Of a stretch of 64,000 nt of DNA, positions 1-64,000 are shown in pieces. How positions within the stretch are numbered: the first letter of the stretch is position 1; each line of letters starts with the position of its first letter. The notes beneath the pieces were generated by a model, which was not told the origin of the DNA, did no database searches, and worked only from the letters and a program-made list of their open reading frames with translations. The position numbers and the translations under genes were made by a program. Source of the DNA: Fistulifera solaris (taxonomy: Eukaryota); assembly GCA_030295235.1 (NCBI GenBank), contig AP026127.1, forward strand, positions 434,001 to 498,000, in the 5' to 3' direction.

Positions 1-826
1 CCCAATCATGACGCGGAAGTAAATGAGGACTTTACTATTGTTCCAGAAGCCGTAACTGTAGTGCTCGGGCATCTGGGCTTCGCGGCTCAGTTCCACACGA
101 AATTTCTGCAGGCCAGCGGCACTTTTGCGGGAAATGGGGCTCATTTATAGCATCATGAACCAGCCCTCCACCGCGCAACAAAAAGAAATTCTCACAGCGA
201 TCAAAGAAAATCAGAACCTTCACCGACTGGAACTTGGGCGCTTTAATCTCGACATGATCTGGGATGAGTTACTGGAGATTATGAGTTCGCATACCAGTCT
301 TCGCGCCGTTGTTTTCTGGGAGAGTGAACCTGGTATGCATGCTTCACGTCAACCACATCTTGATGAACAGCAAACTAGCACTCTGAAGGTTTTCATGCAA
401 AAACATGAACATTTGGATATTTCTTTTGAAGTTTACGGTCCCTGGAAAGGTCGGCCAAGTAAAGTAGATACCATCGTTGCGCCGATACGCATCCGAAACC
501 GTGCCCGACGTTTGACACGCGAGTCTTCCCATGACCGCTCAGTCTTAGTCGCAGCTGCTTTGACGAAATGTGTCAGCGGTAACTTCAAAAAAACCGGTAT
601 TATGTTGAGCGAGAATGCTGACCTTCTCTGCTCTTTGATGGATCAACCCTTCAATTTCCTTTTGAGGCACCTCCCGAACGGCACCTTCAACAGGAGGAGG
701 ATCCTCAAGAACGGCTTCCGAAACGACGAAAGAGCTCTCGAAGCTCTGGCCCGTGATTTCCATTCGTGTTTCCTCACAATAGATAGTATTGAATTTAGTT
801 TGCGTGATAAACCTCCGATTATGTAG
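1..826 (+). CDS. 5'-truncated member of a lineage-expanded hypothetical (RNI/LRR-like) family; paralog of 1869-3427
   Basis: ORF 125-826 aligns by eye to the C-terminal half of ORF 2099-3427 (REMGLIYS/RELGMIYS; SHTSLRAVVFW/SHTSLRTVIFW; LLCSLMDQP/VLCSLVDQP). DNA similarity continues upstream of 125 across a frameshift. Confidence 0.7.
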
Positions 827-1868
827 AGTACAAGAATTCCATTTAGAACAAGGATGATATGACTTATAGCCAACTATGTCGCTCGCGCAAGGACTCTTCA
901 AGCTCGCAGTGAATCATTCCACCGGTCAATATTGTATCCTCAAGATGAACTAGGAACTCATTCCTAGGCACAAAAACGTTTGATTTAGGTTTCAGGGGTC
1001 TCGTCGGCTCATCAATGCAACAGCTGGTCACACTACTTGCAGTCACTAGGATTGTCGATTTTGCACGATACCATAGGAACCCATCGTTACGGTGATGCAT
1101 CGAGTTAGGACGTTCGCTGTCAATGGTTTTGTTTAAAGACGCTTCCATCGATGTTACCGAACTGTCGGATGTCGCTATCACCAGCAAAAACTGGTGCAAT
1201 ACCTTCAACTTCCTTTCACTTACGACGCAATAGCAAAAAGAATTCTCGCTATTCGATCAACAAGGCTGAACTCACTCCGCTGACGAGCTAAGCACGACAC
1301 CAAGCTGTAATAACCGGAATGGGGTGCTCTCTTTTGTTTGCAAAAATGAACCCGAGATATAATCCGTAATGATGTCGTACATCGGCCCGACCGAATGGAC
1401 GTATGCCGGCTTCAATGAATTCCTTCAACACTAGATCATCCTCCCGGCCTTTCAAGAACGGGACAACAACTACACGTTTCTTAGGGACATCATCATAACG
1501 TTTCAGAGTTGTTTTAACGACTCGTTAGACAGCTCAAAGCTTGTAACTTTGAACAAACAAGGCGTTGATGTCACACTCACACTGAGAGTTCACCTGATTT
1601 AATAACAGAAAGAGTCACGAGTCGTCAGTCACAACGTTTCTGACACTGTCTCTCTAGTAATTAAAAGCTCTCACCGGTACCAGCTATGCTAACACGAAAA
1701 AATGATGCCATTTTGTGCGAGCACATTTTCGCAAAGAAAACGAAAATGATCACACTTGAAGGAAATATCATCAGCTCATTCACCGAGCCGTGAACGATAG
1801 AAGCAATCGAGTATTCTTGTTGATCCATTCGAACCAACGAACAAGTTTTCACTAAAGCAAGAGACACA

Positions 1869-3427
1869 ATGGGCTGGTTTGAAAAGGTTCCTATCGAGGA
1901 ATTCGACGACGACAAGACGTTTCTCATGACGCAACTTCGCGCGACTAAATGGAGCTCGAAGATACAGTTTCACCGCAAACTCTGCTCTCCCAGCAGTGTT
2001 GAGGATCTTTTCAAGAATATGAAAAACAATACTCTCATCTGGATGAATAAAAGAGTTTTATTCTGCTCAACAAGCTACCCCAGTCGGTCCCGTTCGATGT
2101 GAACTTTCGAACGGCAACCGCGAGAGTCCTCTTTGGGGATGATAATTCTATCTTCATTTATGGGAAAACAGAGAGCGTCGTGGCGGACTGTCCTGCAAAA
2201 TTCTTATGCTTACAAGACGGAAGAAGCAAAAATGTTCAACTTGGGACTTATTACCGTAAGAAGAAAGATCCGTTCACCCCGACAAGTTTCCTCACGCCTG
2301 AATTCATGGAAACATTCACCAAAAAGAATCGAAACCGAAAACTCGAGCTGGGTCAATCTTGTATTCTTTCCCCAGAAGAATCGATTGCGTTGGCTTCGCA
2401 TCATCGCCCCATCAATCTGGATATTGGATGCCACTTTGAAGATGAAGGACAAGCATTCGTGAAAGCACTCTCACTACGAACTACCCACTTCGGTACACTT
2501 AGTTTGTGCAATCGCACTCCTAAAAGATTTTATGGGTCCTCTTTTCCCATGATCTCCCAAGTACTGAGTACGGTTTCCCAGATTGACCTAATCACGTGGA
2601 GCAGTGTTTTGACAAACGAGCAATTGATCCTCCCGCTAACTTCACCGGCGAGGCGAGTCGAGTATGACATTTGGGGCCGTACTTACTTGTCGAACAAAAT
2701 CAACCCCTTTAATGTCGTTCCCCGAGCAGTGATCCTGACGTTCGGTCACTGCATACCAGCCCGATTTCATACAAATTTTCTGCAGGGCAGCGGAAACGTC
2801 CGGGAGCTGGGAATGATCTATAGCAACCATGATCCACCCTCCAAGACACAACAAAAGGAGCTGCTGAAAGCAATCAAGAAGAATCAAAACCTGTATCAGC
2901 TGGAACTCGGGTGCTTGGATACCCTTTATGCTTTCTGGAAAAAGCTGCTAAAGGTGATAGGGTCTCACACCAGTCTTCGCACGGTGATTTTCTGGGTTCA
3001 CGGTCAAAATGTCCCAAGTCGATCCGATCTGCATCAGTTGGCAGCTTTAGTTTGGTTCATGAGCGAGCACATTCATTTGAACATTTTGTTCAAAACTGAT
3101 GGTTGGAAAACAGCTCTCTATAACAAAGCAGAGACCATGGTCAAGCCAACACGTCTCCAAAACCGTGACCGGGTCTTGACTCGCGTACCCGACCATGACC
3201 GCCCTGCAATGTTGGGAGCTGCTTTGACAATGTGGGCTCGTGGCAGTGTCACCGAAACAGGCGTTCTGTTGAACGAAAACGTGGATGTTCTCTGCTCTTT
3301 GGTCGATCAGCCCCTGGCTCTCCCCTCCGACTCGGAGGCACCTCCTGCGCGGCTCAATTTGCGGGTAAATGATACGGAAGGGCGTGTTCCGAAACGACGA
3401 AAACGCTCTCATAGCTCGAACCCCTGA
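1869..3427 (+). CDS. Hypothetical protein of an expanded lineage-specific RNI/LRR-like family
   Basis: ORF 1869-2102 plus the 442-aa ORF 2099-3427, joined by an apparent 1-nt frameshift. Leucine-periodic segments. Paralogs at 1-826 and 40149-41701. Confidence 0.7.
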
Positions 3428-3928
3428 TTTCCCTCATCCATTTTTCGGTCTTACCGAAAGATAAACATTGATATTTAGTATGCATAATGAATGATAAACC
3501 TCTGTCTTTAGTGGAAGTACAGTAGCATACACCATCCTGCTGCAACGATTGTGCAAAATCAAGCAACGTAGGCTCGTGGCAGCGCCGTTAAAATCGATAT
3601 TCTGTTAAGTGAAAATGTTCTATCCTCTTTGATCGATAAGCCGTCGGGCTTCCTCCTTTGGTGCACCTCCCGAACAACGTTTTCCGCACGAAACGACAAA
3701 AAAAGCTCTCGTATCTCGACCCCCAAATTACATTTATTTCCCCAGAACGCTAACTTGAAGTCGTATATAACAGTCAGAAGCGAGGAGAATGCAAGCGGAA
3801 GACGCAACAACTCATAGTGCCGAAGAAGCTGCTACTGTAGAAGCCCTTCGCTCGCAGATCGTTCCCCCCAAAAGCGTCGGCTCGTTTATAATACAGCACG
3901 TCGTCGACTTGAGCACGCCGTCAGAGTC

Positions 3929-4769
3929 TTACTCCTTCGGTCGAATGCAAATCCAAGGAAAACTTCGTACAATTTCGTAAATCATATCAATCGAACGCTC
4001 TTGACACGCCATTTGCAACGCAAAATGGTCCCTGCATCGAAACGGATTCGCATCGTGTTGCAGTAAAAGACGAACATACTCTCGGTAACCATTCCGAACA
4101 CTCGATTCGAGGGCTGTTACATTGTCTCGGGTAGAATCGATTTTCAAAGAGGGATGCTGCAACAAGAGTTGCAGAATTTGCAAACGTTTCGGTTCCAGTC
4201 GCCAACCATTGGGATTTTCTTGACAATTCAAATGCAACGCCGTATGGCCTGTGGCATTGGGGGCATTGACGTCCAGGTCGGGGCATTGCAGGAGTGTTTC
4301 GACCGCCGCGACGCGTTTGTGGACGACCGCAAACAACAACGGCGTAAGACCCAACAAATGTTCGCGGTGATTCACTTCGGCACCCTGTTGAATCAATAAA
4401 CGAATCAATGAAGGATGATTCCATGAAACCGCTTCAAAGAGCGGCGTTCGTCCATCCAGATCGGTCGCGTTCACGTCGGCCCGATGTTGCAACAACAGAT
4501 GGACCATGGGCAAGTTGCGATCCGTCACAGCATTCATCAATGGACAACCCATTTGGACATTGACTCCTAATTCAAAAAAAGACGCGCCATTTCAAACGTC
4601 CCGTCAGTGTCACAAAATCAAAGGGCGTTTGATGTTGCGCAAAGACGGGTAAATGCAGCAACTCGGGATAGTCCTTCGAGCAGCGACGGACCGTCGAGAC
4701 ATCGCTGTCGTACAAGGCACATGTAAATTGCTCTCGAATGGATGAAGGAATGATGTAGGGTTGTGGCAT
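3929..4769 (-). CDS. Ankyrin repeat protein
   Basis: Ankyrin consensus repeats (GRTPLFEAV, GLTPLLFAV, GHTALHLNC, DVNA). N-terminal ORF 4572-4769 joins across a homopolymer run near 4574-4580. Confidence 0.85.
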
Positions 4770-4792
4770 TCTTTTGTTGTTGATAATATGTT

Positions 4793-6050
4793 ATGTTGCT
4801 GATGAAAAAATCGTCTCATTATTATTTGTTCTCCTCTAAAAGCTGCGCAGATCGTCTTGCTCTGATTTTACTATGGTACAATGTGTTGGTTTACGGCAAC
4901 CACGACTGCCTTAGAGTCACGAGTCAAATAATTTTTGACCCAGATTGCTACCGGGTACCTAATTGCCTTTCGTACTGCAAAGTTGTTAATCTGTTTGTGA
5001 CTTGTGCTCAACTTATCAATTCAATGTTGCAGCGTTCTTCTCATTTGTTGTTGTCTAAAAAGCTGTTCAGATCGTCTCGTTCAGATTTTACTATAGTACA
5101 AAGTGTTGGTTTACGGCGACCAAGACTGCCTTTCAGTAACGAGTCAAATTATTTTGACCAAGATTGCTACCGGGTACCATTAACTTTCGTACTGCAAAGT
5201 TGTTAATCTGCTTGTGACAACATATTTCTTTTTAAATTCGATGTTGCAGCGCTCTTCTCATTTGTTCTCGTCTAAAAAGATGCGCAGATCGTCTTGTTCA
5301 AATATTACTATGGTACAAAGTGTTGGTTTAGGGCAACCACGACTGCCTTTCATTAACGAGTCATATTATTTTAGACCAAATTGCTACCGGGTACCTATTT
5401 ACCTTTCGTACTTGTTTAAGTGACTTGAACACAATTTAGTTTTTTTTAAATTCAGTGTTGCAGCGCTCTTCTCATTTGTTGTCGTCTAAAAAGCTGCGCA
5501 GATCGTCTTGCTCTGATTTTACTATGGTACAATGTGTTGGTTTACGGCAACCACGACTGCCTTCCAGTCACGAGTCGAATCATTGTTGACCCAGATTGCT
5601 ACCGGGTACCTAATTGCCTTTCGTACTGCAAAGTTGTTAATCTGTTTGTGACTTGAAAATAACCTAATTTATAAAAATCCAATGTTGCAGCGCTCTTCTC
5701 ATTTGTTGTCGTCTAAAAAGCTGTGCAGATCGTCTAGCTCTGATTTTACTATAAAACAATGTGTTGGTTTACGGCGACCAAGACTGCCTTCCAGTCACTA
5801 GTCAAATTTTTATTGACCTAGATTGCTACCGGGTACCTATTTACCTTTCGTACTGCACAGTTGTTGATCTGTTTTGTGACTTGAACATAGCTTAATTTTC
5901 AATAAAAATTTAATGTTGCAGCGTTTTCTCATTTGTTGTCGTCTAAAAGCCGTGCAGATCGTGTTGCTCTGATTTTACTATAGTACAATGTGTTGGTTTA
6001 AGGTAACCACGACTGACTTTCGGACATGAGTCAAAACATTAACTTTCTCC
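4793..6050 (+). repeat. Tandem array 1: about 6 diverged units of 214-229 bp (dispersed ACTAT/GTGTTG/GACTG-CAGTC family)
   Basis: Core ATTTTACTAT recurs at about 4865, 5085, 5302, 5516, 5743 and 5972. Units also share ATGTTGCAGCG, CGTCTAAAAAGC and GCTACCGGGTACC. Confidence 0.95.
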
Positions 6051-6204
6051 GACGGTACCAACTCTCTTTCATCCCCGTAAAATGCCAATCATTTGAAAGC
6101 AGCAAAAGATCCAAAAGCAAGCATAAACTTATGCATAATAATGGCTATTTATGATAGCTTCTTGCTGAATGAGAATCTCCGTCCCATCTATAAAACCGAG
6201 TTCC

Positions 6205-6520
6205 ACACCGACTGAGTAGCACAGTTGGTTACTCTCCGGTTGACGAAACCGGAGGGGCGAGGTTCGATACGGTGGTTGGTCGATCTTGGCGCCAAGCGCC
6301 GTAGATGAGAGTCTTGAGACGATCGGTGGTCCCCGGTCGTGTCTGAATCAGATAGGAGCCCCTCTGTTCGCATGATTCCATGTTTGACCTGGCAGCGGTT
6401 CGGTGTTCGGTGGATTTCATCCATTGTCCATTGGGTCAGTTGTGTTTCTCTAACTTGTATTAGGGATTCGGTTCTCTTGTAGGGATAGGACGTAAGCATA
6501 GTAAATTCTAGCCGTTTTAT
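6205..6520 (+). mobile_element. tRNA-derived SINE-like insertion
   Basis: Flanking direct repeat AAACCGAGTTCC at 6193-6204 and 6521-6532. Pol III A-box TAGCACAGTTGG (6217-6228) and B-box GGTTCGATAC (6261-6270). Stem CTCCGGTT/AACCGGAG between them. TTTT at 6515-6518. Confidence 0.65.
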
Positions 6521-6679
6521 AAACCGAGTTCCCTGTACAGTATGTAGTATGTGTGATAAAGAGATTGTCGCAGAAGCACTCGAGAGTGACCAACAGATTT
6601 TTTCGAAACAAAAATTTTTCATTTCATTGCATCTCCTGCCATTCTCTCGAAAATAGAATCATAACCACTCTTTTATACA

Positions 6680-7685
6680 ATGAGCCGCCGCATTGGATGC
6701 ATTCAAATTGTGATGGGACCCGCCGGTTCCGGCAAAACAACGTACTGTCAAGCCATGCAACAACATATGCCTTCGGCCCGCATTGCCAATTTGGATCCGG
6801 CGGCCGAAGATGATTCGTTGCCGTACGAACCTTCCATGGATGTCCGCGAACTCATTTCCGTTCCGGAAGTCATGGAAGAATTACAATTAGGACCGAACGG
6901 GGCGTTGTTGTATTGTATGGAGTATTTGTTGGAGCATTTGGAAGATTGGTTTCGGGATGAATTGGATGCCTTGGAAGATGAAGAAGGTTACTTGATACTG
7001 GATTGTCCGGGACAAATTGAACTTTATACACATGTTCCGATTATGCGACAAATACTGGACAGGATGCAGCAATGGGGGTAAGTTATTTGTGTGTCGGTTA
7101 CAGTCGTGCGACTCGTTTCTCACACGTGTTGCTTCCAGTTACGGCCCCAGCATGGTGGCGGTCTTTTGTATCGACTCCGCGTTCTGTATTGATGCGAGTA
7201 AATTTCTGTCTGGTACCTTGTTGTCCTTGTCGGCCATGGTGGCGTTGGAATTGCCACACGTGACCATTTTAACGAAATGCGACCTCATGGACGAACGGGA
7301 AGTCGAACGCATCTTGGAATATGGCAGTGCTCAAGCCATTTGGGATCGGGAACAGGATCGACAAACCTTATTGCGGAGAACGAATTGGAATAATTATGAT
7401 TTAGATGTCGTCGAGCCGGAACCGAATCCAACGACCATCAGTCCGGAAGAGAAAGAACGTATACAATTGTTAGAAGACCGACGTTTGAGACGAGAACGTT
7501 TGACGCAATCCATTTCACAAGTACTGGATGATTGGCAAATGGTGAGTTTTGTTCCCCTCAATATCCGTGACGAGGAATCGTTGGATCATGTCTTTTCCTT
7601 GGTAAATCATGCGGTTCAATATGGTGAAGACTTGGAAGTCAAGGAACCGCCACATGATTTTGACGACGACGATGGTCCCATGTAG
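6680..7685 (+). CDS. GPN3: GPN-loop GTPase 3 (intron 7078-7138)
   Basis: GPAGSGKTTYC P-loop, NLDPAAE, LGPNGALLYCMEYL, DCPGQIELYTH, TKCDL and QYGEDLEVKEP. A GTAAGT...CAG intron joins the two ORFs in frame. Confidence 0.93.
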
Positions 7686-7903
7686 CATCACGGCATTGCA
7701 TTTCGCCGCTTTTCTGTGGTTCGTCGCGACGCAGCTTGAATTCGGTTTGACATTACGCACAGAGGTCTTTTCAAGAGCAAATAATACTTTCATTGGACGG
7801 TAGAGAGAGGTCTCCTTTCGTCATGACGAATTGCGTGAACATAGTATTTTTAATATTATCACAGAATCCTACAAAAATTTGATTTACCGCATGGCATTTT
7901 TAT

Positions 7904-9169
7904 TTAGCATTGAGCCGGGGCAATCCCTATAGTTCCTCGTTTCCAATCAAACAAGATATCATGTCCCATCATGGCATTGATGCCCAATACGGCACCTTCG
8001 GGTTCATCCACATAAATACGATTCGACCAAATATTGGTTCCTCCTGCTTTGCGTTCCATGTAATGTTCGGGTGGAATGGTAATATTGACATGTCCCGGTT
8101 CGAATACTAACGTCAGGACGGGCAATCGCTTCCATTCTCGTTCCGTATACGATCCGGTGCGTTCCGTAAACTGCCGTCCCGTTTGTTCTTCCCAAGCTTC
8201 TTGAAAGGCATCGGCCAACGCTTGTGGTAAAAAGGTATCGGTCGTTCCCGAATCCAAAATCGTCCCTCGTCCGGTCGCAAAGGCTTGAATAAATTCATCG
8301 GTCGTTTCGTCACATGTCAAACAAAGGGTGCCGACCCAAATGGCTTGGACTATGACACTGTACATGCCTTTGGTCGTTTGACGATTCAAGGTGGCGTGTA
8401 GCATCGGTGTTTGGTGTTTCTCCAATAAAGCACCACTCAAGGCCATCCATCCACCCGTTGGGGTCAAACAGAGCGAAAAGGCGTCGGGAGATGTTTCCGC
8501 TTCATTCAATGACAGTATCCCGTGATCACGCAAGGTAGACAAAAGGAAAATTCGGAATATTCCAGACCCAAAATCCCATCGGCGAGTTGTTTCGTAAACA
8601 ATCCGGTCAATTTGGTTTGACAGCCAAAGGTAAAGGCGACGGTCGAATACGGCAACGATGCTTCGTAATCGTCCTCGTCGTGTCCTACAGACAAGGTCAC
8701 CAGATCCGTGACTTCATACGCCGACCATCGGGATCCTTCCGTATAATGTTGTTGCAGAAGACATTGCGACTGTTCTCGAACACTGACGGGAAACTGACAC
8801 GTTGTTGTATTATTATCAGAAAATCCGTGCACCTTCAAGGTGACCGACGACGTTGAGGATTGCAAGGGATCGTAATACCGAGCACTTTGGTGTTGCCCAC
8901 AATGAGGACAGGGTTCACAGACCCACGCCGACAATCGCGATCCCGTATCGAGAATGAGCGTTTGTAAGACCGGTGGTTGTCCGACCCACAATTGAATGTG
9001 ATGCGTCCCCGTGTGCGCCGATAGTGGCCATCGCACGGTCGCGTTGCGGACGGCGTCGGCGACCCGAAAAAAGAAGCAGGAGACGGATCATAATATTGGT
9101 AGCATGCTTGTAAATCGTCGTACTTGGTAATTGTATGAGTCTCCTTTTATTCCTCAAAGTCATCAGCAT
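7904..9169 (-). CDS. Pepsin-like (A1) aspartic protease; 5' end uncertain
   Basis: Catalytic motifs ILDTGS and ILDSGTT, plus YTEGS, FGCQ...ADGILGL and VLGINAMMGHDILFD. Split over three ORFs by frameshifts. Confidence 0.85.
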
Positions 9170-9457
9170 CGAACGATATCGCGTCGCACTCTCTTTTCAC
9201 GCGTTCTTGACAAAAGGGGGAGTTTTGCAAGTAAGCAGAAAAGTACCGGTACGATGACGGAAACTATGTTTGCGGAACAATATTCGCCAGGAACCCGGAA
9301 AGCATTACTACGTACTGCGTTTTAGCGAATAATCACAATGCCGACATAGGGAACGATAGAGGTGTACAATAGCAAAGCATGACCAAAGTTTGAATGAACC
9401 GGTCTTCATTCTTCTTCATTCCATTCCGGGAAAATTTCGGCTGAAAAGTCATCTTTC

Positions 9458-9722
9458 TTCGTGACTGAATTGCAGTCGTGGAAAATCAGAGCAACACTTT
9501 GGGTCTATAGTGTATCCGAAGACAATGATTCACATAGACTCCAGACGTAGAAAAAGGTGGTTCGCGTTGCCAGCGCCATGGTAGGTAATGATATCGATGG
9601 AAAGACAAATGGAACCTCTAGAGAGCAAGCCGAACGAACGGAGAGTGCCGCTCCAAAATTGGATTCGTGACTGCAACCCACTCGTGGAAAAAGTAATCTA
9701 CAGTTTGGGATTATAGTGAAAT
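9458..9722 (-). repeat. Two tandem minus-strand copies (about 206 bp apart) of the dispersed repeat core
   Basis: Reverse complements read ACTATAGACCCAAAGTGTTGCTCTGATTTTCCACGACTGCAATTCAGTCACGAA (9458-9512) and ATTTCACTATAATCCCAAACTGTAG...CCACGAGTGGGTTGCAGTCACGAAT (9663-9722). Confidence 0.75.
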
Positions 9723-10015
9723 TGGACAAGGACGATTCCAAGGATTTTGACCTAAAGAATCGACGCTTGCATATATTATAACCAAGCTGCTAGGATAATT
9801 TTATCTTAATGAATGAGATATGAATAACTTATGAGTCGGTAAGTTGCGATTAGATGTAAGAACCCCATCGACCCGGGACAGAGGTCGACAACGTCTCATA
9901 CTTCTCCTTGTCATGACAAAACGGTACCTCCCTTTTTCGGATTTGTTGTTCGTCCTCAAGCATGAGCGACAAGCTCATCAATAGGAGGAAATAAATTGAA
10001 AGAAGCAGGATAAAA

Positions 10016-11176
10016 TCATGTCCAGTGGGCATTCTTCCGATGCACGGAAATGGGCATGCGTTCTCGCACCGATTGGATGTTTGAGAGGTCGATATCGCAT
10101 GTTACAATGCTCGGTGGTTCGACGACAGGTCGATCCACGCCTCCCGCGTCCACCACGACTTCTCCCCAGGGATTGACAACGAGAGAATGTCCATAACTAC
10201 ATCGTTTCGGATTGTGCTGTCCATATTGCGCCGCCGCAATAACATAGCATTGCTGTTCGATGGCGCGGGCTGTCAGAGACGAAAAGTGAGACTGCGTTTT
10301 GACAGAGTCGAAACTCGTTTCCGTTCGTACCTCGCAACAAGATATGCCAGTGCGCACTACCCGTGGGCACCGTAAAGGCCGAGGGCACCAACAACACTTC
10401 GGCACCACGTTCGACCAATTCTATATACAGTTCCGGAAATCGTACATCGTAACACGTGGACAGTCCCAAGCGGCCTGTATGTGAAAGGGAAGGATGATGA
10501 GATGGATCGATCGTATACTTGCTGTTGATTCTAAGACGCACGCACCAATGGGAGAATCGCACACGACGAGTTCGTGACCCGGAAGGGTCGTTTTGCTTTC
10601 GCGCAAATCGACTTTACCGGGTATGTGGACATCAAAGAGATGGATTTTGTTATAGTGACATCGTACTTCTCCTTGATGATTCAAAATGAGGTGCGTATTG
10701 TAGACTTTGGTTTCCGAGCGGACGTGCATGCCTCCGGCCGAAATCCACAATTGACTGTGACGAGCAATTAATTGAAGGCCATCGAGCAAAGAAATTGGGT
10801 GATTGTCGATAGTTTGGAGTGTATCACGGTTGATTTCTCTGCCCTCGACGACTGACACGAGTGCTTGCGACACGGCTGGGTCATTTGTCGCAATCTTTTC
10901 GTCGATCAGCGGCTCGGCATTCTTCAGCGTCTCTTCGGAAGATTCCCCCATGTATCCGAAACATTCGGGTAAAAACAGCATGACACAATTCTGTTGTCGC
11001 GCCTGATGAGCACATTGGGCAATCTTCAGCAAATTGTCGACTTTGGAAGATGTCGAACACAATTGGGCTACGGCAATGGTGTTCGACATGGTCGACAAGG
11101 ATCGTGCTCTGCCGAGGCCCGTCGAGACCGAAACAACAACTTGGAGAGTCGTCCTTAACTTGGAAAAGTTGTGCAT
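10016..11176 (-). CDS. NIT1: Nitrilase-family NIT1-like (deaminated glutathione amidase), multi-exon
   Basis: [14 protein letters not shown] (catalytic Glu), YNKIHLFDV (Lys), [12 protein letters not shown] (Cys), [13 protein letters not shown] and [36 protein letters not shown]. Two short introns inferred. Confidence 0.9.
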
Positions 11177-11370
11177 GAATAGTTAGAGAATGCGCTATTG
11201 TTCGTTTGTGATCATTCTTTTAGCTGGTTCTAATAAAAAGGCACGAGGTGCAGTTTTCGATGACAATGGGTTGATATTGCACTACCAACGGCTATTCAAC
11301 ACGATTTGTCGATAACAGCAGATAATCCGTTGACATTTCAAAGTAGTACAGAGAAACATAAATCAACACT

Positions 11371-13669
11371 TTGTGCGAGTGTCCATCACAGCGCCGGTAC
11401 GTCTTCAGCCTCGGTGTCATTTTTTCGCTCGCGATGAACAACGACACAAAAATTATCGAACAGAAACGATGCTTCTCTTGTGATTCTATCATGAGTTCTA
11501 TGCAGTTTCCCCCCGAAGACTTGACACAAGATCGCCTCGAGCAATGGTGGGCATTGCCGATGGACCGACAGCGGTTTGTGTGGGCCTTGCAAACCGAGAC
11601 GCGCGTGCGAGCCCACAAAGTGAAGCAACGTGACATTACGCACACCTTGCAATCCAATCTACTGTTCGACATTTATTTGCCGCCGGATGCACAGTTGAAG
11701 AATTCTGGATGCTCGAATTCCGAAACGTCACATTTCGTTATATTCTCAAAAAGTCAATGCGACGGTCTTTGGAAATCTACAACAAGCCAGAACACCCGAT
11801 GCTACCTTGGCGACGACCGTTGGTTCGCTCGATTTGACACCATCGTTCGAGCCAGAGGCTTCCGCGCCACTGGTCCCTCCGAACCTGTTGTTCTTTGAGC
11901 TGCTGTTAGAAGCGTACTGCGGATATTCTATGACCGGATTGTTTCATTCACTCGATCCGGATCGGCCCCGCGCTGCCATGATGGGAGGAGCTGTGGTGGC
12001 GGTGTTTCGATCGTGGAGCCACGTGCAAGACCTGCCGGAATGGGAACAGCTCGACTAGTTCTTCCAGGCATCGCACGATGGTTCCTACGAAACGATTCTG
12101 ACACAATTGAATAAACAATTGCAAAACTACTTTTACGACAAGAAGAAAGACAATTCACCGTTTCGAACGGGCGATGTGGATATCTTTTTACAACCCTTTC
12201 CGTTGACCCGATCCTTGGTGTCGCATTTGGTGCAACTGGGTTTCAAGGATTCAGTGCTGCAACATATTTCCGATTTCGCGGAGGCTTTGCGTTCGGTGAT
12301 CTCGAACGCATGGCGACGAAATTGTGTGCCGATCGAATTGTACCGGCCTTTGAGGACATTGGACCGCTCATTTATTCGGTGACCCAAAGAGGTTTGTCGT
12401 TTGCCTTGTCGTACGACTTCGAAAATTGCTCGCATTCGTATTCCTACCTAGAGCAAGCCAAATGGCCCCGCAATACGCAACTCATTATGCTTCACGAACG
12501 GGCAGATCTGCTCGGGGCGCTGTTGGATTTTGATATCAGTGTCGCGGCATTCGCGTACGATGGTGTGCAGGTGCGGGGTGCTCCGCGTGCGGTCTTGTCG
12601 CTTCTCACCCATGCGTTGGTCGTCACGCCCTTTGTCCTCGCCGAGAAACGCAACCGGCAGCGGATTGTTAAGGTACGGCTTTGTGGTGACAAGCTTGATT
12701 GTACGTTTTACTGCTTCTCACAATTTCCGCTGGTAGTACTGCAAAAGAGGATTTCGTTCTTATATGCTGGACCCCTACTGTAGCCATGACAAGCAATGTC
12801 CTCATGAAGCTATTCAAAGTGCGGTCAAAGAGGGAGCTCCGGTAAACCCCAGTGAAGAATATCCTGGGTTAGAGATGGAATGGAAAAGCCGGTATTTGGA
12901 TCGCGATAACACACGGGAAGATCCTGTCAATTACTACGATCGGAGAACCAGTGTTTGTGAATGCTTGTACAGCAAAGACACGAAAGACATTGAAACGGGC
13001 GAATACGAATGGGACAAAATGTTCAAGTACACCTTTGGAGTAGTGGCCAAAACGGAGGAACATTTGTTTGACTTTCTCACAAAGAAGAACCAGTGGACGC
13101 CGGAGCACCAAAGATTCGTCCGATCGATTCATCCAATGGCTCGCAAGATTTGTCGACATTGCCGAGAAGCCTATACGGATTATATTGTGCTCGGGCGTGG
13201 TCCCTCCGATTTCGCCGACTCGATCGATGAATTACTACACGGAGAAATGAGTTTTCGGCGCGCTGGCTTTTATTCAGGTGGTGCCTTTGATAGTACCCGA
13301 GTGCGGGATGATGCTCGCAGCACAAATGAGTACCTTTCGCTGTTAAGGGCTCAGGAAATTGCCGAAGAGACCAAGTATCTGATTCGTCACGGATCGAACG
13401 GAAATTATAAACCACGTTTTGCCTATGGGGACGATCTAGAGACTCTCCTGGAAAAAGCTGCTTCAATAAGTTTCGCGGAACCTAATCGACGGCCGCTGGG
13501 TTTGAACCCCGAACGTTTCATGGCGGATTGCGAAAAATGTCAAAAGGAAATGCCCGGACGAGAGTACGGAACCAAGCTCTGCGTAGACTGTGAAAGTCGA
13601 ATGCGATCGACCGAGGACCGTAAACCTTCGGGTCACAAGCGGCCCCGTACGGAGCAAGATGTTTCTTGA
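11371..13669 (+). CDS. Pol-beta-superfamily nucleotidyltransferase-like protein, possibly pseudogenised
   Basis: MMGGAVVA ... GDVDIFL ... LLDFDISVAAFAYDG ... RIVKYCKRGF (across intron 12673-12736). C-terminal CxxC pairs. In-frame TAG at 12056-12058 and frameshifts. Start uncertain. Confidence 0.6.
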
Positions 13670-13953
13670 GTTTTTTTAGAAACGATGAGAGATCTCTAGT
13701 CGACGTTAATATTGATCCTTTTAAAGTACATATGATTATATCCAATACTCTAGAAAATGCTTTCCTCGGCACGTGCTAAACCTTAAGTCGACGATCGGGG
13801 TTGTAGTGAACGGCGATAACCAAACAAGCGAACGAACGGATGTACGTATCGTCACTACTTAACCTCCCCGATTACGATTGTCGCTCGCTCCTCTCACGTA
13901 AGATCTGTATCTAATTGCACATTGTTTTCATTACGCGACCATAGATGCTCGAC

Positions 13954-14725
13954 TTACACTGCCACATCGTCGTCGTTCGATGAACTATTCCCATCATCGA
14001 CATTGTGTTGACTACCATTCCGTTCACTCTCAACATCGGACGCGTTAACACTCTCCCGTTCCTCCATCCTTCTTGTTTCCGACTGTTCCAATTCTGCCGC
14101 TGTCTTTACAAATTCCTCACAATCTCCTCTCATTTGTAAAATACGATGTTCTTTGTCTTGTAACTGCAACACGGTCCGTCTCATTCGTTCACAACTCGCG
14201 AGAATCACTTTGTGCGTTTCAATGATACTCGTTAGCGCGTCTTCATCCGCTTGCCATTTTTCCAGACGTCTTTGTAAAGCCGCCTCGGCTTGTTGGAATT
14301 CTGTTGCCGTCATTTGACTTTGTTGTTCTAGATCGTCGGACTTTTTCTTCGTCAATATTCGTAACCTTCGTAATCCGTGCAAGACGCTCTTCTTCGGCTC
14401 GCCAATGATCCCGCTGTTCGTCCAAGGCTTTCCGATATTGTTGAATTCGAATCCCCAAGAATTGTTCCCGTTCTTGTATCGTTTGTAACTGTTCGGTGGA
14501 CTGCCGCAATTTTTCTTGCACCTCGCGCAATTCCTCGTCGTCCTGCAATTCTTCCTGCACCGCATCCGACAAGGATTGCCGGATGTGGGGATCCAAATGT
14601 CGGGCTTGCGACGACGACGATTTTCCGGTAATGCGATTCCAAATGTTCATCATGGTATTGTGCATACGATTCGTTGTGCGGAATAATCGTTTTGGGTTTA
14701 CTTTTGTGTTCGCATCCATTATCAT
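13954..14725 (-). CDS. Coiled-coil hypothetical protein
   Basis: Two overlapping E/Q/L-rich heptad ORFs (14243-14725, 13954-14565) joined at an A-run near 14342-14346. Confidence 0.65.
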
Positions 14726-15100
14726 ATCACGCTCGCATCCTTCGTGACAAAAATGAAAGCCGCGTTAGTTATTGGGGAAGAGGGTAGCGGCTAAATACAA
14801 CACGTGATATAACCGTTGAAAGATATAATACGGTTTGTACCTGTTAAGAAATGTTTCCGTTGGCAAAGACACCAAAGAGGTGCAGCGTGCAGCCGCTTTT
14901 ATTCTTCGGATACTCGACGAATGTGAATAAAAGAAATGAAGAAATCATTATTTCCTATTCCTACGCTGGCGACCGATGCATTTTGAAGCGTAAATGCGCC
15001 ATCAACTTTCCTTTTCACACGACAAATTCAGCATTATTCGAGTACTCAACCGTGGTCCACCATCTGGGAGACACAGCCATTACAACCAACTAACTACACA

Positions 15101-15891
15101 ATGGGCGATTATCGAGCGACCGACGAGGACGGCCTCATGCACGTGCAATGCGACAGCTGGGCCTTGACGGATTTTGGACAGGTCGGAACTCGTTCTCGGG
15201 ATGGCAGTCTTCATGCGACGGATGAAGTCTTCAATGCGGCGTCGCATTTGGCCGCGACACTGTTTTCGATTTTGGGGACCGTCCTTTTAGTGGCGGAATC
15301 CTCGTCGACGCAATTGCTGGACGATGGCACGGAATTACCACCGAATGTGTGGAAAATTGTCAGTTTCTCCATCTACGGAGCCTCCCTCATCTTTTTGTTT
15401 GGCTGTAGTACGATTCATCACGCCGTCGTGGGACCGATGGAAGGGTTCTTTCGCAAAATGGATTATTTGGCCATTTATCCCCTCATTGGGGGTACCTTCA
15501 CGCCCCTCTGTTTGGTGTATTATCACGACAACGTCATTGGTTGGGCCTTCTGTGCGACGGTATGGGGGATTGCTGCCGCAGGAATGATCGCGACGGCGTG
15601 TTGGTTTGACAAAATACCCAAATGGTGGTCCATGACCATGTACATTACCTTGGGATGGTTGGGCGCCGGTATGACGCATTGGTTGATACCCAAACTGGGA
15701 TGGAGTGGTTTTGGTCTCTTTTTGTGGGGAGGTTGCCTTTATACGGCCGGGGGTACGTGTACACGATGGAAACGCCCAATCCGATGCCGGGACGCTTTGG
15801 GTTTCACGAAATCTGGCATTTGGCCGTCGTGTTGGCGGCTTTGACACACTGGATGCTCATGTACAATTATGTGCTAGTCGCGGAGGTATGA
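15101..15891 (+). CDS. Hemolysin III / PAQR family membrane protein
   Basis: DEVFNAASH, STIHH, RKMDYLAIYPLIGGTFTP, YITLGW and FGFHEIWHLAV. About 7 hydrophobic segments. Frameshift at a G-run near 15750. Confidence 0.9.
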
Positions 15892-16520
15892 AACACTCGT
15901 GTGTGCTGGCTGCATTCGGTGCAAGATGGGATTCCTAATACGTTGGGAATTGACCCAACGTTGCTGTATGACGAATGAACAATCGACGACGTTCCTTGAG
16001 AATTAGGTAGCAGCTTTTGCTATTGACTGTCAGAGAAACAACCGATTGAAGATTAGACTACACTAAGTCTAACGACGGAACATGTAATGGAAAGGATCTT
16101 CACAGACTTTTAAAATACGAACTCCGTATTTCGTTTCGAATCAGTTGTTGTAACAATAGAACGTGCAAGCTGAATAGTCCCCTTCCATCAAGTGGACCAA
16201 TTAGATTTAGATGACTTCTTCGCTATCATATGTTCCTCGATGATAAATGTGAAACAAGGTAATGTTTATTCAGGATCAGTACCAGTACAGCATAATATGG
16301 TAGACATCGTATTCCCCGGGACTGTATTTGATATTTAGTCGCGAACGAGACTACAGTATTCCTTATAGTAACCCTCCATGGACGAACGCGGCCATGCGAT
16401 GAATGAATATCGATGACAAAAATGCATCCATCCACAGCATAACATTGATCGGCTGCTGCTGCTGTTTAATCTATGAATTTATTTTACGCTTTTAAACACA
16501 TTCAACACTCGAAATACAGC

Positions 16521-17645
16521 ATGATTCTTCGACGCGTCTGGCGTAGCAACTGCACACGACGACCCTTTTCCAGTTTTCCTTACGATCGCTATCCGCTGGA
16601 TGCACCGGGTTGCAACGTCCCTCGCAACATTGCCGAACGCGTCGGCACGAATTTGCATCGTCAACCGCAGCATCCGCTCGGAATCTTGCAACGACAGATT
16701 CTGGAATTTTGGCAGCCGCACGGCTTTGACCTATATGATCAATTGTCGCCGATTGTGTCGACGACAAACAATTTCGATGCCTTGCGCATTCCCTCCGATC
16801 ACGTCAGTCGAAGTCCTTCCGATACCTATTATCTCAATGCGGATACAGTCTTACGAACGCACACGTCGGCGCATCAACATGAATTGCTGCGGGCGGGTCA
16901 CCATCGATTTTTAGTGAGCGGAGATGTCTATCGACGCGACGAAATTGATCGATCGCATTATCCCATCTTTCATCAAATGGAAGGTGTCAAACTCTTTGCG
17001 CCGCACGAACAAAATAGTATTGAAAGTGAATTGAAGGAATCGTTGGAACAACTGGCCGAACATTTGTTTGGACCTGACATTACGAAACGATGGATCGATA
17101 CGTACTTTCCGTTCACGGAACCCAGTTTCGAACTCGAAATCTTGTTTGAAGGAGAATGGTTGGAAGTTTTGGGTTGTGGTGTCATTCATCCCGAAGTTTT
17201 GGAAAAGACCGGACGTGGTGACGAAATGGGATACGCGTTTGGGTTGGGTTTGGAGCGATTGGCCATGGTACTCTTTCAAATTCCCGACATTCGACTCTTT
17301 TGGACGCACGATGAACGCTTCCATCGACAATTTGCGTCGGGTGAAATTGTTCAGTTTGAACCGTATTCCAAATTCCCACCGTGTTACAAAGATATTAGTT
17401 TTTGGTTGGAATCCGCCTTTCATGTCAATGATCTGAATGAAATTGTACGCGATGTAGCGGGTGACCTGGTCGAACGGGTATGGTTGATGGACGACTTTGT
17501 GCACCCGAAAACGGGAAAAACGTCACATTGCTATCGGATTGCCTACCGATCTATGGACCGCAGTCTCACCAATGAAGAGATTGATGATTTACAAGAAATT
17601 GTAAGGAACCGTGTCGTCGATGATTTAGGAGTAATATTACGATGA
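16521..17645 (+). CDS. FARS2: Organellar (mitochondrial-type, monomeric) phenylalanine-tRNA ligase
   Basis: [44 protein letters not shown] and [15 protein letters not shown]-terminal FDX-ACB domain (DISFW...[19 protein letters not shown]). Arg-rich presequence. Confidence 0.93.
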
Positions 17646-17731
17646 CCATGTACTATAAAACAAATTACTAAAACCTAAAGTTAACAAATTGTGCCGTCAA
17701 TCAAGCGGCCTGCATGATAGATATTCGATTC

Positions 17732-20700
17732 TCATATCAAGTGCCCGAACACGCAGCGAAAACCGAGTGCGACTTCCGAAGGGGTATGAAAGTCTTTGAT
17801 CGGTTTGTTGCCATTTATGCTATTGAATCGTTGCACTCCGTCTCGCAACAGACGGTCGAACATGGGAAGAGGGGTCCCAATCGCGCACCAATAGTGATAC
17901 CCCTTGCAGGATTTCATGGTAGCTGGGAAGAAGGTATGAAACGCGGTCGCGCACTGGTATTTGGCAAGATACAGAACGGTTCGGTAAAGGTCCAGTTCTA
18001 CGGTCAAAGATAGGGCAGATGCGTCGGATGCGGGTGCGACCTCGGCACCCTCATAATCAATACTTTCGACTATTGATACATCTCCCACACGGTCGTACTC
18101 TTGATGACGACGTTGGTTGCACTGTACAACTGCATCGACCACGGGTCTAAAATCACGTTTGTCGCACGCTTCAACAAGGGCGACAAGAATTCTTGAGAGA
18201 TCAGGATGGTCCCATACCGACGAATAGTAGCCTTGTAAGTTGAATCTGGACAGTAGTTGGCTTTCATCGAACTCAGAACTTAATTCGTTCTGCTCTGGCG
18301 ACTGATGATGCGCGGTATTATCACTGAAAAATGGAGCGAGAACTTTCGCTGCACTCCAGCAACCACGTTCTGCCACCGCACGATCCCATGCGGCAACTGC
18401 ACAGTAATGTATTTTTGACAAGCTCCCTTCCGCACTGATGGCCAACGGGAATGGGAGTGAAAATCTCGCGCAAAACCACCAAAAATTATAGAACACTTCA
18501 GGATCAAGCTCGCGCATTCTCTCTCGGTGCAAGACGTCTTCCCCATAATCTTCGATGTATTGTTCAAGAGACAAGCGCAACGTTGCTGGGCTGATGTACG
18601 CAACGTAGGACACACCATCGTCGTCGTGGTGCGACTGTACAGATGGAGACAACTGCGGTGGGATATCCTGAAAGTCGGCTATATACGGTGGCGAAGGCTG
18701 GTAGATAGGTGTTTCCAACTGCTTTGCCTGAGCGAAAGTTATTTCCTTGTATCCGAGCATTGGTAAAAGCATAGTTCGACATCGAGGGCATGCGATTGAG
18801 CCTGGGATCTCATGTTCTCCACCGACGATGTCCCAACCAGCTTGGACTTCTTCTTCCAGCGGTATGTAGCTACAACTTGTGCAGCCTCGAGTTCGAGACC
18901 AAAGAGCAACAAAACGAAACTCGCCGTCATCCTCTTCATCTCTAATATTTGAAAGAGGAGCAAACGATGTTGAATAGTTGACTGGAAGCCAGCTGCGGCC
19001 CCCGCTGTGTTTCCTCTTATCGACATCGTCATTCACACTTTTTGGATTTTCAGCAGAACCACGCTGTCGCCATCTGCGACCGTGATCTTCAAGATGCACG
19101 AGACTCGGATCTAAAGACTCCATATCAAGTGTAGCGCGATGTTCCTGGGTACCAAAACTCACTCGCCCTACTTTACTGCCGGATTCCGTCACCTCTACTC
19201 CAGGAAAATCTTCTTCTTTTCATTGTTTATAGATCTCTTCGAATAGCCTTCGGCCAGGGCTTTTGTGTACTGCCCAAGGGTAACGGCACTTGGAAAAATG
19301 CCGTCGGAACGTAAAAGACCGAAAAGCTTCACTAGTTCGACCCTTCGATCGCTTCTGTTTCGACCACAAGCTACCATCAGCGCTCTATAAGCCGCTTCGT
19401 CCGGGACGATACGTTGCTTGCTCCTTAGCAGCCGAAGTGCGCCAAGAGCGCGGAGTAAATACCGCGATCGTTGTTCGTGTGATAAATGATCCTGTGAGAC
19501 TAGGGTCGGTATACACAAGAGCCAAGAGCCTAGGAGGTGAGAGCCCATTAGTTTTGGTAGCTGCCATAGACAACGACGCTGGGCTTGATAGCCGTGCTGA
19601 GAGGTTGCCAGTCGCCGCCTTCTATTTGCCTCCTCTAGCTCGCGCTCACTTCGTGCGAGAAGCGGAGTAGTCGTCTTTGGAATCTCCACAAAATATGAGT
19701 CTGGTTCCCGAGGAAGAAATAACGCTGCGTCGAACTTGTGAGGGAAGCATGGGTTGCCTTCAACACAATACAAGTACTGTTTTCCATATGGTAAGCCGTC
19801 TCGGCATGGTAATGTAATCAAATCGCCTTCCTGATTCGAGGCGAGCTCCGATAGATGAATTATAGACAAATCGTGTGAACCTTTGGAAAGATTCAGATAC
19901 GAGTCACCATCGCTAGCTTCAAAGCTTTTCCCTGTACTAAACGAATCGAGAGTGTGTGAAAGGCCTGCAGATTGATCCACCAACAAGCTATAGAGCATGT
20001 GAGGCGGGCCCGAGGAAGATTCGCACAGCTCTGCATCACCTCCCAATCTTCCGTACGGAACTGCGGATGCATGATATTCAGACAGCGATTCATCAAAAAA
20101 GCAGGCAGTGGATGTCACTGGCTTCTGTTCGTTTTTGTATAAAGGATTGAAACAATTGCGTTGAAACAAGGCAGTTCAAATAAGGAGAAAAATCCTGTGG
20201 GACTGATGCCAGATACCCTTTTGCATCAAACCACTCGTTTCCGCTGACAAGAAAGTCAGCATCCGGTACAACCAAGTACCTCTCGTATCCGCCCAGAACT
20301 GCACAAAAGAAACGAAGAAAAGTGTCCCGGACTGCTCGATCATCTAAAGGCTCACGAGTTGCCGAAGTGGTTATTTCCGCGTCTACAACAGGGTACCGCA
20401 AAGAAACACCAAACGACTCATCATATTGCGAATCAAGTGGCTCTTGTCCATCTGCTATTCCTGCATCGCGACAAAGAGCCTCAAGCTCAGAGACCAGTGC
20501 GGACCGCGGTACCGCTGGAATGACGTCCCATGCTTTTGTTAGCACATCAAAGCGGTCTCCATCGCATAAAATCTCGCCCTTATCAAGATCAACGACGATG
20601 CTTTCTTCCGGACATGTCCTTCTGATCTTTGCGGCCAGTCCATGTGATTCTCCGTCATCGTGAATGCCAACAAAGATCGCGCCCGGGAAATCAAGCGACG

Positions 20701-23110
20701 ATTTGAATGGTTCGGTCAGCCGTGGTACATATGGTGCACACAACTCAAAGGGAAACAAAAGGGATTTGAGAAGCTCACACACGTCGAGGACGAGTGAAGA
20801 CCGAGTCGACATTACGATGAGCTTCCTTTCAAGTGCCAGCAAACTCAGTACGATCATGGCCACCGTCTTTATTTCAAGACATGCGAAAAGGCGGTGATAG
20901 GGTAGATCAACAACAGGAAAATCTTTTTCAGGTGGCCGAAATAATATCATTGGTTCCGATAGAGCAGTCAGCGGCACAACTACGCTAGGGCCGCCTGGTC
21001 TTGGAAGGGGAACTGTAAGAAGAAGGTGCGAAATGAGTCGCTCCAGTGGTAAATCTGAAGCAGTCCCCGCCAATAGGTGCATGTTCAAAAGAAATTTTCG
21101 AAAAGCTGTCCAAAAAGGAAACCGACTTACAAGACAGATGGTTTTGTTTTCAAAGGTTATCATGTCGTCGAAAGAAGTCAACAAAAGATTGTTTTCTGGC
21201 GCCCGTAAATGTCTTCTTGCAGCTTCACCTTTTCCGATACTTATTCCGCGATTTTCACAAAACTGTTTATGGGAAAGAGAATACATCGCCCGTTGAGAGG
21301 ACATCTCATCAAGCTGGGATTCTTTCTCCGGTGTCAAAGGCTCCATGAATGAGACGCAGGACACGTAGATGCTATCTCCACGTTCGTTTTTCACAACAAA
21401 GCCGTAATATTGCGGCACAGGCTCATCACTTAATTTCGCACGATGAAGTCGGCATCCTGTTGGATAGCAGAACATGGGAAGCTCCTCCTCCGGTAATGGC
21501 AAATTTTTGTAATTTTGGGGAGGAAAGCGTCCAAGCACACGCGTGGCGAAAGCGATGTCGGCAAAACCAAATGCAATGTTCTTTCGAGCTAACAACGAAA
21601 CCGACCCGAGGCCCGGTCTGTGCAGTGAATCATCTAAAAGCGACTTGCTAGTTGTGTCACCCACATCTTGACCGACCGGTAGCCAGTCACTCTTTCCGAG
21701 TGGTTGAAAAGTCCCATCCTCCTCATCCTCATCTTCGGTATCGTGCGGCATCACTGGACCGTTCTGATCCAAAAACGTAACAGCTAAATCGACAATAGCA
21801 GCATCTTCATGGTATCGTTCTTCGTCACCCGTTCTTTGACGGCGAATGGCCAAGGCCGGAATGTAAAAATAGTGTCGATCATCTCCACGAACTTGGTCGT
21901 CTTTGAGTACTTGCGGAAACAAAAATGTAGAATCGGAACCGTGTCCTCCCGAATCATCTATCGAGGTCACCACTTCGAATCCGGAACCCGACGTGGGAGT
22001 TCCCGACGACGACACCGATTGGTCGTCGGCATTGGTGCGATGTCGGGACGCAAAGAACACTGCCGTAGGTGCCTGACTCCTGGGAGTCGCCGCAATGGAA
22101 TGCGGATCACGGATCCACTGATATTCATGGGGAATCACCCATTCCTCGAATCCATCCGGCAATGATATATAATCTCTGACATTTACCAACTGCAATTCTT
22201 TGTCCGTCGGAGGAAATTGGGTCTGCGATTGATATCGTTCCAAGACTTGTCCCGCCAACCCAGCCAAGCGCGAGATCCCGAGGGCATTCGTCGGCCGCGT
22301 ACTGGAGTGGATGCGTATGTAACACAGTTTCAGATCCGCAATTGCGCGTCGAACATCTGTTGAATCATGATTGGAAATCGACTGCCGCCTTCGGCGATAA
22401 GCAAGATAAAAGCGATGCGATTCGGTTGTTTCCATCGGTCGTGCAATCGGAATGTTCGTCAGATGTTTGAATTGATTCAGTGTTGACTCTACTTTGCGCC
22501 GCAATCCAGTCAAGGGCTTGTTCGGCTTGGGTTGTGTCGGTGAACCCATCAATCGTTCCGATACGTGTGAGCTCAATCCATTCACAAAATCCAAATTGGC
22601 ATCCCAGACCGTTCCTTTCTTCCATACCATGGGCCCTTCAAAGGGACTATTAATTCCATTGATCCTCGTGTCGCGTGCCGCATAGACCGGTGTCGCCGAC
22701 GGCAACGTCTTTTCCAGAACGACCCAACCATCGTCGGTACGATGCGATGACGAAAGAGCGATCGGTGCATTCGATGATGCCGTAAAGGAAGTGGTTGCCT
22801 CGGAGTGTGACGGAGACGGCGGAATTGTCGCATTGAAGAGCGGGCGCTGCGCTCGCGAGGAAGAATCGTCAACAGAAAGGTCCTGACTCGGTGTCGTTGT
22901 CAAAAAGGACTCGTCGTCGGTCACAACAATATTTACGTCAACAATTTCTCGCTCGAATCGTTGCTGATGTTCTTCCTGTTCCTCTTCCAAAGCCGTGCCT
23001 TCTTCCTGTTGTTTTTGCTGGTGTTTCCACGTCAAACGATCCCCGACACCCAAGACGGCAAAGTAATCCGCCACACCTGTCCGGGCGGCCGTTTCCTCCG
23101 CTAATGTCAT
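17732..23110 (-). CDS. Large DENN-domain Rab GEF, DENND4-like (uDENN-DENN-dDENN plus PPR-like repeats)
   Basis: VADYFAVLG, RFPPQNY...LPMFCYPTG, TICLVSRFPFW, LERKLIVMS, LLFPFE...YVPRL, STQLFQSFI. PPR-like PDEAAYRALMVACG...GIFPSAVTLGQY. Three ORFs joined by homopolymer indels near 20095 and 19215. Confidence 0.88.
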
Positions 23111-23247
23111 GTCATTAATAAAAATGAATCAGAGAGAGCATTTAAAAAGAAAAGGTAAGCATGTTGTTGCAAAGAGAAAGGAATGCAAATAATAAACAGC
23201 AATGATTCAATGCAAAATAATAATGCAATGCGAAAAATCATTGCAGA

Positions 23248-23305
23248 TCATGACTGAATTCCAGTCATGGCAAACACGGACAACACTTTAGGGCTATAGT
23301 GAAAT
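23248..23305 (-). repeat. Solo copy of the dispersed repeat core upstream of the DENN gene
   Basis: Reverse complement ATTTCACTATAGCCCTAAAGTGTTGTCCGTGTTTGCCATGACTGGAATTCAGTCATGA. Perfect CATGACTG-N5-CAGTCATG inverted repeat. Confidence 0.8.
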
Positions 23306-23467
23306 CTGGGACCTATATGTTTCGGAGGTAATAAACGAGGAACGTTGGCTAGTCTAACGTCGAGCTCCAAAGCACGTTAATTGTCAGGCGTCCATCTGAA
23401 TGCAACGACCTCTCTTGAACTCCATTATCACATATAACAATACAAGACATTTGATATGAAGGAAAGG

Positions 23468-24254
23468 CAGGTTTGACAGCTTCCGTGATTATCAGTCAGT
23501 GGACATGGGCCGCTACGCTTCTGCAATCTTCCAACGTCGCTTGGGCGTACGGTGTCTCGGGACCTTTCTGGTACGCCAGTGGTGCCACCATCCAAGTTCT
23601 TTTGTTCGGTGTTTTGGCCATTAACCTCAAAAAGGTAAGTTGTTTACGTTAAAGACACTCGGTTCGTCACATTTGCATACACATAATGCGGCATATCTAA
23701 CACAAATTCATTCACTTGAATTGCAGGTAGCGCCATCTTCCCACACGGTCGCGGAGATTGTGAATGCTCGATGGGGACGCACGGCGCATTTGACATTCCT
23801 CTTCTTTTGCTTCTGCGCGAACATTATTGTGACATCGATGCTTTTGCTCGGTGGTGCCGCCACCGTGGAAGCCTTGACCGGTATGGATTACCGTCTGGCT
23901 TCCTTCTTGATTCCGTGGGGTATTATTCTCTACACGGCCTCGGGTGGTCTCCAAGCTACCTTCTTGGCCAGTTACCTTCACACCATGATCATCTTCGCCG
24001 TCCTCATTTCGATGGTTTTCCTGGTTTATGTGAAAGAATATAGCAGTGACATCATTTACGATTTCTTGAAGGCGACGGTGGAGCGTGACACTGCGTTCTG
24101 CGAGGATTACTTTTTGACGCCACGAAGAACGAAACGTTCTTTGCACCTGGCAAATATGCATGTGGCCCTGTCTCTGGAAACAAGGATGGCTCATTCTTGA
24201 CTATGTTGTCCAGTGATGGTCTCATGTTTGGTTTGATTAACATTGTCGGGAACT
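23468..24254 (+). pseudogene. Partial inverted duplicate (787 bp) of the DUR3 urea transporter
   Basis: Near-identical reverse complement of 31979-32765. Retains intron 23635-23726. Lacks the start and the 3' half. Confidence 0.95.
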
Positions 24255-24646
24255 CATTTTATTACTGTTGCAAATACGCATCATACATCAACTTGTTATT
24301 TCGATCAGCAGGCGATAATCGCACCTTTTTTTGTGCACGTGAAAACAAAGCTTTCCCAGATTTTCTGGAGCGTGAATATACTACGTACCTCACCAACAGA
24401 ATTTCCGGATCTTGAAAGGGTGCACAGGTTTTCTTAGGACAGAAGACACATTCGCAGTTTTTCTGTGAACGTAAAAGACCATAGTACCAGGTACCCTGGT
24501 AACCACACGAAACAATAATAATACTCCGTGCGATCGAAGAAGCATACTCCGTAATAATTAATAGCGATCTGATCAGCTTTTGTTGTCGTAGCTTTTACTC
24601 CTACGACACGCCTTACCCTTTAAAACTTATAAACAAAAATAAATTT

Positions 24647-26224
24647 ATGGCAACGAGCGACGAAACGAGCGCGGCCTTTGCGGAAGCACTCGAAGAAGTG
24701 CACACACGCTTCGTTCTCAACTTGCCCGATTCGGAGCTGAAAACAGCCGACCGTATATTCTTTCAAATCGAACAGGCGTGGTGGTTTTATGAGGACTTGA
24801 TTTGTGATGTACATCCGGAATGGAATCTTCCTCGTTTTTCGTCACTGAAACCGTTCTCTTTGAAGTTGTTCGAATATTCACCGCTTCTGCCGGATGTCAA
24901 AGAGTTTCCGGCCATGTGGGCCTCGTTCAACAACTACAAGCGCAAGATATCCAATTACGGATGTATTTTAATGAATGCAGATTGTTCGAAATTCGTTCTT
25001 TGTCGAGTTTGGAATGGCAAATCCTATACATTCCCCTCGGGGAAAATCAACCAAGGCGAAGAGGGCAACGCTGCGGCGGCCCGTGAAACGTACGAAGAAA
25101 CTGGTTTTGATCCAGCCGCGAAATTTGGAACGACCGCTGAGTGGTTACAGCAGGATCCGACAAAGATAACTTGGAATATGGCGCTCCCTGAAAGTGATGT
25201 TTTGACCGTCAAAGATGACAACGGCAAGCGTCGGGTCGCGTACGTCGTGGTAGGTGTCCCCGAGGATTTTCCGTTTCAACCCGTCGCGCGTAAAGAAGTA
25301 TCCGATATTTCTTGGTTCTCTCTTGATGAAGTTCCTAAGAATAATTACGCAGTACTCCCTTTTATGGGTCACCTCAAAAATTGGATTCGCAAGAATAAGA
25401 AAGGGGCAAATCGTCGAAGCGGTAGCAATCGCAATGGAGGTTCACGCTCGAATACCCCTAAAGACACCCCCGATCGTCGTAAGGGCACAAATAACAAATC
25501 AAACACCAACACTTCGAACCGAAGCAGAAACAGCCGTGGCCGGGTGACGCAACAAGACGACGACATTGTCCGTACCGGACTGGCCCATGCCGGAGACGTA
25601 TCTGGATGGAGTGAAGAAGAAATGTTCCGTGTCAACGAGAAACTCATTGGGCGTCGTGTTGAATACGACGGCAACCCGCACGTCTTTGCCGAAGAGGGCT
25701 TCCGTGGGACCGATCCTCACGCGTTCCGGGTCATTGGCGGTGCATTTTCTTCCGGCATTCAATCACTGGCTCCGCCTCCAGATCGGAGCAAACTTCAGCC
25801 TTTGTTTCATTCCAAGTCGGATACAGACGAGCTGACGCCATTTTTTTCGGATGATGGTGTTACACCTTGGGGTGAAGTGGTGGAAGGGGCTTGTGATAAG
25901 GTTAGTGCTCCTGCAAAATCAAGTCAACGAAAAGCAGCGAGCAAGAAAAAGGAAAGGAGTGCGGGTTCATCGACGGGCGAGACCAATGCGGACGAGTTAT
26001 TCTTGACGGATAGGGAAATTACTTCCAAGAGTCAGCAATCAAAGCATTCGTCCTTGCCTTCAAAACTGGAAATACTTCGAAAGCAATACGAGGAAGATAC
26101 AATATACATCCAACAATGGGCTGCGCGTCTGCCAAAACCATTGCCGACGCGAATTTTCGGCGAATTTAAGTTCGATATTGATTGTATCATGGTGGAGGTT
26201 AATCGAATATTGAGAGTTGATTAA
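24647..26224 (+). CDS. DCP2: mRNA decapping enzyme DCP2
   Basis: Box A (RFVLNLP...RIFFQIEQAWWFYED) and Nudix box (FPSGKINQGE...AAARETYEETG), then RKEVSDISWF. Confidence 0.93.
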   Translation: MATSDETSAAFAEALEEVHTRFVLNLPDSELKTADRIFFQIEQAWWFYEDLICDVHPEWNLPRFSSLKPFSLKLFEYSPLLPDVKEFPAMWASFNNYKRKISNYGCILMNADCSKFVLCRVWNGKSYTFPSGKINQGEEGNAAAARETYEETGFDPAAKFGTTAEWLQQDPTKITWNMALPESDVLTVKDDNGKRRVAYVVVGVPEDFPFQPVARKEVSDISWFSLDEVPKNNYAVLPFMGHLKNWIRKNKKGANRRSGSNRNGGSRSNTPKDTPDRRKGTNNKSNTNTSNRSRNSRGRVTQQDDDIVRTGLAHAGDVSGWSEEEMFRVNEKLIGRRVEYDGNPHVFAEEGFRGTDPHAFRVIGGAFSSGIQSLAPPPDRSKLQPLFHSKSDTDELTPFFSDDGVTPWGEVVEGACDKVSAPAKSSQRKAASKKKERSAGSSTGETNADELFLTDREITSKSQQSKHSSLPSKLEILRKQYEEDTIYIQQWAARLPKPLPTRIFGEFKFDIDCIMVEVNRILRVD

Positions 26225-27279
26225 TGGCTACAGAATGATACTTCATCCATTGTCAATTTACTAGATGATAATTTGTCTTGTTGGGGATGTGAAGCGGTAC
26301 GAAGGATGTATAGACTAAGTGTCGTCCTGACAACATGTTCGGGGATGCATGGAAGATCGATGATTGCTGCTTACTGACTGATCACGCAAATCGACTCCAA
26401 TACGTGCGATCTTTGTCACAATAACAGGCCTCGTCTACGCGTATCGACGCCAGGAATGACCAGTTATGCAGCACTGACGGGTAAACTAAGCGCCTTCAGT
26501 GTCATTTTCCGTCGTCATAACATCTTATCAAGGAAGAGTGACATTATTCATCAAAGAAATGTCATGAAAAGAACAATTTTCGTCCCAAAATCGATTGTTG
26601 CGATCGAATGAGGCTTGTTGCAAAAAAATGGGCCAAAAATCATGGGCAGCCCCCTTGCATTTTGGAGCATAAAATCACGGTTTGGTTGAATAGCTCTTCA
26701 AAGTAACATCAATTGAATGTAACATTATGTAGTAGTGTTGACCTTCGGAGCGGTACTTACCTAGTGCGACATGTCGGAGCGCGTATCGAGAGTGTCTCTC
26801 AGGACATACGGACAGACCGCACCCTCTTTCTTACTCGTGACCAAAATGAAAGACCGTGACTCGTACTTGTCGTACTACATTATCTATAGTCGACGTCAGC
26901 ATGATGAGCGTCTTTTGTCCAATTCGGACTGCTGATCATCCTCCGATCATTGTGCTACATGACTAAGCTACGATTGCCTTGATTGAGATGCAGTTACTTT
27001 CAGCAGCATCAATTGCGCACGATGTGTTCATTATATAATAAAACTCTGCGTCTCCTCGCTTTGAGAAATTACTATCGAGCAAAGAGAAGACGACTTTTTA
27101 CCACGAATGCATTTTCAGTCATGAGGTCATGCGCGAAAATAAAACTCTACCAGGTACCTGGTAAACTAAACCAAATTGTCTTTATAGAGGTCTAGCTACA
27201 AAGCTGCATCTGAATACTCTTTTACAAAAGCTACGTATTTGTTTTTAAACATTTTCAATAATAAGAGAGCGCTTCTCCG

Positions 27280-30200
27280 GTGTTCAAGACGCTGGATAAC
27301 CTCAACTCCAAGCAAGACTTGGCACGACTCGCGACTCCATTCGGAACCTGCGATCGCGATCGCGGAAATTCCACCCAACAGAAAGCGAAAAAGATCGAAA
27401 GATTTGTTATTGACAACAAAAGACAAAACGACCCTCTCATAATCACAAGCATCTGGAATCACAAGCAACAGCGGACAAATGCGAAACAATATTCGTTATT
27501 CACAATACTGGGACGTAAAATGTCCTCCTGTGAAACGACATATCATTGTGGGCCATTTTGTCCCGACTTTGCGCGGGGCCTTGGGGATTCATCGACCCAA
27601 ACGATTGGTCATTGAAATTGAAGGAGATTCTTCCTCAGCGGATCTTTCACTTCATGACGAAGACAAAGTGACGATACGAGTATTGAGACCGAAACGCGAT
27701 CGGGGGAAACAGTGGACCAGTCCGTTCTCGTCTCGTGAGAATGGCGACGATGATGATTATTCGTCACTGGGTCAAGTTAGTGTCGAAGAGGAAGAAGAAG
27801 AATCACAGTACGAGGGATGGATGCAATACCGACATTACACGCTGGAAGAAATAGATAAGGAAAGTTCACCAAATGATACAACTTGGGTGGCGTCGATGGG
27901 GAGAACCAGTACAAGAGAAGTCCGCGAATTTCATTTTGAGTCAGCCAAAGAAGGTTCGTAAAGTCGTTGGGTTGTGCGCTACCGATTAATAGCATTATCA
28001 GCAACTCAATACTTTTAACAGCAACGGCATTCAAAAAGATTCTTGAAACATTGCGATCTCAAGTCAAAGAGCGATCCGAAGCTTATCTCGAAGCTTTTCG
28101 CATATCTCAGATCAAAGATCATTCAATAGCATTGAAAACCGTTGATGCAGAGAAAGACGGTGATCAGCTCCAAATCCTTGTGGAAATTGTTTCGGCTACA
28201 GATCTTCCGATTGCAGACCATAAGACATCCGATCCTTATACGATTTGCTATTTGGGCAAAGAGGAAATCCATCGCACGCTTCCCATTTTTAGAAGCTTGA
28301 ATCCAATTTGGACGGTTCATACCGGCTCGCTCTTTTGCTGCAAACCTCAGCAGAGGCTCTTTTGCTACATCGGGCCTGACGTTTTTGGTGAAGGATTACG
28401 ATTCTGTGACAAAGAATGATCCCTTGGGACAGATTGTTGTCTCGGCACCCAAAATCCTTGAATTCGCGGATTTGCAACCCAGCGAACGGCTGGAGTTTCC
28501 GTTGACACTGTTAGGCCAGCATCGAAAGTCGTCGACGTACCTTCATCCAGTTCTGTATTTGAGGTTTCGTCATGCTTCCAAAGAGGATTTGTCCTTCTTG
28601 TCCAGGCTACAAAACATGAGACGGAGAAAGGGAATCGGAATCTATGCTAACAACGTTTTTGCCCGACCGCGGATCAAAATTGCCAATCCGCTCCAGCGGG
28701 AAAGTAGAATCGAGCAAGGACAACGCGTTGTAAGTAGACTCGTGTATTCCATGCCTTTATCGTTTATATCACAAAGAACTTAACGTCATTGATTGGCAGT
28801 ATCGAGTCAAACCGTACCCAGACCCTGAACGACCGGAAGATACCAAATGGCTCTCCGCCAAAGCACTCGACGAAGAAACCTTAAAACCATCTTACAATTG
28901 GATCGAAGCTGGGTCTGGGAGACTTGGTAAAATTTACCTCGAGATTCTAAGGTGTACGGACCTTCCCAATATGGATATTGGTAGTAAGACGGATGCATTT
29001 TGTTCCATCATTTTTGAGGATTGCATTGTGAACACGGACGTGATTAACGATGAATTGAGCCCAAGATGGCCACCATGGTCACAACGCGCGTTCTGCTTTC
29101 GCATGGCACATGGGTCGTCTCAGATTTTAATTGGAGTTTTCGACCATGAGATTGACAAAGGTGCTACACCGATCGGCCGTGTGAGTGTTGACGTTACAAA
29201 CTTACATCCAAACACAGAATACGTCTTGGTGTTTGATTTGTACAAGTCAATTTTAGACAATGTCCGTCGAGAAGTCGGCAAGGTTACGATAAGGCTGAAA
29301 ATGGAATACGATAGTTTCAAAGATGTCGTATTTGGCTCTTTGCAAATACCGTCGCTGAACTACATCAACCTAGCGAAGAAAGCCGATTTTCGTTGCGCGC
29401 ACTTTGTCTGCTATGGCGAAGAAAATCTGCAGCGAATGGACATGGAAGCAATTTACAGCTACAAGGCCGAAATTGAGGAGTATCTTTCTGTTTTCAATCA
29501 AGTGGGACGGGCTGCGATCACCCTGTTTTTATGGCGCGGGCACGTGAACTTTCCAGGAACCGCAATTAAGTTGCCCATCCATTCGATGATTGCTTATATT
29601 GTGGCTAGCTCTTTGATCGAAAACTGGAACCGATTACCCGCCGTTTTCTTTTCAGCATAACCTGGTTCCTTCTCGCAACAAATGAACACCGATATCGACA
29701 TCCTTCACCTTGGCACCAGCCCATGTCATTCACAGATATGTGGCACGCTCTGCTGTTTGGAGATATGGTGAGGCCGGCCATGATATCGGAACATGAGAAC
29801 GAAAGCGCTGTTCGACGATACAAGCAGGCTCTATTAAAGCGGCAAGAAAAAGAGCGGGAGGCGTCGGAACGAGCGCAAGCCCGCGCCGAAGAAATAGCGA
29901 ATTTGACGAGTGGCGAAGGAATGGAGGACGAGATGATGGAAACGAAGCTTGGAAAGTTGACGATCAACCCTCTCGCGCCGTTACTTTTACGGGTTCAAGA
30001 CATTTTGGGTTTAGTCTGCAAGTGCTTGCGTATCATTAGGAGCATAATCATGTGGGATGAGTGTTACATTGCTTTTGCTCTCGCAAACGTCTGTCTCGCT
30101 CTCTCGCTGATCTTGTTGTTCATTCCATGGAACATCATCTTGCGGTGGTCGCTCCGCCTTGTTGTTCATTCTTTGATGGGGCCCTGGATGAAACTGGTCG

Positions 30201-30568
30201 ACGTATTCTATTGGCAAAAATTAGACAGTCAATGTGACGACAACGTTGCAAAGCAGCTGCAAATTGCCGCCAGAGAGAAAATGGAGTCTTTGAACATTGC
30301 AAAGAAGGCCTTTATGATGAAAATGGAGGATTTTAGCAAGACGAAGGCCATCAAGCGATATATGTTTGGCAAGTTTGTCACGCGAGTTCCTCAATTCAAA
30401 GAATACCGCTACAAGGATAATCCTCTCCCCGAGTCGACGGCGATGCCGTTCGATATGAAGCTAGTTTCAAACATGATTAGGGCAAGGCAACATGGACAAG
30501 CACTTTCTGGACACATGATTCCGCTGTGGAGTGGGGCGAAGGAGTATGAGCATGAGGAAGGAGAATGA
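27280..30568 (+). CDS. Multiple C2-domain membrane protein; start uncertain
   Basis: C2 motifs EIVSATDLPIADHKTSDPY...SLNPIW, KDYDSVTKNDPLG and DLPNMDIGSKTDAF...LSPRW. C-terminal hydrophobic segments. Introns near 27958-28021 and 28729-28799, plus frameshifts. Confidence 0.75.
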
Positions 30569-30664
30569 GGATCATGATGCTAGAACTGAGATTATTACGG
30601 AGTAGTTTTTGTTTACCACAAAAACAAATATTTAAAATTCATCACTTATCACATAAAAACCGCT

Positions 30665-33054
30665 TTATTCTTCTTCTTCGACCATTTCTTTCTCCGGAGT
30701 GGCATCGTCATCAGCTTTACCAGCAGCAGCCATAGCAGCGGCGGGGCGGACGGGCTCTTTCCCAAGCATTGCGTTGACCGCTCCCGACAAGACCATGTTA
30801 ATGTCGTCGGAACTTTCAGAGAGAGGAAGAACGGTGATGATGATAGCGGCACCAAAACCCCAGCACATGGCGATCAAAACCCAGAATGCGAAATAGCTCT
30901 TGGAGAAAACGCCTGCAGGGACAGAAAGAAGGGGCCAAATGACAATCAAAACCAATGTCAAGACGTATCCACGACGAACGATCCAGCGCTCGGCCTTCTC
31001 CAAAACACGAGGATCTTTCTCGGCTTCCGTCAGGCCACGGCGATCGTCTTCGACGAGTTTGATGCTGGCATCAAGAGTAGCGAAATCATAATCCTGAGGA
31101 TCGATGAAGACCGAGTAAACATAGTGAATAAAACCAGAGGAGAGAATAGCGATCAAGTTACCGCTAAGCATGACTTCGTTGGTACCCAATGCATCGATGG
31201 AAATTTCACCACTCTGGATTGTGGCGGCAACCAACCATCCCGTAACCGCCAAGGCAAGACCACTCCATGCAGCAATGACGGCTCCAGTTCCAGACGCCTT
31301 CTTCCACGTCATCATATTCCAAAGAGGAAACACGGCAGATCCGATAACAACACCCATGAAAAGGTAGACCCATCCAAGATTCTAAAGAGGAAAAGTGGGT
31401 TAGACTGTTGTCGACTACCATAGCGTGGCATCAGTTACCGTACCAGGTACTTACCAATCCGATTTCGTAAAGAATAATGGAAAACACTCCCATGAAAGCT
31501 CCAAACACGACAATAACAACACGGGAAACAAAAGAATTTGTTCACCTGTGGCTTCGGGGTTGATGTATTCACGATAGATATCGTAAGCAACCAACGAGGA
31601 TACGGCGATCGACTCGGCCGAACCGGTAGACACAATGGCCATGAAAAGCATGATCAAGATTAGAGCAGCACCGGTGTTACCAAGCAACTCGACAGCAACA
31701 GCAGGAGGGACGAGTCCAGAACCAGCTTCACTGGAGCTAATGGGCAACATGAGGGCAGTCGACGCCAAACCGAGAGATGTGGCGAGCGAGAAGGGAATGG
31801 AGAACCAGCAGATTCTGCAGAAGAGAACGAAAGAGAATATGAGAAAGATGGTGCATAAAATAGTCAGCATTTTCAATCGACAACACTTACCCTCCGAGCA
31901 AGTATCCCTTGGCGGCACTTTCGGGGCGAGCGGCAATGGCCGACTGCCAGTAAGACTGATCCACAAAGACGGTTCCAAAGTTCCCGACAATGTTAATCAA
32001 GCCAAACATGAGACCATCACTGGACAACATAGTCAAGAATGAGCCATCTTTGTTTCCAGAGACAGGGCCACATGCATATTTGCCAGGTGCAAAGAACGTT
32101 TCGTTCTTCGTGGCGTCAAAAAGTAATCCTCGCAGAACGCAGTGTCACGCTCCACCGTCGCCTTCAAGAAATCGTAAATGATGTCACTGCTATATTCTTT
32201 CACATAAACCAGGAAAACCATCGAAATGAGGACGGCGAAGATGATCATGGTGTGAAGGTAACTGGCCAAGAAGGTAGCTTGGAGACCACCCGAGGCCGTG
32301 TAGAGAATAATACCCCATGGAATCAAGAAGGAAGCCAGACGGTAATCCATACCGGTCAAGGCTTCCACGGTGGCGGCACCACCGAGCAAAAGCATCGATG
32401 TCACAATAATGTTCGCGCAGAAGCAAAAGAAGAGGAATGTCAAATGCGCCGTGCGTCCCCATCGAGCATTCACAATCTCCGCGACCGTGTGGGAAGATGG
32501 CGCTACCTGCAATTCAAGTGAATGAATTTGTGTTAGATATGCCGCATTATGTGTATGCAAATGTGACGAACCGAGTGTCTTTAACGTAAACAACTTACCT
32601 TTTTGAGGTTAATGGCCAAAACACCGAACAAAAGAACTTGGATGGTGGCACCACTGGCGTACCAGAAAGGTCCCGAGACACCGTACGCCCAAGCGACGTT
32701 GGAAGATTGCAGAAGCGTAGCGGCCCATGTCCACTGACTGATAATCACGGAAGCTGTCAAACCTGTCTTGACCATGCGACCCGCGGTGCTGTAAAACACA
32801 ACGTCAGAATTTTGTCATAGATATAACTCCATAATTGAACTACACTAGACTTACTTGAAATGCTCACTGGTTTCATCTCCTTTTGCACCGTAATGCTTGT
32901 TAAGGAAGACGAGGAAGGTCGTAAAGACACTAAAGAACATACCGAAACCGAGAACGACGAGGTAACCGACACCTTCCGACAGGGGTGATGACCCACCAAA
33001 GTAGGAATCAACGCCTCGGTACCGTTCAAACGGAGGGATTTCAATTTCAGCCAT
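30665..33054 (-). CDS. DUR3: Urea active transporter (sodium:solute symporter family), multi-exon
   Basis: [74 protein letters not shown] and [20 protein letters not shown]. Introns include 32789-32854 and 32507-32598. Confidence 0.95.
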
Positions 33055-33469
33055 GATTGCTTACAAGATGTCAAAGGATTGCGGATCTAAACAGCAAACC
33101 TGAGAAAATGGCAAAGATCGCAGGTGAGCAAAATCAGAAAGATCTGCGTCGTCCAATCTTCCCGAAGTTTGCACCCGTACCTTTTCTACGCAAACAGGAT
33201 GGCGACGGGATGGAACTCTCAACAAGTTCTGTGCATTTTTACGGAAGTTCTGAAGCGGCTTCGGACGCGCGGATCGGCCGGCGCGGCGCGCCTTTTTATT
33301 TAACCCCCAGCTACGTGGCTTGTAGCACTACTTGTAAGGAAAACCTTTTTCTGTCCATCAAAGATCCAGACAATACCAAATACGGAGTACCAAAGAAATA
33401 GTGTTCACGTTTTACTCATCGACAATCATTCACGCATCGGAATTTCGGTCCATCTGCTTTCGAAACGTC

Positions 33470-33579
33470 AACAACCGACAACAACCGACAACAATCGACA
33501 ATCGACAATCGACACATCGAAATCGAACATCATTGTTTGATGTTTGATGTCACGCACGTGACACGTGACACGTGACACG
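33470..33579. promoter_or_regulatory. Short tandem motifs including three CACGTG (G/E-box) sites upstream of DUR3
   Basis: (ACAACCG/ACAATCG)n at about 33470-33515, then CACGTG at 33555, 33562 and 33569 (7-bp period), about 500 bp 5' of the DUR3 ATG. Confidence 0.45.
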
Positions 33580-34059
33580 AAAAACCTCAAGTCAAGTCGT
33601 CTAAAACTGACAAAATTTTTTTGGCAATGCTAGCTCGATACAACGGAAACTAAAGAAAGAGGAACGGAAGAGTGTCCTTGTGAAACTAATCATGAAACGT
33701 GAACTTTTGAAGCCTGAAAGCCGACGAAGACAAAGGATAAGGACGAATAGTCTACAGTAGCCTGGAAACGCTCCCAAAATTGTCCAACTGGCAATCGCCA
33801 GACAATCGTGAGTTACTTCTCACGACAGCCGCTGTAACAATCTAGCTAGACTAGAGAAAGACTTTCTGTTCACTCGACCGCTGATGGGCGATGCTAGGTC
33901 CTTTAAAGAGCGAGAATCCAGCCAGCACCACAGGTGCGTTGAGCTACTTCTCTACTGACCAACATTCAAAAGTACTTGTTGTTCTTGATACTACGTCTAA
34001 GCGTGGTGGTTGTGGCTAACTTCTGTTGTTAATTCCTCGATCTCAAGGTCCATAAGGGT

Positions 34060-34645
34060 CCATAGTGATTACGGAAGACAAGGTTTCGCAATAAAATCAA
34101 CGCATGTCATGAAAATGCTACTAAGGAGTATTGCATTGCAACAACGACAAACAAACGAAACCGTAGGCGCCGTAGTCTAGGTAACATTGTCGCTCGAAAG
34201 AAAATTTACTTATGACTGAAGTGCTGTCATGGCGAAACTCGTAAAACAGTTTGATTTCTACTGTAGTATTTTTTTTACGGCAAACAACGTTTCGCAAGCT
34301 TTTCAATGTTAAATATCAAGGTGAGAAATTCAAACGCTGCTAAAAGTTCCTTGACTGGAAGGTTCGGGAAAAGTGTACACTCACGTAGGCCCCCGTAGAA
34401 AAATGTACCAAGCAGGAAAGGACGTTAAAATTCTGCCTCTCAGTACAAGTTTCTACGTGGAGCCTACGGCGAGACAGAATTTTAACGTCGTTTCCAGAGG
34501 TGCGTTCCCGTGTCTCCCTGCCATTTGGACCCATAGAAGTCAATATCTTGGGCAAAGGAACGGCTTGAAGATACCAGGTAACATTGTCGCTTGACAGCAG
34601 AGTCATTCATGACTGAACTTACTGAACAGCAGTCGTGGAAAAGTC
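34060..34645 (-). repeat. Degenerate minus-strand array of the dispersed repeat family
   Basis: Reverse complement of 34178-34304 has AAAAGCTTGCGAAACGTTGTTTGCCGT and CTTCAGTCATAA...TTCTTTCGAGCGACAATGTTACCTA, matching array 3 units. AGGTAACATTGTCGCT...ATGACTGAA repeats at 34576-34643. Confidence 0.7.
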
Positions 34646-35371
34646 AAGGATACTTGTACACTGGACGATACAAGTAGACGATAGTTGATGCGATTTTCAA
34701 TATTTTGTGGCAGACGCAAATTCTGACTACTGTGTTGTCAAAACGATCTTCTTTCCCTTTGTTTACTTACACTCGCCGCCTTCGGCGTCTAATAGCTTTA
34801 TCGTGAAAAGAACGTAAGATTCAGAAATGAAACAAGGAAGCAACTCTTCGTGAAGCAAGTAAGATCTCAGTCTACCATAAGAATACCCATGGAAGGTCGT
34901 AAGTTCAACGAGTTATTGCGTGAGTTCCCTGCTTTAGTATCTTATGCAATGTGAGCCAGCTTCATTCTACACTCTCTAGAAAGCGCTAAATGAATAGTGA
35001 ATGCTTGTAAATTGTTTTCTCCTTAACTCTTTCTAGCGTTTTTAGCAGTAAAGATACTTTTACTACTACTTACGAGGGGGGGACGTGTTGGGGCTTGGTA
35101 CCGGTACCCAGCACCCAGCATACTTTTCCTTACTTCAGCAGCGGGCAAAGTTATTAAAATTATTAAGTTTGTTTTGTGGTCTCAAAAGGGAACTAGATAA
35201 TAAGGTTTAGAAGATCCATTTCTGTGCGAACACCCTAGTCGACATGAGGTCTGATAGAGAGAGTAGCTAGCATTGAGCTTCATTAAAAGGCAAAACCCAT
35301 CAAGTTTGTCATATGATTGTTAAGATTGTTTCTAGGTAAACTTATACAAGAAAATCTCCCGACCCTCCAGT

Positions 35372-35995
35372 CTATTTGCAACATTTTCCTTGTGCGCTTG
35401 CATTCGCACCCGCTTTCAAATTGACAGCTTGCTGCTTCTTATTCATGGCCGGACCCCCGTCGGCTACCAATCGATCCTTGACAGCACGCGCGATTCCAAT
35501 GAAACTGTCATCTACGTGAATGTCATTCTTCGCCGAGCACTCCCAGAATGGAATACCGAACTCGGCGGCTAGCTTTTGTCCCTCTTCCGTCGAAACAACC
35601 TTGTCGTCCGTCATGTCGCACTTGTTTCCTACCAGAATTTTGTTGACATGAACGTCAGCATGCTGTTGAATTTGCGATATCCAGTTGCGAATGCTTTCGA
35701 AGCTGCGGCGGTCGGTGACGTCGTACACGAGCAGAATGCCCTGAGCACCGCGGAAATACGAAGTGGTAATAGTGCGGAAGCGTTCTTGACCGGCGGTATC
35801 CCAGATTTGTAGCTTAATGCGAGTGTTATCGATCTCGACGTTCTTGATCTTGAAATCAATACCAATAGTAGTAATGAAAGTAGGACTAAATGAATCGTTG
35901 GCATAACGCAACAACAAACAGGTTTTTCCCACACCCGAGTCACCGATCATGAGCAATTTCACTTGCATGTCGTACGGGGCAGAAGCTGAAGCCAT
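35372..35995 (-). CDS. RAB8: Rab8/Sec4/RabE small GTPase
   Basis: GDSGVGKT, effector [29 protein letters not shown] and SAK motifs. C-terminal CCK prenylation site. Intronless. Confidence 0.95.
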
Positions 35996-36668
35996 TTTTC
36001 TTGTTTAGTATTTGAAGAATCAATCCTAATAACACAAACAAAAGACAGTAACCAAATGAAAAGCGTAAACAGGAGGAGAACTTTGCGCTTCAACGGTCCA
36101 ATTGTCGCCATTAAGGACGTACATTGCTGCGCTGCTCTCCGTTCATCACGCGAAAATGCTGGCCGCTATAGCCGGTATTAATCGCTTGTACTTTTGCTTC
36201 TAGAGAGTACCTTAAGTCATTGTAGTATTTAGTGACTCCAACGAAAGACTTCAGTACCGGATCATGTCTTGCCGCAATGCAAGCCTACTTTATCTTTTAC
36301 AGACATATCGACGTTTAGTGTATGTATCTATTCATGACTTTTTGGATTTAATCGTTGCCGGTCGCTCAACTTACTAACTATCTTATACTGGATTTCCAAC
36401 GCATAGATTTTCGGAACACGCCACGTCCCTTTTTCATTCGTATGTGCGCGCGTGCTTGCTGAAAATAGAACTGGATGGAATTTTGGTGCTGGGTGGCGCT
36501 ACGATACAAAGCCGTTCTTTTGAAAGACGACAAAGAAGCAGGACCGAAAATAAGCGCGACCGCCGATGAATTCTTTGCCATTCATTTCATGAAAATGCAT
36601 TGTCGTCCAATGATTACCTATTCTTCTTCCAGCCTCGTTGAATACACAGTCCTTTTGAACGCGAAAAC

Positions 36669-37112
36669 ATGAGACACATCGCTTTCTTCCTCTCTGTCGT
36701 CTTGGCGTTTGACGCGTTGACAGACGCGTTTGTTCTGTCAAGGGAACGACGAATTTCGACGTTCTTGTCATCCACGTCTGATTTTTTGGAAACAAAGGCC
36801 CGGTGAATCAAGCGCAGATTTTTATAAGCGCATTCAACAGGCTTCCAATGATCCTGTTGCTTTTGAAAATTTTGTTTTGGAGACCCGGCGGAAGGAGCGA
36901 CAAGAAAAGTCGCAATCAACATCACCCGACATCGACAAAGACAAGGCAAACACAGACGAACCAAAGCCAGCGTATCAACGAGCCGAAGACTGGGACGCGG
37001 ATCAGAGCAAAAGAGTTTCCGGGTGGGATGAAAAATTCAGTTTGATGGCCTGAGGCACGGAAATGGCTTCAATCAAAATGAAATCCTGCGGCGCCATTTG
37101 AAGGGATTTTAA
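36669..37112 (+). CDS. Small putative plastid-targeted hypothetical protein
   Basis: MRHIAFFLSVVLAFDALTDA-FVLS signal/transit-like N-terminus. After two homopolymer indels it continues KQRPGESSADFYKRIQ...FDGLRHGNGFNQNEILRRHLKGF. Confidence 0.55.
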
Positions 37113-37200
37113 GTGTCTCTCGTAGTATTTGACTAGAAATTCATACTTTATTCGCCCCTGTCTCTTATTCTAGCACGATTAGAGTCGTTAATCTTGTGAA

Positions 37201-38232
37201 CTATATTCGAAAGGCGGAAACTACGTGGGTCGGTACGGCTGATCCTGCTTGCGTCACCACTTTATCAATTAGTTCAAGAGACGGCAATTCTCCAAAAGAT
37301 GTGCCGAACTGGTTTGCATGTATACCACTCGTAACAAACACACTCGGAATCCCAGCCTGATAAGCACCTGCGATGTCGTGATGAAGGGAATCGCCGACAT
37401 GGGCTACTCGACTTTTCTCCAGGCCCAAACGATCTATACAGGCCAAAAATTGCTCCTTATGAGGCTTTCCAAACAATGTAGTCTGTCCTCCAAGTTCTTG
37501 ATATCGTGCGGCGATCTTTCCCGGCATGTGCGCTTGTCCTCCTTCCGGAGTCTGCACGACAAAGTCGGGGTTGGCACAAACACAAGGGAGACTACGATCG
37601 ATACAGGCTTGCAGAATGGGTTCTAGATCGGTCAAATCTCCCTCTTCAATGAATCGTTTTAATGACTGCTGCGATATGGAATCTCCGCGATACCACACTT
37701 CCGAACCGTGCAACAACAAAAAATCGGCTTCTTCGATCGTCGAGGCAACTTGGACATGTCCACATTCTTGTAGAAACCGCTGTGGGGTAGCGGTCAAGCG
37801 CGGATTGTTGACATCGGACGCGTCCCATGTTAGGAACAAGGCCTTGGCGGGCGATGACGACTGACTTCCGAATGTTTTCCGTATATATTTACTGGCTTCT
37901 CCACCGGAAGTGACGGCGCCCAAAAAGTGCGTTTCGTCGAATCCGAATTTCGGCAATTTTTGCAGGGCAGCTTGACTGGGAGCAGACGTATTCGAAAGAA
38001 TGATCAGCGTTTTCCCATTCGCGTACAATTCTCGAACACAATCCACAGCACCATCCAATGCATTTACACCATCGTGCATGACACCAAACTGATCCAGAAT
38101 GAACGCATCGTAGCGATGCATCAGTTCGGAGAAGGATTTGTGAACGGTGAATGCCGAAGCCGAATACCATCGCCGCCGCGAGGCTGCCGTGAGGAAAAGA
38201 ATGGAGCTTACAGTTGAGGATGCGAATCTCAT
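37201..38232 (-). CDS. HAD-superfamily hydrolase subfamily IIA, probably plastid-targeted
   Basis: FILDQFGVMHDG, ILSNTS, CANPD, GKPH and HVGDSLHHDIAGA motifs. ASA-FT cleavage motif. Confidence 0.9.
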   Translation of the reverse strand: MRFASSTVSSILFLTAASRRRWYSASAFTVHKSFSELMHRYDAFILDQFGVMHDGVNALDGAVDCVRELYANGKTLIILSNTSAPSQAALQKLPKFGFDETHFLGAVTSGGEASKYIRKTFGSQSSSPAKALFLTWDASDVNNPRLTATPQRFLQECGHVQVASTIEEADFLLLHGSEVWYRGDSISQQSLKRFIEEGDLTDLEPILQACIDRSLPCVCANPDFVVQTPEGGQAHMPGKIAARYQELGGQTTLFGKPHKEQFLACIDRLGLEKSRVAHVGDSLHHDIAGAYQAGIPSVFVTSGIHANQFGTSFGELPSLELIDKVVTQAGSAVPTHVVSAFRI

Positions 38233-38274
38233 GTTGCAGCGAGAATAATAGCGCTATGTTTCCAACAATCGAAT

Positions 38275-38275
<1 letters not shown>

Positions 38276-38309
<34 letters not shown>
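38276..38309. repeat. Poly(T)34 tract
   Basis: Uninterrupted T run about 45 bp upstream of the HAD start, in a divergent intergenic region. Confidence 0.9.
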
Positions 38310-38313
<4 letters not shown>

Positions 38314-38571
38314 AAAAAATAAACGCACGACACGCACGACGCGTCTCACATTTTACTGTAGACCCTAGTGTAGGTTACCTTTTCTCATGTATGACTGGAT
38401 GCACTCGTGAGTAATAAAGGTGGTCATCGCAGTACAGTTTTTATTGCCGCCCGCGTTTTTCCAATATTTTTTCAACTTTGCCCGTTGCACTTCTTGTCTA
38501 CACCTAATTTTGACGATGACAAGCCTATTCCTATCTTCATAACCCGCTAATCACGGTAAACAAACGTTCAC

Positions 38572-39765
38572 ATGCAAGTCAAGCACGGGCATCCACGGCG
38601 CCCAACGGTCGGCTGCTTTCTACTATCGGTCATCGGCTACTTCGCCGTCTCGACGCCTCTCCTGTATTGCCGAACCTTTTCTTATCCTGTGATCAACAAC
38701 GCTCGCATTCCTCCCGTCAGCGAAACCATATTTGACCCTAGCAAATGGGGAAACGACTCTATTGTTGAATGCAGGGCAAGGCACCACCGGAACTCGCACC
38801 ATCATGGAGGCGACCTGTCGCGTGGGAATTCCGTCATTTCATTATCTTTTTTCGTGCGGCCCGTATCAATCCTTCTGGACAAAAAGTGATGAATATCTTG
38901 GTCAATACAATTTGGTGTTAAATGAAAAGCGAGTCCTTCACGAAAAGTTGATGGAACATTGGCTCTTTTACCGAGAATGTGCCTATCCGCTGGAAACCGT
39001 CTTGGTGGCAGCAGCTCGTCGGCAAGCCGATCATCGATTGCACCACGAACCGCCTCGAAGAAGTACTGAAAGAAAACAAAATGACTTTGATCGAGTTGCT
39101 GAAACAACCTGGCAGTTTTGCTCTACATGATTCGCCATATCCTTACTTTTTGGACTACATGTTACAGCTCGCAAAAGGCGGTGATGCCACCAACAATCTC
39201 CAACCCCGATCAATAACACTCATGCTTTCGGAACGAGAAAACACAATCTGGTCATCCAGGCGAATCGGGGAGCATCAAGAGGTCCCCGTATGTAAAGAGC
39301 AGTTTAATGAAATCATAACGGGTTCCAGTTCGAGTGTTGAAGGAGACTTTTACTACGCTGGTGCGTTCGATCTCATTGCTTGCGTCGAACAAGCCAGAAA
39401 ACAGGATCCGCCACCAAGGCTCGTCTCGAACATTCTCATTTCGTACCGAGGCTTGCAAGACATCTGCGATTCCCGCAAGAGTCACGCCCTCACAATGTCA
39501 TCAGCGTCTCGGTGAAATCAATGCCAGTGCAATGAAAGACTATCAAGATCGGGTTCGACAGCTTTACAAGCCAGCATATACGATCAATTTGTGGGATCAG
39601 CGCTTCACGACTGCTGAAATTGCCATGGATATTTACAACAAACTCTCCAAGCTACAGAATATGGTAAACAGAGTCGAGATGGTGATGCGTGGTGGTCCTG
39701 ACGATGGCAAACTCCTACCGCTCATATCCACGCTTGAGTCTAAAAGTGAAGAGCTTGCTCCTTGA
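38572..39765 (+). CDS. Type II membrane protein with a sulfotransferase-like P-loop
   Basis: N-terminal TM segment (FLLSVIGYFAVSTPLL), LLNAGQGTTGTRT and ALHDSPYP. Four ORF pieces joined by frameshifts. Confidence 0.55.
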
Positions 39766-40148
39766 ACGCAAGTGCACCTCGTAGGAGTAGCGTATTGCAT
39801 GTTGGCAGAAAGAGGACGGTTTGACAAGGTTGCGAATCCCTTTGTGTGCTGCTTCATTTTTCTCTAGATTGGCTTTGACGGTCCAAATGTCGGAGAATTC
39901 ACGACGAAAAGTTGAAGAGTATTAATTTCCTAGCCATACTCTCGCCATGCTGAGAAGCAACGAATGATATGCCTAGTCGAATGCGGAAAAGAAAAAGAAG
40001 TATTACTTAGTTTATCACCGCCTACCATGTCAGGGGGGAAGTACTGGGAGAGTAGAAGTGCCATTTTATGATAATGTCTTCGTCATTTCCCTTCTACATG
40101 ACACATCAACCGTGCTCATCACGCGAGTCGTCATCCTGAAGAAGATGG

Positions 40149-41701
40149 CTACGTTAATGCCCTCGTCGGTTTTAGCCCGGCACGACGCTTTTTCAGCTTA
40201 CGCCCGTTTGATCGGCTTGTCACGAACGACTCGAAACCATGATTCTCTACAGGCTGAACTATCTCAAACAAAACATCGGTGTGATCTGATAGCAAAAGTG
40301 CTGTGCACTGGAGATCGTTTGCAGCTCTATCGACCAAAGCGTTCATTATAACAGATGATCGCTCTGGATGCTTCAACCCCTAACTCCTTCGATCCTCGAC
40401 AAAAGCCGTTAAAGGCATAGAGCTGATCAATATGGTTGCCATCCGAAATAAGTTTGCCCTCTTGATTGGTGACGGTAATGCGTCGGTTCACAGACAGTAA
40501 TTTTTGGAGACGCCAGAAGTCATCGCCAAAAGCCTCTTCTTCATTGTCAACAACGACTTTGACCTCGCGTAGCCCTTCGTGTTCTTCGAAACAATCGAGA
40601 AGAGAGCCAATGTGCGGCTCCCACTTCACCTTGTTCATACTATGAAACAATTCAAGTGTCCTGAGGTTTGCATTGGCCCGTATAGCGCGGACAAGCTCCT
40701 GTGTCACAATACCAGGGATCGATCCGCCCTCATGTTCATCTTCATTCAGCGTGAAAACAATCGAAAGCGATGTTTAGCTCCACTAAATGTCCGCAACCTG
40801 CTATGCGTCGCAAACAAGATATTGCAGCGTCAGCTGGGAAGTGTTGTTCATCGTCATCTATGACAACAGTGAGTTTTTTGGGAGCAATCTTCAAATTTTG
40901 GAACTCCTCACTCAACAACGTGCCAGAGTAAACCCAGCAGCTTAAGGAGCCGACTTTTGAGAGGAATGGAAAGATAGCAAGCTCATCTGGCAAGGAAGGC
41001 AATTCCAAGCGCTCGATCATTTCGATCTGGAGAAGTCGTTTGAAATTCTCGTCTGTCAACCTTGGATCCATGTAGATTTTTAGTGTACCAAACGACGGCG
41101 CGTTTTTCCAGCGCCGATGAACGCAGTGCCCCCATCTTCGAACGAGCTCTCACTTAAGGATAAAATGATGGTATGTGGTCTTGCTGCAAGGACAACTGCC
41201 TGTTCGACACTCAGCAGAATCCCTTCCAAATCCACCTCAAGTGACGGGACTAATTGAAGGATATGTCGAAAACAATGAGAGCGAGCCGCACGAAAATCAA
41301 AGTAATCCATGTGATTGCTAACGTAAAAGGTTCCTTTCCTTTCAGTATTTTCTAATTGCATAAAGTATGCAGCTGTTTGCGCCATCTCATCCTCCGTGTC
41401 ACCGGGCGATACTTAATCTAGGTCCAGTTTTTCCAAAACTTAGGTGCAAAAGTTGTCGTTCCTCTTCCGGATAGTCACTTTTGTAGCCGTGTGGTTCCAC
41501 GTCGTAAGAGTGTTGTTGTCGCGCCAGATGGCCAGTGCTTGCCCGTACCTGTTGATCTCTTCCAGATTTAAGGGGTCTCGCATCAGGGCGAACGTCCATG
41601 TTTCCCCGGGCGGTACGCCAGCGAGCCACTTGCTCGGGCCGGCGTTGAAAAGACGGTATCACTTCAAATAAAGCACCTGTACTGCGGTTTTGGGACTCCA
41701 T
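40149..41701 (-). CDS. Fragmented member of the expanded RNI/LRR-like hypothetical family
   Basis: ELVRAIRANANLRTLEL matches ELLKAIKKNQNLYQLEL, SSFEDGGTAF matches CHFEDEGQAF, and TALLLSDHTDVLFEIV matches TGVLLNENVDVLCSLV of ORF 2099-3427. Several frameshifts. Confidence 0.65.
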
Positions 41702-42052
41702 GTAAAAGTAAGGGATATGAAGAAAGATAATCTCATCGAATGACACAATGAATGAAGTGCAACAAAAGCGCTGAAAATTGTGTGTGTGTATCATGTTCAT
41801 GTTTTATTTTAGGAAGCATTGGTACTTTTGGAGTCTCATTGTATGAACGCTTTTTAAGTAGTGAGTACCACGCAGACTCCATCAATACACCAGACTTACG
41901 CAAGGACACTTATGCACAAACCGTGTTCGCGCCATAAAACGTTTCGCGACACTTGCGAGTGTGACGAATAATAAAAATGCCTCGAGAACTTCATTTGCAT
42001 TCAAAGTCGGTACACATTTTATTTCATCATTCGCTTCTTTTAGCATCTACAT

Positions 42053-43485
42053 CATGTCATCACGCAATTTAGCACGTCCTCGCTCACTCGCGAGTTCAGC
42101 ACGGGCAAAATCAGGCGACAACAAGCAACCAGAGCGACCGAGTCATTCGAGTCACATTCATTCCAGTGCACCCAAAGTTCCGCAAAGTAACACTACACTT
42201 CTCGCGGGTCGCAACATTTCTATCAAGAAAGCGCACCGCGACTCCGATACAGAGCACTACGCACACGATAACGAAACATCCGGAATTCCGAAGCATCCCC
42301 GACGACTTTGGAAAGTCGATGATGATAAACTTCCCCATTTCCCGACTTCTTTCCGCCACCCACCCCACGAGAATCCTGCCTCATTACGGATGCACCCCCC
42401 TCTGTCATTGCCGTTCGTATTGCGGAATGCTTGCGTCGTCGCTCGGTAGCGGTCGAGTACGACGAAGATACTTGTACCGCCACCGGTGTCACGGTAGACG
42501 GTTGTTCGTTTCAAATTCATTTGTGGCAAGCACGAGATACGGACGTGCTCGTGGAGTGCATCAAGCAGAGGGGTTCCTCTCAAACATATCACTGGGCCGT
42601 ACAGGCTGTTTTGCAGGCGGCCCAGTCACTGGATTCTGGGAAGACAGACGGTCGGTTTATCAGGCATCTACCACTGAGTTCAACCGATTATTTTTCAAAG
42701 TCGAACACCCAATCGACCCATCACGCCTTATTGATACGGAATCAGATGCTGACACACCCGCCGAAGCATCCGAAATGGTTCTGGCATCGTTAGAACGGGC
42801 CTGGCAATTACTCGGAAAAGATCGTTGCGAAGCGCAGCAACTCGGAATGGAGTCGATTGTTCATTTGACCGATCGGCATACGACCGGAGTAGCAAGGGCA
42901 ATGTATGCGGCATTAGCAGTTCTTGGGGCACCTGCTACTCTGGGCTACGCTATCCCGCTGGAAGATATCCATGAGCGATGGATCTATGGACTCATCGTGA
43001 ACCGTGCCACGCCCACCGAACAAGGGGCCGTAGATGTCGATAGCACCACGTTGCTCGCGAATTCGATCGATGATGACATACACGTTGGCAAAATGCGTTC
43101 CCTGGCACTTCGGGTACTTGCCAACGCTTTGACAATTCTTTCAGAATACCAGGCAGATGTTTTGGAGAACTTACTTCGCGACAGAATACCACGGTGGACA
43201 TCCGAGCAGCTGATCGACGCTCTGGTAGCAGATCTTCATGGCTCTTATCGACCGCCAACGGCTGCGCCCCACTTGTCAACGCAACATGACGCTGCGCTCG
43301 CCATGCAATGTCTTGGATATTTGAGTAAACACAGCGTCTCAACTGCCAGATACATTGAATCGAATCCGAGTGCTTTGTCGTTATTGGATGGTGCGAGGAC
43401 CGTGGGACGTTCCACGCATGTGCTTCTCCACGAGCTGTCAACTAAGATATACGAGCAATTAACCGAAGAGCACAGGTCGTGCTGA
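42053..43485 (+). CDS. Hypothetical protein with a helical (ARM-like) C-terminus
   Basis: Three overlapping ORFs with coding-like composition (VEYDEDTCTATGVTVDGCSFQIHLW; AQQLGMESIVHLTD; RSLALRVLANAL). Confidence 0.6.
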
Positions 43486-43582
43486 TGAGCGCGATGAAGT
43501 TTTCTGAACTATCTCACGGATACTATACTCCCTCTTTCCTCGACCCGGCCGATTTGTATTTTAGACTGTAATTTTTAGTAAC

Positions 43583-44326
43583 TTAGTTTTCCACTTCTGC
43601 AGCAGAAATTGATCCTTCTTGATTTTTATCGACTGACTGCAGCATGGTTTGCGCCCAACGACGAAACACTTCAGCCTGATACTCTCTGTCACGCTTCACG
43701 ATATCCGGAGCTTCGGCTAAGACCGCCTTGACTTGTGCTACCTTCAAAGAACGCTTTTCCATTTTTCGATGGTGTGCCCGGACAAGTAATTTTTTATACT
43801 TTTTACGAATCTTTCGAACCGCTTGCCATCGTCTACCTTGTCGCTTGGCCTCCCGCGTTCCCCGCTTCCCCGCCCGCGCGGGGACAGCATCGTAGGCTTC
43901 CTTCAACAAAAGTTCCGTTTCCTCGGGACTGTAGCGCAAGGGCGGATAGAGACCTCCACCGGCCTTGGTCAATCTCTGCCGCTCGGCGGCGGCTTCGACG
44001 GCACTCTGCTTCGCCTTCTTGGTGGCCCGAGCACTGACACCGGCTTTTCCGGGGAATGCGCCAATGGAAAGGGATTGTTGTACATCCACCCAGTCTTGTT
44101 GCTGCTGCGTCTCTTGTGATACGATTTTTCTCATGCGCTTTTCGTCCTTCTTGCTCGGTTTATTTCTTGCACCGAAGAAGCGCTGCTGCATCGAGTTGGA
44201 GGCAGCTGTCAGCGCGTAGTTTGTTTGTGGGATGTGGATTGACTTGATTACTGCGGATCTCGTCAACGTTGGTGACTTGAGACTCATTCGAGCCAGTTGG
44301 CTTGTTAGCAAATTGAAAGTCATCAT
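43583..44326 (-). CDS. Hypothetical basic protein, probably mitochondrial
   Basis: Open frame with presequence-like MMTFNLLTSQLARMSL...QQRFFG and a K/R-rich helical body. Confidence 0.6.
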   Translation of the reverse strand: MMTFNLLTSQLARMSLKSPTLTRSAVIKSIHIPQTNYALTAASNSMQQRFFGARNKPSKKDEKRMRKIVSQETQQQQDWVDVQQSLSIGAFPGKAGVSARATKKAKQSAVEAAAERQRLTKAGGGLYPPLRYSPEETELLLKEAYDAVPARAGKRGTREAKRQGRRWQAVRKIRKKYKKLLVRAHHRKMEKRSLKVAQVKAVLAEAPDIVKRDREYQAEVFRRWAQTMLQSVDKNQEGSISAAEVEN

Positions 44327-44895
44327 GCTTATCGTTTTCTTATGCAATAAACAAAAGCTAAAATGGCCACTTTTTGTGCGGTGCTTGTATTTTTTGTGTG
44401 CGTGTTTTATCGTCTCGTTGCAATTCGCGGACGACATACAAACTACGCGTGACTCATGGCTGGAATGAAACTCAATACGGAGTAGCAGGGAGACACGGGA
44501 ACGCACCTCTGCTTGGTACATTTTTCTACGGGGGGCCTACGTGAGTGTACACTTTTTCCCGAACCTTCCAGGGAAAGTAGGTCTCTAGTTAGCAACTCAT
44601 TTTTATCTATTTATCTATTTATTTATCTATCTATTGATAATAGCGCGGGTGTGACGCTATCCCCGGGGATCGAGCCCCCCGCTTGCGGGAAGGGCGAGAA
44701 CGAAAAAAAGCCACTGCAGGGGCTAGCCGCCGATGATTGATTGATTGTGAATTGTGATGGTCTGATTGGCGATTTATGGTGAGAATCAGTTTCTTTGGCG
44801 ATGGACAACTTTTCCGTTGAGTACCGGTAAGCTTTTTTATAGATGTTTTTTTATGCAGTATGGCGCAAGAACTATCTTCATAATACTACACCGCT

Positions 44896-45949
44896 TTAAG
44901 CTGCCTGACTTGCTTTGGACGACTGGAAAACATCGATACGATGGTACAAGGGATCAGTAATTCTCAAAGCGTAGGTTATGGTTCGCTTGGCATAATAATC
45001 GGGATCCATTTCGAGATTTTGAATGACATCATGGACCAGATGTCCTCGCTCCACTTGTGCTCCTATTTCATTGTGAATTCGAGTGAAGTGAATGTGCGCT
45101 TGATAAAACTGCGGCTGGTAGTGAAAGAAGCAGCGGATCATATCCGGTGAGATGCCGTACGTCTTCTCGATGACCTTTGGACACACATCTAGTAGTTCTT
45201 TGAGCATTGCCAAATGAGATCCACGGAGGTCCCGAAGCGATGAAACGTTTTTGTCTTTTAGTATAGCCAGACAATACAGATCATCAACTGCTTCATGCTG
45301 ATACCAGACTTCGCGACTTGTGGTTTTGGGGTCTGGGTGCGAACGCCACTTTGTATCAACATTGACGAGAAAGTGCTGTGTATCCAAGAGACAGCGCTCT
45401 TTTTCTTTTCACCAGAAAGTACGTTATCAATCCACGATAAACTTCCGGATTGTTTCAACTCCTGTATATATGGCTCGGTTACGTGGCGATACAGCTCGGG
45501 TGTCTCATGAATGAGCCGAGACGACGGAGACGGGGACGCTCGTTGAATTTGGCGGTCACTCGCTGGATAAATGAATTCACATTGTAAAGGACCGAAATCC
45601 GGGGAAGAAGTGATCCCCACAAATGAAGTCAAGGTAGTAAGAAAAGAGTTCCAAAGACCTGTTCGGGGTGTGGCGTTATAGTAACTGTATTCGGCGCCAC
45701 TCTCGCTGGACAGATGGAAATCGTAATGCTGTAGCAATTTGATAATGCGAGCAGTCTCGCCCCCTTCCGAGTTATTCGAACTAATCTGAGATAGAAGTCT
45801 TTGTCGGAAAGGAAGTATAGTCAGTTTCAGCAACGATGACACTTCTCCTTGCTCGAACAAAAAGTGGCATGATTATCCGACGCATTCAGCACACGAGCCT
45901 GACAGGAAGAGTCCCGCAACATAGAGGCAGGGTCCCTGTTGCTTGTCAT
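44896..45949 (-). CDS. DCPS: Scavenger decapping enzyme (m7GpppX diphosphatase)
   Basis: IYPAS, IHETPELYRHVTEPYI, SLSWIDNVLSG and SLRDLRGSHL. HIT-like FFHYQPQFYQAHIHF. Homopolymer frameshifts. Confidence 0.88.
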
Positions 45950-46464
45950 TATAGCTTGTTTGGGCGATTGTGATTGTGCCTTCTGTTGTTCGGGTTATGT
46001 TCTTCCGATGAAGCACTGCCGCTCTTGAAAGGTCGTCTTTTTTCGTCGATTTTGCATTGATGCCGGGTGGAAAATGTGCGAGTACGTAAAATGTGAGAGT
46101 GGAAGAAAAACGTTAAGACGACGGACATAGAACGAAAGCGACTCTAAAACAGGAAGTAGGCTTTTTGTGTGGAACGGCTCCAACTGCAATGTCCGATGTC
46201 CGTTTCGAAAAATTTATTACTCTTGATATCAGACTAGGTATCGCTTTGCGATCCGCGACGTCAGTTGTACTTTACCTTGATACTTCAGCGAATTTATTTG
46301 CGAGGGGGCGATAATTCAAAATCGCCGGCGCGCCATTTGAATTTCCAACTGACTAATTCCACCCAAATTTACCCCCTTTCATTGTTTCATCACGGATCGC
46401 TTGAATTGTGTTCGCAACAACCGTTTAACATTTCGATCGAAGGCAGAAGAATATTAAACAAACC

Positions 46465-48968
46465 ATGTATATGAATCGTCTATCGTATCACCGGATGTCT
46501 TCGAATGGCAGTAATGCTAACGCGGACTCGACGGGACAAAAACATGGCTTGCCGATGATCGAGACATCATGCCTGCCGAAACGGAAAGAGCCATCTCCCA
46601 CATCGCCAGCGTCTCTATCGTCTCCGCGGGTCGGCGGTGATTTTCAAATGCTTTATACGACGGTTTCTGAACACCGTGATTCTGTTCGAAAAGCGAGAGC
46701 TGCACTGGCGTCGTCGCTCGACCGACTGGGCGAACATCATGTCCGACGAAAGGAATACGATGCTGCCATGGACGCCTTTACAGAGGCCTTGCACGAAAAA
46801 CGAAGCATTTACACCAATGCTGTTGCTGCCCTGAACCGAAACGCTGGAGTAGGCAACACCTTTTTCTCGAGCAGTTCCGACGATTCATCCCAGGTTCATG
46901 ACGAGGCGATCGATGAAATAATCATCACTCTTCGCAACATGGGAAATGTTCACTCCCTTCGTGGGGAACAAGACGAGGCTATGAGATACTACTCCGAGGT
47001 GACGAACTTGAGTGCGATTAAAACCACCAGCAACGTTGATGGTGACGACACTTCTACCTTATTCTCAGGTCTTGTTGGGGAAGAGGATAATTCTACATTG
47101 ATGAGCGAAATCAACGAAGATGTCAAAGCACTCGACGACATGTTCCGAAGCATTTCTTTCCGCAACAACGATAATACTTCCATGTGGAGGAGAGACAAGT
47201 CATTAAGCAAGTCATTAAGCAACAGTTCTCGCTCCAAAGAAGCTCCATTTCCCCCAAGTAGCAAGAGAAGGAAGAGTAACTTTGGGCAAGCAAATGTCCC
47301 AATGTGGACAGAAGGTGAACCATTTCGAAGATCTTCATCCGCAACGTTCGCTGGATCCACAAATCAAATCACAGAAGCTTTAGAAACGTTCAAATCAGTA
47401 CTGGATAACTTCTCCGGCGATTCTCTGGAGGTTTACAGGGAGAACTATAACTCATTGGCGTTGCGCACTGATCTGCTCGCCGAGAGTGCTAGTCGACCAG
47501 ATACCCCCTCGGACGGGAAAGGCGGTGCGCCTATTGATCTTCAACTACTCCTTGATATTTATCAACACATCCTAAAGGTACAGAAGGAGCAGCAAGCACT
47601 TGAATCTGCGTCTTGTCAGGAGACGAGTATGCAAATTGCATCCACCCTGATCCGAATGGGAAGCGTTTACTACAAACTTGGAAATCGATTAGAAGAACTC
47701 AGCATGTACAAGGAAGCCAAAGACGTTTACAGCCGAGCATTCGGTGAGAATCACGCATACGTTGCCGGGGCCAAGAAGAATATAGGAATGGTTCTTGCCG
47801 AGCGAGGGGAATACGAAGAAGCTATGGCGGAATTCGATGAAGCACGAAAGATTTACCTGGCTGCAAATGATGAAAGCGACTTGAGCAGGGATGTGGCAAG
47901 TGCAATTTCATGCATGGGAAATGTCAAAAATAGAACTGGAGACCTTGCCGAAGCATTGGCTCATTACATGGACGCCTTGAAGATTTACAAAGCACTGTGT
48001 GAAAAGGCTGACGACCCTGCTAATATCGAAAGCACTGAAAAATTTCATCTTCGGTGCTCGACGTGACGGCCACTCTCAAAGTCATAGGTATGGTACATGC
48101 CAAGCAGGGACAGTTGGACACCGCAACGACTTTTTTCACCGAAGCTATGGATCTTCTCCGCTCCTCCGGTATCGACGACACAGCAGCAGGGAGCGAAACC
48201 ATCGCCTCCCTCCTTACCCGCATTGCGAGTATTCACGTAAAGAAAGGGGATTTGACGGAAGCCATGGAGCACTATCGACAGGCTTATGAGTTGATTATTC
48301 AAGCGAAGGGCACAACGAATCATCAGGATGTTGCTGGAATTCTGCATTACATTGGAGGAATACTTCACAAACAATCGGACTATGACGAAGCAATGAATTG
48401 CTACCAAGAAGCCATTCGTATCTATCATTCCACACTGGGTCCAGGAAATCCAACTGTCGCCGGAACTTTGGTCATGGTTGGTAGCATCCATTACAAACGA
48501 CGAAACTTGGACAGTGCCATGATGTTTTACCGAGAAGCTTTACGGCTCAATCGCGATGCCTACGGGCTGCATCACCCCGATGTAGCCCCTATTTTGAAAA
48601 GCATTGGAACAATTCTTACCAAGACTGGAGATTTCCGGGGCGCCTACGAAGTCTTCCGTGACGTCTTGAGTATCAAATGCACGATCTATGGCACTTGTCA
48701 CCCCGAAGTGGCTAGCGCATACAAGAGCCTCGGCAATGTACACTACAAACTCGGCGAGCTCGCCGATGCCGAGCGTCAGTATCGTCACGCTCTTAGTATT
48801 TATCGCAGAGCCCGCGGCAACGAGCACCCGGATACAGTCGCAGCCCGAACTACGATCGAACACATTCGGTATTGGATGAAAGAAAAGGGGTTGCGACGAA
48901 GTAGTGAAGGCCGTCACACCCGAAATTCGTCACGAGCCCAGGCTCAGGATGATGAACGTAGTTGCTAA
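46465..48968 (+). CDS. TPR protein (kinesin light chain/nephrocystin-3-like repeats)
   Basis: Many 42-aa TPR repeats (HPDVAPILKSIG, HPEVASAYKSLGNVHYKLGELADAE). Frameshift near 48040. Confidence 0.85.
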
Positions 48969-49325
48969 GCTAGACATCTAAAGCAAAAGCAATTCCGAAA
49001 GTTTTAGATCGTGGATTAGTGGATGTACAAAGAGCAGAACCGATTATATACCATTAACCCGCACAAATAGCTATATCATTTGATATTGGGCATCTTCTTC
49101 GTTTCGCTTAAAAGGAGCCTTATGCGTGTAATCATAGAGGCAAAATTCTCATCCACGGTGCGAGCGATGTTGCCATTTCGAAGGGAACCAGAAAGGGTGC
49201 GTTCGTCCACGATTTCAAAGGAGAAACACCTATGCAACTCTATCTAGGGCAGAATCACGATTTATTTTTGCGGTGAAGCATCTTGATTCTGATTTCTTGG
49301 CATGTCATCGACGATGCATTGCGTC

Positions 49326-49583
49326 TCATGAGAGGCGGGCTTTTTTCGAATAGAGGGACGCTCGTTTTGCGCATCTCCATGTAAACAGAGCATAACCCGA
49401 GTAGAAGAAAATTGCCGCGACAAGAACTATCAACATAATAATCATACTATTGGCGTACCAGGGATGCTGTTTGACATGATCCATGTTGCTATAATATTCG
49501 TCAACTTCATCCATCGGTCGCTGACCATAAGCATACGACCGTTCCACCAATTTGACTTTTGCAAAATCTCGTCCCGTCCACAT
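49326..49583 (-). CDS. Small single-pass membrane protein
   Basis: 85-aa ORF with one TM segment (MIIMLIVLVAAIFFYSGYALF) and a basic tail. Confidence 0.4.
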   Translation of the reverse strand: MWTGRDFAKVKLVERSYAYGQRPMDEVDEYYSNMDHVKQHPWYANSMIIMLIVLVAAIFFYSGYALFTWRCAKRASLYSKKARLS

Positions 49584-49974
49584 CGTAGGCGCTTCTATTC
49601 GTTGTGAGGACTGGTTATTACGGCGGATTTGTCGGCTAATAGGTGTGCTTGTGCAATTATATTATTGAGAATGAATGAATTGAGATCGATCATGGTTGTG
49701 TGTTGTGTGCGATGCAAGAAAACGTTTGATGTTTCAAACATAGTAAGTAAAAACGCGAGCCGTGTATCCTTTAATCCGTTGATTTATTCGTGATCCGTGA
49801 TACCCTATTACTATATCATTTAGTGTTGTCACGCTGATGGAGGCAATTTTTGACGTCCGTCCATAACCCGTGATAGTCTTTTGTGGAAATATATGTACGG
49901 CAAAAACGAAACAAACAACAAGAAGCCGAGCAGTTTAGATTGCCTAGTCTACCTCATTCTCATTCATTTCAAGA

Positions 49975-51692
49975 ATGGAGATGAACATTCGAATCTTCGC
50001 AACGTTAGAAGAGGCCCAATCGGGACATGGCATCCCCCATCGTGATTACGCGCAATACCATGCGTATTGCACCAAACGACTGGCCCGATTGCGACGTGTG
50101 AAGGACGTTCGAACGCATCTTTGCACAATCACCGCTATGTCGAAGGAGTCTCCGGACGACGTCACGCTTACTGCGCACGAAAATATTATCAAGACGAAGA
50201 ATGCAAAGAACCTGTGGTAATGCATGAAAATCTGTTGTGGGATATTTTCTTTCAAGCCGAACGCGCGTGGGCGCAAGCCTGTGAAATGGAAGCGTCATCA
50301 CAATCCATAAAGTCTCACGTGCAGCGCCGATTGAATAAAGCAGCAAAATGGGCCAGCCAGATCCCCGAACTAGCGAAAAGCCTACAATGCGACGAAACGA
50401 CCATTCGCGAAGCCGAGGCGTACGCGGCGTGGATGAAGGGCAATGCGAGTTTGAAACGCGAAAGCTATGTAGAGGCGTTTCGTTCGTATCGGTCGTCGCG
50501 TCAGCTTTTGCTCCAGTTGGTGAAGGAGCTTGGCAAGTCTGCAGAAGTTGACGATGCGGACCGCCAAAGGCTTACTTTAAGCGATATCTGGATGACGAGA
50601 GCGGAATCTGTCATCAAGCCACTCGAACGATATTGTCATTACGAGGCGCGTGACGACTTGGAGCCTTCGGATCTCATTGACGAGGATCAAATCAGCTCTA
50701 CAACGGGCTCGAAATCAGCTGGCGGAATAATGTTGAACTTTCGCAGTAAACAAATCGCCCTGGACGAATACAAAGATCTGGCAGTCATGTACTTGAAGAT
50801 GGAAGAATCGCTCAAGAACCTCAACATGACATCGCATCATGACGAAGACAGCTTTATGAAGCTCTTTTCCGATTTGGATGATGCTGTGAAATGGACACAT
50901 TCGGCACTGCATCGATACGAATCACTGCCGGATGGCCCGGCAGTCAGTGCTCGCCGTCAGGATCTTCAAGCGATCGCGGCGTTCTTTGAATACCAAAAAC
51001 TCTCTGTTTGGGGGCAACGACAAGAAAGAAGAGTGACCGATTTAGATAGTAGTGCGGATATTTTACATGTATATGATACGCTGTTGCAGAATGCGCAAGC
51101 CATGCTAAATTTGCTCGATTCGGGAAATGGGGACGACATGCAAGACGACGCACAATGGCTTGAGGCTCAAGCCCACGTAATTCGTATTCGAGCCTTCCGC
51201 TGTTACTATCTGGCCCGACTCTTTGAAAGTTCAAATAGCGCGGTTGAAGTCTACCCGAAAGATATGCTGGCTTTCATCCAGTATACCAAGAAACTGGCAA
51301 AACGCGCCGAAGAAGAAATTGCGGCTTGTGACATGGAAGATGTCGATTGCTATCTCAAAGATCTAGAAAAGCTACAGAAAAAGATTGAGATTGCCACCTG
51401 TCGCATGAAAGCAGTTGAATTCTTGGAGCGCACGTCGGGAGGAGAAATGAGTAAACAAACGAATCGCCCTTTATGGATGCGTCTTGACGAAATGGATTGC
51501 GGATCGATTTTAGTGGACAGTCCTCCGTTGCCGGTGCCAATTCCAGGCAAGCCTATATTCTACGATATAGCTTGGCAGTATATTGGAGGCGATTATCCAA
51601 CCGACGTCCTGGAAGCATACATCAAAGAGCATGACGAGGAAGGAAAGACGGAGAAGAAGACACGTAGTGGGTTCTTCGGCTGGTTTGGATAA
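49975..51692 (+). CDS. SRP68: Signal recognition particle subunit SRP68
   Basis: AQSGHGIPHRDYAQYHAYCTKRLARLR, AERAWAQA, RRLNKAAKWA, EAEAYAAWMKG and PIPGKPIFYDIAW, ending GFFGWFG. Frameshift near 50120. Confidence 0.9.
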
Positions 51693-52031
51693 TTGTGCAT
51701 TGGATTAATTCGTCAAGCACTGCAGCGCTTTTCACCACTAAAAGCATTCAAAACTAATGATATTTAAGTTGAAAATCCAGTATTTCCTTGATATCCTCGT
51801 ACCAGGCAGCGGACTAAGGACGATACGTGATACGTCATGCACTTTACTTATACAAGTATACACGAAGCAAAAAGCTAAGAGATGATAAGTCTACAGTCTC
51901 TAGACTAGCCTAGTCTAGAGTTTCCGCACAGTACAATTCCCGTCTTAGATACTCTGGGTCTTGGTTTCGCAGTGACAAGTAGCTACAGAAGCAGATCTAA
52001 AAACGTGAAACGATCAACGATGACCTGGGCT

Positions 52032-52489
52032 GAGGATATGTTGGTAACCAGCGAAAAACTTTTTTTTGGGTCTACAACCAGCGCTTTTTACTCCAAAATG
52101 GTGACCTTCGCACAAAATAAATTATAGATCAATAATTATAACAGCAATTGACGTCGTTCCTGATGAACTTTGTCAATCGACAGCTGATTAACATTTCTGA
52201 GCATTTGTAGAAAAGAATTCGAAGTATTCATTCAACTAGGAGCATTAGAACGTCAGAGGTAGCAAACTCGGAGCTGGCAGTTTAGATGCATGGATATCGT
52301 TGATGTGAGGCACTGTGCTGCTAAAAAATAAACATGCATCTTCTAATTAAACAATATTATGATGTTAAAGACGAACTAGGCATGTTATGTTTAATTTCGA
52401 TTTGTTATCTAGCCTAAGGTGCAAAGGTGTGAAAAAGTGCTGGTTATAGACCCATAAAAAAGTTTTTCGCTGGTTACCAACATATCCTC
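52032..52489. mobile_element. Non-autonomous Mutator-like MITE (458 bp)
   Basis: About 58-bp terminal inverted repeats (GAGGATATGTTGGTAACCAGCGAAAAAC...). 9-bp target-site duplication ACCTGGGCT (52023-52031) / ACCTGGGAT (52490-52498). AT-rich non-coding interior. Confidence 0.85.
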
Positions 52490-52650
52490 ACCTGGGATGC
52501 AAAAAAATCCTTCTTGCCCGAAAAGAAGAGGAGATTTCGACAACTAAAATATAATTTCGACGCTACAAAGAAATAAAAGTAGATCATGCTGTACGTCGAG
52601 AAACGGGATTTCTAAAGTTATCGCCTTACTTCTCTAGACATTCCTTCAAC

Positions 52651-53305
52651 TCAGGGAAGGAGGGGAACGCCCAATTGTTCATGGACCATGAGGGCGAGGA
52701 TGCCCATTTGAGCGGCACGGCCGTTGTTCAACTCGATGGCACGCTTCTTAAGCTTCTCTTCCTCACTCTGCAGGAATGGCATGTTAAAAGCATGTTCATT
52801 GCAAACACGGATCAAAACATTCAAATTTACTTACGAAGGTATCCCAACCGAAGTCAATGGCGTCGTTGCGGAAGTCACCAATGTGTTCACCAGTTCCGGT
52901 GATGTCCTTCATGACGGACGACTCGAGGACACCGATGAAGAAAAGGAGCTGGACAAGTCCACCGGCAGGGATGGCCTTGAAGGCAGCGAAACCGTTGGGG
53001 ATGTCAGTGAACTTGGTTCCCGAAAGGTCAATGCTTCCTGGAAGGCGGACACCGGCCTCCTGGACAAGGTATCCGACAACGGCAAGCATGGAGATACGGC
53101 CGTGCTTCAATTCAACGAATCGGAGGCGGTCGAACTTCTCTTGGTCGCCATCGGTGACAAGGCCGAGGGGATCGAAAAATCCGAGCGGGGGTTGAGCACC
53201 GAGCTCATCCTCGAAGGCGCGAAGAGCAGTGCTCTGGGCAGTCTTCTGGGCCGGGGCGAAAGCGGCGGCGGAGGCGATAAGGGAGGCAAGAATAGCGGTC
53301 TTCAT
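52651..53305 (-). CDS. Lhcf: Fucoxanthin-chlorophyll a/c binding protein (intron 52768-52834)
   Basis: MKTAILASLIASAAA-FAP targeting peptide, GAQPPLGFFDPLG and ELKHGRISMLA. Exon 2 reads KRAIELNNGRAAQMGILALMVHEQLG. Confidence 0.97.
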
Positions 53306-53650
53306 GTTGAAATTATTGACGGACGTATTTTGTGAACGTGCCTCGGAAGGCGGAAAAGATCTTGAGGAATTTGTTCACGTACGTGGTGGTACGAAATCCT
53401 CTCTGTACACTTTATTTGACAGTGCACGTTGAAGGTCGGTCCAGCGATCGGTGTGCCGGTTGAAGCTGCAAAGATACAGGGTGTCCCCTGCCCAATGCAA
53501 ACAACGCACGAAAATGTGTACTTGAGGACGTCACTCCGCGGTTAACTTGTTGTAGTCCGTCTTAGCTAGAAAAATAGGTAAAAAGAAGCACTATCATGCA
53601 TTGTTTAGTTGCTTTAGCCATGATGAGTAATTCTATCTAATTATCATTTA

Positions 53651-55527
53651 TTAGAATATACCAGCCTGACGAGTCCACCACATGTTGGCGTCGTTCGGTG
53701 TCTTGAGCCACTGAATAGAGATATCCGCATCGTGGGAAATAGCATCCATGCTTTGTAGCTTTCGAAAGGAACTGTACGCTAGCTCAAAGCTGGGAAAGCG
53801 CACCTCACAACTACCCACTACCGCTCGATTGTTTTGTCCCGCATCGAGACACAATAGTAAACTGGGATGGAATTCATTGTTCAGCATGTATTCGGCGTCC
53901 ATAGTCGTGAAGCCTTCCGGCATATTTTCGAGATACAGACGACTCATGTCGGTGGCTCGAATGGATCGCACGGGGTGTCTGCGTATTATCATTCCAAACA
54001 CTCGCAGTGAATCCACCAAAGCTTTCTGACTGCCGTTCTCATCCACGAATGTCACTTGTCCGTACACGGGAGATCGGGGACGTCGCCAATTACGGAAGCT
54101 GCCTTTGTTGCTTTCCAGTTGTTTCTTGCGCAGCTCCTGAGCTTTAGAGGCACTGAGAGGACCGGGGTCTAAATCGGGTCTTTGATTGTATATTTGGATC
54201 TCTTCGACATCACCACAGCGCGCGTAAAGTTCATGTAGCTCATCTACGGTGATATCGATGGGCAAGTTGTCGAGAAACACGGTGCGTCGTGCCAGTTCCG
54301 ATATATCATCGAACAAAATTGATGTGTCTTCTTCCAACACGACTGCTTCAAACGTAGCGTGGCGGGGTTTTCGAAAACGACGATCGACTTTTGTGGTGCT
54401 GGATAATAGATCAGGAGTTGTTGTAGAACTTTCTATCTCTTTTGTCACGCCCAGTGCTTCTTCCTCATCGTCATCTAAAGGTGTGGAATCGCTTAATAGG
54501 GCCTCCGGATGACGTGCTACAGAATCGAGCAAGTCGTCCTGTAACGACATGAGCGAATCGACAAATTCCAGTTTGTATGCGTCCCAGGTCTCTTGAGATT
54601 TTTTAACCACTTCGTCTCGATCCACAACATTATAGTTCAGTCCTTCATTTAAATAAAAGAAATCAGCCACTTCCGCAGCAATGATATGATAATGCGTCGG
54701 TGCTCGTCGTTCAATACTTCTTCCCACCGTTTTCAGTGCCGACGGTGCGTCTCCCACAAAGTCCGCAAAAGACTGACTATGGCCTGATACAATCGCGGGG
54801 GTAACTGATCTCCCAAAAACTTGACGAGTCGCTGTGCCTCGCGTTTCTTCTGGGATTCTGATTTCGGGGTGTGTCTGTCCTGTCGCGCTTGCATTAGTTG
54901 TTGATGATTCCCTCGCGACAAGCCCGAGATTTCTTTCGCGTCCATCAAATTCCAAGTCAATCCAAAGGAACGTTCCCGCGCTGCCATCATGATTTCCACG
55001 TCTTCCGCACTGACACTTTTTTGCGACGTACTCCGATCGACCGTCATGTCACCGAGCAGCAGAAATTGCACAATCGCTCGTCGTAAATGAGCCAATCGCG
55101 ACGAATCGTCTTGTAGAATTGTTTGAAATTCCACAATCAGCGGTTCCTTGGCATCCGTTGCACGCAATCGTTCTAGTTCACCTTGTATTTTGGGAATGGG
55201 AAATCGTGCGGCTAATTTTTGAAACATGGCTTCCAACGATCGGCGATTCTTCTTTTCAATCATCCAGGATCCTTTCTTTTGTTCGAGCAATTGCGCCACC
55301 TTTGCTTTATTCTTTTGTTGCTGTTGTTTCCTTCTCTGTTTTAATCGAGCCAATCGTTTGGTGGCATTCTTGGGACCTTTGTGCTCGACATCGTTGGTAA
55401 AATGTTCGGATAAAGTCTCGGCAGAAAAGAATCGAGGCGATAAATGCGCATGCTGCCGCGGACGCACCAGATTCCTGGTTGCTAATGGGGTGCATTTGCT
55501 GCCTAGTATTCGAACATAACGATGCAT
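53651..55527 (-). CDS. RRM-containing protein, probably organelle-targeted
   Basis: RRTVFLDNLPIDIT...CGDVEEIQI and RLYLENMP RNP2-like motifs. Presequence-like N-terminus. Frameshift near 54750. Confidence 0.7.
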
Positions 55528-55799
55528 ATTATTGATATTTTAAATAATGTTCAAAGAGGGACACCATCGTCCTCTTGATTGTGCGATCGAAGAAAACGTT
55601 CGTGGTGGCGGGAGTATTTTCGTGGTGATGACGGAACAAGAAACAAAATCATAATGTAGTATGCGTTAATTTGTGGGTAAAACCGGTACGAGCAACTATT
55701 TATTAGGGAGTAAAACAGAGTACGGAATGCTGTCTAACGTCTAAGCTAACAATAAATCACTTTCAGCAAAAGATCGTGAGCGCTCCATTTGCCATTGTT

Positions 55800-56560
55800 G
55801 CAATGAAGTATCGGCGCTTGTCTACACGCCTTGATGGTTCAAAGTCGAAAAGCCTGCGAAACGCTGTTTGCCGTTTTTACTCTCACCTTATCCATGACTG
55901 CACTTCAGTCACGCATAATTATTTTCTCGGGCGACAATGCTGCCAATTTAAGCTTTGTCTATCGTCGTTGCTATGAAGTACGGAGTAACCTTTAGAAGTG
56001 TTTCATTACAAGTAGTGATATTTGTACGTCAAAAAGCCTTGCGAAACGTTTACCTGCCGTATTTTACTATCGTTTAGAGTGTCGTCCGTTTTCGTCAGCG
56101 ACTGAACTTCAGTCATGAATCATTATTCTTTCGAGCGATAACGCTGCCTACATTCGCTCGTTCAGCAAACATATTAAGCTTTATCTATCGTCTTGGCTGT
56201 GAAATAACCTTTAGAAGTGTTTCATTACAAGTAGTGATATTTGTACGTCAAAAAGTCTTGCGAAACGTTTGCCTGCCGTGATTTTACTATCGTTTAGAGT
56301 GTTGTCCGTTTTCGTCGCGACTGAACTTCAGTCATGAATCAATATTCTTTCGAGCGATAACGCTGCCTACACTAGCTCGTTCAGCCAATATCTTAAGCTT
56401 TATCTATCGTCGTTGCTATGAAATAACCTTAGAAGTGTTTCATTACAAGTAGTGATTTTTGTACGTCAAAAGCCTTGCGAAACGCTTGCCTGCCGTATTT
56501 TACTATCGTTCAAAGTGTTGTCCGTTTTGGCCACGACTGCTTTTTTTTATAACTTTAGTC
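55800..56560 (+). repeat. Tandem array 3: about 3.5 units of about 219 bp (same family)
   Basis: AACCTT(T)AGAAGTGTTTCATTACAAGTAGTGA at 55987, 56206 and 56425. ATTTTACTAT at 56061, 56281 and 56497. GACTGAACTTCAGTCATGAATC hairpin. Confidence 0.92.
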
Positions 56561-56719
56561 ACACACGCGGTCCGTGCTACGTACGTCCATTTTTCGTGGC
56601 TCAAATTTTTGACAGCGACAGTTTGTTGCAACGCAATAAAAAACCGCCATCATTTACAACCTATCTTTTGTTATCGACAAAGGTTTGCAAACATTACTTT
56701 TTTCTTTTCTCCAACCAGG

Positions 56720-57647
56720 ATGCTATCGAATCACTTTCTACGCCACGCTTCGGCGTGCTGCCGTGTCACCACACAGCACATGCTTTATCATTCGCGCGCG
56801 CATCCCAAACCCATTCCGGAAATTGCCGTTACAGATGCCCTGTCTTCGTTATTAAAAGATGTGAACGGACGAAAACGTTTGCGTTCTCGACGATTCAAAC
56901 GTCGAGGAGTCGAAACTACTGTGGAACATCCCGATGAGACGATTGAATTGGCCGTCAATTTGAATTTAGATCCCCGCAAACCGGGTCAAGCGTTGCGTGG
57001 CAGCATTTCCCTGCCCAACGGCACGGGAAAGAAACAAATGGATTGTTTGGTATTTACGTCCGATCCGGCACTCCAAGAAGCGGCCCTACAGGCGGGTGCG
57101 AAATATGCCGGAGGAGAAGGTTTGGCCGACGAAGTTGTCGCGGGCCGCGTCGCGGTCGACACCATTCAACGTTCGTTGGCGACGGCCGAGATTTTGCCCA
57201 TCATTTCCAAAAAAAGTCGCACGATTGTTAGGTCCCCGGGGTCTGATGCCCAACGCGAAAGAAGGTACGCTGCTACAGGGCAGTGCCGAATTGTTGGAAG
57301 CCCTCGAAACGCAATTGGCGGGCAAACAAGTGCCGTACCGGACCGAGAAAGAAGGCATCGTGCATGTCCCCGTCGGTAAGGGTTCGTTTGGGAAAGCCAA
57401 ATTATTGGAGAATATCGGTCAAGTCATGAAGACCATCTTTGATGTGAAACCGGAAAATTACGGCAAGGGAAAGAAAAAGAAAACGACGGGCAAAGGAACC
57501 AAATATTTGTTGCGAGCTAGTGTCTCCAGTACACAAGGAAAAGGGGTTCGTCTCGATCTGCGTACCGTCGATCCCAATAGCACCTTCTTTCTCACTTCTC
57601 CGGAAGAAGTAGCAAAAGCAGCATTGGTGCCGGACGCGCAGGGATGA
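56720..57647 (+). CDS. rplA: Organellar (bacterial-type) ribosomal protein L1
   Basis: DETIELAVNLNLDPRK...LRGSISLPNGTGK, ARLLGPRGLMPNAKEGT, GIVHVPVGKGSF and VSSTQGKG. The A7 run at 57209 shifts the frame; it is A6 in the duplicates. Confidence 0.92.
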
Positions 57648-59272
57648 AGAAATAGATGCGCTTATCAAATTAATGATAGAAATTTCGTCTTAACTTGTAC
57701 GAAATAAATCATTTTATAATACAATTGTAGGGCGTTTATTGACGTAAGATGGATGCACTGTTATTCGGTTGGAGGTCTATCTACTACTTGATTGTCTCAT
57801 TCCACCGTAGCAGTGTTTTCCGCATTCATAAACTTTTGCACTAGACTCTCCGAGAAGTTCCAAAGATCCTCTTGCAGACGGCCGAGATTTTGCCCATCAT
57901 TTCCAAAAAAGTCGCACGATTGTTAGGTCCCCGGGGTCTGATGCCCAACGCGAAAGAAGGTACGCTGCTACAGGGCAGTGCCGAATTGTTGGAAGCCCTC
58001 GAAACGCAATTGGCGGGCAAACAAGTGCCGTACCGGACCGAGAAAGAAGGCATCGTGCATGTCCCCGTCGGTAAGGGTTCGTTTGGGAAAGCCAAATTAT
58101 TGGAGAATATCGGTCAAGTCATGAAGACCATCTTTGATGTGAAACCGGAAAATTACGGCAAGGGAAAGAAAAAAGAAAACGACGGGCAAAGGAACCAAAT
58201 ATTTGTTGCGAGCTAGTGTCTCCAGTACACAAGGAAAAGGGGTTCGTCTCGATCTGCGTACCGTCGATCCCAATAGCACCTTCTTTCTCACTTCTCCGGA
58301 AGAAGTAGCAAAAGCAGCATTGGTGCCGGACGCGCAGGGATGAAGAAATAGATGCGCTTATCAAATTAATGATAGAAATTTCGTCTTAACTTGTACGAAA
58401 TAAATCATTTTATAATACAATTGTAGGGCGTTTATTGACGTAAGATGGATGCACTGTTATTCGGTTGGAGGTCTATCTACTACTTGATTGTCTCATTCCA
58501 CCGTAGCAGTGTTTTCCGCATTCATAAACTTTTGCACTAGACTCTCCGAGAAGTTCCAAAGATCCTCTTGCAGACGGCCGAGATTTTGCCCATCATTTCC
58601 AAAAAAGTCGCACGATTGTTAGGTCCCCGGGGTCTGATGCCCAACGCGAAAGAAGGTACGCTGCTACAGGGCAGTGCCGAATTGTTGGAAGCCCTCGAAA
58701 CGCAATTGGCGGGCAAACAAGTGCCGTACCGGACCGAGAAAGAAGGCATCGTGCATGTCCCCGTCGGTAAGGGTTCGTTTGGGAAAGCCAAATTATTGGA
58801 GAATATCGGTCAAGTCATGAAGACCATCTTTGATGTGAAACCGGAAAATTACGGCAAGGGAAAGAAAAAAGAAAACGACGGGCAAAGGAACCAAATATTT
58901 GTTGCGAGCTAGTGTCTCCAGTACACAAGGAAAAGGGGTTCGTCTCGATCTGCGTACCGTCGATCCCAATAGCACCTTCTTTCTCACTTCTCCGGAAGAA
59001 GTAGCAAAAGCAGCATTGGTGCCGGACGCGCAGGGATGAAGAAATAGATGCGCTTATCAAATTAATGATAGAAATTTCGTCTTAACTTGTACGAAATAAA
59101 TCATTTTATAATACAATTGTAGGGCGTTTATTGACGTAAGATGGATGCACTGTTATTCGGTTGGAGGTCTATCTACTACTTGATTGTCTCATTCCACCGT
59201 AGCAGTGTTTTCCGCATTCATAAACTTTTGCACTAGACTCTCCGAGAAGTTCCAAAGATCCTCTTGCAGACG
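57181..59272. repeat. Three tandem 696-bp copies spanning the 3' ends of L1 and the convergent SDR gene
   Basis: Junction GACG at 57181, 57877, 58573 and 59269 (exact 696-bp period). In the regions compared, copies differ only in homopolymer lengths. Confidence 0.97.
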
Positions 59273-60341
59273 TTCATCTAAAGCCAATTCATTAATCACT
59301 TCTTTGGACTGAGGGTGAAAATATTTTCCGCGAATGTTTTCGGATGCCAGTCGATCTTTCGCTACACCCAAAAAGTGGCCCGTCAATGCACCTTCCTCGG
59401 TACTCCACAATACCGACTGCAGCTTGTCAAACACTTTCAACATAAAGGGTGCTTCCGAGAAAATCTTGTCGACCAAAGGTGTCCGGACGAGACCCGGGTG
59501 AAAGGCATTAACGTAGATGTTAGAATTGGGTCCTAGACGCTTCGTGAGGGCTTTTGACCAAACGATTTGTGCCAACTTGGACTGTCCGTAAGACAGATTT
59601 TCCATGCCTTTCATGAAAGGCTCTTTACAACCATTCAACGTCTCCAGATCGGTAGCAACGCGGTACGAATAGGTACTGAAGCTCGATCCGGAGGACGTCG
59701 AAACAACGCGCGCCATGTCGGATCGTTTCAGCATCGGTTCCAATAGTTTGTATAGAAAATGGTGCGAAAGATAGTTGACTTGAAACATTTCTTCCATACC
59801 ATCCGCAGTGATCGGAACACAGTCTTTCGGACCGTCTTTTTTGGGAACATAATTGTATCCGGCATTGAGAAATAGCATATCCAATGCTTTCCCACCATGG
59901 TGCAGCATGTATTCGTGGGCCGACTCTCGTACGGATGCCAACGAGGCCATGTCCATAAGGGTCGTCATAACGGGCCCTTTGGGATTTTCCTTTTGAATTG
60001 AAGCGGCGGCTTCGGCGCATTTCGTGACGGACCGACACGCCAGAGTCACTTCGGCTCCCAATTTCGCCAATTGACGAGCCACTTCGTAACCGATTCCGGA
60101 ATTCGCACCCGTCACCAAAGCCCTCTGGCCCGAAAGATTCTGTTTGTTGAGATCTTCAAACGAGAAACCCCACGGTTCATCCGCAAATGCCGGCGACAAC
60201 CCTTCCAGTGGGGGGAGCACATTGTTTGAGAAGTCGATATACTCCAATGTGACGAGGAATTTCCGTAAAGAGGAACACATGCACCAAAATGGCCACGAAC
60301 ACCGCCAGGTAGGCACCGGATTTCAACAGATGATTCAACAT
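59189..60341 (-). CDS. Short-chain dehydrogenase/reductase (retinol dehydrogenase-like) with N-terminal membrane anchor
   Basis: ALVTGANSGIGY, LFLNAG, VNYLSHH, catalytic YGQSK and FHPGLVRT. ATG at 60341 gives a hydrophobic N-terminus joined across a C-run near 60210. Confidence 0.9.
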
Positions 60342-60699
60342 GGTAGACAATGTATGATATGAGAATGATCGACGCGCTTTGTGAAGGTTCTTGTTGGTTC
60401 TAGAGTGATGGAATGAGCATAATGCGGTTGAAATTTATTATGCGAGCGTATCGACTTCCTTATTGTTCCAGTTTTTGAAGATCCGTTGCGGTCATTCTGA
60501 AATTCACTATGACGTCTAATGTATGTGACAATGTCTCCGACTCGAACTGTTTCAGTCCCGGAAATTCCTCGAATTTTTTAGACTAAAATTTTTTGTATTT
60601 TGATCAATAATTGATCATGACACACTAGCTAGCTAGATAAAACGTTCTACGAAATTTTTTAAAAAAAATGGCTTAACATATACTACGTACTCCGTAGTC

Positions 60700-62196
60700 T
60701 TTAGGCTTACGGCAGCCAAGCCTAGAGGTTGTACAGTAGGCTTGAACCAAAACACAAAGGATTCCGTTTTGCGTCCCTCGCATCCATCCATTGTCATTCA
60801 ACTGCGAATACAATCATAATTACGGGTAAAGAAAGTTCCAACAAAGATGATTCTAAAGTATTTCTGTTAAGAGTTTTTTTTTAATTTTCAGGTCGAAAAT
60901 CCGAGGATCGACACGTTGAATTTTCACTATGAACCGGAGTGTTGGTTTACACCAGCCAAGACTGGATTGTACAGTAGTCATGAACCGAAAACCGAACAAC
61001 AAAGGGTTCCGTTTTGCGTCTCTCGCATCCATCCATTGTCATTCAACTGCGAATACAATCATAATTACGGGTAAAGAAAGTTCCAACAAAGATGATTTTA
61101 AAGTATTTCTGTTAAGAGTTTTTTTTTTATTTTCACGTCGAAAATCCGAGGATCGACACGTTGAATTTTCACTATGAACCGGAGTGTTGGTTTACACCAG
61201 CCAAGACTGGATTGTACAGTAGTCATGAACCGAAAACCGAACAACAAAGGGTTCCGTTTTGCGTCTCTCGCATCCGTCCATTGTCATTCAACTGCGAATA
61301 CAATCATAATTACGGGTAAAGAAAGTTCCAACAAAGATGATTTTAAAGTATTTCTGTTAAGAGTTTTTTTATTTTCACGTCGAAAATCCGAGGACCGACA
61401 CATTGAATTTTCACTATGAACCGGAGTGTTGGTTTACACCAGCCAAGACTGGATTGTACAGTAGTCATGAACCGAAAACCGAACAACAAATGGTTCCGTT
61501 TTGCGTCTCTCGCATCCGTCCATTGTCATTCAACTGCGAATACAATCATAATTACGGGTAAAGAAAGTCGCAACAATGATAGTTCTGAATGACTTGTTAA
61601 GAGTCTCTTTTGTTTTCACGTCGAAAATCCGAGGATCGACACGTTGAATTTTCACTATGAACCGGAGTGTTGGTTTACACCAGCCAAGACTGGATTGTAC
61701 AGTAGTCATGAACCGAAAACCGAACAACAAAGGGTTCCGTTTTGCGTCTCTCGCATCCGTCCATTGTCATTCAACTGCGAATACAATCATAATTACGGGT
61801 AAAGAAAGTTCCAACAAAGATGATTTTAAAGTATTTCTGTTAAGAGTTTTTTTTATTTTCAGGTCGAAAATCCGAGGATCGACACATTGAATTTTCACTA
61901 TCAACCGGAGTGTTGGTTTACACCAGCCAAGACTGGATTGTACAGTAGTCATGAACCGAAAACCGAACAACAAAGGGTTCCGTTTTGCGTCTCTCGCATC
62001 CGTCCATTGTCATTCAACTGCGAATACAATCATAATTACGGGTAAAGAAAGTCCCAACAATGATAGTTCTGAATGACTTGTTAAGAGTTTTTTTATTTTC
62101 ACGTCGAAAATCCGAGGATCGACACGTTGAATTTTCACTATGAACCGGAGTGTTGGTTTACACCAGCCAAGACTGGATTGTACAGTAGTCATGAAT
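60700..62196 (+). repeat. Tandem array 2: six near-identical 240-245 bp units plus a degenerate lead unit (same family)
   Basis: TTTTCACTAT(G/C)AACCGGAGTGTTGGTTTACACCAGCCAAGACTGG, with the ATG/ATC at 60929, 61174, 61416, 61657, 61900 and 62140. Confidence 0.97.
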
Positions 62197-62508
62197 CGCA
62201 CTTGCTTCATTTCCAAAACGTCGCCTTTGACATCACAACAAAGCAATGTCGACTTCATTGCCATCCATTGTTCGTCCTAATATATTAAATGAAATAAATA
62301 AACAGGTGTTTCTGCTTCGTTTTCTCTTTCACAGCGGCCAAAGCAACAATCCACCGTCAAGCTTTTTCTTGAAGGTCCCAAAAGGACCCCAATTTTGCCG
62401 GACGGGGTCTTAAAAAATAACTGCAACGCTTATTGGCATTACTAGCTTGGTATCCCACGTGTTGCTGTTAAATTATTATTTCCTCTTCTATTTACTTAAC
62501 TATTGATG

Positions 62509-63360
62509 CTATAAATCTACATATGAACTCGTTTCCTCCACAGGACGACACGTTTTCATGTTACGCCACCAGCTTTGTTGAAAGCAAGCATGCGGTCCAT
62601 TGCCATGCAAACACCGAGATACCGTGCGTACATCATGCGTTTGCTCCAATTGTAGAATCAATTCTGGTAAGCGTTCAAAAATGGCCGTCGTTTCGCTATC
62701 AGCATTCCCTTCGTACGAGGGTACATAGACAGCATTTCCGTAATTCCGCACACATTGCTGCGGAGTGTTTTCAATAATGATGGTTCGTTCTCGTGTAAAT
62801 ACACTGGATGACTGCTTCTTGTGTTTCTTCCATACCTTAGCCAAGTCTTTGGTCTCACGGCACGGGCAAGTAAAAATGGCGCCATTCTGACACGTGCATC
62901 GCTCGCACGCGTGACGATAGGACTCACACCAGCAACACAACGACACTTCCCCGTGCACATGCCTGGGAATTCGTGCCCGTGTCACCATATGATCGGCGGT
63001 CCACACGAATGCAAAGAGATTCCGACAATCGAGTCCTTGACAGTCGTGTTGCGGATCGAGGGCGGAACAGATTTTCCAAGTCACATAATGAGCCCAACTG
63101 GCGTGTGCGGCGGTCCAAACGGCGACAACATGGTTCCGTGCTTGACACCAGCGTAAAAAGTCCAAGACCGCCGGTCGTAAGAAGGTTTCCGATGCAGATG
63201 GATGTTCACTGCTGCTGCTTTCCGCCACGAGGGTTCCGTCGAGGTCAAGAATAATGCCCAGTCGTCGATCGGATGATAAACTTTCCTCTGGCATATATTC
63301 CTCCGAGGATGAGTCTAACGAAGCTCTCACCGAAGAAGGACTGAGGGCACGCGGGGGCAT
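62509..63360 (-). CDS. FCP1/NIF-like HAD phosphatase with a Cys-rich insertion
   Basis: IILDLDGTLV, FLRPAVLDFL, VAVWTAA, KDLAKVW and TIIIENTP...NYGNAVYVPSY. Confidence 0.85.
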   Translation of the reverse strand: MPPRALSPSSVRASLDSSSEEYMPEESLSSDRRLGIILDLDGTLVAESSSSEHPSASETFLRPAVLDFLRWCQARNHVVAVWTAAHASWAHYVTWKICSALDPQHDCQGLDCRNLFAFVWTADHMVTRARIPRHVHGEVSLCCWCESYRHACERCTCQNGAIFTCPCRETKDLAKVWKKHKKQSSSVFTRERTIIIENTPQQCVRNYGNAVYVPSYEGNADSETTAIFERLPELILQLEQTHDVRTVSRCLHGNGPHACFQQSWWRNMKTCRPVEETSSYVDL

Positions 63361-63726
63361 ACTGAAGGACTGTTGTTGTGACGTTGAATAATGCGAAAGA
63401 ATCGAATGCCTTGGTGGCTGTCGTGCATTATGAGCGAAAGGATGCTAGATGAATGATTCGTGAAGCTAAGAGTTGAAAACTGGTCTCGAAAGCGGGTCAA
63501 TGATAACTTTTTTATTCATGATTCATGACGAAAACGGATCGATCGATCGTTTTCGAGTGTGTGTCTGCGATGCGGACGATTGGCTTTTGTTCGCAAACGT
63601 GGTCTTTTTTTCGCGCATGTGTGCAAGAAATGCGATCTGCGCACGTGCGCGTGCGGAGCATTTGCTTGAAGCTTGAAGCAATCCGAACACTTCTGAATGT
63701 CCCATAAAGTGTACAGTAGTAAAAAG

Positions 63727-63780
63727 TTACTATGGTACCAACTGTTGTCAGTTTTCACCACGACTGGTTTTAGTCACGAG
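63727..63780 (+). repeat. Solo copy of the dispersed repeat core
   Basis: TTACTATGGTACCAACTGTTGTCAGTTTTCACCACGACTGGTTTTAGTCACGAG closely parallels array 1 (TTACTATGGTACAATGTGTTGG...CCACGACTGCCTTCCAGTCACGAG). Confidence 0.7.
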
Positions 63781-64000
63781 CGCTGGTTCGTTTTAGATTC
63801 GTTTCTCGCCTCACTCAACGACCTATTGATCCTCTTACACAAGATCTTGAAGATATTTGACCGTTCAACCACTACCAAACGTAAGACTGCACTTGAAAGA
63901 AGCGTAGATATGCAGGCAAACAATAGAAGACGTAGCGCCCGTCATTCTTAGTTGAGGCTAGGTTGAGGTACGAAGGCAAGAAATTAGGCTTATTTAGTTG

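Follow-up and report, generated by a model that had tools for sequence, protein, structure and literature searches.

Do the tandem arrays and lone cores scattered through this window (the whole 64-kb stretch of DNA that was analysed) belong together, and if so, what kind of sequence are they? They form a single repeat family of ~220-base units, lying between the genes of a probable diatom, and the likeness is real and not a product of chance. An nhmmer profile of the core, built on 12 seeds, gave 22 matches at the cut-off for a strong match (E <= 1e-10), and profiles made from single arrays recovered the other loci with E values of 1e-18 to 7e-3, whereas the best E value in each of 20 dinucleotide-shuffled windows lay between 0.07 and 4. 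Simple word patterns are likewise in excess: TTTACTAT-N5-10-GTGTTG occurs 7 times against 0.01 expected, a count reached in 0 of 100 shuffles, and GACTG-N3-12-CAGT occurs 24 times against 3.3 (shuffle maximum 9). The initial annotation had proposed one dispersed family, and this is borne out. It had counted at least 7 loci; the census gives 9, all intergenic, with 24 units that take up ~4.3 kb (6.7% of the window), namely three young tandem arrays (units of 217, 219 and 245 bp), two old decayed arrays and four solo cores. The partial site that it had placed near 49808 holds only ACTAT-N8-AGTGTTG and is matched by neither profile. Has the family been seen before? Rfam returned no match for the whole window at gathering scores, nor for 4700-9900 and 55700-64000 at E <= 1, no similar sequence was found in metagenome, viral and prokaryotic collections, and no description was found in a search of the literature and Rfam. 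The family is apparently undescribed.

The three young arrays lie on the plus strand. Array 1 (4824-6041), delimited by TRF (217 bp x5.5, 82% matches), nhmmer and unit alignment, has six ~217-bp units, all strong matches, with cores at 4827-4929, 5047-5150, 5264-5367, 5478-5580, 5705-5808 and 5939-6036; units 1-5 are 76-88% pairwise alike, and the array ends ~13 bp past its last palindrome. Array 2 (55727-56563) opens with older, more diverged units (55727-55985), through which a local alignment extends it leftward to 55727 (z 14.5), and continues with 219-bp units (TRF 55986-56539, 219 bp x2.5, 92% matches) whose cores lie at 56021-56126, 56240-56345 and 56460-56563; it contributes four strong matches, counting the core of an old unit at 55836-55922. 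It ends inside its last palindrome, 157 bp before the ATG (56720) of a ribosomal-L1-family gene. Array 3 (60682-62199) starts with an older, more diverged partial unit (60682-60760; leftward extension to 60682 by local alignment, z 5.6), followed by six 245-bp units (TRF 60754-62195, 245 bp x5.9, 94% matches), all strong matches, with cores at 60885-60990, 61127-61235, 61369-61477, 61610-61718, 61854-61961 and 62094-62199. These are 92-99% alike in an alternating two-unit pattern (483 bp), and the array ends within ~10 bp past its last palindrome, facing the 3' end of a NIF-phosphatase gene. The remaining strong matches include both old arrays, on the minus strand. The first (9451-9758) has two units, with cores at 9657-9758 and 9451-9554 and anchors 205 bp apart; ~9 nt after its right arm lies a candidate ATG (9447), with which an aspartyl-protease gene probably begins its first exon. 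The second (34056-34718), upstream of a minus-strand sodium:solute symporter gene, has cores at 34603-34718 and 34202-34312 and a partial unit at 34056-34092, and is split by a ~170-bp MITE-like insertion (34355-34521). Two solo cores complete the strong set: one at 23242-23342 (minus strand), with a perfect 8-5-8 palindrome, CATGACTG GAATT CAGTCATG, 132 bp upstream of the ATG (23110) of a DENN-domain gene, and one at 63689-63785 (plus strand), whose spacer has 4 nt and whose right arm reads T in place of C, directed away from the NIF-phosphatase gene start (63360). The two weaker members found by nhmmer are degenerate solo cores on the plus strand, at 27040-27126 (E 1.5e-5; left arm decayed to GAATG) and at 38327-38411 (E 0.009; adjoining a 34-nt T run).

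What do these units have in common? The core consists of conserved boxes at fixed spacing, CGTC.AAAA, GCGAAACG, TTTYACTAT, AARGTGTTG and the palindrome CCAYGACTG-N5-CAGTCAYGA, after which units read AYGAR, often followed by TC. In the core alignment 35 of 106 columns are at least 75% conserved, and these are clustered, with 21 adjacent pairs against 11.2 in permutations (0 of 10000 permutations reach 21). Identity between loci averages only 54% over the core; the blocks are invariant or nearly so over 12 locus representatives, and the columns between them are 20-63% alike. The profile scan, the column clustering and the single-array profiles uphold the earlier description of motif blocks that keep their spacing while the linkers diverge. 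Outside the core, where units were said to have diverged between loci, they are not wholly unrelated, as those of array 1, array 2 and the 34-kb array can be aligned over ~125-205 bp. The sequence of the palindrome spacer varies between loci with a conserved T at the fourth position. A longer spacer had been assigned to array 2, the wrong array: its spacer is the 5-nt AACTT (truncated last unit excepted), and it is array 3 (60.7-62.2 kb) that has a 7-nt spacer, together with a 3-nt insertion in the right arm. Downstream of the palindrome, 7 of 11 representatives have a run of at least four T within 40 nt, against 24% of background windows.

Is the palindrome a stem in an RNA? The structured module suggested by the initial annotation fails on this point. 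Fold z-scores of eight cores and four antisense strands are ordinary (-1.5 to +1.2), RNAalifold predicted 0 pairs on 12 loci, and among the 8 pairs of the palindrome stem none shows a compensatory change and none has changed on both sides; C/T changes arise independently in the two arms. With no Rfam match besides, a structured RNA family was rejected. The palindrome is conserved as sequence and not as pairs, which fits a DNA-binding dimer. The same results make it very improbable that the units are small-RNA genes of a 5S rDNA- or spliced-leader-like kind, with a conserved gene or external promoter as the core and locus-specific, array-homogenised spacers around it. The layout would suit, since tandem small-RNA genes classically combine a conserved core with spacers that differ between loci yet are homogenised within each array, and so would the T runs 3' of the palindrome; but what is conserved at such low inter-locus identity is a set of short blocks and not a continuous gene. 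A tRNA-derived SINE was also rejected: ARAGORN reported 0 genes in the window and no A/B-box words were noticed in the core. By its organisation the family is a dispersed satellite-like repeat, with head-to-tail arrays of 217-, 219- and 245-bp units, 76-99% alike within arrays, and solo copies. Could it be nothing more, that is, plain satellite-like DNA free of sequence-specific function, scattered by ectopic recombination or reinsertion of circular DNA, with the blocks an artefact of how copies were found? The arrays do carry signatures of unequal exchange, such as the alternating pattern of array 3, and the available portions of that literature report lone monomers and short gene-proximal arrays for dispersed satellites of beetles, flies, oysters and humans. 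According to the available accounts, Tribolium TCAST1, Drosophila 1.688 and single human alpha-satellites resemble the present family in having a monomer that occurs solo and in short arrays near genes and in being homogenised within loci. The present family differs in having no known long heterochromatic parent array, in its far deeper divergence between loci and in its sharply conserved, fixed-spacing blocks. These blocks, near-invariant across loci and clustered beyond every permutation, make the plain-satellite explanation quite improbable, and ascertainment cannot account for identity in 32 of 39 block columns over a 44% background.

Does the family then belong to a known class of mobile element? 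Among seven loci compared, 0 of 21 pairs of left flanks and 0 of 21 pairs of right flanks exceed z 4, self-BLAST found no common flank, and 0 of 7 left flanks match their own reverse-complemented right flank above z 4 (best z 0.8). No element ends or target-site duplications could be defined at the loci, and a scan of 48 of the window's 54 ORFs with at least 120 aa revealed no Rep, helicase, transposase or recombinase domain. The suggested Helitron or Helentron origin is thus unsupported, and the search for a Rep, helicase or recombinase ORF that went with it came out negative. A canonical Helitron, which would have 5' TC and 3' CTRR ends, insert between A and T and have a Rep/helicase partner, was rejected, the palindrome being followed by AYGAR and not CTRR and the 48 scanned ORFs having no Rep or helicase domain, as was a Helentron or HINE, for want of family-wide flanks and of 11-12 bp subterminal inverted repeats. 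Helentrons and HINEs also have a palindrome at the 3' end; here 3 of 3 young arrays end at or <=~13 bp past a palindrome, but this palindrome recurs in every monomer. A MITE was rejected as well: there is no left-right inverted repeat at locus level, and inverted repetition is confined to the internal palindrome (5-8 bp). In the available part of their description (PMC7492417), Cg_HINE of the Pacific oyster and DINE-1-type Helentron elements carry satellite-like arrays and share with the present family short arrays (usually 2-6 monomers, each of 140-250 bp) scattered through gene-rich DNA in both orientations, an associated palindrome with the potential for a stem-loop, and subfamilies of monomers that have a few conserved motifs in common. 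In the same text (PMC7492417), HINEs have family-wide flanks around the array, with a 5' subterminal inverted repeat and its complement, a microsatellite, and on the right a 60-bp flank that bears a subterminal repeat and a palindrome, whereas the present family has common flanks in 0 of 42 pairs, a left-right inverted repeat in 0 of 7 loci and the palindrome inside each monomer. The consulted part of a further source (PMC10288648) describes HUH hairpins and direct repeats in general terms and reports Replitrons as not detected in diatoms.

The reading that we favour, if tentatively, takes the family for a non-autonomous element, mobile or satellite-like, in which the conserved module is a site where a protein recognises double-stranded DNA. 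Of the initial annotation, a protein-binding module or the cis part of a tandemly multiplying non-autonomous element is still plausible, and the structured-module and Helitron parts fall away. Site-specific recombinase core sites and rolling-circle origins have two inverted arms, a short asymmetric spacer and accessory boxes on one side, and tandem multimers are a natural product of site-specific recombination and of rolling-circle replication. The present module resembles such sites in its inverted arms, asymmetric spacer and one-sided boxes; it differs in that the scanned ORFs include no enzyme gene, the spacer is unconserved except for its T, and there is no recognisable nick-site motif. 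A lineage-specific repeat with a monomer of ~215-245 bp would have spread through gene-proximal intergenic DNA and multiplied locally head-to-tail. Its conserved 100-bp module, with the four accessory boxes followed by the arms CAYGACTG and CAGTCAYG, would be recognised by a sequence-specific protein and serve in cis as the region through which an enzyme copies or moves the element; a Rep/HUH-type nickase or a site-specific recombinase could act in this way at the palindrome. There the arrays would also start or stop, to be reshaped later by unequal exchange, and most copies in the window are old and decaying. A rolling-circle or other palindrome-dependent mechanism is a possible mode of working; binding of the module by a protein, past or present mobility of the element and the class of enzyme that acts on it are what we infer.

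Which observations speak for copying between loci? Outside the conserved columns, array 2 has an old unit with 63% identity to the 34.2-kb unit and only 44% to its own neighbours, and the 9.7-kb unit is nearest to the 38-kb copy (59%), with only 45% to its neighbour. Subfamilies are thus common to distant loci, which argues that units were copied between loci and not merely duplicated in place; blocks kept across subfamilies, with the other core columns near saturation, are what a site required in cis for propagation would show. The 5' starts of the young arrays differ (linker, linker and ACTAT box) and their 3' ends all fall at the palindrome or within ~13 bp past it, in three arrays only. 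In array 1, the oldest of them, 7 of 23 block columns vary against 33 of 82 elsewhere in the core (p 0.47) and the right arm is damaged in 4 of 6 units, which, with the two degenerate solo copies, looks like decay after copying. All nine loci are intergenic, and the same intergenic spaces hold other small insertions, namely a SINE-like insertion with A/B-box words beside array 1, at 6206-6515, and the MITE-like one within the 34-kb array; this too speaks for the mobile reading. So do single contigs from DNA runs, which cover the 9.5-kb pair over 8961-10649 and the 23.3-kb core over 22532-23497, with 0 differences in either, and suggest that neither has near-identical twins elsewhere. Other observations count against mobility: no enzyme domain in the 48 ORFs scanned, no definable element ends, target-site duplications or common flanks, and, as near-identical copies appear to be lacking, no sign of recent movement. 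In the three arrays pooled, 8 of 71 block columns vary against 54 of 242 elsewhere in the core (p 0.043), or 9 of 346 cells against 77 of 1192 (p 0.005); this slightly lower variability hints at some constraint in place.

Is the module instead part of the host's promoters? Eight of the nine loci are directed at a gene start 9 to ~670 bp downstream, among them those of the protease, DENN and L1-family genes, which also fits a host role and counts against the mobile reading. Five loci stand between divergently oriented genes, with the ATG of the other gene 95-400 bp away, and on the gene map made in this analysis about half of the larger intergenic spaces that bear promoters contain a locus. A promoter-proximal cassette, possibly derived from a mobile element, would bind a dimeric transcription factor at the palindrome and other factors at the upstream boxes, with transcription starting at the CCAYGA / TCAYGA words or close to them; the arrays would be neutral expansions. 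Adjacent old units agree in 32/39 block columns against 28/63 other core columns, in 29/43 against 12/56 and in 27/32 against 25/55 (binomial 1.6e-6 to 1.2e-10), and the lower variability of blocks within arrays and the T runs would suit the cassette too. However, these units are not mutual nearest relatives, so the contrast need not reflect selection in place; the blocks of array 1 decay like its remaining columns; array 3, with six near-identical units, faces a gene 3' end beyond which lies only a 55-aa ORF; and the flanking genes have no common functional theme. We know of no precedent for a 100-bp alignable cassette common to unrelated promoters, which also counts against it. The oomycete INR+FPR core promoter supramotif joins an INR (YCAYTYY) to an FPR (MWTTTNC) across a 2-nt gap, as given in the available part of its description (PMC3599244); the module is like it in the TCAY that opens the right arm, in a T-rich stretch a few bases later, in its position near start codons and in its stramenopile setting. 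Positions 5-7 read GAR and not TYY, FPR matches are partial and at variable distance, and the module measures 100 bp against 16-19 nt in that text (PMC3599244), where INR+FPR is also reported as not found in a diatom. With only YCAY matching and the T-rich stretch a partial fit, a stramenopile INR(+FPR) promoter was rejected, and the promoter cassette as a whole is a serious but doubtful alternative. A broader version is unlikely: a working genomic site of the diatom lineage, kept by selection in place, whose 8-5-8 palindrome would be bound by a factor acting as a dimer (a Rep-type protein or a recombinase, perhaps, that has been domesticated), and which would mark roughly half of the larger promoter-bearing spaces as a promoter, insulator or recombination cassette, expandable into arrays.

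Should the density of this window (9 loci, 6.7% of 64 kb) hold genome-wide, the family would be a major unclassified share of the intergenic DNA in a compact algal genome, right at promoter positions. The conserved, fixed-spacing boxes provide a concrete DNA site for finding the binding protein. If this proved to be a transposition or replication enzyme, a palindrome-dependent route to dispersed short arrays would be documented in stramenopiles; if a host factor, the family would exemplify a repeat that wires many promoters. In both cases, the core profile would aid repeat masking and promoter annotation in the source organism.

The repeats make up one family, real and internally structured, with 24 units at nine loci of the window. 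The setting is gene-dense eukaryotic DNA (42-51% G+C) with ordinary nuclear genes (DENN, Dcp2, SRP68, organellar-type PheRS, GPN-loop GTPase, Rab and others) and a gene for a chlorophyll a/b-binding-family (light-harvesting) protein. For one lineage-restricted ORF, a language-model search leads to a cluster in which Bacillariophyta is the most frequent phylum (score 0.95), a hint of a diatom rather than a demonstration. Three young arrays are picked up by TRF from their periods: array 1 (period 217 bp, locus 4824-6041), array 2 (219 bp, 55727-56563) and array 3 (245 bp, 60682-62199). Two old arrays, the 9.5-kb pair (9451-9758) and the 34-kb array (34056-34718), and four solo cores at 23.3, 27.0, 38.3 and 63.7 kb complete the set. 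But how securely do these copies belong together? On reading, the same ordered words are met in every unit of the TRF arrays and at the minus-strand and solo sites of the initial annotation. The pattern TTTACTAT-N5-10-GTGTTG is present 7 times in the window where 0.01 would be expected, and GACTG-N3-12-CAGT 24 times where 3.3 would be. Profiles made from a single array find the remaining arrays and several of the solo sites at E 1e-18 to 7e-3, whereas the best E in 20 dinucleotide-shuffled windows is only 0.07 to 4; the similarity thus exceeds that of shuffled DNA, and the single dispersed family proposed in the initial annotation holds, its count of at least seven loci being corrected to nine. 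A 12-seed profile gives 22 matches in the window at E <= 1e-10; two further matches, at 27040-27126 and 38327-38411, are weaker. A second round with all 24 units finds no further copy in the window, its three extra matches lying at E 3-4.4 where 20 shuffles yield four at E <= 5. A weak partial copy suggested near 49808 is unsupported by the profile searches of both rounds, and extension of array 1 to the left of ~4793 (z 0.25) or to the right of ~6041 (z 0.14) is not significant. A coding reading of array 1 was discarded, as the 137-aa ORF at 4793-5206 crosses the 217-bp units and 217 is not a multiple of three. The minus strand at ~24470-24600 resembles an array-1 unit (AAAAGCTG..CAGATCG.., TACCAGGGTACCTGG) without the palindrome; as an extra relic its alignment lacks significance, with z 2.9 and a higher score for the best shuffle. 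If this relic is real, the 23.3-kb core (23242-23342, minus strand) would represent the final unit of an older array that was interrupted by a symporter fragment.

What is conserved in the core? Over 12 locus representatives its 106 columns have a mean identity of 54%, and 35 of them are at least 75% conserved and clustered in blocks: adjacent conserved columns form 21 pairs against 11.2 in permutations, and 0 of 10000 permutations reach 21. The contrast between motif blocks and divergent linkers noticed at the outset is therefore genuine. The blocks follow one another as CGTC.AAAA, GCGAAACG, TTTYACTAT, AARGTGTTG (7-8 nt past the TTTYACTAT box), CCAYGACTG, a 5-nt spacer and CAGTCAYGA. Position 4 of this spacer is almost invariably T. 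With T for Y in both arms the palindrome becomes a perfect 8-5-8, for instance in the 23.3-kb core. The longer spacer ascribed to array 2 actually belongs to array 3. The remainder of the unit was also described as diverged between loci, which is true in part, as the monomers in arrays 1 and 2 and in the 34-kb array can be aligned over ~125-205 bp and not over the core alone.

How did this module spread, and what is it for? The best-supported reading, held tentatively, is that of a repeat of non-autonomous mobile or satellite-like nature, in which the conserved module would be a protein-recognition region for the repeat's own copying and arrays end at the palindrome; we infer the copying mechanism. 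Units have been copied from one locus to another: in core columns outside the blocks, array 2's old unit is nearest to the 34.2-kb unit (63%, against 44% for its own neighbours) and the 9.7-kb unit to the 38-kb copy (59%, against 45% for the adjacent 9.4-kb unit). Arrays end in 3' at the palindrome or at most ~13 bp past it in all three young arrays, while their starts differ; a rough estimate puts the chance of three such ends in a 220-bp unit at ~1e-3. Arrays also undergo local reshaping, with an alternating two-unit pattern in array 3 and older 5'-most units in arrays 2 and 3. Copies decay too, the right arm being damaged in four of the six units of array 1, two solo copies being degenerate and a MITE-like insertion breaking up the 34-kb array. 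In a DNA-like run, single contigs span the 9.5-kb pair and the 23.3-kb core with 0 differences, a weak sign that these have no near-identical twins. Are the blocks also under selection in place? Adjacent old units keep blocks far better than other core columns (binomial 1.6e-6 to 1.2e-10). As proof of selection in place this contrast was withdrawn, because neighbours are not nearest relatives; units that arrived separately, and not selection following a local duplication, may account for the difference. A cleaner test comes from the young arrays, where units are sure to be local copies: variable columns amount to 8/71 in blocks and 54/242 in the other core (p 0.043), or 7/23 and 33/82 in the oldest young array (p 0.47), and by cells the counts are 9/346 and 77/1192 (p 0.005). 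From these counts, constraint in place on the blocks is at most weak. A satellite devoid of function is improbable in our estimation and is placed below the mobile or satellite-like repeat.

Could the core rather be an RNA gene, or serve its neighbours? The initial annotation had allowed for a structured module. Rfam returns no match in the window at gathering scores, nor around the arrays at E <= 1; in folding, eight cores and four antisense strands do not outperform their shuffled versions (z -1.5 to +1.2), and RNAalifold, run on the alignment of 12 loci, predicts 0 pairs. In the 8-bp stem 80% of cells pair and 0 pairs have changed on both sides against a shuffle average of 1.1; the deviations are broken pairs or C/T changes occurring independently in the two arms. 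Rfam, fold scores, RNAalifold and the absent compensatory change together rule against structured RNA. Since stem pairs never change on both sides, the palindrome is conserved as sequence, which would fit a dimer recognising double-stranded DNA. Runs of at least four T lie within 40 nt downstream in 7 of 11 representatives, compared with 24% of background windows; among four sequencing runs aligned to 5900-25899, no contig of the RNA-like ones covers the 9.5-kb or 23.3-kb cores, which is uninformative either way. A small-RNA gene family is the least likely of the readings, well behind the mobile or satellite-like repeat. On the gene map all nine loci are intergenic, eight aim at a gene start 9 to ~670 bp downstream and five sit between divergent genes; array 3 is oriented toward the 3' end of a NIF-phosphatase gene. 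In tandem-type intergenic spaces 4/5 are in sense orientation, which is not significant. The right arm shares the opening YCAY of the stramenopile initiator but does not match the full consensus given in PMC3599244. A host promoter cassette is the leading rival, and we still consider it unlikely. Immediately upstream of the degenerate 38.3-kb core is a run of 34 T (38276-38309), at 44 bp from the HAD-hydrolase gene start, and a GC-rich word containing CACGTG (GCGCACGTGCGCGTGCG) occupies 63640-63656, with the 63.7-kb core following ~50 bp downstream. In diatoms, boxes of the CACGTG type are known as regulatory words.

Is the family one of the described elements? In HINEs (Helentron-associated interspersed elements), as PMC7492417 defines them, the array lies between a left and a right flank common to the whole family, with subterminal inverted repeats, a microsatellite and a palindrome at the 3' end. 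Here, in contrast, 0/21 left-flank and 0/21 right-flank pairs are alike (0/42 in all), 0/7 loci have a left-right inverted repeat, and units lack the CTRR end of Helitrons. Rep, helicase, transposase and recombinase domains are absent from the 48 ORFs scanned among the 54 of at least 120 aa in the window, including 14 unannotated ones for which matches at E <= 1 were admitted. By architecture the family is not a Helentron/HINE, Helitron or MITE, and the suggested Helitron/Helentron-like nature is not supported. Replitrons were set aside, as none were detected in diatoms according to PMC10288648. The initial annotation recognised no described family, in agreement with the literature searched and Rfam, which hold no account of it; Repbase and Dfam were outside this scope. 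A three-block pattern finds 0 loci in metagenome contigs, 0 in viral contigs and one in prokaryotic genomes; this one falls in coding sequence rich in cysteine on an archaeal contig and has no other block. The looser palindrome-only pattern finds 50 metagenome loci, of which 0 have a profile match reaching upstream to the ACTAT box (the furthest stops at model position 54); two of them, L007 and L020, proved unrelated on full reading.

Several other elements and duplications share the window. A ~310-bp insertion (6206-6515), which has the direct repeat TATAAA(A)CCGAGTTCC of 15-16 bp on either side (6190-6205 and 6516-6533), is probably a tRNA-derived SINE because its head has tRNA-like A-box and B-box words; ARAGORN and Rfam make no call on it. 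In the DNA-like run, contig depth there is ~10x that of the adjacent bins and several variant joints occur, and one RNA-like contig has its poly-A end at 6523. The 5' part of a sodium:solute symporter gene is present as a 791-bp inverted duplicate (23464-24254 and 31979-32769, 99.5% identical), its first copy lying 122 bp away from the 23.3-kb core. There, RNA-like contigs have a GT..AG intron (23632-23725) removed and come from the full gene copy, since both ends continue into unlike sequence. Neighbouring ORFs without Pfam matches at 134-826 and 2306-3427 are paralogous (65% DNA identity, 91-761 against 2765-3432). At 57181-59272, overlapping the 3' part of a ribosomal-L1-family gene, a 696-bp unit stands three times in tandem (99.7-99.9% identical), missed by TRF because it is longer than the 500-bp limit on the period. 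The triplication may be real and recent, or else an artefact of assembly. A MITE-like element (34355-34521, with an internal 80-bp palindrome at 34415-34495) lies between the two units of the 34-kb array and explains their 400-bp spacing; a partial copy, 97-100% identical, is found at 44485-44571. A 59-bp inverted repeat (52031-52089 and 52432-52490, 95% identical), bracketing ~460 bp where the SRP68 and light-harvesting genes converge, may be another MITE.
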